DNA of 62,017 bases, filler included. It is 3 parts of 3 records of this genome, joined end to end, with 100 filler letters (N's around TTAATTAATTAA, not from the genome) between each part and the next. Parts side by side here need not be neighbours in the genome. Positions count along the whole stretch, not along the records: positions 24,009 to 55,674 come from SRR31156797_1249; 2 more parts are not named here. The stretch is one strand, 5' to 3'. The translations under genes were made by a program, and so were the position numbers. Within the stretch, counting starts at the first letter, position 1. Each line of letters begins with the position of its first letter. This document shows, in pieces, positions 1 to 62,017 of this stretch. A model generated the notes under the pieces. It worked only from the letters and a program-made list of their open reading frames with translations. It made no database searches and was not told the DNA's origin.

Positions 1-161
1 TTGACTAGTCAACTGTTGATCTATCAACTATTACCGCAGAGGTAAATAGTCAACGTTTTTTTAAAAATGGTTGATATGCAAGAAAACGTATGCTCATATG
101 CTCATAAACGCCGACCAATTATTAACGTTATACTTCAACTGGAAATCAATCGGAACTACTA

Positions 162-1637
162 ATGGCCAATGTCTTAATTATTGATGATGATCCGTTTATC
201 GGGGAGCTACTGATCGCCATAGCTGAAGCGGTGGGCCATGACGGGGAAAAAGCCATGACCCTTAAGGAAGGCATGGCGCTTGCCCGCGAGGAACGCTTTG
301 ATGTCGTATTCCTTGATGTAATCCTGCCTGACGGAAACGGACTTGATGCCTTGCCGGAACTACAACAGCTCAGCAATATGCCTGAGGTCATTATTATTAC
401 CGGGCAAGGCGATTCCAAAGGAGCGGAACTAGCCATTAACTCCGGAGCATGGGACTATATTTCCAAGCCGGCTAGTCAGGAAGAATACATGCTGCACATG
501 AAGAGGGTCTTCCAATATCGCAGCGAAAAACAATCTTCCAGCCCCAAACTCGGCCATCACAATATTGTCGGTCGCTCAGACTCCATTGTGCGCTGCCTCG
601 GTCAGGCTGCCAAGGCAGCCGAAAGTCATGTGGGTGTGCTTCTACTTGGCGAAACGGGCACGGGGAAGGAGCTCTTTGCCCGGGCGGTCCATGACAACAG
701 CATGCGCCGTACCAAACCATTTATCATCGTCGACTGTGCCTCAATCCCGGAAAACCTTGTTGAATCCATCCTTTTCGGCCATGAGCGCGGAGCTTTTACC
801 AGCGCGGACAAAAGTCAGGAAGGCTTGATAGCCAAGGCTGACGGCGGCACTCTTTTCCTTGATGAAGTAGGTGAACTTCCGATCTCTCTGCAGAAATCCT
901 TTCTCAGGGTATTGCAGGAACGGACCTATCGTCCTGTAGGTGGAAATGATGAAAAACAAAGTGATTTCAGGCTGGTGGCTGCGACCAACCGTGATCTAGA
1001 TGCTTTGGTCCAAAGCGGCCGGTTCAGACAGGACCTGCTTTACCGGTTACAGGCATTTACAATTGAACTTCCGCCTTTAAGACAGCGAGGGGAAGATATC
1101 AATAAACTCTCCCGCTACTATTTGAACAAACTGGCAGCAGACTTTAACGCTCCGCCTATTGCCATTGCAGAAGAATTTCTAGATGCCCTAAAATCATACC
1201 CCTGGCCGGGCAACGTGCGGGAACTTTTCAACGTTCTGGAACAGGTGTTCACCTCAAATCCCGGCGCCGGAGAATTCCTACCCGTTCACTTACCAGTCCG
1301 CTTACGTGTATCAGCTGCTCAGGCTTCGGTACTTCCAAAGCAAGAAGTTAAAAATAGTTTAACTCTGATCAAAGGCAATAAGTCCCGCAAATCCCATGGG
1401 CGACACGAGGATATCCCCATGCCTGAAGTCAATGTCCCGGATGCTAATAAACTACCACTCTTCAAAGAATATCGAGATGAAGCTGTCAACAGTGCTGAAA
1501 AATTGTACCTTGAGCAATTAATACTCATAAGCAAGGCCAACATGACCGAAGCTGCCAAGATTTCGGGCATATCAGTTTCCAGACTTTATGCCTTGCTGAA
1601 AAAGCACAACATAAAAAAACAATATGCTGTTGAATAG
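162..1637 (+). CDS. Sigma54-dependent response regulator (NtrC family: receiver-AAA+-Fis HTH)
   Basis: N-terminal receiver (LIIDDD, FLDVILP), Walker A GETGTGKE, GAFTSA variant of the GAFTGA loop, WPGNVREL, C-terminal HTH. Confidence 0.95.
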   Translation: MANVLIIDDDPFIGELLIAIAEAVGHDGEKAMTLKEGMALAREERFDVVFLDVILPDGNGLDALPELQQLSNMPEVIIITGQGDSKGAELAINSGAWDYISKPASQEEYMLHMKRVFQYRSEKQSSSPKLGHHNIVGRSDSIVRCLGQAAKAAESHVGVLLLGETGTGKELFARAVHDNSMRRTKPFIIVDCASIPENLVESILFGHERGAFTSADKSQEGLIAKADGGTLFLDEVGELPISLQKSFLRVLQERTYRPVGGNDEKQSDFRLVAATNRDLDALVQSGRFRQDLLYRLQAFTIELPPLRQRGEDINKLSRYYLNKLAADFNAPPIAIAEEFLDALKSYPWPGNVRELFNVLEQVFTSNPGAGEFLPVHLPVRLRVSAAQASVLPKQEVKNSLTLIKGNKSRKSHGRHEDIPMPEVNVPDANKLPLFKEYRDEAVNSAEKLYLEQLILISKANMTEAAKISGISVSRLYALLKKHNIKKQYAVE

Positions 1638-1645
1638 CTCAAAAA

Positions 1646-1676
1646 AATCCCCTGTGACCCAAGGTCACAGGGGATT
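1646..1676. terminator. Bidirectional intrinsic terminator between convergent genes
   Basis: AATCCCCTGTGACC-CAA-GGTCACAGGGGATT hairpin flanked by A and T runs. Confidence 0.8.
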
Positions 1677-1703
1677 CGTTTCTTACTGAGTTGTGTAAAC
1701 TGT

Positions 1704-2333
1704 TTATTCCATGGAACTGATATTGAAAGCCACGGAATAAAAGTGGTGGGTGAAGTCAACGTATTCAACAGGAACATTTTTAGGGACATCAATCCTCGCC
1801 TGTGCAAAGTTGACAATTCCCTTAATACCGCCGTCAACAAGGTAGTTCGCAGCACGCTGCGCCCTTTCCGGCGGAGTGGTGATAATTCCGATCTCCAAGC
1901 CAAGTTCTTCAACACGCGCCTTGAACTGACGGGTGCAGACAACCTCAAGGCCGGAAACAACTTCCCCGATTTTGTAGGGGTCGCAGTCAAATGCAGCACG
2001 AATGGAAAAACCGCGCAAAGCAAATTCCTTATGACGCAACAGAGCTCGCCCAAGGTTACCAACGCCCACAAGAGCGCAACCCCAGACCCGATCTACACCG
2101 AGAGACTGCTTGATTGAAGAGATGAGTTCATGCACGTAATAACCTACACCACGCACACCGAATTCACCAAAATATGCCAGATCCTTACGAATCTGAGAAG
2201 GATTGACCGAACAGGCCCGGGCCAGTTTTTCAGAGGAAATGACCTCTACTCCGTCCCTTTTAAGTCCTGTTAATACCTGTATGTAAACAGCGAGCCTTTT
2301 AATGGTCGCTTTGGGGATATTCTGGGTTTTCAC
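1704..2333 (-). CDS. rex: Redox-sensing transcriptional repressor Rex
   Basis: IPKATIKRL, SQIRKDLAYFGEFGVRGVGY winged helix, Rossmann VGVGNLG; GTG start with AGGA upstream. Confidence 0.97.
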   Translation of the reverse strand: MKTQNIPKATIKRLAVYIQVLTGLKRDGVEVISSEKLARACSVNPSQIRKDLAYFGEFGVRGVGYYVHELISSIKQSLGVDRVWGCALVGVGNLGRALLRHKEFALRGFSIRAAFDCDPYKIGEVVSGLEVVCTRQFKARVEELGLEIGIITTPPERAQRAANYLVDGGIKGIVNFAQARIDVPKNVPVEYVDFTHHFYSVAFNISSME

Positions 2334-2607
2334 TTTAGTTTCCTATTTTCCATGACAAATGCACTTGCACGAAAAGTCTCGGCTGGTAGTTTTAGGTTCT
2401 GAGGTCCGGAAGACCACTACCTTCCCTCGCAAGTTAGCTAACTCCCCTACTGGAGAGTCGATGCGAACGCAACCTTTTCCGCCACCTTCCATTCGATTAA
2501 TATACACTAAAACCCTTGGTTTAGGCTACCCTTTGACTGCATATTATTAATTTATGCAGGGGATTATAGCCTTAATGCCTGTAAAACCCCGATACTGGCA
2601 TCAAAAC

Positions 2608-2625
2608 ATGTGAAAAAATTAACAA
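2608..2625. promoter_or_regulatory. Rex-box-like operator upstream of rex
   Basis: ATGTGAAAAAATTAACAA vs consensus TTGTGAAnnnnTTCACAA. Confidence 0.55.
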
Positions 2626-2634
2626 TATTTGCGG

Positions 2635-2664
2635 AAAAAAAAGGAGGTCCGAAGACCTCCTTTA
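2635..2664 (-). terminator. Intrinsic terminator of the atp F0 operon
   Basis: AAAGGAGGTC-TTCG-GACCTCCTT followed by a U run on the minus strand. Confidence 0.85.
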
Positions 2665-2685
2665 AATATTTCCAAATCCTTAAGA

Positions 2686-3033
<348 letters not shown>

Positions 3034-3084
3034 TTATTTAACAGGTCGTTAGACCATTTCCCCAAAATTAAATTTTCCTGAATC

Positions 3085-3771
3085 CTAGTGAGCTTCTTCC
3101 AGAGAACCTTTCAGATAAATCATGGTAAGCATGAAGAAAATGAAAGCCTGGATAACCTTTGCCAGCATGAACAGGAAGTACATGGGCAGGGTGGAAACTA
3201 CAGGAGCAAGCAGGAACAGAAGTACGAGAACGATTTCCTCACCGCGGATGTTACCGAACAGACGCAGAGTAAGCGAAAGCGGACGCGAGATGTGGGAAAC
3301 CACTTCGATAATGAACATCAAGGGAGCCAGAGCCGGAATCGGGCCCATGAAATGCTTGATGTAACCGGCACCATGAAGTTTGATACCGACATAGTTATAA
3401 TAAAGAAAAGTACATACAGCCATTGCTGCGTTAGTGTTGACGTTCGCAGTGGGAGCGTCAAATCCGGGAATAAGACCCATGAGGTTCAGTACGAGGATGT
3501 ATACGAAAAGGGTACACATGAAAGGAAATACTTTGCGTCCGCCCTCACCGACGTTACTGACAACAAAATCTTCCAATCCCCCGATGATGATCTCAGCAAG
3601 GTTCTGCACCCCGCCAGGAACCAGACTGAGCCTTCTGGATACAATAAAACCCAGTACGAAAAGAACACTCATTCCGAACCATGTGTACCACACGTGGTTG
3701 GGGATGTGAGTTCCCAGAGCGTTGTTAAGCTCTGTCATGATCAATAATGGATGTGGTAAACCTCCAGCCAT
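3085..3771 (-). CDS. atpB: F0 ATP synthase subunit a
   Basis: SRPLSLTLRLFGN with the essential Arg, IQAFIFFML; start MAGG after GGAGG. Confidence 0.96.
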   Translation of the reverse strand: MAGGLPHPLLIMTELNNALGTHIPNHVWYTWFGMSVLFVLGFIVSRRLSLVPGGVQNLAEIIIGGLEDFVVSNVGEGGRKVFPFMCTLFVYILVLNLMGLIPGFDAPTANVNTNAAMAVCTFLYYNYVGIKLHGAGYIKHFMGPIPALAPLMFIIEVVSHISRPLSLTLRLFGNIRGEEIVLVLLFLLAPVVSTLPMYFLFMLAKVIQAFIFFMLTMIYLKGSLEEAH

Positions 3772-3776
3772 GATCC

Positions 3777-4199
3777 TTATGCCTCCTTCACTTTTTGCCG
3801 AAACCCGGCTACGCCCCAAAATATCGCATTCACAACTACCGTACTAAGACCAGCCAGAAGAGCGTAAATTGAACACTGCCCCCAGACTATCAGACCGTAG
3901 ATAGCCAGCCCGGATAAAATGAGCCGACCGTAGAAGCGAATCAACAAGGACACAACCGCGCCCTTGCGCATGTAAGCCAGATGCTGACCGAACTTGGCCA
4001 GCGACCAGAAGTTGAACGTAATCAGAACCGCTCCAGCTGCCAGTCCCAGTGCCCAGTGGGCAAACCCGATGGAGACTACTGCAGCAATAAGGCATGTTCC
4101 GGCAGTAAGGTACAATTGATTTCGCACCAGACTGCGTACGTCCGGATGAGTGAAGCCCCGCCTGTGGAGGAATGATTCAATCTTCTGATTTATTTTCAT
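3777..4199 (-). CDS. atpI: ATP synthase protein I (4-TM AtpI)
   Basis: Four hydrophobic segments, position between atpZ and atpB; start MKINQ inferred. Confidence 0.75.
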   Translation of the reverse strand: MKINQKIESFLHRRGFTHPDVRSLVRNQLYLTAGTCLIAAVVSIGFAHWALGLAAGAVLITFNFWSLAKFGQHLAYMRKGAVVSLLIRFYGRLILSGLAIYGLIVWGQCSIYALLAGLSTVVVNAIFWGVAGFRQKVKEA

Positions 4200-4446
4200 T
4201 GGTTCCAGGACCTTTCCCCTGATCCTTTTTCTGAATCCGCTGAACTTCGTCGAAAACATTCTTGAAGCCGGCAGCGATTCCGAAACACAAGAAAACAATT
4301 AGAAGCCAAGGCTTCGTTCCCAACCATTTATCGAGATACCACCCGATACCCAACCCGACAAAGGTGGAGACAACCAGATGAGTTCCGATCGTAGCGGCAT
4401 TACCGAGCAGATCGAAGGTCTCTTTATTCCCTTTCAAAAAGAACAT
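4177..4446 (-). CDS. atpZ: AtpZ/AtpI-family small membrane protein
   Basis: GWYLDKWLGTKPW motif, first gene of the F0 operon. Confidence 0.85.
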   Translation of the reverse strand: MFFLKGNKETFDLLGNAATIGTHLVVSTFVGLGIGWYLDKWLGTKPWLLIVFLCFGIAAGFKNVFDEVQRIQKKDQGKGPGTNENKSED

Positions 4447-4501
4447 GTTGCTTCCGGTCCTTTATTTTATCCGGGGTGGAATTTGCTGCGCAAAGCAGAC
4501 T

Positions 4502-4519
4502 TTGCGCAAACCTTCACAA
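4502..4519. promoter_or_regulatory. Weak Rex-box-like site proximal to the atp operon
   Basis: TTGCGCAAACCTTCACAA, right half-site perfect. Confidence 0.4.
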
Positions 4520-4760
4520 GTGAGTTTCGTCTAGCATAATCTCCAAATAAGAGTCAACGAATTCTTCATCCATAAGCTCTATTTAACTGAAATTTTATTC
4601 CAAAGATCAGTAGAGGAAACCACCTCGCAACAAAAAACACATGAATTTCATATCCCCGAAAAGCCTAACGTGCAACATCAAAATCAATTTTGAATGAACA
4701 TTCAGTTATTATTTTGCTATTTATTTCCTGCAAGAATATAAAATAATTAACTTTCTATAT

Positions 4761-4778
4761 TTGTAAAAAATTTCACAA
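4761..4778. promoter_or_regulatory. Rex-box-like operator in the atp/protease divergent region
   Basis: TTGTAAAAAATTTCACAA, one mismatch from TTGTGAAnnnnTTCACAA. Confidence 0.65.
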
Positions 4779-4892
4779 TCAACTCCGCCTAAAATTTCAA
4801 GCCCTGACCGTTCAGAGTGACTTTTTTTTCATATGCACGTAAGTCTTAAGACTGAAACCGGATACAGTTTAATAGAGGAAGATTAGAATAAT

Positions 4893-7304
4893 ATGACTAG
4901 CAATGAATTGACTCTGGACAAGCTCACATCCAGACAGGAGCCGTCTGAAATCAAGTACAGCTCCAGCACAGAAATACCTGAATCGAAATATGATTACGAC
5001 CAGTTCCAACCCCGGGCTTTGCAGGCATTCCGCATGGCCCTTGCCATCAAGGGAACCTGTCACAACCTCTATCTTTCCGGGGACCCCAACCTCGGCAGAA
5101 GCTATTTTGCCCGTGAATATTTCCAACTGCGCGCTGCCAAGCAAGAGACTCCGCCGGACCAATTATACCTGCACAACTTCTCCCAGCAGGACCATCCCAT
5201 TTCGGTCAGCCTGCCAGCCGGACAGGGCAAAGAGTTCAAAAACGCCATGTCCGAAGCAGTTTCCCAGATCAAGGAACAGCTGCCCACATGGTTTGAACGG
5301 GAACCCCATATAAAAGCCCTTGAGCAGATTTCACGCAGTTTTCAAGATGAACGAGAAGACCTTTTCGCAAACATGGAAGAGCTGGCCAAAGGACGGGGTT
5401 TCAGTCTTGAAATAGACGACCATGGTGGCCTGACCCTGATCCCGTTGGTGGAAGGGCGTATTTTAAATGACGACGAGTTCGAACGCCTTGATCCTGATGT
5501 ACGCAAAAGCTTGCGCAATGCAGCCGATGACCTACTGGCCGAAGTAACTACCATCCTGCGCCGGATCAGCAAAACGGAAGAAGGATTCCGCAAAGACGAA
5601 CGTAAACTGCATCAGGATTCCGCAAAGGAATTGCTCAAGGATCTGCTGGCCCCGCTGCATGAAAACTTCTCCGAGTTTGACAGGATTAAAGCTTATCTGG
5701 GTGAACTCGAAGAAGAACTGCTCGATAATATTGAATTATTCATGCCAAAAGAGCCGCAGGCCCCATCCCTCATTCCGGGACTGCAACTACCTGAAGCTTC
5801 CCCAGTGGAAGAACTTTTTTCGCGTTTTGAAGTCAACCTGCTGGTGGACAACAGCAAGACTGAGGGTGCCCCGGTAGTCATGGCCGATCACCCGACCCTC
5901 TTCAACCTGCTCGGCTCCATTGAGCGGGAATCGGAAATGGGCGCCCTGTACACTGACTTCACCCTTATCCGGGCCGGTGCCATCCACAAGGCGAACCACG
6001 GTTATCTCATAGTCTACGCTGATGACATCCTGACCACTCCATCTTCATGGGAAGGTCTGCTGCGGGCATTGCGCACCGGACAGGCCAAAATCGAAGACCC
6101 TGGCGACGGAGAACACGTCCGCACCAAAACTATTGAGCCGGAACCGATCCCGCTGGACCTGACCGTCATTTTGATCGGCTCTGAAGAGACCTACGAAATC
6201 TTATTATATAATGACGAACGTTTTGGTAAATACTTCAAGCTCAAGGCCCATATGCAGCTGAGCGCAGAGCGCAACACGGAGAATGTGGAGCGATTTGTGC
6301 GGGTTTTGGGCAAGATTATTGAGGATTCCAAGTTGCAGCCCTTTGACCGTGCTTCACTGGCAAGGATAGTGGACTACTCCAGCCGTCTGGCTGAAGATCA
6401 GAAAAAACTTTCCCTGCGCATCCCTCTGGTCAAAGAAATGATGGTTGAAGCCTCGGCTCTTGCCAAACTTGACGGCAAAGAGGTGGTTGACCTTCCGGCG
6501 TTGGAAGAAGCTATTTCCATGAAAGACTTCCGCTCCAACCTTTATGAAGATGAATACATGAACGAGTATGACCGGGAAGTCATCAAGGTCGAAACTTCCG
6601 GTCAGGGAGTCGGTCGGGCCAACGGACTTTCTGTAACCCTGTTCGGTAACTACGAATTCGGTCTTCCGCACCAGATTTCCTGTACAATCGGCGTAGGACA
6701 TGGCGGAATTCTCGACCTTGAACGCGAAGCACGCATGGGCGGCCCCATCCACACCAAGGGCATGATGATCATCAAGAGCTATCTGGTGGGACTCTTCGCG
6801 CAAGATAAACCAATTGTAATGACCGGAAGCCTTTGCTTTGAACAAAGCTATGCCGGAATCGAAGGAGATTCAGCATCCGGCGCTGAGCTTGCCGCATTGC
6901 TTTCCGGTATTTCCGGGGTGCCTATTAAATTCGATTATGCCTTCACCGGCGCTGTCAGCCAGTCCGGGACCATTATGGCTGTCGGCGGGGTAAGCCGCAA
7001 AATCGAAGGATTCTTCGAGGTCTGCCGCCGCAGGGGACTGAACGGAAAACAGGGTGTTCTCATTCCGGCGGATAATGTGCTAAACCTCATGCTTAGAAAT
7101 GAAGTTGTACAGGCTGTCGAGAACGGGGAATTCCATATTTACCCAGTCAAAACCATTGAGGAAGCCATCTTCATCCTCACAGGTATGGAAGCCGGAGTCC
7201 GGGGCGAAGACGGCAAATTCCCTGAAGGAACCCTTTACCGCAAAGCGGATGAAAGACTGGCGGAGCTGGCAAAGCTGGCCAGCCTTGCGGAATGTAAAAA
7301 ATAA
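4893..7304 (+). CDS. Lon-like (LonB/YcbZ-type) protease
   Basis: C-terminal Lon proteolytic domain IEGDSAS with downstream Lys (VSRKIEGF); GAIHKANHGYL AAA-like region; degenerate Walker A. Confidence 0.9.
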   Translation: MTSNELTLDKLTSRQEPSEIKYSSSTEIPESKYDYDQFQPRALQAFRMALAIKGTCHNLYLSGDPNLGRSYFAREYFQLRAAKQETPPDQLYLHNFSQQDHPISVSLPAGQGKEFKNAMSEAVSQIKEQLPTWFEREPHIKALEQISRSFQDEREDLFANMEELAKGRGFSLEIDDHGGLTLIPLVEGRILNDDEFERLDPDVRKSLRNAADDLLAEVTTILRRISKTEEGFRKDERKLHQDSAKELLKDLLAPLHENFSEFDRIKAYLGELEEELLDNIELFMPKEPQAPSLIPGLQLPEASPVEELFSRFEVNLLVDNSKTEGAPVVMADHPTLFNLLGSIERESEMGALYTDFTLIRAGAIHKANHGYLIVYADDILTTPSSWEGLLRALRTGQAKIEDPGDGEHVRTKTIEPEPIPLDLTVILIGSEETYEILLYNDERFGKYFKLKAHMQLSAERNTENVERFVRVLGKIIEDSKLQPFDRASLARIVDYSSRLAEDQKKLSLRIPLVKEMMVEASALAKLDGKEVVDLPALEEAISMKDFRSNLYEDEYMNEYDREVIKVETSGQGVGRANGLSVTLFGNYEFGLPHQISCTIGVGHGGILDLEREARMGGPIHTKGMMIIKSYLVGLFAQDKPIVMTGSLCFEQSYAGIEGDSASGAELAALLSGISGVPIKFDYAFTGAVSQSGTIMAVGGVSRKIEGFFEVCRRRGLNGKQGVLIPADNVLNLMLRNEVVQAVENGEFHIYPVKTIEEAIFILTGMEAGVRGEDGKFPEGTLYRKADERLAELAKLASLAECKK

Positions 7305-7322
7305 ATCCGACAGGAAAATCAT

Positions 7323-8093
7323 ATGTCCAATTCATGGATACAGTCCAAGATGCCCGAATTTGTACGGGACACATTTAGAGACTTCTGCCTTGCGGGCAGC
7401 GCGCTGGAGGAGCAGTTCGAAACATTTGACCGCGAACGCAGCGTCAGTTTTGAAGTGCTTGACGACCTCATCGGAACCAAGATGAACAAAGGATTGCTTT
7501 GGCGCTTGAAGGATACGGCCCATCTGCTTTTCCGCAACGAGGAAGGTGATCCTCTTTCCGGAAGATTTCTGGACTGGGGCATGGGCTACATTTTCCACGA
7601 AGCATTCAAACTTCGCGAAGATGCCTACCAGAATCTGAATTACGCCCCGCTCTTCTCAAGCCTGCGCGGCAAGGACACCGCCCTACCGGAATCAGTGATC
7701 GGACAGGATTTCGTTCAGGTTGTTGAGCAAACCGAAGAGAGTATGGAGCGAGAAATCAGCCGTATAAGATTTATTATTGCCCGCTGCCGTAAACTCTTTC
7801 CCATTTACCTGAAAAGCCATAAAGATAACGCCCTTCTGGGCAGGCTGCTCTTTTCCCAAAACCTCCTTATACATGAGGTCTTTCGTGAAGAATATGAGAT
7901 GCTTATAGACATCGTATATGAAGATGAGCCTGAAATGCTTTATGTTCTAGCTTCACGGAGTCTGCGTCTGGGAGGGTGGATGGAGAAGGCAGTGGAAGCC
8001 ACTGGGCTGGCCTTTAAATTAAATCCAAGCAACCCCAGAGTGTTGCAAGAAAAAGAAATAGTTGATAATTGGACAAAAACAGTTAAAGTATGA
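7323..8093 (+). CDS. Conserved hypothetical protein with C-terminal TPR-like helix pair
   Basis: 256-aa ORF with AGGA RBS, co-oriented in the operon. Confidence 0.7.
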   Translation: MSNSWIQSKMPEFVRDTFRDFCLAGSALEEQFETFDRERSVSFEVLDDLIGTKMNKGLLWRLKDTAHLLFRNEEGDPLSGRFLDWGMGYIFHEAFKLREDAYQNLNYAPLFSSLRGKDTALPESVIGQDFVQVVEQTEESMEREISRIRFIIARCRKLFPIYLKSHKDNALLGRLLFSQNLLIHEVFREEYEMLIDIVYEDEPEMLYVLASRSLRLGGWMEKAVEATGLAFKLNPSNPRVLQEKEIVDNWTKTVKV

Positions 8094-8138
8094 CTAAGCA
8101 AGCGAACAAATTCTAAATATCGCAGGAGGCCTTGAAAA

Positions 8139-8621
8139 ATGAAAAAACTGATCTTGCTCGCAATCGCATTCAGCCTGATGTTTACATTAGGATGTGCTAA
8201 AAAGCAGGTCCAGCAGGAAGATGTTGTGGTTGTTGAGGAAACTGAAGTTGTAGTTGTTGAGGAAGAACCCGCTGCAGAAGTTGTTCCTCCGACTCCCATG
8301 GAAATCTACGAAAGTGAGTACAAAACTCTGCCCACTTCCCACGTAGTAACCAAAGGCGAATGCCTCTGGTGGATCGCTGAATACAAGCAGATTTACAACG
8401 ATCCTTTCATGTGGCCCCTTATCTACAAAGCTAACAGGGACCAGATTAAGAACCCTGACCTGATTTACCCCGGTCAGTCTCTTGAAGTACCCCGCGCAGG
8501 CTACTCCCTTGACGAAGTTAAGGAAGCCCGCAAACAGGCTGGTGCTTCTTGGAAAGCTCTCGAGCCCGCTGAGAACGCAGTTGTTCCCGGCGAAATGAAA
8601 GCTGCTCTCGGTTACCTGTAG
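8139..8621 (+). CDS. LysM-domain lipoprotein
   Basis: Lipobox LGC; HVVTKGECLWWIA...IYKANRDQIKNPDLIYPGQ LysM. Confidence 0.92.
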   Translation: MKKLILLAIAFSLMFTLGCAKKQVQQEDVVVVEETEVVVVEEEPAAEVVPPTPMEIYESEYKTLPTSHVVTKGECLWWIAEYKQIYNDPFMWPLIYKANRDQIKNPDLIYPGQSLEVPRAGYSLDEVKEARKQAGASWKALEPAENAVVPGEMKAALGYL

Positions 8622-8643
8622 AAATACGAGTATACGAATGTGC

Positions 8644-8684
8644 AAGCCCGGTTTCCTTTTCAGGAAACCGGGCTTTCTTTTTTT
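8644..8684 (+). terminator. Intrinsic terminator
   Basis: AAGCCCGGTTTCCT-TTTC-AGGAAACCGGGCTT plus T run. Confidence 0.85.
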
Positions 8685-8729
8685 CCTTTTCCTTGAACCC
8701 TCCCGTAATAAAAGGCTATAGTTAATAAA

Positions 8730-9878
8730 ATGAAACTTACTAACTGGCTACGTTCGGGATTCGGCAAGTTGGTCATTGCCACAGCTTTGCTTCTGATCTT
8801 AAGCACTCTCGGGTTCTACTGGATAGAACTGAGTGAAGGGGAAGAAGCGCGAATATCCCATGCCTTCTGGTGGGCCATCGTAACCCTGACCACTGTGGGC
8901 TACGGGGATATGGTGCCGACCACCGTACCCGGAAGAATCCTTGGCGGACTGGTCATGATTTCCGGCATCGGGCTGGTGACCTCACTCACCGGTAACATGG
9001 CTTCCATGCTGGTGGAGCAGAAAGCCAAAAAACGCAAGGGGCTGCTATCAGTGAAAGCCAGCGACCACGTAATTATACTCGGATGGAACGACTACGCCTT
9101 CGGGCTGATCGACTCCCTTAACGAACAGACCGCTCCAAGAAAACTGCAGCTAGTCATTGTCAGCGACCTTGAAAGCCAGATCAGGGATGAAATTGCCTTC
9201 AAACTGGATATGGGCGAACAGCTGAACTTTGTACACGGCAACATAAGTCAGGCCAACGTGATATCAAGGGCCAACCCGGCCGTAGCCCGCAATGTTTACG
9301 TGCTCTGCCAGAGTGGAATGGACAGCAAGGAATCCGATCAGCAAGCCATCTATGCAGTTCTTGCCCTGCGCACTCTGGCCCCGAAAGTTCCGGTATACGC
9401 TGAAATCGCCCGCCATGAAAACAAGGAACACCTGCTCCGGGCCGGGGCCAATGAAATCCTCGTACGCGGTGAAATTTCCGGGCGAATGATGGGTATGATG
9501 GGAGCCAGTCCTTCCATGTGGTCCTTCTTCCGCAATTTGCTGGGCATCGGAGAATCGGGCATGCTCCAGTTCAGACCCTGTGTTGCTGAAGATAAAAAAC
9601 TCAGCTGGGGAGAACTCAGTATAAAAGTAAGGAACAGCAGCGGCTGTCTGCCGGTAGCGGCCTGCAAACTGGGTAAAAACCTGACCTTGCAGGATGTGCT
9701 CGACGAGGGCTCTGCACTGGACCAGTTCATTATGGAATTGTTCAAAACCTCCGGGCAGGACACCTCGCTGGGCATGCAGGGACCGAAAGTCCAGATGAAT
9801 CCACCGGACAATGAACCCATGGAAGAATATGACGCCCTGCTGGTCATAAGTGCTCCGGGAGATTCCGAACATGGCTGA
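8730..9878 (+). CDS. Potassium channel (2TM pore + RCK/TrkA-N domain)
   Basis: Selectivity filter [17 protein letters not shown] start. Confidence 0.92.
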
Positions 9879-10386
9879 TTACTGGCTGTCCATCCCACTT
9901 TTCCAAAATCTCGAGGAAAATGAACTTCAACAGGTGAAGTCGATTTTTGCCAATATCGCGGTGCGCTCCGGCACGGAAATCATCTCCGAAGGAGAGGTAG
10001 GGGACGAGATGTTTATCCTTGTAGATGGAAAAGTACGCATAACCAAAGCCATGCTCATGAAAGGCATGTCCTTACCGCTAAGTGAAATCAAAAACACCAG
10101 CAAGGTACTGGCTAATCTTGATGACAGCAGCTATCCCATGTTCGGGGAAATAGCCCTTATCGACCGTGACCAGCGTTCAGCCACAGTCACTGTGGTGGAG
10201 GATTCCGAATTTCTGGTCACTGACCGCATGAAATTTTTCGACTTTGTGGAAACCCACCCCCAAACAGGATCCAAACTGCTCATGACCATCGGCAAGCGGC
10301 TCACTGCAACAGTTCGCCGCAACAATAACGAACTGATCAAACTGACCACAGCACTGGCACTGGCTCTTTCCCGGAGCGGACGCTGA
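9871..10386 (+). CDS. Stand-alone cyclic-nucleotide-binding domain protein
   Basis: FGEIALID...RSATV phosphate-binding cassette; no HTH; start overlaps the channel gene end. Confidence 0.88.
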
Positions 10387-10543
10387 ATATATTCAGCGCG
10401 TATTTAAAAAATATTCAGCGCTATAATCCATACTATAATTCATTGAACTGGACTTTAGCCCATTCAACAACTATGGATGGGATACCGATTACGTCTGCAG
10501 AACATCGGTTAATAAAGATTTTTCCATATGACGGAGGCTCTAA

Positions 10544-11413
10544 ATGTCCAGATATGTACTTCTGCTTGCAGTCCTGTTGCTGCTCATTCCCGCAGGCTGT
10601 GCAAAAAAGAAAATTTATTCCACTCCCGCAATCACCCATCACAAGGTGAAAAAGCAGGATTCCCCCAATGTGGTCAAACCGGTCCTGAAAACAGACCCGT
10701 ACACCATACATGGCCAGACCTATATCCCGCATCTCAGCTCCAAAGGCTATAAGGCTCAGGGACTGGCCTCATGGTATGGTGACGACTTTCACGGCAAAAC
10801 AACTGCTAACGGCGAAACCTACAACATGTACGCCATGACCGCAGCCCACCGCACCCTGCCCATGGGCACCATGCTTGAGGTTACCGACCGTTCCAGCGGA
10901 CGCAAAGTAATCGTCCGGGTCAATGACCGCGGACCTTTTGCCGATCCGGAACTGCGGATCATCGACCTTTCATACTCTGCTGCATCCAAGCTGGGCATTG
11001 TAAACAAAGGAATCACCCCAGTTGAACTGCGGGCCATTGAGGATGTCAATGTAGAGCCTGTAGAAGCTACTGAAATCGTTGCGGAAACAGCCGCGCCGAC
11101 AGAAGAGGCGGTACTGGAAGAAACTGTGCAGGCAGCACCGGAAGTTGAAGAGATCATCATCACTGAAGAAGCGACCGCGCAGGCCCACTATTACATTCAG
11201 GTTGGTGCGTTCACTGACCATGACCGCGCTCAAAATGTACTGCAGTCCCTGCGCGACAGCGGTTACAAAGAATCACGCATGGTGGAAGTTAATGTAAACG
11301 GTCAGAAATTCATGCGCGTGCAGGCTGGATACTTTTACAACATCCCTGCTGCTGAGGATGCCATAGCAACTCTGGGAGATGAGTACGGCAACGTCATTCT
11401 CGTCACTGAATAA
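10544..11413 (+). CDS. rlpA: Septal ring lytic transglycosylase RlpA (DPBB + SPOR), lipoprotein
   Basis: ASWYG, TAAHRTLP, VNDRGPF, IIDLS; C-terminal YIQVGAF SPOR. Confidence 0.95.
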   Translation: MSRYVLLLAVLLLLIPAGCAKKKIYSTPAITHHKVKKQDSPNVVKPVLKTDPYTIHGQTYIPHLSSKGYKAQGLASWYGDDFHGKTTANGETYNMYAMTAAHRTLPMGTMLEVTDRSSGRKVIVRVNDRGPFADPELRIIDLSYSAASKLGIVNKGITPVELRAIEDVNVEPVEATEIVAETAAPTEEAVLEETVQAAPEVEEIIITEEATAQAHYYIQVGAFTDHDRAQNVLQSLRDSGYKESRMVEVNVNGQKFMRVQAGYFYNIPAAEDAIATLGDEYGNVILVTE

Positions 11414-11469
11414 GAATCCTAAAAACTTTTATCTTGGCTTCGCCACAGAGCATAGGCCAATAGTCTAAA

Positions 11470-11514
11470 GTACAAAAAAACGCCCTGCCGAAACGACAGG
11501 GCGTTTTTTTGTAC
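11470..11514. terminator. Bidirectional terminator
   Basis: GTACAAAAAAACGCCCTG...CAGGGCGTTTTTTTGTAC. Confidence 0.85.
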
Positions 11515-11659
11515 ACATCAAATCTAAAAAGACCGTACTACTTTAATAAATTGCACAAAAGTATGAAACAGGAGCCGGGTAAATACCCAGCTCCCTTGTT
11601 TCATTACAAAATATCAAAGCGGGAGAAATCCAGACCGCAACGCAGGCGATCCCTCACTA

Positions 11660-11950
11660 TCAGTTCAGTTCAGACCTGAACTTACGAGAGAGCCTGAAGA
11701 CAACAACCTTGCGTGCGGGCAGGGTGATTGCTTCGTTGGTCTGAGGATTACGTCCCTTACGAGCATTTTTGTCGTAAGCTTCAAATTTACCGAAACCACT
11801 GATCAGCATAGCGTGATCTTTTTTCACGGCCTGCTTCATGATGTCGAGGATGGATTCAACCAGTTCCTTGATTTCAGCTCTGTTCCGATCAGTCTTTTCG
11901 TAGATGTAGTCAACAACGCTGGCTTTAGTAAGGGTGTTTCCGGTAGCCAT
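11660..11950 (-). CDS. ihfA: Integration host factor alpha-like subunit
   Basis: TLTKA, SGFGKF, RKGRNPQT, VVVFR. Confidence 0.85.
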   Translation of the reverse strand: MATGNTLTKASVVDYIYEKTDRNRAEIKELVESILDIMKQAVKKDHAMLISGFGKFEAYDKNARKGRNPQTNEAITLPARKVVVFRLSRKFRSELN

Positions 11951-12078
11951 TCCTTTCCTCCGTTGTCCCCGGCCCTGTGGTCAGGGGCGGCGGTTTTAAA
12001 GTTAACCGTGCCGGTAAAAACCGAGTACGGCGATTCAGGTAAAAAGGCGTTATCGTCCGAGAATAAATTAATATTAAT

Positions 12079-12501
12079 TTATTCCATTATCATCTTTTCT
12101 ATCTTTTGGGCAAGGGCTGATGCCTCATCCATGCTTTCATATTCACTCTGGGCCCAGTGGACGAAACCGTCCTCCTTAAATCTGGGGATAAGATGAAAGT
12201 GAGCATGAAAAACCAGCTGTCCTGCCGCTTCATTATTGTTCATAATCAAATTCAAGCCATCAGCTCCGGTTGCCTTGACTATGGCATCTCCGGCAAGCTG
12301 GGCTGCGATGATTATGTCCTGCCCCAATTCTGCAGGCAGATCCCAAATATTCTCACAGTGCTGCTTGGGAATAACAAGGGCATGGCCTTTATTGACCGGC
12401 CCGATATCCAGAAAGCTGAGCACTTTGTCAGTCTCATAAATCTTAAAGCAGGGAATTTCCCCAGCTACGATTTTACAGAAAATACAATCCTGATTACTCA
12501 T
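12079..12501 (-). CDS. HIT-family nucleotide hydrolase
   Basis: DCIFCKI and histidine triad HAHFH. Confidence 0.95.
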   Translation of the reverse strand: MSNQDCIFCKIVAGEIPCFKIYETDKVLSFLDIGPVNKGHALVIPKQHCENIWDLPAELGQDIIIAAQLAGDAIVKATGADGLNLIMNNNEAAGQLVFHAHFHLIPRFKEDGFVHWAQSEYESMDEASALAQKIEKMIME

Positions 12502-12679
12502 AATAAATACTGCTGCTGTTCCCACAGTTGCATGTTAAAACAAATAGTCTTAAACCGATCCTGAAAGTTTCAAGAGACAGTTATATTTAAATAAATAACC
12601 GACCACGTTTTTTTAATCAAGCTAATTTATTAAACAAAGGCATGATTTGTCTTATTTTTTAACAGAACGGCCCTGAATT

Positions 12680-13711
12680 ATGAGCACTACATTTTTTAAA
12701 CACCCGGAACCGACTCATCCTAAAACACGCATCTGGCCGGTTTTCATGCCTTTTATGGGCTGTCCTACAAAATGTATTTATTGCTCCCAAGATAGGCAGA
12801 CCGGAACAGGGGCTAAGACATTAAGCGAAATATATCAAGATATTGAACGTAATATTCCCGCTTTTTTCGCCGAAAGCAAGCGCAATCCTCTTGAACTGGC
12901 TTTCTTCGGGGGAACTTTCACCGCCCTTCCCTTTGAATGGCAACAACGCTTCATTTCACTTGCCGCCAAATTCAAACAACAGGGTTACCTGACCAAAGTA
13001 CGCTGTTCCACCAGACCGGACTGCATTGATTCAGGTCAAATATTAAAACTACGTGAAGCCGGACTGAACATGGTTGAACTGGGCATCCAGAGTTTTTCAG
13101 CAGAAGTCCTGCGCCGCTCCGCACGCAATTATTCCCCAAAAACCGCAATCAATGCCTGCCGCACTATTCAGGATAGCGGTCTGTCACTGGGCATACAGCT
13201 ACTGCCCGGACTGCCCGGAACAAAGCACGGCGATTTTCTACGCGACATAAGCCAAACCATCGAACTCAACCCCGATGCCGTGCGCATCTATCCCTGCCTG
13301 ACCGTTAAAGGAACTGGACTGGAAAAACTATATCAGGCAGGAAAATACACTCCATGGTCCTTGAGACGTACTGAGGAAGAATTAGCCCCGGCCCTGCTGC
13401 AACTCTGGCAAAACAAAATTCATGTCATCCGCATCGGCATAGCCCACGAAGACGGGTTTGAAGAGAGCATTATAGCCGGTCCTGTTCATCCGGCACTAGG
13501 CCAGAAAATACGGTCTAAGGCCCTATATCTTTTCCTGCGCTCCCAACTGGCTATGCTCAGATCCCCCCTTAAACAACTGATCGTTCCCCAGCAACATTCC
13601 GGGGAGCTCTGGGGGCATAAAGCCAGCCTGAAGCCTCTTTATGCTAAAATCGGTATCACTCCTGACAATACTAGATTTTCATCAAGATCCTTTTTCGTAA
13701 TTGTCTCTTAA
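12680..13711 (+). CDS. Radical SAM protein (Elp3/YhcC-like)
   Basis: CPTKCIYC (CxxxCxxC), FFGGTFT, STRPD, VELGIQS. Confidence 0.9.
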   Translation: MSTTFFKHPEPTHPKTRIWPVFMPFMGCPTKCIYCSQDRQTGTGAKTLSEIYQDIERNIPAFFAESKRNPLELAFFGGTFTALPFEWQQRFISLAAKFKQQGYLTKVRCSTRPDCIDSGQILKLREAGLNMVELGIQSFSAEVLRRSARNYSPKTAINACRTIQDSGLSLGIQLLPGLPGTKHGDFLRDISQTIELNPDAVRIYPCLTVKGTGLEKLYQAGKYTPWSLRRTEEELAPALLQLWQNKIHVIRIGIAHEDGFEESIIAGPVHPALGQKIRSKALYLFLRSQLAMLRSPLKQLIVPQQHSGELWGHKASLKPLYAKIGITPDNTRFSSRSFFVIVS

Positions 13712-13884
13712 TAACTGTACCATCATTGCTTTTAGTAATCGTTACTGATAAGAAGACGATATAGATTTTGGAAAATCCTTTTCCGAACCTATAAAATAAG
13801 TCATATTCATGAATGTACTATATTATAGTTGATGAGTAGATAAGTGCCCTCTTAACATAAGCGGGATTAATAAGGAGACAGAAC

Positions 13885-15552
13885 ATGAGCACACTGAGCG
13901 CAGAAGAAAAATATCGCAATTTCATCCCTGAAGAGAGCCGCGAATACCTTGAGAAGCTTTTTGCCGGATTCAAACGGACTGTAATAATTGAAGTCTACAC
14001 CACCGAAGGCGAGCACCGCGAATATAACGAATTCACACTGAATCTCTGTCGGGCATTCAGCGTACTCAGTGACAAGATAGAATTACGTGAATATGCACTG
14101 GATAGCGAGATGGGCAAAAACCGCGATATCATCGCCACGCCTACCGTGCTAATCTCACCGGATGAATACGATATCCGCTTTCTGGGTGCACCTGCCGGTG
14201 AAGAAGGCAGAGCCTTGGTGGAAGCACTCAATCTTGCTTCCAAAGGCGCAGATGGAATTTCAGACTCCACCAAAGAAATACTCGAACCTCTGGAAGAAAA
14301 CAGATTAATCAAGATCTTTGCCAGCCCGACCTGTCCCTACTGCCCCGGACAAGCCATTAACGGTTTCAAGGCAGCTGTTGCCAGACCTGACAAAATATCC
14401 GCTTGGAATGTTTCCACCCTTGATAATGAAAACATGGCCCACGAATACAAAGTCGGCTCTGTCCCACATACCGACATTAATGACACAGCAACCTTCACCG
14501 GGCTGGAACCGGAAGAAAAATTTATGCTTCAGCTACTCTTCCTGAAGCCACTTGAAAAAGTGGTTGAAGAACAGCGGGCTGCCAAAGCGGATACATCCGA
14601 AAAGACTGTTTATGAAGATGTGGATCTGGCCATTATCGGCGGAGGGCCTGCCGGGATGAGTGCCGGAATTTACGCCAAGCGTAGCGGACTAAGCTGCATC
14701 ATCCTTGAAAAACAGGGCGTGGGTGGACAGGTTGCGCTGACTCCCAAAGTTGAAAACTATCCCGGCTTCACAAATATTCAGGGCTTTGAACTGGTGGAAA
14801 TCCTCGGCTCTCATGCCCGCGAATACACTGACATTCACCAGTTTGCAGAGGTTAAGGACGTTAAATACGGTCCACGCATCGAGATAATCACCGAAGAGAA
14901 GACCTACCGGGCCAGAGGCATCATGCTCGCCACCGGAGTCAACGTGCGCATGCTCGGCGTTCCGGGTGAAGATAAATTCTACGGACATGGGGTCAGCTAT
15001 TGCGCTACCTGTGACGGAAACTTCTATAAGGGCGGCAAGGCCGTTGTGGTCGGCGGCGGCAACACCGCGCTCACCGATGCCCTGCACCTCAAGCATCTGG
15101 GCATTGAAACCACAATCGTCCATCGCGGCGACAAGTTCCGGGCCGAAAAAGTGCTGCAGGATTCCGTGAACCGTGAAGGCATCGAAATCATCTGGAACAG
15201 TCAGGTTACTGAAATTATCGGTGAGAATCAGGTGGAATCAGCCCGTATCTTGAACAAAGAGGGCACTGAAAATATTCTGGATACCGATGTAGTGTTTGTT
15301 GCTATCGGGCACACCGCCAATACCGAGCTTGCTGAAAAATTGGGCGTGGAATTGCGCCCGGATGGTTTCATCAAAGTTGATCCCACCCAGCGTACCAGCG
15401 TGGAACGGGTCTATGCAGCAGGAGACGTAACCGGAGGCGTGCGCCAGATTATCACCGCTACCGGGCAAGGAGCTGCCGCAGCACTGACCGCATTTGATGA
15501 TTTCACCAGACTCTTTGATGACAGCAAAGAGAATGGTAAGAATATTTGGTAA
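13885..15552 (+). CDS. Thioredoxin reductase fused to an N-terminal AhpF-NTD/PDO-like double thioredoxin fold
   Basis: CPYC in the N-domain; GGGPAG FAD site, CATC, GGGNTA NADPH site, YAAGD. Confidence 0.9.
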   Translation: MSTLSAEEKYRNFIPEESREYLEKLFAGFKRTVIIEVYTTEGEHREYNEFTLNLCRAFSVLSDKIELREYALDSEMGKNRDIIATPTVLISPDEYDIRFLGAPAGEEGRALVEALNLASKGADGISDSTKEILEPLEENRLIKIFASPTCPYCPGQAINGFKAAVARPDKISAWNVSTLDNENMAHEYKVGSVPHTDINDTATFTGLEPEEKFMLQLLFLKPLEKVVEEQRAAKADTSEKTVYEDVDLAIIGGGPAGMSAGIYAKRSGLSCIILEKQGVGGQVALTPKVENYPGFTNIQGFELVEILGSHAREYTDIHQFAEVKDVKYGPRIEIITEEKTYRARGIMLATGVNVRMLGVPGEDKFYGHGVSYCATCDGNFYKGGKAVVVGGGNTALTDALHLKHLGIETTIVHRGDKFRAEKVLQDSVNREGIEIIWNSQVTEIIGENQVESARILNKEGTENILDTDVVFVAIGHTANTELAEKLGVELRPDGFIKVDPTQRTSVERVYAAGDVTGGVRQIITATGQGAAAALTAFDDFTRLFDDSKENGKNIW

Positions 15553-15557
15553 ACAAT

Positions 15558-15591
15558 AAAGCGTCCTGTTCTTTAGAGAACAGGACGCTTT
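15558..15591. terminator. Bidirectional terminator
   Basis: AAAGCGTCCTGTTCT-TTAG-AGAACAGGACGCTTT between convergent genes. Confidence 0.8.
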
Positions 15592-15600
15592 GCTATAAAG

Positions 15601-16482
15601 TTAGTTCGGGAACAAATTCTGTTTAACATTTAAAAAATTATTCACTGTCCGCCCAAGCCCCACCGGGTCCTGATACATGAGCCAGTGGGTTGCATTCTTG
15701 TAACGTACCAGCCAGCTGCCTTTAATCTCACCACTTATCTGCACAGCTAAATTTTCAGGCAGGATATCATCATCCAATCCGGAAATAACCAACGTATCTT
15801 TCTCAAGCCCGTAAAGCCGTGAGCAGCAACCATCCCAACCAATCATAGCATCCGCCTGAGCCTGTATGATCGCTGGGCCTGGAGGATTTGCCGAACGCGG
15901 AAGCTTTGCATAGGCATCAGGATATTTTTCAATCCAACCGGGCGGAAAGAAGTGGGTCAACAACTCCTTTACATCCATCTTCAACAACCTGCGGGTGACA
16001 TCCGCAACTGGCTCTGCATCGCAGGAAGCTGCCAGCAAAATAAGCTTGTTCACCTTTTCCGGATAATTAAGCGCCATTTCCTGCGCGATAAGTCCACCCA
16101 TGGACCAGCCGAGCACATCAGCCTGCTGGTAACCAAGTTCACGCAATAATCCGGCACTATCCACCGCCATGCGGGTAATGGTTATTTCCTCGGTTCCGTT
16201 ACTTGAGGCGCCTATGCCCCGGTTATCAAAGATGATCACCGTATGTTCTTTGCTTAATTCACGGATCAACTGCGCATCCCAAATGTCCATACTCCCGGCA
16301 AAGCCCATGACCATAAGTAAAGGCAGACCTTCACCGAAGGTGCGATAAGCAAGCTGCACATCATCCACCTTAACCTGCGACTTAGGTAAAGAAGCAAGAG
16401 AATGTACGGAATCGGGTAGGTTCTTCTGTGCACATCCGGCTAAAAGAACAAAGACGACAAGAAATGTAATCAAACGGCGCAT
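15601..16482 (-). CDS. Alpha/beta hydrolase lipoprotein
   Basis: Lipobox LAGC; GWSMGG nucleophile elbow; C-terminal His (ATHW). Confidence 0.9.
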   Translation of the reverse strand: MRRLITFLVVFVLLAGCAQKNLPDSVHSLASLPKSQVKVDDVQLAYRTFGEGLPLLMVMGFAGSMDIWDAQLIRELSKEHTVIIFDNRGIGASSNGTEEITITRMAVDSAGLLRELGYQQADVLGWSMGGLIAQEMALNYPEKVNKLILLAASCDAEPVADVTRRLLKMDVKELLTHFFPPGWIEKYPDAYAKLPRSANPPGPAIIQAQADAMIGWDGCCSRLYGLEKDTLVISGLDDDILPENLAVQISGEIKGSWLVRYKNATHWLMYQDPVGLGRTVNNFLNVKQNLFPN

Positions 16483-16495
16483 AGAGGCTCCATTT

Positions 16496-18079
16496 CTAAG
16501 GTTTCATGCCAGAGTACTCTTCATCACTATTTTTGAAAAGCTGGTAGTCTTCAACTTCTTCTCCTGCTGTTTCAGGACTATCAACTTTATCTGTTATTTG
16601 ATCAGCCGATTCAGCCTCAATGCTAGATTCAGATTCCTGCCCGTAAACTTCAGACTGCATAGTTTTCACTCCCAGACCATTACCGAAATGATCAGCAATA
16701 ACCTCATTGCGCACCTTGGTTACACTGAAAGGTTCCCCCTTGCTTACAAGTACGGCCACCCGGTGCAGGAAATCACGAATTACCGCAGCCTGATCACGCT
16801 GATCAGCGGAAACGGATTCGCTGCGCTCGCCCATCTCACATAAACCATTGACCATGAGCTGGGATTCAGGATTATCCTTGAGCATGAAAAGCGCAGCCAA
16901 CAAAGAAACGTCTATTTCACCCAGACCATCCTTAATAGCTGCATAAATTTGGTATTCCTCGACGATCTCATCATTGATCACCGCCTGGACGACCTTGAGC
17001 AAGGCTTCATCTGTTCCTTTTTCACCTTTGCAACTGAAAATCTGCAACCACAGGGAACGCATATCAGCCTCAAGCCCGGAATCAAGGATATCCTCAATGC
17101 TGAGTACTCCATCAACAAATCTTTTAAACAACCGCCGGCAGCCCATGTTGAGACGCTCTTTCTCTCCATTCTGCTGCGCCCTTTCACACAATTCACGATC
17201 GGCCCGGATCATTTCCGCAAGTTCGCGGCGCATGTCAGCGTCTTTCAGATCTTCCAGCTCTGCTTCAAGTTGCTCATCTTCCATGTCACGCAGAGATTGG
17301 AATTCCTGCTTCATGTGCTGATTCCGGGCCTGAGGCCCAAGCATTTCATGGAGACGTTCATAATGGTCCTCGCCCAATTGCTCCTTCCAACTTTCACACA
17401 GAATCAACGCTGTAACCGGATCTTTAACTCCGATTGTTTCCAGTGCCCCGGCATACATGGCCTGCTTTGCTGTGATTAAGCGCAATTCCAAAAGTTTGGG
17501 ATTGCTTCCACGGTAAAGGCGCATGATCGCACCTTCCAGTAATTTCTCACCGTGCATAAGTGAAGCTGCGTCGGGGCTGAGATTAACTGCCTTAAGAACG
17601 GAATCTATGGTCTCAGCAGTAGTGGATTCCTTCCAATTCTGATATTCCTGACTCTGATGGCGGGCCACTGCATCCACCGCAGTTCTGCGCCGAGATTCAA
17701 GAATCTCCATAAGCCGGGTCCGGCATTCGTCGTCAGGCAGGGAGTCACGCAGCCTGCCGCCCTCTTCTGTAAAATAGTCGTTAACTTCAAACACCGCTGA
17801 CTGTGCATCCCCTGCCCGTAATTCCATCACCCCGGATTCAGGGGCAGCCAATATTTCCTGCAAACCGGATTCAAATCGATTGTACGCGTCCAGCACCCGC
17901 AAGTCGCGCTCTTCCTCCTCCCGGTCGCGGGCACGCTGCAATAATGTAGGGTCAATATTTTCCTGCGAACTTAATCTTTCCAGTTCAGGGCTTATCCCAT
18001 GCTCCTTTTCCATTCCGAACAAACTGTCTACGGATTGTCCGTTTAAAAAACTTCCACTTTTAAAACTTGCGATCTCCAT
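16496..18079 (-). CDS. Hypothetical acidic, helical protein
   Basis: 527-aa ORF, AGGAG RBS; no recognised catalytic motif. Confidence 0.7.
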   Translation of the reverse strand: MEIASFKSGSFLNGQSVDSLFGMEKEHGISPELERLSSQENIDPTLLQRARDREEEERDLRVLDAYNRFESGLQEILAAPESGVMELRAGDAQSAVFEVNDYFTEEGGRLRDSLPDDECRTRLMEILESRRRTAVDAVARHQSQEYQNWKESTTAETIDSVLKAVNLSPDAASLMHGEKLLEGAIMRLYRGSNPKLLELRLITAKQAMYAGALETIGVKDPVTALILCESWKEQLGEDHYERLHEMLGPQARNQHMKQEFQSLRDMEDEQLEAELEDLKDADMRRELAEMIRADRELCERAQQNGEKERLNMGCRRLFKRFVDGVLSIEDILDSGLEADMRSLWLQIFSCKGEKGTDEALLKVVQAVINDEIVEEYQIYAAIKDGLGEIDVSLLAALFMLKDNPESQLMVNGLCEMGERSESVSADQRDQAAVIRDFLHRVAVLVSKGEPFSVTKVRNEVIADHFGNGLGVKTMQSEVYGQESESSIEAESADQITDKVDSPETAGEEVEDYQLFKNSDEEYSGMKP

Positions 18080-18145
18080 TGTTTCTTTCTCCTGTTACAT
18101 ATTGATTTATAATACAAAATCACAGACACAGGAGCACAAAATAGC

Positions 18146-18189
18146 AAAGAGGGCGGACCTGAGTCAGGTAGCTCAGGTCCGCCCTCTTT
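18146..18189. terminator. Strong hairpin or terminator downstream of gap
   Basis: AAAGAGGGCGGACCTGAG-N8-CTCAGGTCCGCCCTCTTT, 18-bp perfect stem. Confidence 0.7.
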
Positions 18190-18347
18190 TGGCAATCTTA
18201 AGAATCTCATCCATTCAACAGGTACATCCACTACCTGTTGAATGTTGGGAGGTTTTAAACCCTTTCAGGAAAAGGGCAAAAAAACCGGCAACGGTAAACA
18301 TCCCGAACCGCTGCCGATCTTTAGTACTTAATTGGTGTCGCGCAGAA

Positions 18348-19367
18348 CTAGATACCGCACTTAGCCATATAGTCGATCAGGTCGGCCAGACGGCAGGAGT
18401 AACCCCATTCGTTGTCGTACCATGCGTAAACCTTAGCAAGGTTGCCGCCCTGCACAACGGTGAAGTCCGCTTCGACGATACCAGAGCGGGGATCAGCGAG
18501 GAAATCGGAAGAAACAAGGGGAGCTTCGGAGTAGCCCATGATGCCATTGAGCTCGCCTTCGGAAGCGGCTTTCAGGGTAGCCTTGAGTTCTTCGGTGGTG
18601 GTGTCTTTTTTAAGCACTGCAACGAAGTCAACAAGGGATACGGTGGGTGTGGGGACACGCACGGAGTAACCTTCAAAACGGCCAGCCATTTCGGGGATTA
18701 CCAGAGCAACAGCTTTAGCCGCACCGGTGGAGGTGGGGATCATGTTGCAAGCTGCAGCGCGGGCGCGACGCAGATCCTTATGAGGCTGGTCGAGGATGCG
18801 CTGGTCGTTGGTGTATGCGTGAACAGTGGTCATCACACCTTTCTCAATACCGAACTTCTCGTGCATGGTCTTAACGATAGGCGCGAGGCAGTTGGTGGTA
18901 CAAGAAGCGTTGGAAATAATGGTGTGCTTTGCAGGATCGTAATCCTTGTGGTTAACACCCATAACAACGGTGATATCTTCTTCCTTTGCAGGAGCAGAGA
19001 TAACAACCTTCTTGGCTCCGCCTTCGAGATGCTGCGCAGCGGTGGGACCAGTTCTGAAAATACCGGTACACTCGATTACGATATCAACACCGCACTCACC
19101 CCAGGGAATCTGACGGGGATCACGTTCTGCGAAGTTTTTGATGGTGTAGTCGGAACCAACAAACATGGTGGTGCCTTCTACTTTTACTTCTGCAGGGAAT
19201 TTACCGTAGTTGGTATCTCTGGCAAAGAGAGCTGAGTTTGTTTCGATGTCGAAAAGGTCGTTGATGGCTACAACATCAATGGTGTCACGATGTCTTTCCC
19301 AAATGGTTTTCAGAACCTGACGGCCGATACGACCGAAACCGTTAATACCTACTTTTACTTTGCTCAT
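18348..19367 (-). CDS. gap: Type I glyceraldehyde-3-phosphate dehydrogenase
   Basis: GINGFGRIGR, SNASCTTNC, WYDNEWGYS; start MSKVK. Confidence 0.98.
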   Translation of the reverse strand: MSKVKVGINGFGRIGRQVLKTIWERHRDTIDVVAINDLFDIETNSALFARDTNYGKFPAEVKVEGTTMFVGSDYTIKNFAERDPRQIPWGECGVDIVIECTGIFRTGPTAAQHLEGGAKKVVISAPAKEEDITVVMGVNHKDYDPAKHTIISNASCTTNCLAPIVKTMHEKFGIEKGVMTTVHAYTNDQRILDQPHKDLRRARAAACNMIPTSTGAAKAVALVIPEMAGRFEGYSVRVPTPTVSLVDFVAVLKKDTTTEELKATLKAASEGELNGIMGYSEAPLVSSDFLADPRSGIVEADFTVVQGGNLAKVYAWYDNEWGYSCRLADLIDYMAKCGI

Positions 19368-19392
19368 TTTAAATTCCTTATATTCACACGTC

Positions 19393-19953
19393 TTACAGAT
19401 CGTCGACGCGGTAGATGTAATCGTTTGCCAGTTCGCTTGCACGCTTCAGGGCGCTATACATACGGGCATTTTCAAGAGCGAGACCGGAGAGGTCGGCAAC
19501 GCACTTGAGGAAATCCAGTTCTTCTTCGGAAAATTCGCGGAGTTCAGCGGAGTATACACGCAAAACGCCGATTACTTTTTCACCGCGCGCGGTGAGAGGA
19601 AGAACGACGAGAGAGCAAAGACCTTCTTTTGCTGCTTCTTCAGGATACTGGAAGCGATCGTCTTTTCTCACGTCGGCGATGGATACGATTTTACCATCAA
19701 GAACTTCCTGGTCCAAACGGCTCTTGGAAACCTCAACAGGACCTTTCTTTTCGTAACGTTCGCTCAGACCGTAAGAGGCGTCTGCTTTCAGAACTTCACC
19801 CTTGCGATCAAGAAGTCTGATAAAACAACCTTTCAGTTCCATTTCAGTTGCCACTTTTTCGGCAATGCTGTTCAGAACTTTTTCCGGCTCCAGGCTGGAG
19901 TTAACAGCTCTGGTGATTTCGAAAATTGCTTTGTAGAGTCTGGTTACACCCAT
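19393..19953 (-). CDS. Stand-alone GAF-domain protein
   Basis: SLVVLPL...VIGVLRVYS...FSEEEL...ALENARMY GAF pattern. Confidence 0.88.
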   Translation of the reverse strand: MGVTRLYKAIFEITRAVNSSLEPEKVLNSIAEKVATEMELKGCFIRLLDRKGEVLKADASYGLSERYEKKGPVEVSKSRLDQEVLDGKIVSIADVRKDDRFQYPEEAAKEGLCSLVVLPLTARGEKVIGVLRVYSAELREFSEEELDFLKCVADLSGLALENARMYSALKRASELANDYIYRVDDL

Positions 19954-20424
19954 TTCTCATACCTGCCTTGTTTATGTTTAACCGAAAGGGCCGCTTAAAG
20001 GGCGGACCTGCGTATCAAGTTCTTGGTTAATTGCTTTCTAACAGATTTGAAATCATTTTGCATGCAAAAAATGACCACTTTCTAACATTTTTATGTTTTG
20101 TGCCGCTAAATGTTTTTCGTTTATGAAAATTTTGTTCGCTTTTGTTAAGCATAACAACTTCAATATTATTTATAAACTAAATAAACTTAAAATCCCTGAA
20201 AGCATTGCAGATAAACAATTCTACTTCAAGACTGCAAAAATAATATATTCAATAAAAAAAGCTCCGGGCTGGAGAAAAGTAGAATTGGGAAAGGTTCGAT
20301 TTAGAAATATAACCAAGCACCCGGACAAGAGGCTGGCTCAATAATATCAGAATATACCCTGACAGCAACCTATAAAGTTACAAACAGGGCACAGGGAAAA
20401 GAAGAGCTTTGAAAAGCTGACGGC

Positions 20425-21711
20425 TTAAGATGTAGCTTTACGTAGAGCGCTCAGGAACCGGGAACGCAAGGTATCGCCCATCAATCCTTTTTTTACCGGG
20501 GAAAGTTTCAGGAATCCTCCAAGCAGAGAACGCATGAAATCTTCACTCCTGCTATTGGGATTGTCGAAAATAAGATTCTGCAAAGTTCCGCGCTCAAGGG
20601 ATTGCAGGATGACCCGTTCAAAGCTGTCTTCGGGATGGATGACCCGTTGCTCACGTTTATCCATCTGTAAAGCTCCAGTCGGACATTTAAGTGCACAAAC
20701 ACCACAGCCAAGACAGATAGCCTTGCTGATTTCCGCATAACGGCGCGGCTTTTCCAATTCAGAAACGTTTTCCTTATGGATGATTATGGCATCAACTGGG
20801 CAGGCCCGTGCACATTTTCCACAGCCGTTGCACTCCGCATATTCAATCTCGGCAATAAAGGTAGAGGAAACCACAATTCCCGGATAACCGGAATATTTAA
20901 TCCCATTCATCAGATTGCAGCAGCACCCGCAACAATGGCAGAAGAACCCGGCATTTTCTCGGACATTATCGGTGGTCAGGGTAAAGCCCAGCTCCCGTGA
21001 ACGGGCCATAATATCGTCCATTTCCGCACGGGAAATCTCGCGGGCAAAATCATTACGGATCAAAAAATCGGCTGCTTCCCCCATGGAAGTACAGGTTTCA
21101 AGGTCGATACCACACTTCTGCTCGCCAAGATGCATCTTCTCGTGGCGACAGGAACAAAGGCTGACCGCAAAACGGTCCTGCTGCTCCACCAGCACTGAAG
21201 CTTTTTCATAATCGAGCACTTCTACATGGTCCACATTGCGGATGGTTCCTTCGTGTGGCAGGGCGCGCATGATAGAAATCTGCTCATCATTACCGAAATT
21301 GGCTTTGAAAAACACCTTGTCCCCAAACATGTAGCCGTTAAACAACTCGGCCCATTTTGCGGAATCCAGTTCGCCCTTGGTGCGCATCATGGTGAATTCG
21401 AAAAAACCGATCACGAAAGGACTTATCATATATAGGTAACGGTCCTGCTCCCAAAGGTCACAAACCAAACCTTTATGGCACATGGATTCGAGCAAGGGAC
21501 GGAGCTTGCGTTCATCCATACCGCTCAGCTTTGAAATCCGTTCAAGGGAAGAAGGGCGGTAAGGCATGCGCACAATCAGCTCCGCTTCCGCAGGGGAGTA
21601 AAGAGCCTTAAGCATTTCACGCATGGAATCGGACCACGGCATCCGCACGGTGGTTCCGTCCACTTTGTCACCCAACTGACGATAGATATCTTTTCCGATG
21701 ATGTGTCCCAT
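20425..21711 (-). CDS. 4Fe-4S dicluster-domain protein
   Basis: CNGCGKCARACP and CLGCGVCALKCP plus CSCRH and CHCCGCCC; start MGHII inferred. Confidence 0.88.
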   Translation of the reverse strand: MGHIIGKDIYRQLGDKVDGTTVRMPWSDSMREMLKALYSPAEAELIVRMPYRPSSLERISKLSGMDERKLRPLLESMCHKGLVCDLWEQDRYLYMISPFVIGFFEFTMMRTKGELDSAKWAELFNGYMFGDKVFFKANFGNDEQISIMRALPHEGTIRNVDHVEVLDYEKASVLVEQQDRFAVSLCSCRHEKMHLGEQKCGIDLETCTSMGEAADFLIRNDFAREISRAEMDDIMARSRELGFTLTTDNVRENAGFFCHCCGCCCNLMNGIKYSGYPGIVVSSTFIAEIEYAECNGCGKCARACPVDAIIIHKENVSELEKPRRYAEISKAICLGCGVCALKCPTGALQMDKREQRVIHPEDSFERVILQSLERGTLQNLIFDNPNSRSEDFMRSLLGGFLKLSPVKKGLMGDTLRSRFLSALRKATS

Positions 21712-21721
21712 GGAGGAGGAG

Positions 21722-23074
21722 TTACAATATTTCCCGCAAAATCCCAAGCCCCTTACGCAACTGGGCAATATCCTTTGGTCCGCTTAAGGAAAGCCTGATC
21801 TTGGCCGGAACCGGCCCGCCGCCTACGGCAAATTTTTCAGCTCCAAAAATATTGAGTCCCGCCTCGCGGGCGCGCTGCTCGACCATGTAACCTTTCCATG
21901 GTTCGGGCAGGGACAACCAAAGGAAGAACCCCGAAGGATTCGCCCCCAGTCCCATACCATCCAGCAGGTCTTTGACTGCTTCAAAACGGCGGCGCGCAGC
22001 CTGACGCTTGAGCTTCACGGTAATATCCGCTGTGCCGTCAGTTATCCACTGACAAAGCAGTTCGGCATTAAGCGGAGGAGTCATCCACACAGTATTGAGG
22101 ATAGCGTGAGCCAGATGCTTAAATCGATCACCCTGCGCGACCATGAAAGCCACCCGTAATCCCACGGCAATGGATTTGGAAACTCCGGCAATGAATACGC
22201 TTCGTTCCGGGGCAAATGATGCCACCGGAGGCAGATCACTTTCCACGGTCAGGGCATAAGCATCATCTTCAATGATGGTCAGGTCATGATTACAGGCAAT
22301 CATGGCAATCTTCTCCCGACGCTCAAGAGACATACAGGCTGAAGTAGGGTTCTGCACTCCGGGCATAAGCGAAACACCGTTGATCTTTTCCCTGCGACAG
22401 ATCGTATCCAGCTGCTCCGGGATCATACCCTGATCGTCCATAGGCACAGGAACCAGCCTGATACCGAGCATGTTAGCAAGGGTTTTCATGCCCGGATAGA
22501 TGAGAGTATCAGTAGCGATACGGTCCCCGGACCGGAACAGACTGCTCAAGCAACAATTCAGCGCATGCTGGGCCCCGGAACAAACCAGCACATTCCCGGC
22601 TGTAGTTTCCAGACGATAGCGCATTGCCCACTGGGCACCCACTTCACGGTGCTCCGGCAAACCCTGCGGATCGGTATAGCGCAGAAAGGCATTCAGATTG
22701 CGGCGACGGGTCAACCGCTTCATGCCTTCCTGAACGTCCGGGTCCAGATCGTAAAAAGTATTGACCATACCCAGCTCAATCATACCCGGAGCGTGCGGCT
22801 CGAAAGTCACCATTGATGATGACGTGATCGCATCGGAGGCGATGAATGTCCCGCGCCCCACAGTACCGCAGACAAGCCCCCGTTTTTCAGCCTCGGCGTA
22901 ACCACGGGTCACTGTGCTCACGTTCATCTTCAGATCATCAGCAAGATCACGATGAGTAGGAAGCTTATCTCCGGGACTCAGTTTTCCGGCATAAACATCA
23001 CGCTCAATGGCATCCGCCAGACGCTTGAATTTCGGCCGCGAACTTTCTTCCAATTCAGGTATCCATTTTGTCAT
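21722..23074 (-). CDS. MocR/GabR-family regulator (GntR HTH + PLP aminotransferase domain)
   Basis: KLPTHRDLA...STVTRGY...GRGTFI; IIEDDAY, SKS. Confidence 0.95.
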   Translation of the reverse strand: MTKWIPELEESSRPKFKRLADAIERDVYAGKLSPGDKLPTHRDLADDLKMNVSTVTRGYAEAEKRGLVCGTVGRGTFIASDAITSSSMVTFEPHAPGMIELGMVNTFYDLDPDVQEGMKRLTRRRNLNAFLRYTDPQGLPEHREVGAQWAMRYRLETTAGNVLVCSGAQHALNCCLSSLFRSGDRIATDTLIYPGMKTLANMLGIRLVPVPMDDQGMIPEQLDTICRREKINGVSLMPGVQNPTSACMSLERREKIAMIACNHDLTIIEDDAYALTVESDLPPVASFAPERSVFIAGVSKSIAVGLRVAFMVAQGDRFKHLAHAILNTVWMTPPLNAELLCQWITDGTADITVKLKRQAARRRFEAVKDLLDGMGLGANPSGFFLWLSLPEPWKGYMVEQRAREAGLNIFGAEKFAVGGGPVPAKIRLSLSGPKDIAQLRKGLGILREIL

Positions 23075-23147
23075 GCATACAATGTTTCATTTGACTGCAT
23101 ACAATGTCAAGCATATGAATACAATTAAGCAACAAGAAGCACACAAT
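23074..23147. repeat. Direct repeats (ATACAAT core), likely MocR operator
   Basis: TGCATACAATGT at 23074 and 23096, TGAATACAAT at 23116, GCACACAAT at 23139. Confidence 0.6.
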
Positions 23148-23250
23148 CATCCCAAAGCTGCTTGTTAACCACATCCAGTGGTCCCCTTGTCGGGCGTTGT
23201 CCGGACAACGCCCAATCAACACACATCCCCAGCCGCCGGAGGCAATCAAA

Positions 23251-23841
23251 ATGCAAGAAAATTTCTGGGCTTTCCTAATATTTGTAATTGTCATGACCGG
23301 AACTCCGGGACCGGGCAACATCGCATCCATGGCTCTTGGTCAGGCTGTAGGCTTTAAGCGTTCTATCCCGTTTCTTTCGGGTGTAGTCATCGGCGGTATG
23401 ACTATGGATTTTCTGGCAGCAATAGGGTTAGCGGAGCTATTTCTGGCCTACCCGCAAGTCTCAGCAGTACTCAAGGTAGGCGGACTTGCCTACATACTCT
23501 ACCTCGCTTGGAAGGTACTGAACATGCAGGCCAATTCATCCGCTGAACCCAAGGCATTCAAATTTGTGGAAGGCTTGGCCCTGCATCCGCTAAACCCGAA
23601 ACATTATGCCATGACCGTCTCGGCATTCGCCCAATTCGCCGACCCGAACGCAAACAGCTTCACGGAAATCCTGATCTTTGTAGGAACCTTCACCTGCGGA
23701 GCGGCCTTCTTCCATTCCATGTGGTGCTTTGCGGGCGAATCGTTTATGAAAATGCTGCGTTCTGCAGCTGTCCGCCATACGGTTAATATCTCCATGGTAG
23801 TACTCATGGTCGGCGCCACTGCGTACGCACTTTATAAATAA
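23251..23841 (+). CDS. LysE/RhtB-family amino-acid exporter
   Basis: TPGPGN, LKVGGLAYILYLAW, LNPK; start MQENF after GGAGG. Confidence 0.92.
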   Translation: MQENFWAFLIFVIVMTGTPGPGNIASMALGQAVGFKRSIPFLSGVVIGGMTMDFLAAIGLAELFLAYPQVSAVLKVGGLAYILYLAWKVLNMQANSSAEPKAFKFVEGLALHPLNPKHYAMTVSAFAQFADPNANSFTEILIFVGTFTCGAAFFHSMWCFAGESFMKMLRSAAVRHTVNISMVVLMVGATAYALYK

Positions 23842-23908
23842 ATTTGATGCGCTACCGCGCTTTAGATAATTTGATTCTGCCTCCGGCGGCTTAAACCCTT
23901 TTTGAAAA

Positions 23909-24008
23909 NNNNNNNNNNNNNNNNNNNNNNNNNNNNNNNNNNNNNNNNNNNNTTAATTAATTAANNNNNNNNNNNNNNNNNNNNNNNNNNNNNNNNNNNN
24001 NNNNNNNN
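23909..24008. other. Artificial contig linker
   Basis: N44-TTAATTAATTAA-N44, stops in all six frames; identical copy at 55675-55774. Confidence 0.97.
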
Positions 24009-24020
24009 CCTTGAAATATC

Positions 24021-24068
24021 TGGTGGAGCTGGAGGGAATTGAACCCACGGCCTCTTGAATGCCATTCA
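24021..24068 (-). repeat. att core = 3' half of tRNA-Ala(GGC)
   Basis: Reverse complement TGAATGGCATTCAAGAGGCCGTGGGTTCAATTCCCTCCAGCTCCACCA: anticodon arm with GGC, T-arm, CCA; 5' half absent; partial copy at 55657-55674. Confidence 0.9.
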
Positions 24069-24498
24069 TACGCTTAAAAACTATATCCATTTATTTCAGC
24101 TAGTTAACAAAAAAACTTTACGACATTTCTTGCTATATCTTGTCTGTAATGTCGGGTTTGTACGTAAACCCATGCCGTAAAAAACAGAGCCTAACGGCCT
24201 CCTTGGAGGCGGTGTTTAGCTAAGTTTAGTTGCGTGTATTTTTGAAAAACGAACTAAACATATATAATAAAAGTGTTTAGCTCTCCCTTCGATTCTCCCG
24301 GCTTTGCACAAACCTGCAATAGTTTGCAATCCATGCAATAGGTAAAAACGACTGTAAGCCCAGTTCTGGGGCTGCTGCAGCTATCTCTTGCACCACTCCT
24401 TTTGTTGCAAAAAATTGGTCGAAACGACCCGAAGGTAGGTACGGTTAAGTTCGATTTTTCCGGGGGCTTTCTTTTTTTAAAAAATTTTCTGTGAGCGC

Positions 24499-24540
24499 AA
24501 AAAAGCCCCGCTTCATTCCTGAAGCAGGGCTTATCTTTTT
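24499..24540 (-). terminator. Terminator of the late (tail) operon
   Basis: Minus strand AAGCCCTGCTTCA-GGAA-TGAAGCGGGGCTT followed by a U run, just past the last tail gene. Confidence 0.75.
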
Positions 24541-24554
24541 AAAATCTTAGCCGG

Positions 24555-25745
24555 TTATTCCGTCATGGTGTCCACTTTTTCGCGTATTGTTTCAATATTG
24601 TCCGCATGGCTTTTCACTTCCGCACCTTGAGTTATGGGCGAAACATTGGGGTGCGTATGATGATCCAGAACCCATAACGCATCTCGGACATTTTCAATAA
24701 ATTCCAGCAGCAGCGGGAAAAAGCTTAATTCCCCGTCTGGAGTTTTAAATTCAAAAATCGGTGTTTTGATCCGGAGCGCTTCAGCTTCAATATGCTTTTC
24801 CATGATGACGGTTTCGGAGCTGGTGCCCTCTACAGTTCGCGTATGATCCTTTTTCACCAGATCAGTACGCTGGCCGCGCACCTCGGTACTGTGGTCCAGA
24901 TAAGTTACGGCCGTCCTGTTGGCCATAACCGTGGAACTTTTATTCTGGCCGATTGTCTCCGTGTGGTTCTGGGTGGTGTTCTCGGTCCGGTTCTGCAGCA
25001 CGTTTTCAGTCATGTCCTGTTTCACCGTATGATGATGATTTCCACCAGTAACGCCGTTCCAGTTCCGGGAAACAACCCAGCTTGAATCTGCAGCCGTTAC
25101 GAAATTCAGGTTATCCACTGCCACCATATCAATATGACCGCCGGACGTTAGGAGGATCCCGCCCAGAGCTTCTACACTTTTTACGCCGCCGATCTCCTCG
25201 GTACTGGATCCGCTCACCCTACGCATGTCGCGCACCAGCTCCGCCACGGAATCAATAGCCCGGGTGATCCGGATAAGACTGCTGTCTGTAATCCGTCCAT
25301 GGGTCTGGCGTGTCCAGTTTCCGTCCTGATCCACGCGCTGCAGGGTTTCATCATCCTGTTGCCACAGCAGTTCCCCGGTAGCCACATTGGGCAGGGATAA
25401 ACCCAGCGGATAGATCTGCCTTACCAGTGGATGATCCGGACGGCCGTAAGCGAACCCGACTACCACCTGCGCCCCGACTTCAGGAAAGCCGAAACTGCCC
25501 CGCTCCATACCTGCAGCAGGAACCGGAAGCGGAACGTCCTTATATATAGGATAGGCTTCATCCTTTTCCCCTTCCGGAGTCAATATTTCCAGATCCACAG
25601 CATAACGCGGCCGGAACCGCTCACAGGATCCGCCCTGCGCCGGTTCATCACTCACGGCCAATACCCGGGCATACCTATCCAAGTGCAAGCCTCCGGACAG
25701 CTCGGGAAAAATCTTAAGTACTGCTTTTTTTATTACTTCACGCAT
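24555..25745 (-). CDS. Baseplate spike-like protein (resembles the C-terminal part of the last HP1-type tail gene)
   Basis: FRPRYAVD, VGFAYGRPDHP OB-fold-like region, 8-residue beta-helix repeats (TENVLQNR/TENTTQNH/TETIGQNK), HTH motif near the tip. Confidence 0.7.
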   Translation of the reverse strand: MREVIKKAVLKIFPELSGGLHLDRYARVLAVSDEPAQGGSCERFRPRYAVDLEILTPEGEKDEAYPIYKDVPLPVPAAGMERGSFGFPEVGAQVVVGFAYGRPDHPLVRQIYPLGLSLPNVATGELLWQQDDETLQRVDQDGNWTRQTHGRITDSSLIRITRAIDSVAELVRDMRRVSGSSTEEIGGVKSVEALGGILLTSGGHIDMVAVDNLNFVTAADSSWVVSRNWNGVTGGNHHHTVKQDMTENVLQNRTENTTQNHTETIGQNKSSTVMANRTAVTYLDHSTEVRGQRTDLVKKDHTRTVEGTSSETVIMEKHIEAEALRIKTPIFEFKTPDGELSFFPLLLEFIENVRDALWVLDHHTHPNVSPITQGAEVKSHADNIETIREKVDTMTE

Positions 25746-26419
25746 ATCACTTCCATTTCATGCCCTTTCAATTTTACCTGCTTTACGCGCTGGCCAGTCA
25801 GTACCGCCCCCGGCCGCAAAGGTGGAATTATCGGGCAGCTCTTGGAACCGTCAGCCATAACCCGCTTGAACCATTTATCAGGAACCTGCAACGGCCTGCT
25901 TGCCCAGCGGGAATCATTCCACGATCCAACATAGACCTGCCCGTCAGGTTGCGGATTCCAGATAAAATCCGGAATCTGGAAAACATCCCCCAGCATTGCC
26001 ATACCGTGAAAACCATCCCCAAGCGTCTGGAAGAACGGAACCCGGGTAGTTGAATAATCCCGCTCCGGAACAATGAAGACTAAACCGGTTCTTTCGGTAT
26101 AGTGCTCGAGCACGTTTTTTAATGTGGGATGGCGTAGCGAAACCGGCCAGTGTTTATCCAGAATCCCGCCCAGCTCACGGCAGAAAATACGCTGCTGCAG
26201 GTTGTCCACCTTATGGCAGCTCTCCACATAGCCGGTGAAAAAAAGACGGTCTTTATCCTGAGAAGAATAGCCCACATAAAATTGAACCAGACCGGAAACC
26301 GGTTCCGGTGTCTGCAGCTGGAAAACAGCACGGCCGGTGCCGCAAAGCTCCAGCCGTATATCCTCGCTGACCAGCTTGAACTTCCGGCCGCTTATAGTCA
26401 GGTGTTTACGAATATTCAT
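25733..26419 (-). CDS. Baseplate hub-like protein (HP1-type)
   Basis: QQRIFCREL, SLRHPTL, WNPQPDGQVYVGSW; position in the tail operon. Confidence 0.6.
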   Translation of the reverse strand: MNIRKHLTISGRKFKLVSEDIRLELCGTGRAVFQLQTPEPVSGLVQFYVGYSSQDKDRLFFTGYVESCHKVDNLQQRIFCRELGGILDKHWPVSLRHPTLKNVLEHYTERTGLVFIVPERDYSTTRVPFFQTLGDGFHGMAMLGDVFQIPDFIWNPQPDGQVYVGSWNDSRWASRPLQVPDKWFKRVMADGSKSCPIIPPLRPGAVLTGQRVKQVKLKGHEMEVICVK

Positions 26420-26937
26420 GAAACCACCTTATCAACCTGCTCAATTACCTTCTTCCAGTTCGTGTCCGGATTCAGGGTCTGAACTACGCCTGTTAACTGG
26501 CCAAGTTCATTCTCAATCACAGCTGCAACCCCTTTCTGGCGCAGTTCAACCTTTTCCGGCACTGAAAGGTGCTCGCGCAATTTGAAACGGACTGACCACG
26601 AACGCAAAGTACGCTGTTCAGTCCACCTTACTCTTTCAACGCATTTCACTTGCGTAATCCCGCCAGTGTTGGCCGTCTGGTTTGCTACAGTGTAAACTTT
26701 CATTTCTCCGGTGCTGTCCTTAGTTTCCAGCACACTGATTAATTTTTGCAGGTCGGTCTTATCTTTAAATCTAATATTCAGGGAAACACTAAGCGTTTTG
26801 GGTTTGATCCCCTTATGCGCGGTATCGGTTCCGGAAGTTTCGCCGGAAAGATCCTCTTCATAGATTTCCATGCCCCCGGTGACCTTCAGATTATATCCGG
26901 GTACGTTGTAGTCACCCAGACGCAAAAAATTATTCAT
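26416..26937 (-). CDS. HP1-type tail/baseplate protein
   Basis: DLSGETSGTD..HKGIKPK, WSVRFKLREHLSVPE; overlapping stop/start. Confidence 0.6.
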   Translation of the reverse strand: MNNFLRLGDYNVPGYNLKVTGGMEIYEEDLSGETSGTDTAHKGIKPKTLSVSLNIRFKDKTDLQKLISVLETKDSTGEMKVYTVANQTANTGGITQVKCVERVRWTEQRTLRSWSVRFKLREHLSVPEKVELRQKGVAAVIENELGQLTGVVQTLNPDTNWKKVIEQVDKVVS

Positions 26938-27836
26938 AGGCCAAGCACCTCTTTAAAAATGGCCATTTTTTCAGGCTGACCAATCCAGCAGCAAATTATG
27001 CTCAAAACATGAGCGCCGTCAGTTATGGCCAGTTTTGAAAAATCGTTCCTGATCCCGCCCACGGTCCCGGTCAAATAAGCAGCCTGCCCGGATCCGCCTG
27101 CAAAAGTTGCGGCCAGCTCCGCCCAGCTCGCAGCGGCTTCAGCAACCTGATTCCTTTTTTTCTCCATGACTTCCTGCAACCTTGTTTCCGGCCGCTTGTT
27201 CTGGGTGTCGTAGCCGTGAGAAATGGCCAACATGGAAGCCATGGCCGCGTCTATGTCCTTATTCTTTTTGTGCTGCCGTTCATCAAGTTTCTGGATCTTT
27301 GGAGAAATGAAGCCATTGCCGAAGATGTATTTTTCAGTCTCCAACACGGCCAGATCCGCCGCCCTGCGCTGGACCAGCTGCAACGGAACAACCGCAAAAA
27401 CCGTATTGAACGTTGCCAGCTTCTTGGCCATGTCTGCATGATCGTATCCGGTCAGCTGTAAGAACACGGCTCCGCATTGCCCTTCCGGCAAATTTTCATA
27501 AGGGTCGGCCAGCTTGGCCAGTACAGCGTCACGGCAGGAGCTGGGCGAAAGATAAGCATAATCCCCGCGCTTATCCCCCACGGGATGCACATAAGGATGA
27601 ACGCAAAGAAAATCGGCTGAAATGGCCAGAAGTGAATTCAGCCGGCGAATCAGATCTGAAGCATTAGCGGCAGAGCCGGAAACAGGTGAAGGTGTGACCG
27701 GGATAAATCCGGACACACCATTTAAACGGGACTGGGCTGCAGAGACTTCCCCCGGTGCTGCAGCCAGAACAGGATCCGCGCACTGCTTTATAGCTGCAGC
27801 TGTACCCGGGAGATTAAAACTAACTGCTTTCCACAC
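26934..27836 (-). CDS. HP1-type tail-associated hypothetical protein
   Basis: MW start, VHPY and YLSP motifs; coupled to neighbouring genes. Confidence 0.55.
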   Translation of the reverse strand: MWKAVSFNLPGTAAAIKQCADPVLAAAPGEVSAAQSRLNGVSGFIPVTPSPVSGSAANASDLIRRLNSLLAISADFLCVHPYVHPVGDKRGDYAYLSPSSCRDAVLAKLADPYENLPEGQCGAVFLQLTGYDHADMAKKLATFNTVFAVVPLQLVQRRAADLAVLETEKYIFGNGFISPKIQKLDERQHKKNKDIDAAMASMLAISHGYDTQNKRPETRLQEVMEKKRNQVAEAAASWAELAATFAGGSGQAAYLTGTVGGIRNDFSKLAITDGAHVLSIICCWIGQPEKMAIFKEVLGL

Positions 27837-28128
27837 TGGATTTGCCCATGATGACCATTTTAAAAACTTTAATGACGGCCTTAACAGCTACTTTCAGAGA
27901 GGCAATTGTTGTTGCGGAATCAAGAGCCGCTTCAGCCGCTGCAAGTTCATCGTGCGTATGGCTGGAGATTTTGCCGCTGTCCACGATCCGGATTGAGGTT
28001 TTAACCACAACTCCGGTCCCGGGTTTGATCATTGTCGGATTGTCGTGAATTTCAGCCACAATGTACGGGGCCAGATCTGCGGCCATTTTTATTTTTTCCG
28101 CATGGGTCATGCTGCTTACATCAATCAT
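27820..28128 (-). CDS. Small protein downstream of the tail fibre (possible chaperone)
   Basis: Position only; start MIDVSS after GGAG. Confidence 0.5.
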   Translation of the reverse strand: MIDVSSMTHAEKIKMAADLAPYIVAEIHDNPTMIKPGTGVVVKTSIRIVDSGKISSHTHDELAAAEAALDSATTIASLKVAVKAVIKVFKMVIMGKSSVESS

Positions 28129-28132
28129 TTTT

Positions 28133-30781
28133 TTATGCTCCCAGTTTCCATGTGTCGATTCGTGCGGATTCAATCAGGGATTTACTACCTGCAGGCAGCC
28201 CTTTCAGGCCCATGGCAATGGTCCGGAACGGAGCCGGAGTCTGTTTTGTAGATCGTAAATATACATAGGTAGGTAAATCAGGATCTGTATCAATTCCCAA
28301 GGTCGCTTCAGCAATAGAAATTTCTTTAAAGTCTTCCGGCACAAAAGAGGCTCCAGACACACCTGTTGCAGCCGTTAACGTTGGCATAAGGCTACAATCT
28401 GTAACAACGTCAGTAAGACCTTCTTCAGAAATATCTACAGCATATCCGGTCTTTTTAATTTTGAATGCAACCTCGTCAACGATCCAGTAATAGTCGACCT
28501 TCTCCGCATTAAATACAGCCCAATATTTAAATACCTTTTCGGATGAAACAGGATTGAAGCGCATCTCTTGGGATCCACCCGGTTCAAAATTATTCGTTTG
28601 AATAATCTCCCACTCAACTCCATCGTTGCTGCCCCTCAAAGTAACACTAGCGGGTGCATAATCATGATAACCTACAGATTGTGTCGGATGTATAATTCCA
28701 TATTCTTCCAACGATACAGGGTCTGGAAAAACCCACCCAATATACAATTCTCCTATTTCTCCAGCTGGCCACCCATCTCCATCCATTCCTCTCCACCCTG
28801 TGTTATTCTGAGAGAACTCACCATCAAACGCTTTATCCGCAGTCCAAATAGGATCATTATCATGAGAGGCAATAACATTACCGGGGTATGGCTTAGCTGG
28901 ATATTCAGAATATGGAACTATAGTTACATTGCCAGCAGTAATAACCCCCTTGTTTGTTACTATCTTTTGCCCTGTAACAATTGGAGTATCGATCCTGAGA
29001 GTTGTATTTGTCGTACCGTCTAATACTATAGACCTTTTTTGCTGTATCTTTGCGTTAACTACATACTCCGCCCAATCCCCTTCACCTGCATCCTGTTCGG
29101 TGCTGTTACTGTACAGCTCCGCCAGATCTTCCAGCGCGGTTCCGGAGGCCGTGGCTTTGACCACAATAGCCCACGCAACCATCAGGATAGCGGCATCACC
29201 AGAAATGAACGCTGCAGCCGTATTAAATGATGCTGCATAGGACCATTCTGATTCACCCAGAATCTGTCCAGTTTCCTTGCAGTAAGCATCATAAGTATTT
29301 CCGGGCTGCAGCAGTCCTGCAGGAAGCTGATATTTAAAGCCGCCAAGCACCTCCGGAGACTTATGCAATTCAGCGTCCCCTTCTTTTACCATGAACTGGG
29401 TGGAATAGTGGGTGTCTTCGGTGTCACCTACAACGGTAAAAGCACCGGCTTCCAGCTCCGGACGTTCCTGCACTCCGGTTACACCGTCAGCAGGGGCCAG
29501 CATTTCAGGTCTGGCCACATAGTTAAATTCTGCTTTTGTAGTGAACACCACAGCCACAGACCACGGAGACCACTGGCCTGTGTTTAATCGCCAGCGTACA
29601 CGCACTTTGTACATGTTGCTGACCAGCAGATAACCGGCTGGCATGGCAAAACGGTTCTGGGCTGCAGCTACGGAATCCGGACCGGAATCAAACAGCGGGC
29701 TAGAAAAATCATTAGAGGCATGATCAACCTGCACCTGAACAGCATTCAGGGTGGTGTTGATGAAAATGGGAACGTACGTACCCCAAGTAAAAACAGGGGT
29801 TTCCCCTACATCCACAGCGTTTTTTTCAGGAAAAATTATCTCCGGAATTCCGGTGGCCAGTTTGGCCAGCAGTTCCATGTGTGCATTAGGATCCTGTTCA
29901 TGGATTGAAATCTGGTTCTTTAAATATTCCACCAAATCCGACTTGATTTCATCCACTGTACGGAAGTCGGCAACCATACCCGTGCCGTCTATTTCAGCTA
30001 TCTTTATATAGTAATGCTTGATTCCGTCCTGAACGTTATCTTCAAAGCTGTCACCATAAACAGGCTCGGCCTTGGCCACTACGGTGGAACCCTGTGGAGT
30101 CAGGGAGACATCAAGCCAGACTGATTTCGGCAGATTTTCCCCGGCAATGGGCAGCGGGTTATCAAGATCAATGCGGATCCCCTCCACGTAGCCCACGCCA
30201 GCGGATAAAAAATACAATCCTTCAGTATTGATCAGCTTAAACCCGTCACACCAGAACCGTGCACGGCCGTATATGTCCCGGTTGGTCATGCGGTCCCGTT
30301 CATCCAAATCACCTAGCCTGGTCGAAAAATCCAGCTGCCATGTGTCAGCCTCCACGCTTATTCCGGAACTCTGTGCCGCGCCTTCATAGGCCAGCATAAA
30401 GTTACGGGTCAGGTGGTTCCCCTGAATCTGGCCAGCGGTCTTGAATTTGGAGATAGTAGGCAGTGTGGTTATGGCCACAACAACATCATCAGCGGATGAA
30501 TAAAGCCCGATCCAGTTAAAATCAAAGTCTCCGGCATTGGAATCCAGCACCGCCGAATAAACAACCTGATTAGGATTTACATACTTTTTATATTCAGCCG
30601 GAATGTCATATTCTAAAACAATCTGATCCGCTGCAGGCTTCTGGGTGCTTCGGTCAATGTCTGCGTCCGGATCCACGCCGGGAACGTTGGCGAAGATCAT
30701 TTTATCAATGACCAGAATCTGGCCAGCACCCTGCTTTGCTGCAATCAAATTTTCACCGGGAATGGTAATAATAGAACTCAT
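28133..30781 (-). CDS. Tail fibre / receptor-binding protein
   Basis: N-terminal VNPNQVVYS...GDFDFNWIGL collar domain, FN3-like segments, F5/8-type-C-like module. Confidence 0.88.
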   Translation of the reverse strand: MSSIITIPGENLIAAKQGAGQILVIDKMIFANVPGVDPDADIDRSTQKPAADQIVLEYDIPAEYKKYVNPNQVVYSAVLDSNAGDFDFNWIGLYSSADDVVVAITTLPTISKFKTAGQIQGNHLTRNFMLAYEGAAQSSGISVEADTWQLDFSTRLGDLDERDRMTNRDIYGRARFWCDGFKLINTEGLYFLSAGVGYVEGIRIDLDNPLPIAGENLPKSVWLDVSLTPQGSTVVAKAEPVYGDSFEDNVQDGIKHYYIKIAEIDGTGMVADFRTVDEIKSDLVEYLKNQISIHEQDPNAHMELLAKLATGIPEIIFPEKNAVDVGETPVFTWGTYVPIFINTTLNAVQVQVDHASNDFSSPLFDSGPDSVAAAQNRFAMPAGYLLVSNMYKVRVRWRLNTGQWSPWSVAVVFTTKAEFNYVARPEMLAPADGVTGVQERPELEAGAFTVVGDTEDTHYSTQFMVKEGDAELHKSPEVLGGFKYQLPAGLLQPGNTYDAYCKETGQILGESEWSYAASFNTAAAFISGDAAILMVAWAIVVKATASGTALEDLAELYSNSTEQDAGEGDWAEYVVNAKIQQKRSIVLDGTTNTTLRIDTPIVTGQKIVTNKGVITAGNVTIVPYSEYPAKPYPGNVIASHDNDPIWTADKAFDGEFSQNNTGWRGMDGDGWPAGEIGELYIGWVFPDPVSLEEYGIIHPTQSVGYHDYAPASVTLRGSNDGVEWEIIQTNNFEPGGSQEMRFNPVSSEKVFKYWAVFNAEKVDYYWIVDEVAFKIKKTGYAVDISEEGLTDVVTDCSLMPTLTAATGVSGASFVPEDFKEISIAEATLGIDTDPDLPTYVYLRSTKQTPAPFRTIAMGLKGLPAGSKSLIESARIDTWKLGA

Positions 30782-31374
30782 AGTTTAGCCTCTACTGTCA
30801 GAGTGTCGTTATCAAAGCCATTGCCGCGCACGGTCACGGCTAAAGGCGGGATTTTCGCATATACGGTCAATGTATCGTGGTTGAAATCTTCAGCCCGGAC
30901 ATAAATGCTGATAGGGGTTATTACCTGCCAGTCATAACGGCGGCAGGTCCGGCCATAGTGTTGAATCAGGGTTTCCAGCAGCTTCTGATTCTTGGCCAGC
31001 TGGCCGTCAGAGAGACGAATTGAAACTATGTCCCAATCCTGCCCGGGTATCCTTTCCTCTATCTCTACGTATCCAACACCCAGACGCTGGAAAATTCTTT
31101 TGAACCCTGCCACAGATCCGGAATCCACCGCATTGATCCGCGCATACTTCACGCGCAGCCGGAACAATTCCAGCGGTTCAGTGTCAAAACGCTTAATATC
31201 CCGCTGCCACGCCAGCAGCTTCAGGAATCCCTCGGTGCACTTCTCCGGATCCTGCATATTGACCGGAATCATGGCCCAGCCAGCCAGCAGTTCCCACCAC
31301 TTCAGCGCGGCCTTGCGGAGCTTTTCAAACTCCGGACCGCCAAGCCAGAAAGGTAATTTCAAAACCGGAATCAT
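30778..31374 (-). CDS. Tail protein I-like (baseplate wedge)
   Basis: LLAWQRDI, YARINAVDSGS, YGRTCRRY; follows J. Confidence 0.8.
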   Translation of the reverse strand: MIPVLKLPFWLGGPEFEKLRKAALKWWELLAGWAMIPVNMQDPEKCTEGFLKLLAWQRDIKRFDTEPLELFRLRVKYARINAVDSGSVAGFKRIFQRLGVGYVEIEERIPGQDWDIVSIRLSDGQLAKNQKLLETLIQHYGRTCRRYDWQVITPISIYVRAEDFNHDTLTVYAKIPPLAVTVRGNGFDNDTLTVEAKL

Positions 31375-32543
31375 GCGCCCAGCTCCACGGAAAAACCGGA
31401 CAGTTGCGGCAGATTCATATCAGTTACAATGTCGGTGGTGCGGTTGAACTCAATGGACTGAAGATCCGAAAAAAGGGAATGCAGTTCCCTATCCAGCCGG
31501 GACAAAGAAAACCGGGAAAAAGGAAAGGTCTGCGTGGCCTCAAAATTGGAATTCTCACGGAATGCACAGCGGATAAAATCCGCAACTCCCGTCTTCAGTT
31601 CTTCCTTTTTACTCTCTGAAAGGTGCGCTGCAGGATAGATAGTTGCTGTCAGCTCCACAGGGGTTATGGGCATGGGGAAACACAGCATGTCATCACCATG
31701 ACCGTGATTGCCCTTGTCCCTGATATAATCGTTGATTGCGTCTACAAAATCCTGCGAGGGCTGGCCGGAATCAATCATGATGAATGCATTGGCGCTGCCC
31801 GGGCCGCGCGGCGCTCCATGCTGAAAATAAATATAGTCAGTGCGGATCCCGGCAAAGAGGGAAATGTCAGCAGTGTACGCCGCATCATGATGATACTGGC
31901 CAACTGCGCTAAACTGATTTTGACAACGCAAGCGGAACGGATCATCTTTTTCCTGATCCGCGCCGGGAATGTCCAGCCATTCAGCTTCATTTTTAACAGT
32001 TGCCACACCGGGAACGGGCCGGGGTAAAATGGAATAATACCCGGGGCCGAGGTTGTAAGCCTCTCCAGTCTGCTCGGCCTTAACCGGCACATTAAAAACC
32101 AGCTCTCCATCTGCGGCCGTAACCTCTTCAGTGGTCAGCAGCCTGTACACATAGCCTGAAATAGTCGGTGTTTCTATGACAGTTCCAGCCGGAATGGTCA
32201 GAGAGCCTACGGAATTGATCCGGGCAAACTGAATCAATCCCCGGGCTGCAATGGACTCTTTTCGTTTCAGATCCACGCCCCAAGCAAAAATATCTAGCCA
32301 GATCCCGGAAGCAGTTTTTAAAAAGGTATTGGGCAGCGCCGTATCAGCCAGCAGATCCACCAGCCATTTGCAAGGCTGGGTAACAATGGCATTCATGAGC
32401 TTCCAGAACGGGGACCACTTAGAATCATTCTGGATTAAGCTGCCCTGTTCTGTATTCAGATCCTTCCATATCTTATCCATTTCCGCTTCAGTGGTCGGAA
32501 CTCCGGCTTCCTTCAGCATCTCTCTGTAATCAATATCGCTCAT
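31371..32543 (-). CDS. Baseplate J/gp47-family protein
   Basis: PGADQEKDDPFRLR, PRGPGSAN, NHGHGDD. Confidence 0.9.
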   Translation of the reverse strand: MSDIDYREMLKEAGVPTTEAEMDKIWKDLNTEQGSLIQNDSKWSPFWKLMNAIVTQPCKWLVDLLADTALPNTFLKTASGIWLDIFAWGVDLKRKESIAARGLIQFARINSVGSLTIPAGTVIETPTISGYVYRLLTTEEVTAADGELVFNVPVKAEQTGEAYNLGPGYYSILPRPVPGVATVKNEAEWLDIPGADQEKDDPFRLRCQNQFSAVGQYHHDAAYTADISLFAGIRTDYIYFQHGAPRGPGSANAFIMIDSGQPSQDFVDAINDYIRDKGNHGHGDDMLCFPMPITPVELTATIYPAAHLSESKKEELKTGVADFIRCAFRENSNFEATQTFPFSRFSLSRLDRELHSLFSDLQSIEFNRTTDIVTDMNLPQLSGFSVELGA

Positions 32544-32545
32544 AA

Positions 32546-32869
32546 CTATGCCTCAAGGGTAAAAGCCAGCTCGCCAAAATCGTAAGCCGTGGCGGTAAGA
32601 TTAAATGTTCCGGGCTGGCCATCAACTTCAACTATCTGGCAGCTGCCCGGAACTATGCGTTCATCGTCTTCAACTTGAATCTTGATCTTGATCAAATTCT
32701 CAGCCGTCTTTTTTGCATCACGGTTGCCGACCAGCTCCACCAGCAATCCGGTATCCCGGATCATGTGGCAAATGTCCTGCGCTATGCAGGCCAGATCCGT
32801 AACCAGCTCCGGATTCCCGCCAACGTCCAGCGTTATGTCATTGTCAGTAATTAAAAGGTCAAAGTTCAT
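32546..32869 (-). CDS. DUF2590-like baseplate protein (gpW/gp25 position)
   Basis: DLLI.DND, IAQDI.HMIR, VEDDERIVPG; TGATG overlap with the TMP gene. Confidence 0.78.
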   Translation of the reverse strand: MNFDLLITDNDITLDVGGNPELVTDLACIAQDICHMIRDTGLLVELVGNRDAKKTAENLIKIKIQVEDDERIVPGSCQIVEVDGQPGTFNLTATAYDFGELAFTLEA

Positions 32870-34728
32870 CAGCTCATACCCAAAGCCCATTGCTCATTAT
32901 TATTGGAGTGGGGACCATAATAATTATTCGTCACGGGTCCGCTGTTGCTGGAATTGGAACTATTCTTATTGGATATATTGGTCAGTTCCTGCTTGATTCC
33001 GCCTGCGGGAACTGAGGTTTGTTTCATCTGCTGCAGGGATTGCACTTGCGGCACGGTCGGTGCTGCTGGGTTGGCTCCGGTCTGTAAAAGGGAATCCATT
33101 GCCGGGGAAGTAGGGCCGGAAGTTTGGGCAACCTGCTGGTCCACTTTGCTGGAGCCGGAGATTTCAAAGGACAAGCCCAGCTTTTCCAGCACCCAGCCCA
33201 CGGCCTTGCCCAGACTTTTCAGCCAGTTCATGACCGGATCCAATACGCTGATCAGAGCTTTGCCCCACCAGGTATCACCAAAAGCATTTTTAAATTTATC
33301 CCAAAGGCCCGAAAGATAAGGAAGCAAAGCCACCAGCGCAGTTATTCCGGTCAGTATTCCGGCAATGACTACGCCGATAGGGTTGGCTACAAAGGCCGCA
33401 TTCAACAGCATTTGAGCGGTGCGCCAGCCATTTGTAAAAAAAGTGGCCACTTTAGTTACGGTTGTCCAAGCGGAAACGGCACCAGCCCAGCCCAACATCA
33501 TTATTTTGCCGAACCCGGCCGCCATGGTCAGCAGGCCAAGAATCCCGGTCAGGCTCAAGATAGCAAGACCGGCATAGCCGATAACCTTTGTTACCTGCGG
33601 ATATGCTTCAGCCCAGCCGACTATTCCGGTGGTTATGTCTCCAATCCAGTTAAAAAGGGAATCCAGAGCCGGAGTAAGAGTGCGCCCAATGACAATCTGC
33701 AACGCGTCAAAACCCTTTCTCATTCGCTGGCTCGGATCCACGCGAGCCATAGCCATGGCTTCAGCATTCTGCATGCCGGTTATGTTGGTTAATTTCTGGA
33801 TAGACGCGGATAAATTGTCCGTGTCATTCATCAGCAGCTTAACCAGCGCCACCGCTTCACCGGAGCCGAAAGCAGATTTCAGGGCATCGGAGTCCGCGAG
33901 ACTGAGCGTATCGCCAAACTTGCCCTGCAACTTTTCCATAATCTGGATCATGGGCAGCAGCTTGCCTTGCGAGTCAGTAAAGCTAAGGCCAAGCTTCTTC
34001 TGGGCCACGCCTACGCCATCCAAAAAAGCTCTGTATTTTGTCCCGGCCTCGGATCCGGACATGGTAGCCTGAAGCGTACCCAGCACAGCAAACTGTTCTG
34101 CAGCGGAAATTCCAGCGGACTGGCCAGCCGCGCCAATGGCCGAAAATGCACCGGACATTTCCATACCAGTGGTTTTAAACATCTTTACAGCGGTTGCAGT
34201 CTGGCCGGTTATTTTCTCCACCCAGTTACTTTTTCCCATGGCTTCAGCATTAGTTTTAAAAATGCCGTACATGGTGCCCATGTAATTGGTAATGGTTGCC
34301 GCGTCCGCTTTGGTACCCTTGGCCAGCACGTTGGAAGCATTGGTGAAGTTGGCAAGGTCCGCACCCTCAAGGCCGCCAATTGCTGACTGAATGTCATAAG
34401 AGGATGAAACGAACCCCGCCGCACCTTCACCATATTTAATGGAATAGATAAGGGATTTACGGGCTAGCGCGGACATTGCCTTGTCATGCACTTCCAGAGA
34501 TTTAACGTCACGCATGGCGTTATTAAAATCCATGGCAGGCTGCACAAGAGCGGTAATACCCTGCGCCGCGCCCCAAACCCCTGCAGCACCATAGCCGAGG
34601 CTATGAAATGCGCCCTTGCTCTTTTGAGCTATGGAGTCAAGAGACTGCTGTACTTTGCCCAGCTTGCCCGTGGCCTTACCAACCAGAGCATCTACGGTAA
34701 AAGTAAGCTTCTGTAATTTTGAAGACAA
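32869..34728 (-). CDS. Tail tape measure protein
   Basis: YDIQSAI, MSGSEAGTKYRAF, ANPIGVVI; Ala/Gly-rich; TTG start. Confidence 0.92.
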   Translation of the reverse strand: MSSKLQKLTFTVDALVGKATGKLGKVQQSLDSIAQKSKGAFHSLGYGAAGVWGAAQGITALVQPAMDFNNAMRDVKSLEVHDKAMSALARKSLIYSIKYGEGAAGFVSSSYDIQSAIGGLEGADLANFTNASNVLAKGTKADAATITNYMGTMYGIFKTNAEAMGKSNWVEKITGQTATAVKMFKTTGMEMSGAFSAIGAAGQSAGISAAEQFAVLGTLQATMSGSEAGTKYRAFLDGVGVAQKKLGLSFTDSQGKLLPMIQIMEKLQGKFGDTLSLADSDALKSAFGSGEAVALVKLLMNDTDNLSASIQKLTNITGMQNAEAMAMARVDPSQRMRKGFDALQIVIGRTLTPALDSLFNWIGDITTGIVGWAEAYPQVTKVIGYAGLAILSLTGILGLLTMAAGFGKIMMLGWAGAVSAWTTVTKVATFFTNGWRTAQMLLNAAFVANPIGVVIAGILTGITALVALLPYLSGLWDKFKNAFGDTWWGKALISVLDPVMNWLKSLGKAVGWVLEKLGLSFEISGSSKVDQQVAQTSGPTSPAMDSLLQTGANPAAPTVPQVQSLQQMKQTSVPAGGIKQELTNISNKNSSNSSNSGPVTNNYYGPHSNNNEQWALGMS

Positions 34729-34729
34729 G

Positions 34730-34918
34730 TCAGCCCCCGAACGCCTTTGCTACTCCGTTGCCAACGGCCACGGTCATTTTTTCCCAGTAATCATTCTCTA
34801 AAAACAATGCTTCAGCCATGGAATCCTCTGTAGCCTCACGCCCGGGAAACCATTTGCCAGAGAGTAAAAGCAGCTGCATCAGGCCGTTATCCTGAATGGC
34901 CTGCGCGGCTTCCTCTAC
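34730..34918 (-). CDS. -1 frameshift extension of the tail assembly chaperone (not in the ORF track)
   Basis: Open -1 frame VEEAAQAIQDNGLMQLLLLSGKWFPG...LFLENDYWEKMTVAVGNGVAKAFGG* entered via GGGAAAG at 34924-34918. Confidence 0.85.
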   Translation of the reverse strand, partial: VEEAAQAIQDNGLMQLLLLSGKWFPGREATEDSMAEALFLENDYWEKMTVAVGNGVAKAFGG

Positions 34919-35172
34919 TTTCCCACCATGATTTCAATATTAGGCGCGTATTCTTCGACTACCGCGCCAGCAATCTGGATAGTCGCGCCGGGAAGCTCCA
35001 GCAGTTCCTTCAGATCGTCTTTGCTGGCATCGGTCACAGTACGCATCAAAAAGTTGTGCGAAGGGGCAACTTTGTTAGTTGGCTGCATTTCATTAATATA
35101 TGAGTTGTAAGCAGCAAGCTCGACGTTGAATTCCAGATTCTTGCCCTGAACAGTGAGTTTAATAGTAGCCAT
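34915..35172 (-). CDS. Tail assembly chaperone
   Basis: YNSYINEM..NKVAPSHNFL; upstream of TMP; ends in a Gly-Lys slippery site. Confidence 0.85.
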   Translation of the reverse strand: MATIKLTVQGKNLEFNVELAAYNSYINEMQPTNKVAPSHNFLMRTVTDASKDDLKELLELPGATIQIAGAVVEEYAPNIEIMVGK

Positions 35173-35183
35173 ATTTATTCCTT

Positions 35184-35417
35184 TTATTTTGAGTCAATCT
35201 TGGCATCCAGACGGTCAAAACGCTTTTCCATCCGGCTGATAAATTTATCCATGTCCTCGGTGGATACGTAGCTTTTTGCCATTTCAAGCCGCACTTCCTG
35301 CACTCCATCCCGGTTAGCCTGCATAGAACTATGCAGGTACGTGTTCCATGCCGTGATCAGAGAAAAAGCTATGCCGAGGGCAAAAATTACATATCGCTGG
35401 ACATAATCTTTATTCAT
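35184..35417 (-). CDS. Single-TM coiled-coil protein in the lysis cassette
   Basis: One N-terminal TM helix, then a charged helix. Confidence 0.6.
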   Translation of the reverse strand: MNKDYVQRYVIFALGIAFSLITAWNTYLHSSMQANRDGVQEVRLEMAKSYVSTEDMDKFISRMEKRFDRLDAKIDSK

Positions 35418-35906
35418 TTACTTCCCCTTTGCAGGGTTGCCGAAAATTTTCATGATCAGCGGTTCAAGGTTTTTGATAGTGCGTTCACCGAAGAGGAAGC
35501 CCAGCACCAGCAGGTTGATAATGCATAAAGCGGTTTCCTGCTTCTCGGTCAGCTTCCAAGCTGTGAACCAGAGAAAATCCATATACAGGGTTGCAAAGCC
35601 CCAAAGCGGCCGCTGACATCCACGTAAAAAAATGATGAATGCGCCAAGATAAGGCACACGCAGCAGGTCAGCGGCGGAGCCTTCCAGCTTCGCGATCCGG
35701 TCAGTAACAGCCCTGTCGGCTTCCATGGCCTTGTCCATGATAAGGTTCTGCTGCTGGTCTGCTGCAGCCTTAATGGCCATTTCCATTTCCATTTTCTTTT
35801 CAGGGGGCATGTCAGGCGGGAAGTATGACTTGACGGCATCAAGGATAGTGCCGCCAAGCCCCTTCTCACCGCCGAAAATGCCACTGATAGCAGCGAAAAA
35901 ACTCAT
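35418..35906 (-). CDS. Holin-like protein (3TM/GTA-holin-like)
   Basis: RPLWG...LVLGFLFGERTIK hydrophobic C-terminus; next to the endolysin. Confidence 0.65.
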   Translation of the reverse strand: MSFFAAISGIFGGEKGLGGTILDAVKSYFPPDMPPEKKMEMEMAIKAAADQQQNLIMDKAMEADRAVTDRIAKLEGSAADLLRVPYLGAFIIFLRGCQRPLWGFATLYMDFLWFTAWKLTEKQETALCIINLLVLGFLFGERTIKNLEPLIMKIFGNPAKGK

Positions 35907-35909
35907 GCT

Positions 35910-36311
35910 TTACCCCTGCGCCATTTCAACGCCGCGCTGAATAATTGCGATATCGTAAGGCTGCACGCCGTTTTCGTGCTGGATGATTGCCAGAACCAGC
36001 CCCTGCAGGTTGCTGTGAACTGAAATGCGTTCATCAGGATCCACGCCGATACGCTCCGCCACATGGGCAGCATATGCGCCGGTGTCATTTTCTACAGGAG
36101 GTGCCCAGCGGCCGATAATTCCGGCCACGGTATCAATGCCGTACTTGCGCTGGTATGTAAGCAGGATCTTGCCCATGGCGCGGATTCCATATTCAGGACT
36201 GATAAAAGTACAAAAGGCATGGTCTGCCTGTACTTCTGCAAGACCGTCCCACTTTGCGCCGTGGCGGATGTTTCCGGGGTTGTTGTTTCTGATTCCTCGG
36301 GGTGTTGCCAT
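35910..36311 (-). CDS. Putative endolysin (RGIRNNNPGNIR family)
   Basis: PRGIRNNNPGNIR, YGIRA, RWAPP.ENDT.AY; start MATPR. Confidence 0.75.
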   Translation of the reverse strand: MATPRGIRNNNPGNIRHGAKWDGLAEVQADHAFCTFISPEYGIRAMGKILLTYQRKYGIDTVAGIIGRWAPPVENDTGAYAAHVAERIGVDPDERISVHSNLQGLVLAIIQHENGVQPYDIAIIQRGVEMAQG

Positions 36312-36313
36312 GG

Positions 36314-36508
36314 TTATTGCTCCATTTCGGTTTGACATTTTATGCAGTAGCGGCAACCGGGAACGGCCAGCCGTCTTGCTTCGGGGATAAGTTCCCCGCA
36401 TTCCTCGCAATGGGTGCTGCTCTCGCCGCTTCCGGCGGATCCGGAACAAGCTAAAGCCTGTTCCCGGATCAGCCGTTCAGTAAGTTGGGCGTTGTCGGCA
36501 ATGTCCAT
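36314..36508 (-). CDS. TraR/DksA C4-type zinc finger protein
   Basis: CEECGELIPEARRLAVPGCRYCIKCQ. Confidence 0.92.
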   Translation of the reverse strand: MDIADNAQLTERLIREQALACSGSAGSGESSTHCEECGELIPEARRLAVPGCRYCIKCQTEMEQ

Positions 36509-36957
36509 TACAGCCCTTCAGTGTCGGCTTCACTCAAGTAAGGAACGCCGTTGATACGGATAAAGTCCGGGCTGGTGACTTCAAAAGGAATCTTGGAGAT
36601 ATGTTTTTCACCGCCCTTGGAATCAATATCCAGCAGGCTTTCCAGCTTCAGCTTGCAGCCGAACGCTTCAACCTTCAGCTCATCCTCACCGGCTTTCGCA
36701 AAAAAGAGGATGTCGAATTCCTCAAGCTGGCGGAAACTTCCGGCCGACTTTGCCGCCTCGATAATGAGGTTAAGGTTCTGGGCATCCACTTCCAGCTCAC
36801 CGGATGCACCAACATCACCATCAACCCAGCCGTTGGGTACGCCACGGTCTTTCACCGTTGCGCTGTTGTCCTCAATGCTGACAGTTGCTTTTTCAACGTG
36901 CAGGGAAATATCACCCAGACTCACATCAAAATTTTTACCGCTTAAACGCTGTGCCAT
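36508..36957 (-). CDS. Tail tube protein (DUF2597-like, HP1-type)
   Basis: RLSGKNFD, GVPNGWVDGDV, VTSPDFIRINGVPYL. Confidence 0.85.
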   Translation of the reverse strand: MAQRLSGKNFDVSLGDISLHVEKATVSIEDNSATVKDRGVPNGWVDGDVGASGELEVDAQNLNLIIEAAKSAGSFRQLEEFDILFFAKAGEDELKVEAFGCKLKLESLLDIDSKGGEKHISKIPFEVTSPDFIRINGVPYLSEADTEGL

Positions 36958-38082
36958 TTATGCAGCCTCCGCCTGGTTGGAAAGATCCAAGAAAATGTTA
37001 CAAGTGATTTCTTTCGGGCAGTTGTATGGCGTGGTCTTAATGTAAATGGACACTTTGGTTCTGGTAGACCACACAATGGTAATTGCATCATCCTTAGGAG
37101 GTTTAATTTCTCCGGGGAATTGTTCTCCCATGATTTCCACGGATTTACTCATCTCACGCAAAGGACGTGCAAAATAAGTCTGATTAGAGGAAATACTGAA
37201 AGGAGTGTTGTTTAACCGACGGTTACCGATCCTTGCCACGGCCAGCACATAGACACGGCGCATAGCTTTTTGAACGACACGCAGGTTTTCAATTACCTGA
37301 TAGTCTCCAGCCGGGGCATCAAGCAGATTACCATCAGCCCAGAACATGCCGGGGTAATCCGGGTGCCATTGTGGTACAGAAAAACGCGCTGCATCCAGAT
37401 CCATCAGGATAGATGTATCAATTTTACGTCCATCTTTATCTACAGGTTTTTCGGACCACGCCCCGATAAGCGGACCTGTTTCAACACGCATAGGGGTATC
37501 AGCAACGGTTACGGATTTATTGCAAAGCCGCCCTGCGTATGTTCCCACGTCCATGCCCCATAGATCGGGAACTATTGAAACCTGATCGGCAAGAACGTCT
37601 TTAATCAACGGCTTAATTGCAGCCGTATAGTCCGACCAACTTTCAGTCTCGATATCAATTCCGCGAGTGCATCCAATAAAAAAGAGAGGTCGCCTGTACT
37701 CGGCCATAATCGCCTGAGTTTTTGCGTAATAAGCTTCAACATCAGTGGAAGCCGAGACAGCATCAGTTACAACAATAGCTTCTACACGGATTTGTTCCAT
37801 GCAGTAGTCAACTGCATCTGCCCAGTCTTCACCTTCTGCCAGCGGATAGATACAAGCGTTCCAATCTTGTCCCGCATTGACCATGGCATGATAGATCTGT
37901 TTTTTAAGATAGCTGTCAGTCGCACCCAACACATCATCAAGTTCAGTGTCAGTATTAACAGTAATAAGCTTGCTTTCATTTGTTCCTGCGCCACGGCCGA
38001 CATAAAGGAAATAATTTTCCACTTCGTCAAATTCGCCCTGCATCAGGTTCAAATTATTTACTAACGCTTTACCTAAAGCCAT
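36958..38082 (-). CDS. Tail sheath protein (DUF2586-like, HP1-type)
   Basis: NNLNLMQG, AGRLCN.SV.VADTPMRV, GDYQVIENLRVV. Confidence 0.88.
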   Translation of the reverse strand: MALGKALVNNLNLMQGEFDEVENYFLYVGRGAGTNESKLITVNTDTELDDVLGATDSYLKKQIYHAMVNAGQDWNACIYPLAEGEDWADAVDYCMEQIRVEAIVVTDAVSASTDVEAYYAKTQAIMAEYRRPLFFIGCTRGIDIETESWSDYTAAIKPLIKDVLADQVSIVPDLWGMDVGTYAGRLCNKSVTVADTPMRVETGPLIGAWSEKPVDKDGRKIDTSILMDLDAARFSVPQWHPDYPGMFWADGNLLDAPAGDYQVIENLRVVQKAMRRVYVLAVARIGNRRLNNTPFSISSNQTYFARPLREMSKSVEIMGEQFPGEIKPPKDDAITIVWSTRTKVSIYIKTTPYNCPKEITCNIFLDLSNQAEAA

Positions 38083-38090
38083 AAGTACTC

Positions 38091-38777
38091 CTATGCCCGT
38101 CTAATCTGGCTAATGGTTTGCTGGGCCAGATCTGTAATGAACTGGTCCGTTTTTTCGGGAGTCACACCCAGAAACGGACGTTCCGGGAGTTTAATTTTCC
38201 ATTTTCTGGAACGCGGGGACGGATCCCCCCTTAAAATATGTATGAGCATTGCCGCCCGGGCGTTGGTCATGTTCTGCATGATCCATTTAATGCTGACCCT
38301 TTTCAGGCGGATTTTGCCGCGCTTGCCCTTCACAGGCAGCTTGTAGCCCTCGGCCAGCAATTGCTTGGCAATGGTTCTGGACGCAGGGCGTTCATTGCGT
38401 TCCCTGCTCTTCAGTTTTTTATTCTGCTGCTTGGCGGTAATGTTCTGGGTAACGCCGTGCTGGTGGCGGTATGCAATCTGGGCTTTACGGCCGTTCTTCC
38501 AAGTCACTTCCCGGCGGAACTTTCCGGTTTTCTTGGCAACCAGCCCCTTACCCATCTTGCGCAGCAGCTTGCGTTTACCATTCTTGCGCGGTTCCATTGC
38601 GGATCCGGACACGGTGCGCTGCTGGCGGATATTCTTGCGGCTGTCCTTGATTACTTCCCGGGCTACGCCGTTAACGAATCTGGCCTGTTCCCGTGGCGGC
38701 AGGGTCAAAATATGGAGCTGCCGTTTCAGTCTCTTCAGATCTGAAGCACCTAGATTGCAGCTCAATTCGCTACCCAT
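38091..38777 (-). CDS. Virion morphogenesis protein (gpS-like)
   Basis: NIRQQRTVSG..MEPRK, HQHG, LPERPFLG; very basic. Confidence 0.8.
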   Translation of the reverse strand: MGSELSCNLGASDLKRLKRQLHILTLPPREQARFVNGVAREVIKDSRKNIRQQRTVSGSAMEPRKNGKRKLLRKMGKGLVAKKTGKFRREVTWKNGRKAQIAYRHQHGVTQNITAKQQNKKLKSRERNERPASRTIAKQLLAEGYKLPVKGKRGKIRLKRVSIKWIMQNMTNARAAMLIHILRGDPSPRSRKWKIKLPERPFLGVTPEKTDQFITDLAQQTISQIRRA

Positions 38778-39243
38778 CAGTTTCACCTTGGGTTTCGGAT
38801 TTACCGTCCATCTTTTCCAGCTCTTCAGCTACATCAATATCCAGCGGACACACGGACCATGTTTCCCCATTCCATTTTATAGGTCCGTCAGGATCACGGC
38901 GAACAATCACCGGCTCTTCAAAAAAAATAGATATATCAACATTGACCAGTTCTCGGCTTTCAGGAGCCACTTCAAAAGTAGGATCAGGCAGATCCAGCTT
39001 TACGCGGTAGGGGTCATTCTCTCCCAGCCATGAAGTTACATGGGCCAGCAGCAAAGTGGCATCACCCTTGAAATGCTCAATTTCAAAAACGGCTTCATAC
39101 TTCAGCTGGCAAAGTTCCATGCAGTTGCCAAGATCCTTCCCGGTATTCTCGGTCTTGATATGGTCCGCAAAGCATTCCAGCTGTTCACGCGGCAAGCCGG
39201 TTACTTCCAGCAGGAATTGAGATAGAGCCTGAAAAAGCTGCAT
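38770..39243 (-). CDS. Tail completion protein (gpR-like)
   Basis: Position after L; YEAVFEIE, W..END, F.EP. Confidence 0.7.
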   Translation of the reverse strand: MQLFQALSQFLLEVTGLPREQLECFADHIKTENTGKDLGNCMELCQLKYEAVFEIEHFKGDATLLLAHVTSWLGENDPYRVKLDLPDPTFEVAPESRELVNVDISIFFEEPVIVRRDPDGPIKWNGETWSVCPLDIDVAEELEKMDGKSETQGETDG

Positions 39244-39719
39244 TACATGGCCTCAACTGCGATAGTTGATTTTCCCTGCAACGCAGTAAGGGCAATCCGC
39301 GCTTTCTTCATAAAATCATCAGCCTGAGTTTCCACGTCTTCAACATCGTTAGCTCTGCTGGCCGACTTGGCGCGGACCATGGATTCATATTGCGGAAGCA
39401 GCTCCGCCTTGGCATGGCAGCACACTGCATGCTTGTAGTGCAGTTCCTTGACAGTATCGCCGCCGATCAGGTCAGCGGGGGGAACTGTCTTTAAAATTTC
39501 GTAACCGGCTGCAATCTGTTCAGCCTTCCAGCTCACAAGCTGGGAGTTGGCCCAAGCAATGGAAAGCTGCAGCTGGTTCTTGACCAGACCGGATTCAAAT
39601 TCCGAAGGAATGCGGTACATCTCTTGGATGTATCCAACAGAAAGATCCGGAAAGAACCCGTCATTTTTAACGGGCAGATCTGCAACTTTTTCATCAGGAA
39701 GGCCAAGGAATGAGGACAT
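39243..39719 (-). CDS. Head completion/stabilisation protein (gpL-like)
   Basis: NDGFFPDL, YKHAVCCHAKAEL. Confidence 0.85.
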   Translation of the reverse strand: MSSFLGLPDEKVADLPVKNDGFFPDLSVGYIQEMYRIPSEFESGLVKNQLQLSIAWANSQLVSWKAEQIAAGYEILKTVPPADLIGGDTVKELHYKHAVCCHAKAELLPQYESMVRAKSASRANDVEDVETQADDFMKKARIALTALQGKSTIAVEAM

Positions 39720-39819
39720 TAAAAACTCTCTTTAAAATTCCGGCCCTTTCAGGTCTAAGATCCGTGCAAAAGGAAACCTAAAAACGGAACTGACCATCAG
39801 GGCCGGGTGGTACGGGTAG

Positions 39820-40524
39820 CTAGTTTGTAGCGGGTTCTTCTTCGTAAGATTCTGCGGCCAGCTTCTTCTGGATCTTATCCAGTCTGGTTTTGACCTTCCC
39901 GCCCAGAGCCATGGAAGCCTGAAGCATTACGGCAGCATCTTCCAGTCTGCCGTCCTGCTCATCCTGAAAGCCCATGCACTTGTGAAGGTGGGCAGAAACA
40001 TTATCTGCAATGTCCCAGTCATGATCTTCCACGGCTTCAAAAAGAAGGGAAATATAAGGATCAGCAGACTTATTGTCGGCAAGCTCTGCTTCAGCCCATT
40101 TGCAGACTTCACCCACAAAAAAGGTGGGAAGCTTGGATTTGAAACGCTCGGGCAGTTCAATGCCTTTTTCCACGCACATCAGGCCGTAAGGAAGTGCTTC
40201 GTCAATTTCACCTGCGTCCAGCAGCCAGACAAGGTAGTAGCCAAGTAGCGGATGGATCTGGCCGGAATCTTCAAGGCGGGAAACGTATTCCCGGCACTCG
40301 GGAATTAATACGTTTTTCTTGTATTCAATCTTGCGCTGTATGCCTTCAAAACTTTTCAGCACCTGAAGGTGTTCTTCAAGATAGTCGTTAAGCAGCTCGA
40401 CAAGCTGCTGTGCTCCGATATGGCCACCGCCTACGTGGAGTACGCGTTTTTTTTCTACGGGTCCGACTCCGGGAAGCTGGCCAGTTTTTTCAAATGCTTT
40501 CATCTGTGCGAGTAACAAGCTCAT
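39820..40524 (-). CDS. Terminase small subunit (gpM-like)
   Basis: KIEYKK.VLIP, VWLLDAG, LPERFK; position between capsid and L. Confidence 0.82.
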   Translation of the reverse strand: MSLLLAQMKAFEKTGQLPGVGPVEKKRVLHVGGGHIGAQQLVELLNDYLEEHLQVLKSFEGIQRKIEYKKNVLIPECREYVSRLEDSGQIHPLLGYYLVWLLDAGEIDEALPYGLMCVEKGIELPERFKSKLPTFFVGEVCKWAEAELADNKSADPYISLLFEAVEDHDWDIADNVSAHLHKCMGFQDEQDGRLEDAAVMLQASMALGGKVKTRLDKIQKKLAAESYEEEPATN

Positions 40525-40582
40525 TTATTCATATCCTTGTAAGGGGTGGCGGGGACATTGCGCCCCCGCCGATTGTCGGAGA

Positions 40583-41605
40583 CTACAGCCAACCACCTGC
40601 GCCATCAGGAAGCTCTACGTTTTCGAATTCCCAGCCAACAAAGGCTTCAGGGTTTTCAACCACATAGCCCTCATTACGAGAGTTAAAATCTTCAACGCGG
40701 TCTTTTTCCGGCTTGTCTTTCATCTGCCTGCGCCAAGAGCCGGACTGCACATAAATAGAAAGGTTGGAAAGAGAAGTGATAACCAGTCCACGACTGGGAA
40801 AATTGGAAGGAGTTTCCCAAGGAAGACCGCCGAACTTATCAAGGGAGGCTGTCGCCTGCAGCTTCTTGTTAGGATCATCTGCAACACCCTTATAGAGTGC
40901 AGTGGATTCCTTACCGATCAGTTCATCACCGACCAGAACAACCAGATCCTTGCGCAACCATTTGGGAATACCCTGCAAAAGGTCGGAAACTGCATGATCC
41001 AGATTTTCAAAATCTCCGCCGAGGCCGACCCTGATTTTTCCTGCAGTTGCCCCCTGAACAAGAATCTTGGCAGGCTTGTTATCGCGCATGTACTGCATCC
41101 AGCCCTTGTTCACATCCTGCAGCAGCGGGTTAGCTACAATATCGGTATCAACGGCAGCAGAAGTACCGTTCCAGCCGATCAGCTCCCGGTCATTGGCTAC
41201 GCGTTCATGGACATAGCGCACATAACGGACATCAAAATCATTAAACTTGGCCCATGCATCAAGGTGCGCATAGGTCATGTAAACATCGGAGTTTGTCTTG
41301 TGCAGCTCGTATTTAGTGGAATCCATACCCAGCAGATTTCTGGGAACACGTTCCTTATCACCGCTGGTGTCAGTACGCCCGGAAACAGGTCCGTTAGCAT
41401 AGCCAAGGATATTCTCACCCATCATTTCATCAACGATGAGAACGTTGATTTTGGCAAGAAAAGTAGACTGCTCTACAATCTTATCCTGCAGCTGCTGTTC
41501 AACACTGGGTTCAACAGTGAACTGCTGAATTACGCTTTCTACGCTGTAACCGAGAGCAATGGCCGCTTGCAGATTCTGATACTGCTTTCTGGAATAGGCA
41601 TTCAT
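40583..41605 (-). CDS. Major capsid protein, P2 family (gpN-like)
   Basis: FTVEPSVEQ, LDAWAKF, IGWNG, NPLLQDVNKGW, TSLSNLSIY, SRNEGYVVE. Confidence 0.95.
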   Translation of the reverse strand: MNAYSRKQYQNLQAAIALGYSVESVIQQFTVEPSVEQQLQDKIVEQSTFLAKINVLIVDEMMGENILGYANGPVSGRTDTSGDKERVPRNLLGMDSTKYELHKTNSDVYMTYAHLDAWAKFNDFDVRYVRYVHERVANDRELIGWNGTSAAVDTDIVANPLLQDVNKGWMQYMRDNKPAKILVQGATAGKIRVGLGGDFENLDHAVSDLLQGIPKWLRKDLVVLVGDELIGKESTALYKGVADDPNKKLQATASLDKFGGLPWETPSNFPSRGLVITSLSNLSIYVQSGSWRRQMKDKPEKDRVEDFNSRNEGYVVENPEAFVGWEFENVELPDGAGGWL

Positions 41606-42462
41606 TAAAGAAGACCTCCTTTAGCAGCACCTTCGTTTTCCGGAACATGGGTGCCGGGGTTGGCCTGTTCAAGACGGGTGGTGAATTCTTTCACGGTAGT
41701 AACAAGCTCGGTGAGCTGGCCGGAAAGCTGGGAAAATTCCTTGCTAGGCTCTTCTGTCTTGGTCTTGGGTTCAGGCTCGCCTTCGCCTTTCCCTTCCTCC
41801 GGATTCATGGCTTTAGCCATGGCAGCAAACTGTTCACTCAGATTGCCCAGAGAATCATTAAGCTGTTTGAACTGTTTTGCGTTCATTTCTTCGCTGTCCT
41901 CTTCAGGTGTTTCGGGTTCTTTATTGGGACTCTGAGAAGCGGAAAAAACAGCAAGCAACTTTTTTGCCCAGCCGGGAGCTTCTTCAGAATCTTCGGTTTT
42001 AAATTCGCTGGGTAGCTCTACGCCGCAACAATATATACTGCTCTTTTCAAACTGCTTGCGGTGGGAAAAAAGCTGAGAGAACTGCAATTCCTGAGTTCCA
42101 AGAGACGCAGGCGTATCGGTCACGCCCAGTCCGGTCAGATATACCTTGCCGGATTCGGCAAAATTGTCGGTTAACTCCATGGAGGTATAGAGCTTCTGGC
42201 CGCTCTTGTTGTAAGAAAGCAGCAAGTCATTAGGCTGAAGCTTGGCATAAAGAGAGGTAATGCCGTCCTTTTCTTCTACCTTAAGTTCCACAACCTTCCC
42301 GGCATTGCTCCACTTGAAATGGTCAGGCCAGATCAGAGCTACATAAGTATCCAGATTGTATGTCTCAGCAGCTTCATGAAGCCATGAGGCTTCAATATTT
42401 CTACCATCAACAGTAGGTCCGCTCTGTGCGATCTTTACAAATTCAGTTACAAGCTTTTTCAT
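41605..42462 (-). CDS. Capsid scaffolding/protease (gpO-like)
   Basis: IAQSGPTVDGRNI, QKLYTSME, YLTGLGVTDTPASLGT. Confidence 0.93.
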   Translation of the reverse strand: MKKLVTEFVKIAQSGPTVDGRNIEASWLHEAAETYNLDTYVALIWPDHFKWSNAGKVVELKVEEKDGITSLYAKLQPNDLLLSYNKSGQKLYTSMELTDNFAESGKVYLTGLGVTDTPASLGTQELQFSQLFSHRKQFEKSSIYCCGVELPSEFKTEDSEEAPGWAKKLLAVFSASQSPNKEPETPEEDSEEMNAKQFKQLNDSLGNLSEQFAAMAKAMNPEEGKGEGEPEPKTKTEEPSKEFSQLSGQLTELVTTVKEFTTRLEQANPGTHVPENEGAAKGGLL

Positions 42463-42616
42463 TGTTCTTAATCTGCCTCATTAAGTACGTTACAACTTTT
42501 ATTCAGATGCAACTTTAAGCTTCACAAAACAATGCAACAAGAAAATTAATTTTGATTTCGCTTAAATCAAAAACAAAACTGGATTTAGAACTATTTTTTT
42601 TATGTATTGTGACCTC

Positions 42617-44392
42617 ATGTCACAATATCCCGTTGAAGTTAAGAACGCTGCAAGGTCGCTATATTTAAAGCGATACAAAATTAAAGAGATTGCAGAAACA
42701 TTAAATATAAAGGTACGCACTCTTTATCATTGGGCAGATATTGATAACTGGAATGATTTACTTGCTTATGAAACAGCAGAAGAGGCCATAAACAGAAGAT
42801 TAACGTTACTCGCAGAACGCGATAACAAGACAGAAGCGGACCGTGCTGAATTTGATGTACTACTTACTTCACTGGAACGGCTGGAAAGACTCAGCCGCCG
42901 CAAACGTTCCACTGAAGAGAACGCAGAAGCTGAAGCAGCCGCCGACACTGGCCATAGCAGGGGAAAGAAAAAGGGAAGCAAGCGCGGCAAGAAGAAAATC
43001 AAGAACGATGTTTCGCACCTCACGGAAGCGGACTTTAAAGAGAAGTTTCATAAAAATTTCTTCGGTTATCAAAAGGATCTTTACGACAACCAGACCGACG
43101 AAAACGGCAAGCAACGCCGTAACCGGTTCATTCTCAAATCAAGGCAGATTGGTGCCACATGGTATTTCGCACAGGAAGCTTTTGAACGGGCATGCCTAAC
43201 CGGCGATAACCAGATATTTCTTTCCGCCACCAGAGCGCAGGCGGAAGTTTTCAGGGATTATATTGTTTCCTTGGCCAAGCAACATTTTGACATTGACCTG
43301 AAAGGGAACCCGCTGAAGCTACACACCAAACACGGCACAGCGACACTATATTTCCTGTCGAACAATTCGAAATCTGCACAGTCCTATCATGGACATGTTT
43401 ATATTGATGAATGTTTCTGGATCCAGAAATTCGGCGAGCTTTACAAGGTGGCCACAGGCATGGCCGCCCACAAAAAATGGAGAAGAACTTTCCTTTCCAC
43501 GCCGTCATCAATCAACCATGAAGCATACCCTCTTTGGTCCGGAGACAATTACAATAAGCGCTTTGCTAAGAAACGGGTTAAGTTTCCCAGCTTTAAAGAA
43601 ATGCGAGCTGGCGCGGAAGGTCCGGACAAGATCTGGCGCAAGGTCATTACCCTTGACGATGCTGAAAAAGGCGGCTGTGACCTCTTCGATAAAGAAGAAC
43701 TTAAGCTGGAATACTCGCGTGACGATTACAACAACCTTTTTATGTGTCAGTTTATGGATGACACGCTTTCTGTGTTCAGGCTTAAGCTGCTTGAGGCATG
43801 TGGCGTGGATCCCGACACATGGAAAGACTTCGATTATGAAAACCTATCATCAATCGGCAACCGTCCGGTATGGTGCGGTTACGATCCATCCAGAACCAAA
43901 GATGATGCTTCCTTTGTTGTAGCCCTGCCCCCGCTGGAAAAAGGCGGAAAGTTCCGAGTCGTTGAAAGATATAAATGGGTAAACAAAAGTTTTGCATGGC
44001 AGGCAGCCCAGATCAAAAAAATAGTCAGCCGTTACAATGTCCAGTTCATGGGCATCGATGTCACCGGCCCGGGCATTGGTGTGTTCGAAAAGGTTTTGGA
44101 ATTCTATCCGGCCGCAACGGCTATCCACTACAGCGTAGAGACGAAAAACCACATGGTGCTCAAGGCTCAAGAGGTGATTGAGGAGGGGAGACTGGAATGG
44201 GACGCTGCCCAGACTGACATAGCCCACGCCTTTATGACCATCCGCAAGACCACCACTGGAAACGGAAAAATTATTTATGCATCCAGACGCACAGCCTCAA
44301 CCGGCCATGCTGATTCTGCATGGGCAATTATGCACGCCCTGCAGCATGAACCAATCAACAACAGATATGCGACCAGTTGCGTAGCAGTATAG
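42617..44392 (+). CDS. Terminase large (ATPase) subunit (gpP-like)
   Basis: ILKSRQIGATWYFA, VYIDECFW, STPS, GYDPS, GHADSAWA. Confidence 0.95.
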   Translation: MSQYPVEVKNAARSLYLKRYKIKEIAETLNIKVRTLYHWADIDNWNDLLAYETAEEAINRRLTLLAERDNKTEADRAEFDVLLTSLERLERLSRRKRSTEENAEAEAAADTGHSRGKKKGSKRGKKKIKNDVSHLTEADFKEKFHKNFFGYQKDLYDNQTDENGKQRRNRFILKSRQIGATWYFAQEAFERACLTGDNQIFLSATRAQAEVFRDYIVSLAKQHFDIDLKGNPLKLHTKHGTATLYFLSNNSKSAQSYHGHVYIDECFWIQKFGELYKVATGMAAHKKWRRTFLSTPSSINHEAYPLWSGDNYNKRFAKKRVKFPSFKEMRAGAEGPDKIWRKVITLDDAEKGGCDLFDKEELKLEYSRDDYNNLFMCQFMDDTLSVFRLKLLEACGVDPDTWKDFDYENLSSIGNRPVWCGYDPSRTKDDASFVVALPPLEKGGKFRVVERYKWVNKSFAWQAAQIKKIVSRYNVQFMGIDVTGPGIGVFEKVLEFYPAATAIHYSVETKNHMVLKAQEVIEEGRLEWDAAQTDIAHAFMTIRKTTTGNGKIIYASRRTASTGHADSAWAIMHALQHEPINNRYATSCVAV

Positions 44393-44400
44393 GAGTAAAA

Positions 44401-45387
44401 ATGGATAACATGGACAACGTAGAAATGTTTAAGTTTGGAGATCCGGAAACAGTCCTTTCCAATTCTTTAACTGAGCACCTTGGAATATGGCTGCTGGACA
44501 ACGGCCGCTACTATTCCACTCCGGTTCCGTGGCACGGCCTCGCCCGTCTGCTTAACGCCAACGCCTATCACGGCCCTTTGCTGGAGTTCAAAACTAATAT
44601 GGTTATGCGTGGTTTCCAAGGCTCCAGAGCGCTTAATCGTCAAACCATGCATGCGGCCGTTACGGATTACAACGTGTTTCTGAACTGCTATTTCCAGAAG
44701 ATCATAAATTTTCTGGGTGAGGTCATCAAAGTCAAGCACCTGCCAGCTCTCAACATGCGCAGGGCCAAAAAGGAAGATCAGTATTGCATGCTTAGTAAAA
44801 CCGGGGAAATCACATATTTTGAACCCGGGGAAGTGGTCCATATCAAAAACTACGACGTGAACCAGACAATCTACGGAATGCCCGGGTATCTGGGTGCGAT
44901 TCAATCCATGCTGCTGAATGAAGACGCAACCCTGTTCCGCCGTAAATACTATTTAAATGGTGCGCACATGGGATACATTTTTTACAGCTCTTCAGCGAGT
45001 CTCAGCGATGAAGATAGAGACACGCTCAAGAAGGCGGTTAAATCCACAAAAGGTCCGGGCAACTTCCGGAACATTTTTCTGCACCTGCCCAACGGCAAAG
45101 AAAAGGACGTTCAAATCATCCCGGTGGGTGACTTCTCGACCAAAGACGAACTGGAAAAAATCAAGAATATATCCCGTGACGACATCATAGCCGCGCACCG
45201 GATCCCCCCCGCGCTGGCCGCTATCATCCCCACCAATACGGCCGGATTCGGTGACGTGACAAAAATAGACGCGATCTACGAAAAAAATGAAATTACTCCG
45301 GTGCGGGAAAACCTGCTTGAAATCAATGAACACCTGACAAACGCTGGTCAAATCAGCTTTGAAGCGTTACAACAAGTCTTAGAATAA
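44401..45387 (+). CDS. Portal protein (gpQ/PBSX family)
   Basis: IYGMPGY, LLNEDATLFRRKYYLNGAHMG, AAHRIPP, GFGD. Confidence 0.95.
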   Translation: MDNMDNVEMFKFGDPETVLSNSLTEHLGIWLLDNGRYYSTPVPWHGLARLLNANAYHGPLLEFKTNMVMRGFQGSRALNRQTMHAAVTDYNVFLNCYFQKIINFLGEVIKVKHLPALNMRRAKKEDQYCMLSKTGEITYFEPGEVVHIKNYDVNQTIYGMPGYLGAIQSMLLNEDATLFRRKYYLNGAHMGYIFYSSSASLSDEDRDTLKKAVKSTKGPGNFRNIFLHLPNGKEKDVQIIPVGDFSTKDELEKIKNISRDDIIAAHRIPPALAAIIPTNTAGFGDVTKIDAIYEKNEITPVRENLLEINEHLTNAGQISFEALQQVLE

Positions 45388-45408
45388 CAAACTGGAGGAT
45401 TTAACACC

Positions 45409-45660
45409 GTGAGTGTAAGAGTGAAATGTTGTAAATGCGGATCTGTTGCAATTATTGTTGCCAACAGTGAAGAAAGCGAAACATACAAAAAATTATATTG
45501 CAGCTGCAAAAATCCTGAGTGCGGGCATACGTTTGTTACTGACATGACATTTTCACACACGCTCAGTCCTTCCTCTCTGGATCTACCTGAACAGCTACGG
45601 GAAAAGCTCCAACATGCTCCGCCTTCAGAGCAAGCAAACCTTTTTGTTGATTTACCCTAG
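45409..45660 (+). CDS. ogr: Ogr/Delta-family zinc-finger late transcription activator
   Basis: CCKCG...LYCSCKNPECGHTFV...HTLSPS; GTG start after GGAGG. Confidence 0.9.
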   Translation: MSVRVKCCKCGSVAIIVANSEESETYKKLYCSCKNPECGHTFVTDMTFSHTLSPSSLDLPEQLREKLQHAPPSEQANLFVDLP

Positions 45661-45687
45661 CCTGATTTGACTGCCATTTGACTGAAC

Positions 45688-45732
45688 AAATAAAATCCCC
45701 GGTACTGGTGACAAGTACCGGGGATTTTATTT
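45688..45732. terminator. Bidirectional terminator between the P-Q-ogr and early operons
   Basis: AAATAAAATCCCCGGTACT-N7-AGTACCGGGGATTTTATTT. Confidence 0.85.
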
Positions 45733-45925
45733 AGCCTAACAAGCTGCACTGCTGCTGCCGTTTACTATGCCGCCGTTCCGGCTCCGGATCCGTTTCAATA
45801 TATTCATACTGGCCCACCAGATTCATGGGGACTGTCTGCCCGTTCTCCAACTTCAAATAGTTACTGTCTTCAAAAACAATCTGCTGAAGACGGCCTTCAA
45901 CCTTCAGGTATTTGCGTACTGCCAT
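45731..45925 (-). CDS. Small hypothetical protein
   Basis: 64 aa, AAGGA RBS. Confidence 0.55.
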   Translation of the reverse strand: MAVRKYLKVEGRLQQIVFEDSNYLKLENGQTVPMNLVGQYEYIETDPEPERRHSKRQQQCSLLG

Positions 45926-45944
45926 GTCTATTCCTTATTAGGTC

Positions 45945-46260
45945 TAGGGAGGGGGCTTCGCAAAGAGGTTACAGGGGTTACAGGGGGTAAAAACAGCAAC
46001 TAATTCGCTGAATTTACTCAATAAAGCTTGTAACCATATTTGCTTAATTCGGGTTACAGGGGGGTTACTAAAAAGGTGACATTCAACAAATTCAACACGT
46101 TATGATTTTGTGATTTGGTTACGTAAAAAGGTGACATCGTAACCTCTTGTAACCCGAATCGTCACTTTTCAGAATTGCTAATTAGTACTATATTTCAATA
46201 TATTAGATATATATTTATTTTTTGTAACCCGTGTAACCTTTTTCCGAAACCCCCTACCTA
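45945..46260. repeat. Iteron array bounded by 38-bp inverted repeats; probable replication origin
   Basis: About 13 GGT(T/G)AC(A) copies in both orientations, AT-rich stretch at 46170-46222, terminal IRs 33/38 identical. Confidence 0.78.
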
Positions 46261-46317
46261 CCATTTATTAAAACTTGCGCGCGCGTATACGTGTGCGCGC
46301 GTAAAAGTACATATAAC

Positions 46318-46788
46318 CTACTGCAATATTTTAAATATATAACACTTCATGGCCTTATTACTCAGTTGACTGCGGACAGTCCTATGCTTTTCAACAAGAA
46401 CATAGCGCTGAGAGTACGGAAGCCACTTAATTAAGGTCATACGGTCAAAGCCAGTATACCCATGCTCCGCACACAGGCTCATGAAGTGATTCAGGTTAAT
46501 GGCCAGCTCGTTATCATCTTTACGATGATTCAATTCAGCCCAATGCTTTTCCACGATCTTCCAGAACTTTTTCAAAACAGGTTCTTCCGGCAGATCCTTC
46601 AGGAAGTCTAATTGCTCCGGAATGGCAGCATCAACACCACAAAGCATTTCCGCCAGCTTCAACATGTCATAGACCTGCTTTTCCTTCAGATCTGCCTTGG
46701 CATAGGCTGACCAAACCTCGGCCAGCCATTTCAATTTTTCCGGGCTTACATCCACGGTACTGGGAATACGAATATGTATATCTGACAT
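46318..46788 (-). CDS. Protein paralogous to the primase C-terminal domain
   Basis: Shares FW, LNH, AINLNHF, LP.S.+Y..EK.R.VRS and KC..FK with the end of 46800-49445. Confidence 0.82.
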   Translation of the reverse strand: MSDIHIRIPSTVDVSPEKLKWLAEVWSAYAKADLKEKQVYDMLKLAEMLCGVDAAIPEQLDFLKDLPEEPVLKKFWKIVEKHWAELNHRKDDNELAINLNHFMSLCAEHGYTGFDRMTLIKWLPYSQRYVLVEKHRTVRSQLSNKAMKCYIFKILQ

Positions 46789-46799
46789 GTCCAAACCTC

Positions 46800-49445
46800 C
46801 TACTTATTGCGTTTGAAAACCCAGCACTTCACAACCTTATTCTCATAGATTGCGCTTCGTACTGATCTGTTTTTTTCAATGAACTCATACTTTTTGGACT
46901 GCGGCAGCAGTTTTTTCAGGGACTTCATATCCGGCAGTTCCTGCCCCCTTTCCCTGCAGCGCTGGGTGAAGTGGTTCAAGTTGATAGCAATCTGATCCGG
47001 ATTGGTACTGTGGTTCAATCTGTATTCCGGTCCGGCATTAGTTTCAGAATCCAAATATCTGAAGGTTTCCCAGAACTGTTCTATCATTGGATGATCTGCG
47101 GCAAGGCGATCCTCACGCAATACCGCGCGGTGACGCAGGTAGTTCTGCAGCTTCTGCACCTTGCCATTATCAAAGGATGGAAACAGAACCTGAAGCGCAT
47201 GGCCACAGGCGGCAACCTGTGCATGATTCTTGGCGATACGTTCGTTTTTCAATACTTTTGAAAACTCGCCCTCGATGCGCTTGAAGGCTTCGAAGTATTT
47301 TTTCAAGATCTTCTTTTCATTTTTCAGGGCTGCAGCCAGAAAGCCGCAAACTTCTTCAACTGACTGTCTTTCGAAGAAACGCGCTATTTCACGGGAGCCG
47401 GGGCCATGATGGGATTTATCTGCATGGCAATGAACTATGCGCTGCAGCAGGGCTTCAGAGCCGTCCACCTCGGCGTTCTGGGAAATAATAAGCGAAGCCT
47501 GAAACAATGATTCCTCGACTTCGTTATTACGTCTGGCCACACCCAGCGTACCAGTTCCACGGCCGTTGAAAAACGGCTTGCAATCGTCAAAGTTAAACTG
47601 CACCTGCTTGCCGTTGCTGATCCCTGAATCACGGTCTGATTCAATGATAACAACGGGCAGGTTTGAGATCTGGTTAAACGCCCTGCGCCGTCCGGCCGTG
47701 GTGGCCTTCATAACGTCAAAGCCCTCATAAAGACGGCCGACCAGTTTCCACAGGAATTCAAGCGTGGTTGATTTACCTGCGCCCGGATCCCCGGTGTATT
47801 CAAAGAAGGGAAAGGACATTTGTTCCTTGCGGATCTGCTGCACGAAGAGCGTACCCAGCCAGAAGGCCAGCAAGGCAACTCCCTGCCAGTGGAACGCCTC
47901 CAAGTACTGATCAAACCACTTAGGATCGAATTCACCATCACCGGAAATCTTGATTGACTTCAGACCGGGACGGATAAACTGTTTACCCAGATCAAAGAAC
48001 TTATCTTCATTGAGGGGAATTTCACGGCCCTTGTGATAGGCCACAGTAGGATAAATGTACGCTTCGGCCGCGCTATCATATCCAATGTAAGGCACGGACC
48101 GGACAACCGGAAGCTGATTGCGGAGCCAGCGCCCTGTCAAAATACGCATGTCGGCCGGGGAGCCGTTGAAGATCCCGCCGCCGGTTCTGTTCAGCAGAGC
48201 CTTGTGGAAGGCATCAGCGGAAGCAATGTGCGTTCCCTCAAGGCGGACAACTTCCGGTTCACCCTTCGGGGTATTGATTTTGAAAACGTACCATTGTTCG
48301 TCCAGAATTTCGTCAACTTCACGGTACATGCACTGAGGATCCCGGTTGCAGATTTCCATCACATCACAATTAGCAATGAAAGTAGGAAGTGCTACTTCAT
48401 TATCTATTGTAGTTTCTTCATTAGCTAAATCTTCCGTCAGCTGGGATATATCCACGCTTACGCTGTATGTTCTGGACCTGAAGCCGATAACGAAACGTTT
48501 GGAAGTTCTGCGGCAGTACTGGTGATAGGCATACTCTTCAACCGTTTCGGCCATAAGCAGCTTGCCACGGTACCGGCAATCGTCCATGAGCTTCTTATCA
48601 ATCTTCCCGGCCCTGTGCAGATCGTCCCAATCCTGATCTACCGGGGGAACATAGACTTCATATTTTTCACCCAGTACGCGCAGTTTACGCGCATGCTTCT
48701 GAACATACTTTATTCCGGCCTTGTCACCGTCCAGAGCCAAACACCAGATAATGCCCTTGCCCTTGTTCTTTTCTATGAATTCTTTGGGATAGTGGTTGCT
48801 ACTGAAAGCTGCAAAAGATTTCCGGTCATGATGGGCCAAGGCGATTGAATGAAAGATCCCTTCCACCCAGAAAGCACGGTCACCTTCTTTCAGCTCTTGG
48901 CCCGGGGGGGACCAAACATCCCCCCGGTATATGGAACCATCAGATTTACGTTTACCTGCGAAATTGGCTTTCTGACCATCGTCCTTAGTCATATCTATCA
49001 GCCGTTCCCAGTAGCGGGTTCGTTCTGCATCAATATAAAACCTGATAGTGCTGCAGGATTTACCCGTATCTGGAAAGCGGTAAGCCTGTTGCTCATACCA
49101 GCCACGGATCCGCGAGAGGTCAAAGCCGCGGTTAATAGCCAGATAAGCATCAGCGGTTTTGTTCGGTTCTTTATCCGTGGCCGGGAAACGCTTATCAAAA
49201 TTGCTGAAGATATCCGGGAATAATTCCCGTGTAGATTCCTCGTAACCGCAATTGTTCAGCCGGTTGCATTTCACCTGCCACGGTTTATCCTTGGAAATGA
49301 AGCATTCCTTTTTTCCGCAACTCGGGCATTTTCCCTGGATAAACATGTTTCCGGTTTCCCGGAACTGAAACTGCGGATCCGTGCGGAGTGCTTCCACCAG
49401 CTCGTTGATATTAATCGCGGGGGAGTTTGGATTATTCTTGGTCAT
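46800..49445 (-). CDS. Primase-helicase (Zn finger-Toprim-P-loop helicase-CTD)
   Basis: CPSC...CNRLNNC, WVEGIFH, ALDGDKAG, DWDD, Walker A GDPGAGKST. Confidence 0.92.
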   Translation of the reverse strand: MTKNNPNSPAININELVEALRTDPQFQFRETGNMFIQGKCPSCGKKECFISKDKPWQVKCNRLNNCGYEESTRELFPDIFSNFDKRFPATDKEPNKTADAYLAINRGFDLSRIRGWYEQQAYRFPDTGKSCSTIRFYIDAERTRYWERLIDMTKDDGQKANFAGKRKSDGSIYRGDVWSPPGQELKEGDRAFWVEGIFHSIALAHHDRKSFAAFSSNHYPKEFIEKNKGKGIIWCLALDGDKAGIKYVQKHARKLRVLGEKYEVYVPPVDQDWDDLHRAGKIDKKLMDDCRYRGKLLMAETVEEYAYHQYCRRTSKRFVIGFRSRTYSVSVDISQLTEDLANEETTIDNEVALPTFIANCDVMEICNRDPQCMYREVDEILDEQWYVFKINTPKGEPEVVRLEGTHIASADAFHKALLNRTGGGIFNGSPADMRILTGRWLRNQLPVVRSVPYIGYDSAAEAYIYPTVAYHKGREIPLNEDKFFDLGKQFIRPGLKSIKISGDGEFDPKWFDQYLEAFHWQGVALLAFWLGTLFVQQIRKEQMSFPFFEYTGDPGAGKSTTLEFLWKLVGRLYEGFDVMKATTAGRRRAFNQISNLPVVIIESDRDSGISNGKQVQFNFDDCKPFFNGRGTGTLGVARRNNEVEESLFQASLIISQNAEVDGSEALLQRIVHCHADKSHHGPGSREIARFFERQSVEEVCGFLAAALKNEKKILKKYFEAFKRIEGEFSKVLKNERIAKNHAQVAACGHALQVLFPSFDNGKVQKLQNYLRHRAVLREDRLAADHPMIEQFWETFRYLDSETNAGPEYRLNHSTNPDQIAINLNHFTQRCRERGQELPDMKSLKKLLPQSKKYEFIEKNRSVRSAIYENKVVKCWVFKRNK

Positions 49446-49456
49446 TGAACACCCAC

Positions 49457-49984
49457 CTAAAAAGGAAGTTCTTCAAAAAAGTCATGAACGATTTTCTTAG
49501 CCAAATCTTCATTCATTTTTTCAAAGTAAGTTTCAGCTTCATCCCAACCGGAATCGCTATCCTTATAGACCTTGTTCATTGCTTCAATAGGTCCACCCCA
49601 GCCCAACAAAAAGGAGGTGCATACCTCCGGGCCGTTCGGTCCTTCGTCCAGCAGGACTAAGATCTGGCCATACTCTTCAGTTTCGTACAGCTTCGCAAAT
49701 GGGGTAATGCATGCGAGTGCTTCAGGAATGTAAAGGTCGAATTCCTCTGTTGCTGAAGAAACAGCCATAATTGCTTCCGCTTCATTGTATGCGCCAAATA
49801 CATTCTCTGCTGCTTTCCAACCAGCTTCTGTGTTTTTAAAGCTTCCACTGATCGAACAAATGCCCAAACCGGAAGGCTTAAACGAAACCTTAACTTCCGG
49901 GAGTCTGTTGTTTGCTCCAACGGTGATCAAAATCTGGCCATGTTTCTCAGTCTCATAGAGTTTTGCGAATTCAAGCTTATTCAT
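49457..49984 (-). CDS. Hypothetical protein made of two tandem homologous domains
   Basis: FAKLYETE.(H/Y)GQIL...PEV..SF...GW..AE..F occurs twice. Confidence 0.75.
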   Translation of the reverse strand: MNKLEFAKLYETEKHGQILITVGANNRLPEVKVSFKPSGLGICSISGSFKNTEAGWKAAENVFGAYNEAEAIMAVSSATEEFDLYIPEALACITPFAKLYETEEYGQILVLLDEGPNGPEVCTSFLLGWGGPIEAMNKVYKDSDSGWDEAETYFEKMNEDLAKKIVHDFFEELPF

Positions 49985-50237
49985 CTTCGCCCCCTTCGTC
50001 CTCGAGCGGGGTTACTTCCACACGAAACCGCTTTTCACCAAAGGAAACGATATGGTAAGCGGATTCGCCATATTCAACGCCGTTCAGTACTTTTTGGATA
50101 ATTGCTGACCAGACTTCGCCGTCAATGGGCTTATGCTCTATGGGTTCATACAGATTTTCGCCGTGGGTATAGAGATGAATTCCATTTGTTGAGCTGCAAA
50201 AAGCAACATTCACGTTATCAAGATTAATGCTATCCAT
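49977..50237 (-). CDS. Hypothetical protein
   Basis: GAGGTG RBS before MDSINL; overlaps neighbours. Confidence 0.6.
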   Translation of the reverse strand: MDSINLDNVNVAFCSSTNGIHLYTHGENLYEPIEHKPIDGEVWSAIIQKVLNGVEYGESAYHIVSFGEKRFRVEVTPLEDEGGEDE

Positions 50238-50478
50238 GCTGCACCTCACTAGGAAAATAAGTAGTTTCAGTGCATACCTTGATCCGAAATAGCTTTTTAT
50301 TCCCTTCGGAGTCGGTAACTTCAATGGGCGGCATATCGTCAAATTCATCTTGTGTTACTACCGTTCCGACTTCAGCTTCTTCTTGAGCAAAGTGGCTTGC
50401 AGCTATGTCCGCGCTGGCCCTGTGGTAAACACCCTCTTCAGCATCATCATTAAGAAATTTTACTGAGAACCGTTCCAT
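50230..50478 (-). CDS. Acidic hypothetical protein
   Basis: TAATG coupling to the upstream gene. Confidence 0.6.
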   Translation of the reverse strand: MERFSVKFLNDDAEEGVYHRASADIAASHFAQEEAEVGTVVTQDEFDDMPPIEVTDSEGNKKLFRIKVCTETTYFPSEVQHG

Positions 50479-50681
50479 TACTCTTCCCCTCCATTTTCAA
50501 ATTCAATTGCATCATCCAAAACAACCGCGCAGTTGCAAACCGACTGCCTAATAAAATCCAAAAGGCTTTTGGCTCCGGCGGAGACTTCTGTTTCCGGGAG
50601 TGTTTCAATTGTTTCGAGAGCACAACATGCGTTGAAAAGGTGGGTGATTGCCTGATCGGCAGTAAGGTCTTGTCTGGCCAT
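50478..50681 (-). CDS. 67-aa first gene downstream of the antisense RNA (icd/kil-like position)
   Basis: GGAGG RBS immediately follows the antisense target; start MARQDL. Confidence 0.7.
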   Translation of the reverse strand: MARQDLTADQAITHLFNACCALETIETLPETEVSAGAKSLLDFIRQSVCNCAVVLDDAIEFENGGEE

Positions 50682-50731
50682 GATAGCCTCCGTAGTAGTT
50701 TTAGGTGTCGGTTGCCCATCGACCAAAAAAA

Positions 50732-50802
50732 AGAGCAACCAGAATTCCTAACACCTACTACGATGCCTTCATGCCTCACGACATGAAGATTCTGGTTGCC
50801 CT
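50732..50802 (-). ncRNA. C4/CI-like cloverleaf antisense RNA
   Basis: 14-bp closing stem, hairpin with GUGA tetraloop, hairpin with GUAGUA loop and UAGG bulge complementary to 50909-50925 and 50691-50705. Confidence 0.75.
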
Positions 50803-50929
50803 GTCTATCAGGATGGAAGTGCAGAAAATAAACTACACCTATCCTGTCAGATTCATTAAGGGGTGCGCTAATGCGCAATAAAAAATCTCCGGTAAGGCTG
50901 GAGCACACCGTAGTAGAATTAGGAAGCTC

Positions 50930-50959
50930 AGAATGCCCCCTAAAACTAAAATTTGTCAA
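50930..50959 (-). promoter_or_regulatory. Putative sigma70 promoter of the antisense RNA/primase operon
   Basis: TTGACA-N18-CATTCT, with an operator palindrome just upstream. Confidence 0.5.
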
Positions 50960-50964
50960 GAGGG

Positions 50965-50981
50965 TAGGATAGACTATCCTA
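50965..50981. promoter_or_regulatory. 17-bp operator-like palindrome
   Basis: TAGGATAGACTATCCTA. Confidence 0.7.
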
Positions 50982-51037
50982 CACTGTGAATATTCGTTAT
51001 AAGAATCACCCAATAATTCTATAAGGAGATTCTTATT

Positions 51038-51715
51038 ATGACTGAAGATTATATTGTTGAAATCAAGGGCAGCGGGAAGAATCCGTATAAGGTTAATTTG
51101 AAAACTTATGCCTGCACTTGTCCTGATTGGCGGAACTGCCGAGCACAGCAGTCCATGGACTCTCCCAGAAGACTTTGCAAGCACCTTATCAAAGCTATTT
51201 GTGAAAACGGACTTGAAGGGGAATTCCCTACCGCTGACTTGCAGAGCCTGTATAAAAAGAAAAAAGGCTACCCACTTCCGAAGGATATTAACTTCCTTGC
51301 TGAAACTCACTTCCAGCAGGAAGTCGATACCGAATCCGTCAAGCGTATTCAATTCCTCATGGGTGACCATAATACGCTTAAAAATTGTAAGGAGTTCTTC
51401 AAAATCACAGAAGACGGCCCTGTATTGAGCCATGTTTCCAGTAGGCGTGATCTGCGCTGTGGGTGTGAACGTCTGTGCTGGTTGGGGCTCGCTGATAGCT
51501 GTGCTGATAAGTCTGCGGCAGAACTCCTTGACGGCTTGGCTCTGAAGGATCTGCGCAATATCGGCGGCGTTCTGGGTGAAACTTTCAAAAGCAAACCTTC
51601 CGGAATTAAAATCCTCTCCGAACACCCGGAACTTGATTCCGCTTTTACTGAAGCTGGATTTAACAAAGAAGATTTTTTTATCCTGAAACCGCTTAATCTG
51701 GATATGTTGCGGTAG
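51038..51715 (+). CDS. SWIM zinc-finger protein (accessory, opposite to its operon context)
   Basis: YKVNL...CTCPDW...LCKHL SWIM signature; AAGGAG RBS. Confidence 0.8.
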   Translation: MTEDYIVEIKGSGKNPYKVNLKTYACTCPDWRNCRAQQSMDSPRRLCKHLIKAICENGLEGEFPTADLQSLYKKKKGYPLPKDINFLAETHFQQEVDTESVKRIQFLMGDHNTLKNCKEFFKITEDGPVLSHVSSRRDLRCGCERLCWLGLADSCADKSAAELLDGLALKDLRNIGGVLGETFKSKPSGIKILSEHPELDSAFTEAGFNKEDFFILKPLNLDMLR

Positions 51716-51984
51716 CTCCGGAGCCTCATTTCTTTTCAATACGAATCTTCTCATTTTTCACCCTTCATAAAAAAACGCCCTTTCCAGCCACTGGTCAGGG
51801 CGTTTTCTATTTTATTTTGTATCGCTCTTGTATTTTCATTTATTCTGCGGCCCTCCCTCGGATATTCCGCGCCGTGCGGATTGTTAGGGGAGGTGGAGCA
51901 CGGGAGGACCACAGAATTAAGCCGGTTAACCCTATTCCGGCAGGCTTGATATTAGGAGAAGGTTTATTTTGAGATGCTTTGTTC

Positions 51985-52725
51985 TTAAACAGCTAAAAAA
52001 CCGTATCTTGCATTCATAATGGCCAGACCAATCATATAGGCTTCTTGTGGAACTACGGCGTTTCCGAGTCCTTTATTTCTGTCCAACCTTCGGGAAACCC
52101 CATCAGTATTTCTGTAAGCTCTGGCACCGGCTGTGGATGGCCAAGAACAAGGGAACAAAAATCCACCCAATTGTTTTTTAGCGGATTGGACACATTCTTT
52201 CTTGGATTCTTGCGCCCTCCCTTGAAACACGTTGCATTCGGTGTGGGCCAAAATCCATACTCTATTTCTCTGGTGTCGTGCCCCGACAGCTGCAGCTGGA
52301 ATAACGAGCGGCCAGCAGGTGTAGCCGATTCCTTCCAAGTCAGATAAGACACTGTCGAGACCCAATGTGATGTGCCCATCAACATTCTCAAACAAACACC
52401 AAGAGGGGAGTTTTCCCAGTTTTCTGAAACCGCAAAGGATTCGAACAATTTCCGGCCAGAGGTGGCGGTCATCTTCTTTGCCTTTTCGCTTCCCGGTTCT
52501 GGAAAATGGCTGGCAGGGATATCCACCGCACAACAAGTCAACAGGGGGAATCTTTCCGGCCGGCACTTTGGTAATGTCTCCAAGATTGGGCACATTGGGC
52601 CAGTGTCGTTTAAGGACTGCGCTACAGTATTCATCAATTTCTACCTGCCATTTTATTTCCATTCCGGCCCATTCCAGCCCGAGATCCAGCCCACCGATAC
52701 CTGAAAATAGAGAACCGACTTGCAT
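51985..52725 (-). CDS. DNA (cytosine-5) methyltransferase, large chain (motifs I-VIII and X)
   Basis: SLFSGIGG, GGYPCQPFS, FENV, HQRNRVW, LGNAVVP. Confidence 0.92.
   Translation of the reverse strand: MQVGSLFSGIGGLDLGLEWAGMEIKWQVEIDEYCSAVLKRHWPNVPNLGDITKVPAGKIPPVDLLCGGYPCQPFSRTGKRKGKEDDRHLWPEIVRILCGFRKLGKLPSWCLFENVDGHITLGLDSVLSDLEGIGYTCWPLVIPAAAVGARHQRNRVWILAHTECNVFQGRAQESKKECVQSAKKQLGGFLFPCSWPSTAGARAYRNTDGVSRRLDRNKGLGNAVVPQEAYMIGLAIMNARYGFLAV
52053..52472 (-). CDS. Overlapping-frame methyltransferase small chain carrying motif IX (start uncertain; frame open from 52637)
   Basis: WPTP and PELTEILMGFPEGWT in an alternative frame inside the MTase gene. Confidence 0.72.
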   Translation of the reverse strand: MTATSGRKLFESFAVSENWENSPLGVCLRMLMGTSHWVSTVSYLTWKESATPAGRSLFQLQLSGHDTREIEYGFWPTPNATCFKGGRKNPRKNVSNPLKNNWVDFCSLVLGHPQPVPELTEILMGFPEGWTEIKDSETP

Positions 52726-52729
52726 TGAA

Positions 52730-53230
52730 CTATGCTTTAGACATTTTCTTGGTGTCAGCTAATTCTCTTTCCAGATTCCGTAGTTTGCCGATCATGGAAT
52801 AGACTTCAGCATTAACCTGCAGCAATTCGCGAATTACCCTGCGGACTTCATGAAGCTCCAGAATTCCATCCTCTATTGCTTCGCTGGCAGCGCGGCCCAC
52901 ATCACTGGTCTCTTTGAATAAACTGGCGGAGTCTTTCAACAAACCAACGCAGTCGACTTCTTCATGTTCAATTTGCTGATTGTTAACAGTTCTATCCGCG
53001 TGGGCTACCAGCCAAAGAATGATAATGTCGTTGCCTAGCACCTCACACATTTGAATCAGCTTTTCATAGCTGGTGTAGTATGGCTCCGTTGAAAAAATAC
53101 GGTGGCAGTTACTGAACTCGTAACTCATTTCCTTCGCCACTTCCTTTTCACTTTTCCCGCTTACCTCAAGTGCCATTCTAAAAGCGTCATAGGGTTCCAA
53201 CTTAAGAAACTGCTGCATCTCAAAATTCAT
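52730..53230 (-). CDS. CII-like (186 CII/CP76-type) regulatory protein
   Basis: N-terminal HTH (KEVAKEM), C-terminal EAIEDG...E...I..E; second gene of the lytic early operon. Confidence 0.65.
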   Translation of the reverse strand: MNFEMQQFLKLEPYDAFRMALEVSGKSEKEVAKEMSYEFSNCHRIFSTEPYYTSYEKLIQMCEVLGNDIIILWLVAHADRTVNNQQIEHEEVDCVGLLKDSASLFKETSDVGRAASEAIEDGILELHEVRRVIRELLQVNAEVYSMIGKLRNLERELADTKKMSKA

Positions 53231-53242
53231 TGTTCAACCTTC

Positions 53243-53509
53243 CTAATTGTGAAATTTAGCCATACGACACGCCTTGCGGATATCAGCCGCTGATACCCCG
53301 AATTCATCACGCAAGATTTTCAGAGTCCTGCGGAGCTGCACATACTTGGCCGCCAAGACAATGGCGCGGCGTGCGCTGGAGGACATAACCAGTTTCTTGC
53401 GCTGGTTGCGGTAAACCCGGGGGTCTGCCTTCAAAAATCTTGCAGAGCTAGAATAAGACCCGAACTCTTGTCTCAAAAATTCAAAGTGTCGTATTATTGT
53501 CTTTGTCAT
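53243..53509 (-). CDS. Cro/Cox/Apl-like small basic DNA-binding protein
   Basis: FGSYSSSARFL HTH-like segment; first gene divergent from the repressor-like gene. Confidence 0.5.
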   Translation of the reverse strand: MTKTIIRHFEFLRQEFGSYSSSARFLKADPRVYRNQRKKLVMSSSARRAIVLAAKYVQLRRTLKILRDEFGVSAADIRKACRMAKFHN

Positions 53510-53518
53510 GCTTCTTGA

Positions 53519-53584
53519 TAGGATTTTTAATCCTAGCTAGTCAAGGACAAATAACACCCTTTACGCCTAGGATGGAAAATCCTA
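53519..53584. promoter_or_regulatory. Two 17-bp operator-like sites in the divergent switch region
   Basis: TAGGATTTTTAATCCTA (53519-53535) and TAGGATGGAAAATCCTA (53568-53584). Confidence 0.75.
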
Positions 53585-53611
53585 TCAAGGACAAAAATAC
53601 ACGGAGACAGT

Positions 53612-53890
53612 ATGGATAACGATTTTGAAAGAGAGCTGATTAAGTATGTTACGCGCTGGTATAAAGATGCGGACATGACTCATTCAGACTTTGCCCGTAA
53701 GTTTTTTCATGAGCTTTCAGAGGAAATAGCCGTACGACAATGGCGGCGGGTTCGTGACCCAAAAAAAAGCGGAAATATCAGGAAGTTAACCCTAACAGAA
53801 TCCCGCCGAATCAGTGAAATAATGGGCATGAAATTTTCAAATTTAATATGGCAAATTGAGCAAATAATTGAAAACAAAAAGGCCGGATAA
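53612..53890 (+). CDS. Putative immunity repressor (short XRE-like HTH, no peptidase domain)
   Basis: MTHSDFARK...LTLTESRRISEIMGM; co-oriented with xis-int. Confidence 0.55.
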   Translation: MDNDFERELIKYVTRWYKDADMTHSDFARKFFHELSEEIAVRQWRRVRDPKKSGNIRKLTLTESRRISEIMGMKFSNLIWQIEQIIENKKAG

Positions 53891-53905
53891 ACCCGACCTT
53901 CTTTA

Positions 53906-54061
53906 TTATTCCTCGCTATCAAGAGCGGCAATAATCTTATAAAATTTTTTCGCTAACATCCTCAATATACACGCCAGCCCGGAAGGAGCTGCATTGCAGC
54001 AAGTCTCTAGGGCTTCCGCCAGTTCATAAAGTTCTTCTATTAAGTCCTTAGTCTTGTCCAT
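53906..54061 (-). CDS. 51-aa protein (below the ORF-track cutoff)
   Basis: MDKTKDLIEELYELAEALETCCNAAPSGLACILRMLAKKFYKIIAALDSEE, GAGGTG RBS. Confidence 0.6.
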   Translation of the reverse strand: MDKTKDLIEELYELAEALETCCNAAPSGLACILRMLAKKFYKIIAALDSEE

Positions 54062-54119
54062 TTTTTACACCTCTGAATAACAGCGCTTGTTAGATTTCAT
54101 GTATAAGAATCTTGATAAT

Positions 54120-54169
54120 TAGGATATTATAGCCTAGTTTTCCCATTCAAGTTAGGAGATAAAAGCCTA
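54120..54169. promoter_or_regulatory. Two further 17-bp operator-like sites upstream of xis-int
   Basis: TAGGATATTATAGCCTA (54120-54136) and TAGGAGATAAAAGCCTA (54153-54169). Confidence 0.65.
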
Positions 54170-54239
54170 ATAAGATAATATATTACTCGGCTTTTATTCA
54201 TGATTTGTACCATTTATTAAGTTTTCTAAGGGGAGACTA

Positions 54240-54476
54240 ATGGAGACAACTTTCGATATACGAGGACCATTTTATAACCAGAAAAAGGCAGCAGAATACT
54301 GCGGCTATTCGCCCTCTACCTTTTGCAAAAAAATAAAAGGCTTCAAGCTGCCCATGGCTGGCCCGGACCTTAAACGCTACCCGCAATCGGTACTAGATGC
54401 ATGGATGGCCAACCCGGAAGTTTTCCGGCCGCAAAAACGCAGAACAAAACACAAACCTATGAAGGTGACCGTATGA
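54240..54476 (+). CDS. Excisionase-like winged-helix protein
   Basis: KKAAEYCGYSPSTF...RYPQSVLDAWM; ATGA overlap with the integrase. Confidence 0.75.
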   Translation: METTFDIRGPFYNQKKAAEYCGYSPSTFCKKIKGFKLPMAGPDLKRYPQSVLDAWMANPEVFRPQKRRTKHKPMKVTV

Positions 54477-55495
54477 GTGTGCGCCAAAGAAAAGATGGGT
54501 ACTGGATTGTAGATTTCAGGGACGAAGGAAAAACTAAAACTCGCTCATTCGGAAAAGGGAAGGAAGGAAAAAGAAAAGCCACAGAGTTTGATCTGAAGGT
54601 CAAGCTTCTAAAAAATCAGGGCAAGCCGATCCCAGTTGCACGGCCGGGAGGAATGTATCTTGATGAACTGTGCCAGCTATGGATCAACTACAAAAAAACA
54701 CAGGGTAGAAAAACGGGCTGGCTGAAAGACTGGATCAGCCTTTTTAACAATCGGTTTGCTCCGGAGCTGACCGACAAGCCTTGCGACATGCTCACGCAAT
54801 CCGACATTACCAATGTCATAGCAAAATACTATAGCGACTCCGCGCAATCCACACGCAACCGCTACACTGGATATCTGAGTGCTATTTTTGAATACGGATA
54901 CGAGAATGATCATATTAAAAGAAATCCCTTGAAGAGCTTGAAAAAAGGGAAAGAAAATTCACGTCAATCAATGCTGACTTTGAAAGATCTACGTAAAATC
55001 CAGAACCATTCACCAGATCATTTAGCGTGGGTTCTTGACGTAGCATGGAACATTCCGGTGCGTCCGGGTAAGGCGGATCTGTTTCCGCTCCGCTTCGATA
55101 ACAATGTCGATTTTTATATGAATACGGTCAAAGCCTACCACACCAAAGTTAATAAATGGTCAAAGATTGAGTGCTCAAAAAAGTTTATGAAAAGACTCTA
55201 TATCGCCAGCCAGACAAACGAAAGCGGGTACCTGATCGAATACAAAGGGGAACCCGTTCAAAATGTTAGCACTGCCCTAAAAAGAGCAGCAGGCCCCAAA
55301 GGCGCAAACCTGCCTTACTCTGTATGCATGACAGATATCAGACATCTCTGGATTACAACCATGATCAACAAGGGAGTGGAACTTTCAACCATTGCCTATC
55401 TGGCCGGAACCAGTGTCCGGATGCTCATAAAAAACTATTACGAACCCCATTCTGCAGAAAGAGCGAAGGCGGCAAAAATGTTACCAGAAATTTAA
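54473..55495 (+). CDS. int: Tyrosine recombinase (integrase)
   Basis: N-terminal arm-binding-like domain, STRNRY, PVRPG, TK, DIRH, C-terminal YY; adjacent to att. Confidence 0.85.
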   Translation: MSVRQRKDGYWIVDFRDEGKTKTRSFGKGKEGKRKATEFDLKVKLLKNQGKPIPVARPGGMYLDELCQLWINYKKTQGRKTGWLKDWISLFNNRFAPELTDKPCDMLTQSDITNVIAKYYSDSAQSTRNRYTGYLSAIFEYGYENDHIKRNPLKSLKKGKENSRQSMLTLKDLRKIQNHSPDHLAWVLDVAWNIPVRPGKADLFPLRFDNNVDFYMNTVKAYHTKVNKWSKIECSKKFMKRLYIASQTNESGYLIEYKGEPVQNVSTALKRAAGPKGANLPYSVCMTDIRHLWITTMINKGVELSTIAYLAGTSVRMLIKNYYEPHSAERAKAAKMLPEI

Positions 55496-55535
55496 CACGT
55501 TTTTGTTAAGCAATGCTGTGCAATCGCCAGAACGC

Positions 55536-55566
55536 AAAAAGCCCGGTCAAACTGACCGGGCTTTTT
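55536..55566. terminator. Terminator after the integrase
   Basis: AAAAAGCCCGGTCA-AAC-TGACCGGGCTTTTT. Confidence 0.85.
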
Positions 55567-55613
55567 CTTTTACGGCATAGCTCAAAACGTACGTAAAAAC
55601 CGCCGTAAAGCAT

Positions 55614-55648
55614 AAAAAAAGGGTTTACGTAAAACCACGTAAGCCCTT
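55614..55648 (-). terminator. Terminator downstream of the tRNA 3' end
   Basis: Minus strand AAGGGCTTACGT-GGTTTT-ACGTAAACCCTTTTTTT. Confidence 0.7.
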
Positions 55649-55674
55649 GAAATATCTGGTGGAGCTGGAGGGAA
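55645..55674. repeat. 30-nt direct repeat of the contig start (24009-24038)
   Basis: CCTTGAAATATCTGGTGGAGCTGGAGGGAA at both ends. Confidence 0.97.
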
Positions 55675-55774
55675 NNNNNNNNNNNNNNNNNNNNNNNNNN
55701 NNNNNNNNNNNNNNNNNNTTAATTAATTAANNNNNNNNNNNNNNNNNNNNNNNNNNNNNNNNNNNNNNNNNNNN
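55675..55774. other. Artificial contig linker
   Basis: N44-TTAATTAATTAA-N44. Confidence 0.97.
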
Positions 55775-55791
55775 GAGGAGGCGATGAGGGT

Positions 55792-57147
55792 ATGTTTAAT
55801 TTTAACCTGCTTCTGGAAGCATTTAGAAAGATGGCCGAATTAAATTACGTCTTTGTATTTATAATATTTTTTTCATTAGCAGTAATTTTATTTACAATAT
55901 TTAAAAAAGGACAATTTGCAGTACATAAAAAGCATGTTCTACTTTTGATTACAATATTACTTGCGACAATAATTGAGATTATATTAGCATCAAAGATTTT
56001 TAAAAATTCTTACATGGCACCTGTGGTTGCAATGTCTGGGATTTTATTCTTTGTAGCCTGGAAACTTTTCATTTCTTTCTTTAAACTAAACAAAAACCTA
56101 ACTCTTGTTTCCATATCATTAATACTAATCCTGCTTAGTTTACCAACTTTTATTGAGGCCAAAAGCATCTCAAAAATAACTCAAAATAGAATTAGTGAGA
56201 GATTAGATATGGCTAGCTTCATTGAAAATAAAATTTTGTCTGAACATTATCTTTTAATTGAACCGACCTGGAAAGCAGGCCCCTCTCCTTTGAACGGTAT
56301 TGTTTATGGACTGAGCTACATCGCTTCCAGATATGAATATGCAGAAAGTCTTATTAAGAAATATCCTAGAGTGTTAACCTACGAAAATGACAACAAACCT
56401 TTTAAACATCTTAGAACAAAGGATGCTAATATTGAAAATATCTTTACAGAAGATAATTCCGTTTATCTAATATCAACTCCAATACGAAAAACTGCTAAGG
56501 TGATGCAAGAGCTTAAAGATCAAGCAGCTTTTGTCAACATGAGAACTCAGTTTGATACAGTTTTTTCAAATGCCAATGATCACATTATAAGAACAAAGTT
56601 TATTCAATTACCAGTTTTAGATTCATTTAAGACCATTACTTTCTTTAATAACATGGAGGATGAAAGAAAAAATTGGAAACAAAATGCAATTACCAACGAT
56701 AATGCTTTCTCTGGCAAATTATCCACAAGAATAAAAAAAGGAAATAAATATAGTTCAGTATGTGAAATTGATTCAGTACATGGCTTTGCAGATGAAATTC
56801 ATACGCTAGAAGTTAGCTGCCAATATTTCCAAAAAAAGACAAATAATTCAAGAATGGTAATTGAATTATTCAATCAAAAGAATGAACGGTTGTGGTATCC
56901 TGTTTTTTGCATGAATTATTTTGAAGATATAAACAAATGGAGTAAATTTTCCTATAAATTATACGTACCAAGAAGCTATAGAACGTCCAAAAAGATAAAT
57001 ATATACTTTTATAATTCGTCAAAAACTCCTGTATATATAGACGATGTTTGTATTACATTAACTTATAAAGAAAAAACAAATCTTTTAACTACTCATTTAA
57101 TTTCAACTAACAAACCTATTTCTACAATAAATATTGATAAAACTTAA
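55792..57147 (+). CDS. Membrane protein with C-terminal carbohydrate-binding-like beta domain (probably 5'-truncated)
   Basis: Several N-terminal TM helices; AFSGK...IYFYN...VYIDD jelly-roll-like end; lies at the contig edge. Confidence 0.6.
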   Translation: MFNFNLLLEAFRKMAELNYVFVFIIFFSLAVILFTIFKKGQFAVHKKHVLLLITILLATIIEIILASKIFKNSYMAPVVAMSGILFFVAWKLFISFFKLNKNLTLVSISLILILLSLPTFIEAKSISKITQNRISERLDMASFIENKILSEHYLLIEPTWKAGPSPLNGIVYGLSYIASRYEYAESLIKKYPRVLTYENDNKPFKHLRTKDANIENIFTEDNSVYLISTPIRKTAKVMQELKDQAAFVNMRTQFDTVFSNANDHIIRTKFIQLPVLDSFKTITFFNNMEDERKNWKQNAITNDNAFSGKLSTRIKKGNKYSSVCEIDSVHGFADEIHTLEVSCQYFQKKTNNSRMVIELFNQKNERLWYPVFCMNYFEDINKWSKFSYKLYVPRSYRTSKKINIYFYNSSKTPVYIDDVCITLTYKEKTNLLTTHLISTNKPISTINIDKT

Positions 57148-57151
57148 TAAG

Positions 57152-59419
57152 ATGAAAAAGAATGCTGTTTCAATTCTAAGCCTTATAGTTCTTGCAATAT
57201 TAGTTTTGTTCATTAACCTAAAACCAGTATTTCAACACCCCAATTCAATTCTGTATTCAAAAGGTGGCGATGCCCAAAAAAGTTATTTCAATTTCGCTTA
57301 CTACCTGAAATTTGATAAAGGAATTAAACACGATGGAATTAACTATCCTTACGGCGACCATTTACAATATATAAATTCACATCCGCTGTATGTGCAAGTA
57401 CATAAGTTTGTTGATAATAACATTTACCCCATTGCCGATCACGGAGTTGCCATCTTAAACCTGAGCATGCTGGCACTTTTGGTTTTGGCCTTGCCCTTTA
57501 TTTTCCTAATCCTGAGGCATTATGCACTCCCTAGATGGTATGCTGGCATTATATCACTAATTCTTTTGTTTTTAAGTCCGCAGTTCGACCGTATACACGG
57601 GCACTTCGAAATGGTTTATGCCGTTTTCTTACCTATGTACTGGTTCTTCCTGATAAAATGGCGCGAAGGGAAAAAACGTGGACTATGGACTACACTACTG
57701 ATATTGGTAGCTTTAGTTGGTGGTTTTACAAGTGCTTATTTTGTGGCGTTTTTTACCATTATGCTTTTAGGTGTTTTATTGGTGGATATCTGGAATCATA
57801 AAAAAAGCCTATCGGAATATTGGAGAACAGGAATCTATTTATTTATCGTTGCAATTATTCCTCTTTTTGCAGTAAAGGGACTTGTTTCTGCTACCGATTG
57901 GGTTTCCGATCGACCAAATAATCCATATGGCTTTTACGTTTATCATGCCAATATTTTTAGCATCTTTTTGCCTTTTGGTTCGCAATTAAAAGGTGTTATT
58001 GGAAACCACATCAACATGGATTTTCAATGGGAAGGCCGTGCTTACGTTGGACTTCCGGCAACTTTACTCGCAACTTCTATGTTTATTGGCGGATTTCATA
58101 ATTTGCTAAGTAAGAATGAGGGAAGCTGGAAAATATTTAAACCAACTCGAAAAATCGAAGTGTTCTTGTATGCTTCAATTCTAGTTCTTTTATTTTCCAT
58201 GTGCATCCCATTTAAATACGGTTTTGACTGGCTATTAACGTTATTACCACCTGTCAAACAATTTCGGGCACTTGGACGCTTTACCTGGATATTCTATTAT
58301 GTATTCACCATTTATTGCGCATGGTTCTTTTATCGATTGTACCGCTTACTTAGACAAAAGCATCTTCATGTAGCGGCTACTATTTTGCTGGTTTTTGTAA
58401 TTGGGTATTGGTCGATAGATGCTGGTGTTAATATTAAACGAAGCACACGAGGATTGTTAAATAATAATGACAAATTTGAAGCTGATGACAGTGAATATCT
58501 TGCTCGTTTTCAGGAGGCTGAAGTTAGTCCCAACGAATTTCAGGCCATTTTCTTTTTACCTTTTGCCAGCACTTGTGGTGATAAGTTGTTATTCGAACAC
58601 AACTTAAATGGTTTTTCTGATGCAATGAAATGTTCGTACCACACAGGGCTTCCACTCATTCAAAGCTTCTCTCCACGTCTTTCGTATTCACAGGCTCTTA
58701 GTAGTATTCAAATGTTAGGTAGTCCTGCTATTCGGAAAACCAGGCTCGACGATATGAATAAAAAACCAATACTATTGGTGTGTACCAAAGAAAAGCTAAA
58801 CGAGCGTGAAATATGGTTGCAAAGCAAAGCCGAAGTCTTTTGGGAAGATAAATACATCACATTATCCCGCTTACCACTTTCCGTTTTCCACGATAGTTAC
58901 AAACAGTGGCATACCAATACGGGTAAAAAAGTTGTCAACCTAAATGGTAGCGGAAAAATTAAATCTGATGCTGCGCTATGCTCAATTATTTTTAATGGAT
59001 TTGAGGATGGAAAAGCAAAAACTATTTTTAGCGGACTTGGTTCTTTTTACGAAAGAAAAGGCCAACATGTGCTATTGGATAAAAAAATCGATAACGAATT
59101 TAACGCTGGGAAATATGAGCTTTCATTTTGGCTTTTTGTAGACAGCCGCAAATTTGATATGCCTAAAGCAGAGCTTAAAGTTTTTGATGAAAACAGCAAT
59201 CAGATTTTCTATAAACGTATGAACACACGCCAGGTACACGATGTTTACAATGGTTGGATAAGAGTAGCAGATTTTGTTGATATCGAGCCGGGGCAAACTT
59301 TACAGCTTCTTATCAAAGATGAATATGTTTCAATAGATAATCTTTTGGTTAAGCCAGCAAGTGCCAATGTCTTTATAAAGACTTCAACACTGGAGTTGTT
59401 CAATAATTACCCACTATAA
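57152..59419 (+). CDS. Polytopic membrane protein, GT-C/YfhO-like
   Basis: GGD, NYPYGD, EGRAYVG, QFRALGRF motifs; many TM helices. Confidence 0.6.
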   Translation: MKKNAVSILSLIVLAILVLFINLKPVFQHPNSILYSKGGDAQKSYFNFAYYLKFDKGIKHDGINYPYGDHLQYINSHPLYVQVHKFVDNNIYPIADHGVAILNLSMLALLVLALPFIFLILRHYALPRWYAGIISLILLFLSPQFDRIHGHFEMVYAVFLPMYWFFLIKWREGKKRGLWTTLLILVALVGGFTSAYFVAFFTIMLLGVLLVDIWNHKKSLSEYWRTGIYLFIVAIIPLFAVKGLVSATDWVSDRPNNPYGFYVYHANIFSIFLPFGSQLKGVIGNHINMDFQWEGRAYVGLPATLLATSMFIGGFHNLLSKNEGSWKIFKPTRKIEVFLYASILVLLFSMCIPFKYGFDWLLTLLPPVKQFRALGRFTWIFYYVFTIYCAWFFYRLYRLLRQKHLHVAATILLVFVIGYWSIDAGVNIKRSTRGLLNNNDKFEADDSEYLARFQEAEVSPNEFQAIFFLPFASTCGDKLLFEHNLNGFSDAMKCSYHTGLPLIQSFSPRLSYSQALSSIQMLGSPAIRKTRLDDMNKKPILLVCTKEKLNEREIWLQSKAEVFWEDKYITLSRLPLSVFHDSYKQWHTNTGKKVVNLNGSGKIKSDAALCSIIFNGFEDGKAKTIFSGLGSFYERKGQHVLLDKKIDNEFNAGKYELSFWLFVDSRKFDMPKAELKVFDENSNQIFYKRMNTRQVHDVYNGWIRVADFVDIEPGQTLQLLIKDEYVSIDNLLVKPASANVFIKTSTLELFNNYPL

Positions 59420-59505
59420 ATAAATCTTGTAGTGCCAAAATTCACCAAAAATCATTTGAAATCTAAAAATTAAATTTCACCTTTAAATTTGCAAAAGGTA
59501 ATTCT

Positions 59506-61722
59506 ATGGCAAAATCGTTGGTAAACACTAATGCTAAATTTGGCACTTTGCCGGTTTTTCTAACGGCACTTTCAACTATTCTTGGAGCTATTCTATTCTT
59601 AAGGTTTGGTTGGGCCGTAGGTCAGGTTGGTTTTCTGGGCGTTATCGGAATCATTGTTTTGGGGCATGTGGTAACCATACCAACCGCTTTTGCAGTAGCC
59701 GAAATTGCGACCAACCAACGGGTGCAAGGTGGCGGTGCCTATTACATCATCAGCCGTTCGTTTGGACTGAATATTGGTGGCGCCATTGGTATTGCACTCT
59801 ACCTGTCGCAAGCCATTAGTGTGGCATTTTATGTGATAGCTTTTGGCGAAGCATTTGAACCGCTAATCGACTGGATTGATAAAACCTATCGTTTTCAGAT
59901 TCCCGACCGACGTTGGATTACTATCCCAACCATGTCTTTACTGTCGATACTCATACTAACCAAAGGTGCAAATGTTGGCATGAAAGCTTTGTACGTTGTT
60001 GTTGCCATACTATTGACATCGATTGTGATGTTTTTTTTAGGCGACTCACCCATTAAACCAGAGCAGGTTGATTTTCACAACACCATAACCGACCACCTCG
60101 ATTTCTTTTTTGTGTTTACCATTATCTTCCCTGCATTTACTGGTTTGGCGGCAGGACTAGGGCTTTCTGGAGATTTAAAAGATCCCAAGAAATCTATTCC
60201 GAAAGGGACACTATGGGCAACCGTTGTGGGTATGTTGGTTTATATTGCCATTGCTTATAAATTTACAATTTCAGCTTCTCCCGAAGATTTAGTGGCCGAT
60301 CAGCTTATTATGCGAAAAATTGCCATATGGGGCCCAATTATCCCCATTGGTCTTGCCGCTGCTTCGCTAAGTTCAGCGTTGGGATCAATTATGGTTGCCC
60401 CACGAACGCTACAGGCCATTGGCTTTGATGATATTTTTCCTCAAAGCAATCTAAACCGCTGGTTTGCAAAAGGTCGTAAAAACGACAACGAACCCATTAA
60501 CGGTTCGCTGATTACTATAATTATTGCATTTGTATTTGTAATCGTGGGTGATGTAAATTTTGTAGCTCAAATTATCTCCATGTTCTTTATGGTAACTTAC
60601 GGAGCGATTTGTTTAATCTCACTCCTCGAACATTTTGCTGCCGATCCTGCTTACCGGCCAACTTTCCGTTCAAGCTGGCACACCTCGCTCATCGGGGCTC
60701 TTTTTTCCTTCTGGCTGATGTTTAAAATGAACGCTTCGTATGCAGCTGTTTCTTTGGTTATTATGGCAATGATTTATTATGCCATTATGCTGAATAACGA
60801 GGAAAACCAAGGACTAAACAAACTATTCAGAGGAGTAATATTCCAACTTAGCCGCCAAATGCAAATTATGTTACAACGTGCCGATAGCGAAAAAGATAAA
60901 AGTTGGCGCCCGTTTGGAGTATGTATTTCACACGATACTTTTAAAAGGCGGTCAGCTTTCGATATCATGCGCTGGATCTCGTACAAATATGGTTTTGGAA
61001 CCTATATTCATTTTATTAAAGGTTTGTTAAATGAGGAAACTACCGAAGAATCAAAGAATGTTCTTGAGCGACTTATTCAACTTTCGGCCGGCAGTAAGAG
61101 CCGGGTTTACCTCGACACAATTATTTCCCCCTCCTATACTTCAGCTATTGCCCAGGTAGTACAACTCTCGGGCATATCAGGCAAAGGGAACAACCTTATC
61201 TTATTTGAATTCTCCAGAACCGATCCGGGTAACTTAAAAGAGATAACGGCTAATTATAAATTGGTTGAATCTGCAGGTTTTGATATCTGTATTTTAAACA
61301 CTTCATACAAAAGTTTCGGCTACAAAAACGAGATTCATATCTGGATCAGTCCGGAAGACTATATGAATGCCAACCTGATGATCTTATTAGGTTATATTAT
61401 TTTAGGGCATCCGGACTGGAAAAAGGCAAAGATTAAGATATTTGCGTTGTACCCCGGCGAATCAATTGAAGAAAAACGCAAACAGCTAATGGAACTGATA
61501 AAAGCAGGTCGACTCCCGATTAGCCCGTCTAATATTTCGATGGTACCTTTCGAAACCGGAGACCGTAAAAAAGCGATATTAAAATACTCTGCCGACGCTG
61601 ATTTAACCATTGTTGGTTTCTCAACGGAAGCACTAAAAGATATTGATGAATTTAGCGAAGGTTATAACGATCTGGGTAACATACTGTTTGTAAGTTCGAA
61701 CCGGGCAAAAGCAATAAACTAG
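59506..61722 (+). CDS. APC-superfamily permease, cation-chloride cotransporter (SLC12-like)
   Basis: ILGAILFLR, GGAYYIISRSFG..IGGAIG, FPAFTG..AG..LSGDLKDPKKSIPKGT, APRTLQA, P.YRPTF; cytoplasmic C-domain. Confidence 0.88.
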   Translation: MAKSLVNTNAKFGTLPVFLTALSTILGAILFLRFGWAVGQVGFLGVIGIIVLGHVVTIPTAFAVAEIATNQRVQGGGAYYIISRSFGLNIGGAIGIALYLSQAISVAFYVIAFGEAFEPLIDWIDKTYRFQIPDRRWITIPTMSLLSILILTKGANVGMKALYVVVAILLTSIVMFFLGDSPIKPEQVDFHNTITDHLDFFFVFTIIFPAFTGLAAGLGLSGDLKDPKKSIPKGTLWATVVGMLVYIAIAYKFTISASPEDLVADQLIMRKIAIWGPIIPIGLAAASLSSALGSIMVAPRTLQAIGFDDIFPQSNLNRWFAKGRKNDNEPINGSLITIIIAFVFVIVGDVNFVAQIISMFFMVTYGAICLISLLEHFAADPAYRPTFRSSWHTSLIGALFSFWLMFKMNASYAAVSLVIMAMIYYAIMLNNEENQGLNKLFRGVIFQLSRQMQIMLQRADSEKDKSWRPFGVCISHDTFKRRSAFDIMRWISYKYGFGTYIHFIKGLLNEETTEESKNVLERLIQLSAGSKSRVYLDTIISPSYTSAIAQVVQLSGISGKGNNLILFEFSRTDPGNLKEITANYKLVESAGFDICILNTSYKSFGYKNEIHIWISPEDYMNANLMILLGYIILGHPDWKKAKIKIFALYPGESIEEKRKQLMELIKAGRLPISPSNISMVPFETGDRKKAILKYSADADLTIVGFSTEALKDIDEFSEGYNDLGNILFVSSNRAKAIN

Positions 61723-61783
61723 ATCAGGCTTGCGTTTTGGTGTTACCTTTTTTAGCTAATTTTGAAGCAATAAATTCTGAAAA

Positions 61784-62017
61784 ATGGAGAAGATAGCCAT
61801 ATTCCCCGGATCATTCGATCCTTTTACAATTGGGCACGAGTCAATTGTAAACCGAGCCATTTCAATGTTCGATAAAATTTACATAATGATTGGGTATAAT
61901 GCCAATAAAGAATCGTTTTTCCCAATTGAGAAACGTTTAAAATGGATCAATCAGGTTTTTAAAGAAGAACAGAAAGTTGAGGTAAGTATACACGAAGGAT
62001 TAACGGTTGATTTTTGT
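61784..62017 (+). CDS. coaD: Phosphopantetheine adenylyltransferase (3'-truncated at the window end; not in the ORF track)
   Basis: MEKIAIFPGSFDPFTIGHESIV...EGLTVDFC. Confidence 0.93.
   Translation, partial: MEKIAIFPGSFDPFTIGHESIVNRAISMFDKIYIMIGYNANKESFFPIEKRLKWINQVFKEEQKVEVSIHEGLTVDFC

Follow-up and report, generated by a model that had tools for sequence, protein, structure and literature searches.

Proposed RNA-based immunity in a primase-bearing P2-like phage

Immunity RNAs of the P4 and P1 kind occur in a few enterobacterial elements and make up one Rfam clan. In phages P1 and P7, the c4 RNA gates icd-ant by means of two short boxes that pair with two sets of targets (the a and b boxes). 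Of these targets, the downstream ones overlie the first gene's ribosome-binding site, and heteroimmune relatives have different boxes. The phage locus described here, contig B, is similar in having two boxes, two target sets and a covered ribosome-binding site, but its gated operon would be one for replication and its RNA is not in Rfam C4. With P4 it shares the order of the immunity region, i.e. promoter, 5' target, hairpin RNA with a complementary loop, 3' target, small genes, primase-helicase and iterons; crr lies behind alpha in the P4 record, and the iteron field lies behind the primase in contig B. In the portion of the P4 account available to us, the pairing logic of the leader (seqA, a CI RNA carrying seqB, and seqC; PMC4825925) is also the same as in contig B. 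However, P4 is a satellite while contig B is a complete phage that has its own capsid and tail genes as well as a repressor-protein switch, the contig B RNA ends in its own U8 terminator, unlike the P4 system, and P4 alpha belongs to another primase family, with only a weak pairwise Toprim match (E 0.009).

The phages phi3 (Phitrevirus), PaBSM-2607-JFK, BIBS67 and ESSI2_ev239 combine a P2-type head, an HP1-type sheath and a phrog_1139 primase, as does contig B, and phi3 and PaBSM also have its gene order (int, repressor, cox, primase, portal/terminase, head, tail). The terminase is 51.6% identical to that of phi3 and its kin, the sheath 43% and the primase 36-39%. PhiCTX, RSY1 and Smp131 were compared by primase alone (34-36% identity); the available part of its description presents Smp131 as P2-like and as carrying a primase-like protein (PMC3931495). 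On these sequence comparisons, the body plan of contig B and its virion and primase layout are ordinary, and the mosaic that a preliminary description of this DNA had put forward is no novelty. That description had named characterised relatives of equal layout as grounds against it; such relatives exist for virion and primase, but not for the RNA layer. In phi3 and PaBSM the primase follows directly after cox, without a separate promoter, leader RNA or small-gene block; there is no annotated free C-terminal-domain gene, and the integrase is unrelated to that of contig B at E 1e-5.

Gene content, integration site and host of contig B

Contig B is exactly one whole contig (24009-55674) of the window, the full stretch of 62,017 nucleotides that was analysed, and lies between runs of N with TTAATTAATTAA at 23910-24008 and 55675-55774. 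We read it as the genome-length temperate phage of a Maridesulfovibrio host, a marine sulfate reducer, belonging to the P2 family (Peduoviridae) and of HP1/phi3 type; the whole explanation, with att site, primase and iterons, and gated operon included, is held with moderate confidence. Genes were called by Pfam and PHROG profile searches of 44 ORFs, and the order of the head genes was read from coordinates (Table 1).

The head genes are those of Peduoviridae (capsid, GPO scaffold, gpM and gpP terminase, gpQ portal), with matches to PF05125 (E 3e-99), PF05929 (E 6e-50), PF05944, Terminase_6N/6C and Terminase_5, and phrog_68 (E 7e-127). Q-P is divergent from O-N-M-L, which spans 39243 to 42462. 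The contractile tail is of HP1 type (DUF2586 sheath, E 8e-133; Phage_HP1_Orf24 tube, E 1e-58; HP1_ORF34, E 1e-39), and there is a late activator of the Ogr_Delta family. Scanned with Pfam and PHROGs, the 44 ORFs gave no match to a gpA-type rolling-circle initiator, in agreement with the P2-family head, HP1-type tail and missing gpA noted earlier.

Table 1. Features of contig B, in window coordinates
Feature	Position	Strand	Basis
attP core: 12 nt of flank and the 3' 48 nt of tRNA-Ala(GGC), reverse complement	24009..24068	.	60/60 identity
Baseplate and fibre genes: hub/spike (two ORFs), HP1 orf34-like, tail fibre (28133-30781), gpI, gpJ, DUF2590	24555..32890	-	PHROG and Pfam
Tape measure, tail assembly chaperone, lysis genes, DksA/TraR zinc finger, HP1-type tube and sheath	32869..38082	-	Profile matches
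HP1-type tube	36508-36957	-	Phage_HP1_Orf24
HP1-type sheath	36958-38082	-	DUF2586
gpS, gpR, gpL, small terminase gpM, capsid gpN, scaffold gpO	38091..42462	-	Profile matches
Large terminase gpP (42602-44392) and portal gpQ (44377-45387)	42602..45387	+	Profile matches
Ogr/Delta zinc-finger late activator	45409..45660	+	PF04606, E 1.9e-13
Bidirectional stem-loop terminator closing replication operon and ogr	45688..45732	.	22-nt arms, 95% complementary
64-aa ORF, last gene of replication operon	45731..45925	-	Conserved in L017 (86%) and L019 (40%)
Candidate origin: 10 GGTTAC(A) iterons in both orientations, 58-bp stretch at 15.5% GC, bounded by 38-nt inverted repeats	45945..46260	.	Sequence
Alternating purine-pyrimidine GC tract	46273..46304	.	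Also in L017, L019, L005
Stand-alone paralogue of primase C-terminal winged-helix domain, 158 aa	46318..46794	-	38% identity, E 6e-19
Primase-helicase, 881 aa: Zn ribbon, Toprim, P-loop, C-terminal winged helix	46800..49445	-	phrog_1139; Toprim_2
Four small ORFs of 175, 123 (start uncertain), 82 and 66 aa; no family assigned	49457..50681	-	ORF scan
seqC target site, extending into GGAGG ribosome-binding site of 66-aa ORF	50690..50705	-	Pairing with seqB
Hairpin RNA, ~80 nt: 11-bp outer stem, inner hairpin, loop with seqB (50747-50765), U8 tract	50725..50799	-	Fold and covariation
seqA, 5' target site	50906..50923	-	Pairing with seqB
Leader promoter TTGACA-18-CATTCT (50930-50959), palindromic operator upstream (50965-50981)	50930..50981	-	Aligned leaders; palindrome search
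225-aa cargo ORF, CxC...CxH motif, variable slot	51038..51715	+	Copies 54-55% identical in L017 and L008
Stem-loop and T run ending first early operon	51768..51804	.	Read from sequence; kept in L006
First early operon: cox-like gene (88 aa, probably leaderless), CII-like gene, C5 DNA methyltransferase	51985..53509	-	Profile matches
Two TAGGAT-N5-ATCCTA operators, one overlapping Pe spacer and -10	53519..53584	.	Palindrome search
Candidate immunity repressor (92 aa, no family), then terminator	53612..53890	+	Position; conserved in 7 related loci
Xis-like HTH gene	54240-54476	+	Profile matches
Tyrosine integrase	54473-55495	+	Profile matches

The att sequence is identical at 60 of 60 bases to the tRNA-Ala(GGC) region of Maridesulfovibrio, with a match in 26/26 genomes of the genus, so that the search of this tRNA proposed in the preliminary description found the att core, and on this identity the phage is one that integrates at tRNA-Ala(GGC). 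The first 30 nt of the core recur at 55645-55674 as a terminal repeat. Plasmid persistence, which the preliminary description had allowed for, is neither favoured nor disfavoured by the sequence: the contig ends fit the integrated and the episomal state alike, and no partition gene was found for this phage. The sulfate-reducing host suggested beforehand is borne out by primase relatives with 70% identity in two Maridesulfovibrio MAGs and by contig A, which is 84-86% identical to chromosomes of the genus.

In the lysogeny region, the candidate repressor is 30-51% identical across the seven related loci. The cargo slot of the related locus L006 holds a toxin-antitoxin-like pair in place of the 225-aa ORF. 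A 434-aa ORF at 50450-51754(-) was rejected as the shadow of this conserved plus-strand ORF.

The leader of the replication operon

The TTGACAA and CATTCT elements of the replication promoter are identical across eight aligned leaders (TTGACG and CATTCG in a ninth, distant copy, L035), and the -10 hexamer is a poor match to the E. coli consensus. The perfect palindrome TAGGAT-N5-ATCCTA has only three copies in the 62 kb, one at this promoter and two between the cox-like and C-like genes, which accords with the repressor-type operator previously claimed here. Given its position upstream of the -35, the palindrome could equally well be an activator site or one that controls the divergent cargo gene.

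The leader is 230 nt long (fold z = -5.8), and its terminator hairpin has a minimum free energy of -36.9 kcal/mol (z -7.1). The hairpin loop, seqB, is complementary both to seqA, upstream at the 5' end of the leader, and to seqC, downstream, where it abuts the ribosome-binding site of the first gene. Since one strand encodes both the RNA and its targets, the RNA is not an antisense transcript in the strict sense; of the early leftward layout described previously, the order (operator, promoter, RNA, small genes, primase, C-terminal-domain paralogue, iterons) stands, but the term antisense does not. With a covariance-model score of at least the gathering score as the threshold, the Rfam models C4, isrK and c4-a1b1 found nothing at E <= 10 in 45300-55674, nor at E <= 1 in six loci holding seven related leaders; as a control, P4 scores 74.9, 60.8 and 44.1 bits, respectively, in the same scan. 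Our own model of the RNA, R1, has no match to P4. No sequence or structure homology between the two RNAs is thus detectable with these models, and common descent with P4 is unsupported.

Across the nine related leaders, seqA, seqB and seqC change in concert on a conserved scaffold, and this triple covariation upholds the P4/P1-style RNA device of the preliminary description. RNAalifold recovers the seqA:seqB helix unaided, with compensatory change in 23 of 70 predicted pairs; in the two boxes of this helix, 8/11 (box 2) and 2/5 (box 1) pairs are compensatory. In the eight-leader alignment, 97.7% of cells pair and 21 of 59 pairs carry double changes, as against 33-43% and 4-8 with partners slid, although the leaders are related sequences of one bacterial family and independent events are therefore fewer than the cells counted. 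None of 500 shuffles of the eight leaders attains even one of the five measures. The cognate partner gives the best seqB:seqC duplex, alone or in a tie, in all eight rows, and the best seqB:seqA duplex in seven. For the window leader the duplexes reach -28.1 (B:A) and -19.5 kcal/mol (B:C), with 0/1000 shuffles as good, whereas the B:C duplex of L035 is equalled or beaten by 196 of 1000 shuffles.

We propose that the replication operon is a separate transcription unit which would be gated twice, by a promoter palindrome and by a leader RNA. At the first gate, the replication promoter adjoins a palindrome that shares its half-sites with the operators of the main C/cox-type switch. At the second, the seqB loop of the terminator-hairpin RNA would pair with two sites, seqA and, at the first cistron's ribosome-binding site, seqC. 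The mechanism would resemble that of P4 CI or P1 c4. In a lysogen, a short RNA would be released at the U8 tract. Bound to seqC on a read-through or incoming transcript, it would leave the first gene untranslated, and through polarity the primase as well; bound to seqA, it would prevent seqA from competing with the terminator and so reinforce termination. The two variable boxes would set immunity specificity. The existence of the short RNA, its start and end, its action in trans and the direction of its effect are what we infer here.

The pairings themselves are shown by the covariation, which as evidence of pairing fits cis and trans action alike. The leader could thus be a switch acting in cis only, in which seqB pairs either with seqA, leaving the ribosome-binding site free and the terminator weakened, or with seqC, masking the site, with no diffusible RNA and no immunity. 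Both pairings do form within one molecule in minimum-energy folds, and the covariation counts (A:B against B:C) suit either mode equally. However, the boxes vary much more than the other stems do, with pairwise identity among leaders of 48-56% in box 2 and 77% elsewhere; between the window and L006, 12 of 29 positions of box 2 are identical compared with 170 of 182 outside the boxes. Such hypervariability is what selection on specificity between co-resident elements should produce and is not expected of a private fold, and so counts against a purely cis-acting switch. In addition, one element has two tandem leader modules with unlike boxes, the strong terminator right after seqB would free a short RNA, and L035, with different boxes at all three sites, lies upstream of a P22-type antirepressor gene (E 7e-37), which is also the kind of gene gated by P1 c4. 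We therefore regard action in cis alone as unlikely, though it keeps some weight.

The probable replicon and the wider meaning of the leader

The primase is of the phiCTX orf37 type, matching phrog_1139 at E 1.3e-234 across residues 15-880, and all 40 phage records that match it cover at least 80% of the protein. It does not carry the domain set of P4 alpha: only Toprim_2 passes, DUF5906 (E 0.035) falls below the cut-off, and D5_N and Pox_D5 are absent, while P4 alpha gives the full set (Zn_Ribbon_Prim, Toprim, D5_N, DUF5906, Pox_D5) in the same scan. The predicted model of the stand-alone paralogue is a winged helix (pLDDT 86-95). Fold comparison of the C-terminal domain, with the winged-helix origin-binding C-termini of P4 alpha and SaPI Rep as the class of interest, gave middling matches, the best at Z 5.6 (2ipq; rmsd 3.2 over 82 residues) and the C-terminus of SaPIbov1 Rep at Z 4.5, and a Foldseek search of it returned no match at E <= 0.001; on these models, the resemblance shows no more than a shared winged-helix arrangement.

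Downstream of the primase, 10 of the 44 copies of GGTTAC in the whole window fall within 272 bp. This cluster of short repeats, with an AT-rich stretch and an adjoining initiator gene, has the sequence features of an iteron origin and, together with the phrog_1139 primase, fits the primase/iteron replicon proposed earlier. The C-terminal winged helix of the primase probably reads this origin, and the free copy of the domain, encoded between primase and iterons, probably modulates origin binding. The repeats might instead bind some other protein, for example terminase at cos or a transcription factor acting on the genes to either side. The P2 cos site adjoins the portal gene, and the field lies ~560 bp from the portal gene end; no cos site was located, part of 45945-46304 may serve packaging, and the alternating GC tract lies beside the field. 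Nevertheless, different repeats occupy the same place in relatives and track the last ~30 primase residues (six relatives), the primases of the window and L017 being 94-99% identical over residues 331-780 and 72% over 781-881. Relatives without terminase, portal and capsid genes keep a repeat field beside the primase, and the 15.5% GC stretch lies mid-field. A role other than that of an origin is improbable on these grounds.

That the leader owes its conservation to a 58-aa protein encoded on the other strand (50705-50881, +) is hardly credible: the frame is open and of equal length in the window and L006, but it is full-length in only two of eight leaders, broken or different in L008, L011 and L014, and offers no coding explanation for compensatory changes among three distant sites.

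Within contig B, the leader RNA, which is absent from Rfam C4, isrK and c4-a1b1, appears to be the new part in a virion and primase combination that is already known. Tentatively, and at somewhat less than even probability, we suggest that it represents a new family of trans-acting immunity RNAs, whose two programmable boxes would sort P2-like phages and tail-only elements of Desulfovibrionaceae into heteroimmunity or incompatibility groups. The family would be a portable cassette that gates a primase operon or an antirepressor on top of the protein repressor, and would be either convergent with P4 CI or a very distant relative of it. On the present sequences, P4/P1 logic appears in an unrelated RNA of a deltaproteobacterial phage lineage, beside a classical repressor switch. 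The natural variation of box 2, with seven variants among eight leaders, offers ready cognate and non-cognate pairs for the study of immunity groups. A question that follows is the relation of the P4 replication-immunity module to primase-bearing P2-like phages. If the RNA is a very distant relative of P4 CI, P4-type satellites may have borrowed their replication-immunity module from such phages, or the reverse.

Gene content, attachment site and host

A scan of 44 open reading frames (ORFs) against PHROG and Pfam recovered the whole P2-family head set (portal and large terminase, scaffold and capsid, small terminase and head completion) and an HP1-type tail (DUF2586 sheath, HP1 Orf24 tube, HP1_ORF34, DUF2590, gpJ, gpI, fibre, and tape measure with chaperone), along with genes for lysis, a DksA/TraR zinc finger protein and a tyrosine integrase. 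An Ogr/Delta activator is also present. No gpA-type initiator was found among these ORFs. The combination of P2-family head and HP1-type tail genes without gpA noted in the preliminary description is therefore confirmed by the scan, but the suggestion that the mosaic is unusual is wrong, as phages phi3 (genus Phitrevirus, Peduoviridae) and PaBSM-2607-JFK already have the virion and primase layout. Their order of integrase, repressor, cox, primase, portal with terminase, head and tail is that found here, and so described relatives exist for this part of the layout. The 881-aa primase matches phrog_1139 over its full length (E 1e-234), and its search returned 40 phage records, each with a match spanning 80% or more of the protein; relatives at 31-39% identity are carried by phi3, PaBSM-2607-JFK, BIBS67, phiCTX, RSY1, Smp131 and ESSI2_ev239. 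The best matches of the large terminase lie in the same Pseudomonas phages (51.6%), which also carry the HP1-type sheath (43%). In PMC3931495, Smp131 is described as P2-like and as having a primase-like protein.

The window consists of three contigs joined by N runs carrying TTAATTAATTAA, and the phage (24009-55674, 31,666 bp) is exactly the middle one. Both of its ends share an exact 30-nt repeat, lying within a stretch identical to the Maridesulfovibrio tRNA-Ala(GGC) region at 60 of 60 positions. Because this identity to the host site (at least 60 nt) exceeds the 30-nt terminal overlap, the ends are compatible with either an integrated or a circular state, and the repeat was rejected as proof of one over the other, since both could yield such ends. 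A 77-nt att query was matched in all 26 Maridesulfovibrio genomes, with tRNA-Ala(GGC) present at the match in eight of nine loci scanned. Many of these genomes have several att-like copies of the tRNA 3' end spread over no more than tens of kb, with as many as 11 matches in one genome, which suggests tandem arrays of islands at tRNA-Ala(GGC).

Two Maridesulfovibrio MAG chromosomes encode a primase of 70% identity, and contig A, the first of the three, is syntenic with Maridesulfovibrio chromosomes (84-86% identity across 7.7 kb). Taken together, the primase relatives, the att match and the synteny of contig A, whose physical link to the phage is putative, support Maridesulfovibrio as the host. 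Both the sulfate-reducer host and the tRNA-Ala(GGC) attachment site proposed earlier are thus borne out. Contig C (55775-62017) is low in GC (33-40%); it has no match in any of the 26 Maridesulfovibrio genomes, and neither of its two large ORFs (451 and 761 aa) matches a Pfam or PHROG family.

Four loci of related elements (L003, L004, L005 and L018), and probably a fifth (L017), run from integrase, switch, primase, origin and ogr directly to gpR, sheath, tube, lysis, tape measure, baseplate and fibre, and lack portal, terminase, scaffold, capsid and head-completion genes. A capsid query had no match anywhere in four of the five genomes tested. From their gene content they would appear to be integrated tail-only (tailocin-like) elements with a retained replicon and immunity region.

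The predicted leader RNA and its targets

The leader of the replication operon folds with a z score of -5.8 against shuffles. Its 3' part is an 80-nt hairpin (-36.9 kcal/mol, z -7.1) with an 11-bp outer stem, an inner hairpin, a 21-nt loop and a U8 tract. The loop sequence (seqB) can pair with a target in the 5' part of the leader (seqA) and another at the ribosome-binding site of the first gene (seqC), with duplex energies of -28.1 kcal/mol (B:A) and -19.5 kcal/mol (B:C), equalled by none of 1000 shuffled targets. Exact copies of the 9-mer CTACTACGG are confined to these two targets within the whole window. The minimum-energy fold extends the seqA:seqB pairing into the 3' arm of the terminator. 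A 58-aa ORF on the opposite strand was rejected as an explanation of the leader.

Features of the phage and of related loci (positions in the window unless a locus is named)
Feature	Position	Strand	Remark
Ogr/Delta activator	45409-45660		
seqC	50690-50705		complementary to seqB; extends into GGAGG ribosome-binding site
seqB	50747-50765		hairpin loop; complementary to seqA and seqC
seqA	50906-50923		complementary to seqB
Leader	to ATG of 66-aa ORF at 50681		~230 nt
Leader promoter	50930-50959		TTGACA-18-CATTCT
TAGGAT-N5-ATCCTA, third copy	50965-50981		five bases upstream of second TTGACA
Cargo ORF	51038-51715	+	after first early operon terminator
First early operon	ends at 51768-51804		cox-like, CII-like, C5 methylase; ends at stem-loop with T run
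TAGGAT-N5-ATCCTA, two copies	between 53243-53509 and 53612-53890		between divergent cox-like gene and 92-aa repressor candidate
Att stretch			12 nt flank + 3' 48 nt of tRNA-Ala(GGC); 60/60 identity to Maridesulfovibrio region
Repeat ATTACA	L017, L005, L003		
Repeat GGT(T/G)ACA	L019		
Repeat GGTCACT	L018		

Homologous leaders were found in five of 401 family genomes sampled (by BLAST), in four of 26 Maridesulfovibrio genomes, in one IMG/VR contig (L006) and in one metagenome contig (L008, the only real one of three metagenome loci, L009 and L010 being false positives on inspection), giving eight distinct copies in all, two of them in tandem within one element. A covariance model (R1) of the leader matched two of 151 further family genomes, one match being new and distant (L035); it matched none of 151 genomes sampled from the order, and none of P4, phi3, PaBSM and L003-L005. 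Searching viral_contigs with a 17-nt leader word returned only the contig already known, and four metagenome runs held contigs with relatives 80-95% alike, with no new box type readable in full. Homology starts at the -35 hexamer, with upstream likeness only where the palindrome described below is shared.

RNAalifold recovers the seqA:seqB helix unaided, with compensatory change in 23 of 70 pairs. When the structure was specified by us and tested over 470 cells, 97.7% of the cells paired, versus 33-43% when partners were slid by 1-3 columns; both sides had changed in 21 of 59 pairs, versus 4-8, and none of 500 shuffles reached any of the five pairing measures. The seqA:seqB helices have compensatory pairs at 8 of 11 positions in box 2 and 2 of 5 in box 1, the two variable specificity segments of the leader. 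In the alignment, seqC is interrupted by a gap in two leaders, so seqB:seqC duplexes were scored leader by leader: the cognate one was best or tied best in all eight rows, and cognate seqB:seqA was best in seven, the exception having the same box 2 as the window. Both pairings are thereby established.

The boxes change fast. Seven box-2 and two box-1 variants occur among the eight leaders, and pairwise identity is 48-56% in box 2 versus 77% elsewhere; the window and L006 are identical at 12 of 29 positions in box 2, versus 170 of 182 outside the boxes. In L035 the boxes differ at all three sites, with B:A at -35.3 kcal/mol (none of 1000 shuffles as good) and B:C at -16.6 kcal/mol, which is not significant (reached by 196 of 1000). 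At this locus (1400-2566, G040 contig C42), what follows the leader is a gene for a P22-type antirepressor (E 7e-37) rather than a replication operon, and a Bro-N protein and a ribbon-helix-helix protein are encoded upstream. In L018 (13358-14534, G195 contig C28), a single primase gene is preceded by two tandem modules of leader and 66-aa ORF, spaced by about 790 nt, whose specificity boxes differ.

In satellite P4, the CI RNA pairs with its seqA and seqC, resulting in premature termination before the replication genes (PMC4825925). The present region follows the same plan: a promoter and a 5' target come first, then a hairpin RNA carrying the complementary loop, then a 3' target placed at the first ribosome-binding site, and last the small genes and the primase. 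The logic of the boxes is the same as that of P1 c4. Since the layout is that of P4 and the box logic that of P1 c4, we infer transcript ends, action in trans and sign of effect as follows: the hairpin RNA would be released at its own U8 tract and would block the first cistron, and with it the primase by polarity, while RNA occupying seqA would also favour the terminator. A switch acting only in cis, with no trans-acting RNA, is a live alternative; the fast-changing boxes, tandem modules and antirepressor cargo speak against it and favour, without proving, action in trans.

Early region, primase and candidate origin

The palindrome TAGGAT-N5-ATCCTA has three perfect copies in 62 kb. One of the two at the main switch overlaps the spacer and -10 of a TTGACT promoter, and relatives retain TAGGA...TCCTA cores there, their repressor candidates being only 30-51% identical. 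The third copy may repress, activate or serve the divergent cargo gene. The TTGACT promoter would yield a leaderless cox-like mRNA. The cox-like gene lacks a ribosome-binding site, and a -10-like TATCAA hexamer precedes its ATG by 5 nt (window 53490-53530), an arrangement conserved among relatives that suggests a leaderless message. Between the terminator of the first early operon and the leader promoter, oppositely oriented cargo is found that differs between relatives: a 225-aa ORF with a CxC...CxH motif in the window, L017 and L008, and a RelE/HigB-like and HTH antitoxin-like pair in L006 (1925-2513). The conserved plus-strand ORF was preferred to a 434-aa ORF on the minus strand, which was rejected.

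In the primase, a Zn ribbon is followed by Toprim (the PF13155 match passes), then by a P-loop (DUF5906, whose match stays below threshold) and finally by a C-terminal domain. P4 alpha has the same domain order, although the two are linked solely by a weak Toprim match (E 0.009). Just downstream, a 158-aa ORF shares 38% identity with residues 784-878 of the primase (E 6e-19), and near-length homologues of this paralogue number only two among 5.8 billion proteins. Its residues 70-158 are confidently predicted (pLDDT 86-95) as a winged helix, with middling matches to winged-helix folds (among them DUF1528 C-terminal domain, Z 5.6; oriT-binding protein, Z 5.5; SaPIbov1 Rep C-terminus, Z 4.5). Foldseek returned nothing at E <= 0.001 with this model, and the P4 alpha C-terminal domain was not among the 50 VIA fold matches listed.

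Behind the paralogue ORF, 272 bp hold ten copies of GGTTAC(A) in both orientations (44 occur in the window); in their midst, 58 bp have a GC content of 15.5%, and 38-nt inverted repeats flank the whole. Two 16-nt units make up a GC tract of alternating purines and pyrimidines (46273-46304) that sits between the paralogue gene and the iterons; L017, L019 and L005 have it too, and it is absent from L003. Relatives have the same architecture in the same place with differing repeats, the type of which tracks the last ~30 primase residues: ...EKNRSVRS...KVVKCW is common to the window and L019, and ...DKGR...KT(T/V)RCW to the ATTACA group. Between the window and L017, primase identity is 94-99% over residues 331-780 but drops to 72% over 781-881. 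As repeats and C-terminus change together, the comparison supports the C-terminal domain as the probable reader of the repeats and the field as a candidate origin. A packaging site is argued against by the relatives that retain the field without terminase, portal or capsid genes.

Relation to the P4 and P1 RNAs

Three Rfam models detect P4 (C4, 74.9 bits; isrK, 60.8; c4-a1b1, 44.1). The same three models found nothing in the early region of the window at E <= 10, or at E <= 1 in six loci holding seven related leaders, and Rfam as a whole gave nothing meaningful on the early region at the gathering threshold or at E <= 10. Because these models miss the window and the six loci, and R1 misses P4, the leader RNA appears to work like the P4 and P1 RNAs without detectable membership in their families. 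A limited literature search, which is not proof of absence, found no P2-like phage with P4-type RNA immunity.

Two further proposals of the preliminary description stand: a primase and iteron replicon, in view of the primase match, the GGTTAC(A) field and the joint change of repeats and C-terminus, and a P4/P1-style RNA device, in view of the seqB pairings and the covariation across related leaders. The suggestion of maintenance as a plasmid finds no support. The new element is a family of RNAs with P4/P1-like logic, carried by an autonomous lineage of P2-like phages of sulfate reducers.

What the first reader, a model, noticed from the sequence alone, without database searches (positions are those of the whole stretch)
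50678..50981. C4/CI-like antisense RNA switch heading the replication operon
Seen on the minus strand, in order: operator; TTGACA-N18-CATTCT; target 1 UUCCUAA-UU-CUACUACG (50925-50909), followed by a stem GGUGUGCU/AGCGCACC enclosing a CUCC..GGAG-A-U6 terminator-like hairpin. Next is a 71-nt cloverleaf (50802-50732) with closing stem AGGGCAACCAGAAU/AUUCUGGUUGCUCU, hairpin CUUCAUGUC-GUGA-GGCAUGAAG, hairpin GCAUC-GUAGUA-GGUGU and bulge UAGG. Then comes target 2 CCUAA-AA-CUACUACG (50705-50691), running straight into the SD of GGAGGCUAUCAUG. The RNA's CGUAGUAG and UUAGGAA are exact complements of both targets. Known: this is the a1b1 / c4 / a2b2 logic of P1 and the seqA / CI / seqC logic of P4. Inference: an RNA immunity system with its own specificity sequence in a probable Desulfovibrionaceae phage, additionally under repressor control.
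Basis: partly seen in the sequence, partly recalled or inferred. Interest (0 to 1): 0.85.

Follow-up and report, generated by a model that had tools for sequence, protein, structure and literature searches.

The report
c4-type antisense RNA switch, Desulfovibrionaceae prophage
A P2-like prophage of a sulfate-reducing bacterium carries a small structured RNA, flanked by two matching target sites, that most likely blocks translation of the first gene of its DNA-replication operon, built like the c4 RNA of phage P1 but too diverged for current RNA databases to recognise.

Summary
On the minus strand lie an operator palindrome, a conserved promoter, target 1 (a1b1), a 71-nt three-way-junction RNA followed by a U-run, and target 2 (a2b2) fused to the Shine-Dalgarno sequence of a 67-aa ORF. 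That ORF heads an operon ending in an 881-aa primase.

I found nine copies in eight places (Maridesulfovibrio and Desulfovibrio genomes, one metagenome contig). Wherever the RNA loop (b') or joint (a') changes, both targets change with it. There are 8 b-specificities and 3 a-specificities. Pairing is 96% and 93%, and 0 of 500 shuffles reach either.

The RNA backbone is more conserved than second codon positions of the ORF. The b boxes diverge as fast as third positions.

One distant copy sits in front of a P22-type antirepressor gene, the classical c4 target.

Rfam C4, c4-a1b1 and isrK detect P1 and P4 but not this RNA, although its topology equals the C4 consensus.

The operator motif recurs in the prophage's main switch region.

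The stem proposed to enclose the first hairpin is not supported.

Verdict: a real, diverged, unannotated member of the known c4/CI kind. Trans action, processing and termination are inferred.

The parts
50963..50981 (-). Operator-like palindrome (TAGGAT-N5-ATCCTA core, 50965-50981), directly upstream of and abutting the -35 hexamer
   Evidence: The motif occurs 4 times in the window against 0.08 expected. The half-sites are kept in 5 of 9 copies.
50930..50959 (-). Promoter-like TTGACA-N18-CATTCT
   Evidence: Both hexamers are invariant in 8 of 8 aligned copies. L027 has TTGACG-N17-CATTCG. Activity was not tested.
50909..50925 (-). Target 1: a1 (50919-50925) and b1 (50909-50916), near the predicted 5' end of the transcript
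   Evidence: Pairing with a'b' is 95.8%, 9 of 15 pairs show double changes, and 0 of 500 shuffles reach this. The duplex extends to 21 bp into hairpin 2.
50880..50903 (-). Weak terminator-like hairpin CUCC/GGAG followed by U6
   Evidence: The hairpin and U-run are kept in 9 of 9 copies, with CUCC/GGGG, CUUCC/GGAAG and CCCUCC/GGAGGG variants. It is weak in the window.
50864..50877 (-). Small hairpin UGCGC-AUUA-GCGCA
   Evidence: 100% paired, with one double change.
50804..50851 (-). Conserved leader hairpin ending two bases before the RNA
   Evidence: 96.4% paired, 3 pairs with double changes, and 0 of 500 shuffles reach the covariation score.
50732..50802 (-). c4-like RNA: closing stem 50789-50802 / 50732-50745, hairpin 1 50767-50788, hairpin 2 50751-50766 with b' at 50755-50762, a' at 50745-50751
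   Evidence: Fold z = -6.75. 98.3% paired, 11 of 37 pairs with double changes.
50725..50731 (-). U-run directly after the closing stem (likely an intrinsic-terminator tail)
   Evidence: A U-rich run is present in 9 of 9 copies. It is absent after c4 of P1 and CI of P4.
50687..50705 (-). Target 2: a2 (50701-50705), b2 (50691-50698), and Shine-Dalgarno GGAGG (50687-50691) sharing one G with b2
   Evidence: Pairing with a'b' is 92.9%, 7 of 13 pairs show double changes, and 0 of 500 shuffles reach this.
50478..50681 (-). ORF67, first gene under the switch; no known family
   Evidence: Differences by codon position are 0.343 / 0.188 / 0.51. Six homologues were found. No hit in Pfam, PHROGs, NCBIfam or PADLOC.
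46800..50478 (-). Downstream operon: ORF82, ORF123, ORF175 (phrog_9037) and an 881-aa primase with Toprim and P-loop regions
   Evidence: Synteny with the primase holds in 7 of 7 places.
51038..51715 (+). Divergent 225-aa gene with a SWIM-type CxC...CxH motif; shares the operator region
   Evidence: Codon-position changes 75 / 58 / 126 favour this strand.
53519..53584 (.). Two further TAGGAT-N5-ATCCTA sites between the divergent ORF88 (-) and ORF92 (+), the presumed main lysis-lysogeny switch

Best explanation
This is a c4/CI-type antisense-RNA switch at the head of the replication operon of a P2-like Desulfovibrionaceae prophage.

Shown:
- A conserved promoter-like site precedes a leader that begins with target 1 (a1b1).
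- The leader continues through a weak hairpin with a U-run and two conserved hairpins.
- It then encodes a 71-nt three-way-junction RNA. The loop of its second hairpin (b') and its 3' joint (a') are complementary to target 1 and to target 2 (a2b2).
- Target 2 is fused to the Shine-Dalgarno sequence of ORF67.
- All three sites co-vary across nine copies.

Inferred:
- The RNA is released from the leader. Its 5' end would come from processing, as RNase P does for c4. Its 3' end would come from termination at the closing stem plus U-run.
- It accumulates in lysogens and pairs in trans with a2b2. That covers the ribosome-binding site of ORF67 and, through translational coupling and polarity, silences the downstream primase operon of the resident prophage and of any incoming phage with the same b/a code.
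- Target 1 lies near the predicted 5' end, has the longer complementarity (21 bp against 16), and is followed by a hairpin with a U-tail. It most likely acts as a cis mask or as a short IsrK-like decoy that counteracts the antisense RNA.
- The TAGGAT-N5-ATCCTA operator abutting the -35 hexamer adds control by the protein that binds the same motif in the main switch region.
For: Anatomy and fold.

Copies: nine in eight places.

Covariation on the 8-copy alignment A3:
- a1b1:a'b' is 95.8% paired, 9 of 15 pairs have double changes, 0 of 500 shuffles reach this, and slid controls pair at 32-53%.
- a'b':a2b2 is 92.9% paired, 7 of 13 pairs have double changes, 0 of 500 shuffles.
- The internal structure is 98.3% paired, 11 of 37 pairs have double changes.
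- RNAalifold found the long-range a1b1:a'b' helix unprompted.

Ninth copy (L027): both boxes are replaced (a' CUGACA, b' CCUAGA) with matching a1/b1 and a2/b2, and b2 overlaps AGGAGG.

Specificity: for target 2 the cognate duplex is the best in 8 of 8 rows and 8 of 8 columns. The two tandem copies are mutually orthogonal, -6.6 and -12.4 against -16.1 and -18.1 kcal/mol.

Selection: RNA backbone divergence is 0.153 per site, below ORF67 second codon positions (0.188). The b boxes diverge at 0.39-0.55 against 0.51 for third positions.

Topology equals the Rfam C4 consensus, and the box placement equals that of P1.

L027 heads a P22_AR_N antirepressor gene (E = 7e-37), the classical target class of c4.

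Operon context. Operator.
Against: No expression data exist; no RNA run was listed.

Trans action, processing and termination are all inferred.

Rfam C4, c4-a1b1 and isrK do not match at E <= 10, even on the 98-nt RNA alone. My own model does not find P1 c4 or P4 CI. Common descent with c4 is therefore not shown.

b' and a' partly overlap stem bases. The loop of hairpin 2 has only 6 nt, against 12 in the C4 consensus.

For target 1 the cognate duplex is the best in 8 of 8 rows but only 6 of 8 columns.

The first hairpin is weak.

ORF67 has no known function and no similarity to Icd.

The nine copies come from close relatives, so the shuffle controls overstate independence.
Confidence: 0.8

Rival explanations
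1. A purely cis-acting leader switch. b'/a' pair alternately with a1b1 (ribosome-binding site free, ON) or with a2b2 (site covered, OFF) within one transcript. No diffusible RNA is made and there is no immunity function.
For: The minimum-free-energy fold of the whole leader and the RNAalifold consensus both pair a1b1 with a'b' in cis. Covariation alone cannot tell cis pairing from trans pairing.
Against: A cis switch gives no reason for the boxes to diversify. Yet the b boxes change as fast as third codon positions while the backbone is nearly frozen. Two tandem copies in one prophage carry orthogonal codes. The compact stem-closed RNA followed by a U-run looks like a separate product. Architecturally identical P1 and P4 RNAs act in trans, according to passages of PMC5320573.
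Confidence: 0.08
2. An IsrK-type positive switch dominates. The short 5' RNA (a1b1 plus hairpin and U-run) is the trans-acting regulator. It opens a translationally inactive read-through mRNA in which the c4-like fold masks the ribosome-binding site in cis, so the module is chiefly an activator or attenuator rather than an immunity repressor.
For: Target 1 lies near the predicted 5' end, is followed by a conserved hairpin and U-run in 9 of 9 copies, and has the longest complementarity, 17-21 bp. Rfam isrK covers the equivalent seqA-plus-terminator part of P4 and, below its threshold, of P1. The IsrK mechanism is documented in PMC4825925 (abstract and passages). The closing stem plus U-run could act as an attenuator.
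Against: The first hairpin is weak in the window and in two of the three relatives folded with it. Rfam isrK and c4-a1b1 do not match here. This reading is compatible with the best explanation, to which it adds a layer, and does not exclude it.
Confidence: 0.1
3. The region is protein-coding: the 434-aa open frame 50450-51754 (minus strand) runs through it.
For: The frame is open in the window. tblastn finds it over about 400 residues in L005 and L010.
Against: In the part that overlaps the 225-aa gene, changes by codon position are 75 / 58 / 126 in the plus-strand frame, which puts the most changes at position 1 of the minus frame. The frame is broken in 3 of 8 copies (L008a, L008b, L011) by U-run length changes. 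It matches no family. RNA covariation explains the conservation.
Confidence: 0.01

Closest known systems
immI region of phages P1 and P7: operator Oc4, promoters, a1, b1, c4 RNA (77 nt), a2, b2, icd, ant (Rfam C4 RF01695, c4-a1b1 RF03163)
   Same: The order of parts is the same (P1 annotation). The box sizes match: a of 7 nt and b of 8 nt. b' lies in the loop of the second hairpin and a' in the joint before the 3' arm of the closing stem. b2 touches the Shine-Dalgarno sequence of a small first ORF (73 aa in P1, 67 aa here). A repressor operator sits at the promoter. Specificity changes by a few bases with compensating target changes, as for P1 against P7 (passages of PMC5320573). One copy (L027) controls an antirepressor gene.
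   Different: No Rfam model matches, and my model does not find P1. Hairpin 1 is longer (9 bp against 5), the loop of hairpin 2 is shorter (6 nt against 12), and the closing stem is 14 bp against 17. A U-run follows the closing stem, where P1 has a CCAC-type tail. a and b are separated by 2 nt in both targets, against 7 and 22 nt in P1. ORF67 is unrelated to Icd. In 8 of 9 copies the cargo is a primase operon, not ant. The host phylum and phage type (P2-like) differ.
Immunity region of satellite phage P4: PLE, seqA, CI RNA, seqC, then eta/kil ... alpha primase-helicase
   Same: The RNA sits in the leader of the replication operon. The target upstream of the RNA is followed by a hairpin with a U-run, and the second target overlaps the Shine-Dalgarno sequence of the first small ORF (sequence read; Rfam hits). 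The final gene has the same domain order: zinc ribbon, Toprim, P-loop (weak BLASTP, E = 0.009).
   Different: No detectable RNA sequence similarity. P4 has no U-run after CI. P4 immunity works through premature termination; this is recalled, and the primary papers could not be read. Whether that happens here is unknown. In the window a separate protein switch with the same operator also exists.
IsrK of the Gifsy-1 prophage (Rfam RF01394)
   Same: A short 5' RNA ends at a terminator. Read-through yields an mRNA whose first small ORF is translationally coupled to downstream genes (PMC4825925). The isrK model covers the seqA and a1b1 parts of P4 and P1.
   Different: The isrK model does not match here. 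The hairpin here is much weaker. An activating role is not tested.
C4-like Group 1 sRNAs of Acinetobacter baumannii (PMC5320573)
   Same: A conserved scaffold with variable a'/b' regions, and apparent processing from longer transcripts (passages).
   Different: Those RNAs are recognised by Rfam C4 and are chromosomal multi-copy sRNAs. They have no flanking a1b1/a2b2 targets of their own.

Membership tests
Rfam C4 antisense RNA (RF01695, clan CL00128) | Covariance-model score at or above the gathering threshold (45 bits) | tested here: not met
   No C4 match in the whole window at gathering score, in 451 nt at E <= 10, or in the 98-nt RNA alone at E <= 10. None in the two IMG/VR relatives. Controls: P1 scores 68.8 bits and P4 74.9 bits.
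Rfam C4 antisense RNA (RF01695) | Topology: long closing stem, two adjacent hairpins, single-stranded joint before the 3' arm | tested here: met
   The consensus structure line against the fold. Pairing is 98.3% over 37 pairs in 8 copies. L027 folds the same way.
P1/P7 c4 system | b' (loop of hairpin 2) and a' (joint) complementary to one site upstream and one site downstream of the RNA gene | tested here: met
P1/P7 c4 system | The downstream target overlaps the ribosome-binding site of the first ORF | tested here: met
   b2 shares a G with GGAGG in the window. b2 overlaps the Shine-Dalgarno sequence itself in L002, L011 and L027.
P1/P7 c4 system | The RNA is excised from a precursor by RNase P and acts in trans to confer immunity | not testable with these tools
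   No RNA run was listed. Needs Northern blots, an RNase P assay and reporter genetics.
Rfam c4-a1b1 (RF03163) and isrK (RF01394) | Covariance-model match of the upstream target region with its terminator | tested here: not met
   No match at E <= 10. Controls on P1 and P4 score 51 and 44.1 bits for c4-a1b1, and 35.1 and 60.8 bits for isrK.
Rfam c4-a1b1 / isrK layout | The upstream target is followed by a Rho-independent terminator | tested here: inconclusive
   A hairpin plus U-run is present in 9 of 9 copies, with some compensatory changes. The stem is only 4-6 bp, and its energy does not exceed that of shuffles.
P4-type RNA immunity | The RNA lies in the leader of the replication (primase) operon | tested here: met
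   A primase gene lies downstream in 7 of 7 ORF67-bearing places. The exception is L027, which has an antirepressor.
P4-type RNA immunity | RNA-dependent premature transcription termination | not testable with these tools
   Needs Term-seq or transcriptional fusions.

The most novel reading that the evidence does not exclude
The module is a two-RNA toggle of its own design. The c4-like RNA gene doubles as an intrinsic terminator in front of the replication operon. The 5'-terminal a1b1 RNA, with its longer 17-21-bp complementarity that invades hairpin 2, is a dedicated anti-antisense partner. The lineage would have reached the c4 topology independently of the enterobacterial C4 family, or have diverged beyond any detectable homology.
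Probability: 0.2. Interest if true: 0.6.

Novelty: new member of a known kind. Interest (0 to 1): 0.42.

Why it matters
It takes the c4/CI style of RNA-based phage immunity into P2-like prophages of Desulfovibrionaceae, where no Rfam model reports it. No paper in the searched library links "C4 antisense" with Desulfovibrio.

The nine natural copies form a ready-made specificity series: 8 b codes and 3 a codes on a nearly constant scaffold, including an orthogonal tandem pair. That is useful as a seed for a new RNA family and for annotating these prophages. It could also serve as a set of orthogonal translational repressors.

It does not change the concept. Earlier notes of this scan already list many c4/IsrK modules in other prophages, some tandem and some in P2-like phages.

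Tried and rejected
- **Whole-genome tools:** none could be used on the window's own genome, because none is held.
- **Phage collection:** blastn in 'distant' mode found no match.
- **Primase as bait:** it found L001, which lacks the module, so the RNA is not tied to the primase family.
- **L007:** a distant ORF67 paralogue with no RNA upstream.
- **RNA expression:** no RNA holder was listed.
GGUGUGCU/AGCGCACC is rejected.
- **Alternative hairpin:** the 3' arm of the closing stem could pair with the downstream GGGCAACCG. It is 97.2% paired, but the covariation does not exceed shuffles (86 of 500 reach it). Left open.
- **434-aa minus-strand ORF:** rejected as a shadow frame.
- **Family searches for ORF67, ORF82, ORF123, ORF88 and ORF92:** Pfam, PHROGs, NCBIfam and PADLOC gave nothing for any of them. 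ORF175 matches only phrog_9037, of unknown function.
- **Protein-atlas lead for ORF67:** 'Derepression protein' at 0.83, which is at chance level.
- **Wider RNA searches:**
  - R1 over 151 family genomes gave 3 strong hits (G001, G024, G039) and 3 weak hits of 24-27 bits. I did not examine the weak ones.
  - R2 over 151 genomes of the order hit only the centre genome.
  - Three pattern scans of viral contigs returned only the two known contigs.
- **PMC176756 (P4 target sites):** not held.
- **Earlier findings:** look-ups by place and by sequence returned nothing.
Full report
**1. Observation**

- Palindrome GTAGGATAG-T-CTATCCTAC, 50981-50963.
- TTGACA-N18-CATTCT, 50959-50930.
- Target 1, UUCCUAA-UU-CUACUACG, 50925-50909.
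- A small hairpin CUCC/GGAG followed by A and U6, 50903-50880.
- A 71-nt RNA, 50802-50732: a 14-bp closing stem, a 9-bp hairpin with a GUGA loop, a 5-bp hairpin with loop GUAGUA, and a 5-nt joint UAGGA.
- A run of U after the RNA.
- Target 2, CCUAA-AA-CUACUACG, 50705-50691. Its last G is the first base of GGAGG.
- ATG at 50681.

The RNA folds exactly as described: -37.4 kcal/mol, z = -6.75, and 0 of 200 shuffles fold as well. The two-box target motif occurs only at these two places in the 62-kb window.

Small corrections:
- a' matches 7 nt of target 1 but only 5 nt of target 2.
- The fold is a three-way junction, not a cloverleaf.

**2. Context**

The window holds a P2-like prophage.
- Terminase and portal genes run in one direction; scaffold and major head genes run divergently.
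- A tail sheath, tail fibre and integrase are present.
- There is a CII(CP76)-like gene, a C5 methylase, and an 881-aa primase (phrog_1139, E = 1e-234; Toprim domain).

The ATG at 50681 opens a 67-aa ORF. It is followed by ORFs of 82, 123 and 175 aa that abut or overlap one another, and then by the primase.

ORF67 is a real gene. Differences per site by codon position among seven copies are 0.343, 0.188 and 0.51. It has no family in four libraries.

A 434-aa open frame crosses the whole region on the minus strand, but it is a shadow.
- Where it overlaps the divergent 225-aa plus-strand gene, changes by codon position are 75 / 58 / 126 in the plus frame.
- The frame is broken in 3 of 8 copies.

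**3. Relatives**

ORF67 has six homologues in the protein collection. Two carry Maridesulfovibrio names.

Searches with the protein, with an alignment of it, with DNA patterns and with covariance models gave nine copies of the module in eight places:
- the window;
- L002, a Desulfovibrio sp. MAG (G001);
- L005, a metagenome contig;
- L010 (G224);
- L008, two tandem copies (G194, also held as an IMG/VR contig);
- L009 (G319);
- L011 (G024);
- L027 (G039).

The element is rare in what was searched.
- 5 of 401 family genomes by protein.
- 4 of 26 genus genomes by pattern.
- 3 strong hits among 151 family genomes by RNA model R1.
- Only the centre genome among 151 genomes of the order, by model R2.
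- Two IMG/VR contigs.

**4. Covariation**

The counts below use the 8-copy alignment A3. L027 was found later and has a shorter leader, so I treated it separately.

The scaffold is nearly constant, and the boxes change together.

| Copy | b' (RNA) | b1 | b2 | a boxes |
|---|---|---|---|---|
| window | CGUAGUAG | CUACUACG | CUACUACG | UUAGG type |
| L010 | UGUUGUAG | CUACAACG | CUACAACG | UUAGG type |
| L008a | CGUAAUAC | GUAUUGUG | GUAUUACG | UUAGG type |
| L008b | CGUGUGAG | CUCACACG | CUCACACG | UUAGG type |
| L009 | CGUUCUAG | CUAGAACG | CUAGAACG | a' UUGAG, targets CUCAA |
| L005 | CGUAGUAG | CUACUAUG | CUACUACG | a' UUGAG, targets CUCAA |
| L002 | CCAUUG-type | CAAUGG | CAAUGG | UUAGG type |
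| L011 | UUCAUCU | AGAUGAA | AGAUGG | UUAGG type |

Formal counts:
- a1b1:a'b' is 95.8% paired. 9 of 15 pairs have double changes. 0 of 500 shuffles reach this. Controls with the partner slid by 1-3 columns pair at 32-53%.
- a'b':a2b2 is 92.9% paired. 7 of 13 pairs have double changes. 0 of 500 shuffles reach this.
- The RNA's own helices and two small leader hairpins are 98.3% paired. 11 of 37 pairs have double changes.
- RNAalifold proposed the long-range a1b1:a'b' helix on its own.

L027 replaces both boxes outright. Its a' is CUGACA and its b' is CCUAGA. The matching targets are a1 GUGUCAG, b1 UCUAGG, a2 GUCA and b2 UCUAGG, and b2 overlaps AGGAGG. The duplexes are 17 bp with target 1 and 13 bp with target 2.

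Together this gives 8 distinct b codes and 3 a codes.

The copies are close relatives, so the shuffle statistics overstate independence. The number of different pair types at single positions, up to four, argues for repeated events.

**5. Signs of a specificity determinant**

- RNAduplex energies of each RNA against each target 2 put the cognate first in 8 of 8 rows and 8 of 8 columns.
- For target 1 the cognate is first in 8 of 8 rows and 6 of 8 columns.
- The two tandem copies do not cross-react: -6.6 and -12.4 against -16.1 and -18.1 kcal/mol.
- Divergence per site is 0.153 for the RNA backbone, below second codon positions of ORF67 (0.188).
- Divergence is 0.54, 0.55 and 0.39 for b', b1 and b2, against 0.51 for third codon positions.

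A frozen scaffold with fast, coordinated box turnover is what heteroimmune phages would produce. A purely cis-acting structure gives no reason for it. This is inference.

**6. Comparison with the known family**

Rfam's C4 model finds P4 CI (74.9 bits) and P1 c4 (68.8 bits). The c4-a1b1 and isrK models find the upstream target regions of both phages.

None of these models, nor any other informative family, matches here. That holds at gathering score over the window, at E <= 10 over 451 nt, and over the 98-nt RNA alone. It also holds for the two IMG/VR relatives. My model R1 does not find P1 or P4 at E <= 10.

Yet the topology in the C4 consensus line is the one found here.

| Feature | Rfam C4 consensus | This RNA |
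|---|---|---|
| Closing stem | 17 bp | 14 bp |
| Hairpin 1 | 5 bp, tetraloop | 9 bp, tetraloop |
| Hairpin 2 | 5 bp, 12-nt loop | 5 bp, 6-nt loop |
| Joint before the 3' arm | 7-8 nt | 5 nt |

P1's annotation and sequence show the following:
- a C1 operator and two promoters;
- a1 (7 nt) and b1 (8 nt);
- c4, with b' in the loop of hairpin 2 and a' in the joint;
- a2 and b2, with b2 touching the Shine-Dalgarno sequence;
- icd (73 aa), then ant.

In P4 the upstream target is followed by a hairpin with U6. The second target overlaps the Shine-Dalgarno sequence of the first small ORF of the operon that ends in the alpha primase. The primase here shows the same domain order with only weak similarity.

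The differences are:
- no detectable RNA sequence similarity;
- different helix and loop lengths;
- a U-run directly after the closing stem in 9 of 9 copies, absent in P1 and P4;
- a and b only 2 nt apart;
- ORF67 unrelated to Icd.

L027 is telling. The same RNA scaffold there controls a P22_AR_N antirepressor gene (E = 7e-37), next to a Bro-N gene. That is the cargo class of P1 c4.

**7. Mechanism**

Shown: the parts, their order, their pairing potential and their co-evolution.

Inferred:
- The RNA is released from the leader and accumulates in lysogens.
- It pairs with a2b2 to cover the ribosome-binding site of ORF67.
- Through coupling it silences the primase operon. ORF67's stop overlaps the next start in the window, and ORF67 abuts the primase in L005, L011 and L008a.
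- The same block acts on incoming phages that carry the same code.

What is known for c4 comes from passages of PMC5320573: RNase P processing, b' occluding the ribosome-binding site, and 4 nt sufficing for P1/P7 heteroimmunity. The primary papers were not read. The P4 termination mechanism is recalled, not read.

Target 1 has the longer complementarity, 21 bp in the window, reaching into the 5' arm of hairpin 2. That extension is kept in L008b and L027. Target 1 lies near the predicted transcript start and is followed by a conserved hairpin with a U-run.

By analogy with IsrK (PMC4825925, abstract and passages), it may act as a cis mask or as a short decoy RNA. The hairpin is weak in the window, and 41 of 200 shuffles fold as well. 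This layer is therefore tentative.

**8. Operator**

TAGGAT-N5-ATCCTA occurs four times in the window, against 0.08 expected.
- One site is at the RNA promoter.
- Two lie between the divergent ORF88 and ORF92, which I take to be the main switch.
- One lies upstream of the integrase region.

In relatives the pattern is consistent.
- L005 and L014 have the motif, with at most one mismatch, both at the RNA promoter and in their switch regions.
- L003 and L011 have it at neither place.

The binding protein is not identified.

**9. Rejected detail**

A long leader hairpin ending two bases before the RNA is supported.

**10. Verdict**

This is a real c4/CI-type antisense-RNA switch, and comparative evidence for it is strong. 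It belongs to a diverged lineage that current Rfam models miss, in P2-like Desulfovibrionaceae prophages.

The kind of system is known. Earlier notes of this scan (AI notes that I did not test) list many Rfam-detectable c4/IsrK modules, some tandem and some in P2-like prophages.

No paper in the searched library pairs 'C4 antisense' with Desulfovibrio. The supplements of PMC2864571, which may give the range of C4, were not seen.

Noticed in passing
window 50450-51754 (-): A 434-aa open frame crosses the RNA region antisense to the 225-aa gene. It is also open in L005 and L010. Codon-position statistics and frame breaks in 3 of 8 copies mark it as a shadow ORF that gene callers could mis-annotate.
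   Followed up: yes
window 51038-51715 (+): The divergent 225-aa gene has an N-terminal SWIM-type motif (C-x-C ... C-x-H), and its nearest language-model clusters are SWIM proteins. Pfam does not report it. Homologues (51-53% identity) lie beside the module in L005 and L010 only. Function unknown.
   Followed up: partly
window 53519-53535, 53568-53584, 54120-54136: Further copies of the TAGGAT-N5-ATCCTA palindrome. Two lie between the divergent ORF88 and ORF92 (neither has a family), and one lies upstream of the integrase region. This is probably the operator set of the prophage's main switch.
   Followed up: partly
L014 2900-4300 (also held as L008): Two complete modules in tandem in one prophage: RNA b, ORF67b, an 87-aa ORF, then operator, RNA a, ORF67a and the primase. 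Their b codes are orthogonal.
   Followed up: partly
L027 1390-2553: The most diverged copy of the RNA scaffold controls a 308-aa P22_AR_N antirepressor gene. A Bro-N gene and a ribbon-helix-helix gene lie upstream, and there is no ORF67.
   Followed up: partly
window 50705-50741 (-): The 3' arm of the closing stem can also pair with a downstream near-copy of the 5' arm (GGGCAACCG). It is 97.2% paired in 8 copies, but the covariation does not exceed shuffles. It may be an alternative conformer of the read-through mRNA.
   Followed up: partly
L010 1442-1641: ORF67 appears frameshifted or internally duplicated in this copy: two overlapping tblastn segments in different frames.
   Followed up: no
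window 46318-46794 (-): A 158-aa ORF just downstream of the primase matches only the C-terminal ~100 positions of the same primase family (phrog_1139), as if that domain were duplicated as a separate gene.
   Followed up: no
L001 2000-3460: A 75%-identical primase with related ORF88, ORF92 and integrase but no RNA module and no ORF67. The module therefore behaves as a cassette.
   Followed up: partly
window 54000-62017: G+C drops from about 0.48 to 0.33-0.39 beyond the integrase end of the prophage, which suggests a different island or flank.
   Followed up: no
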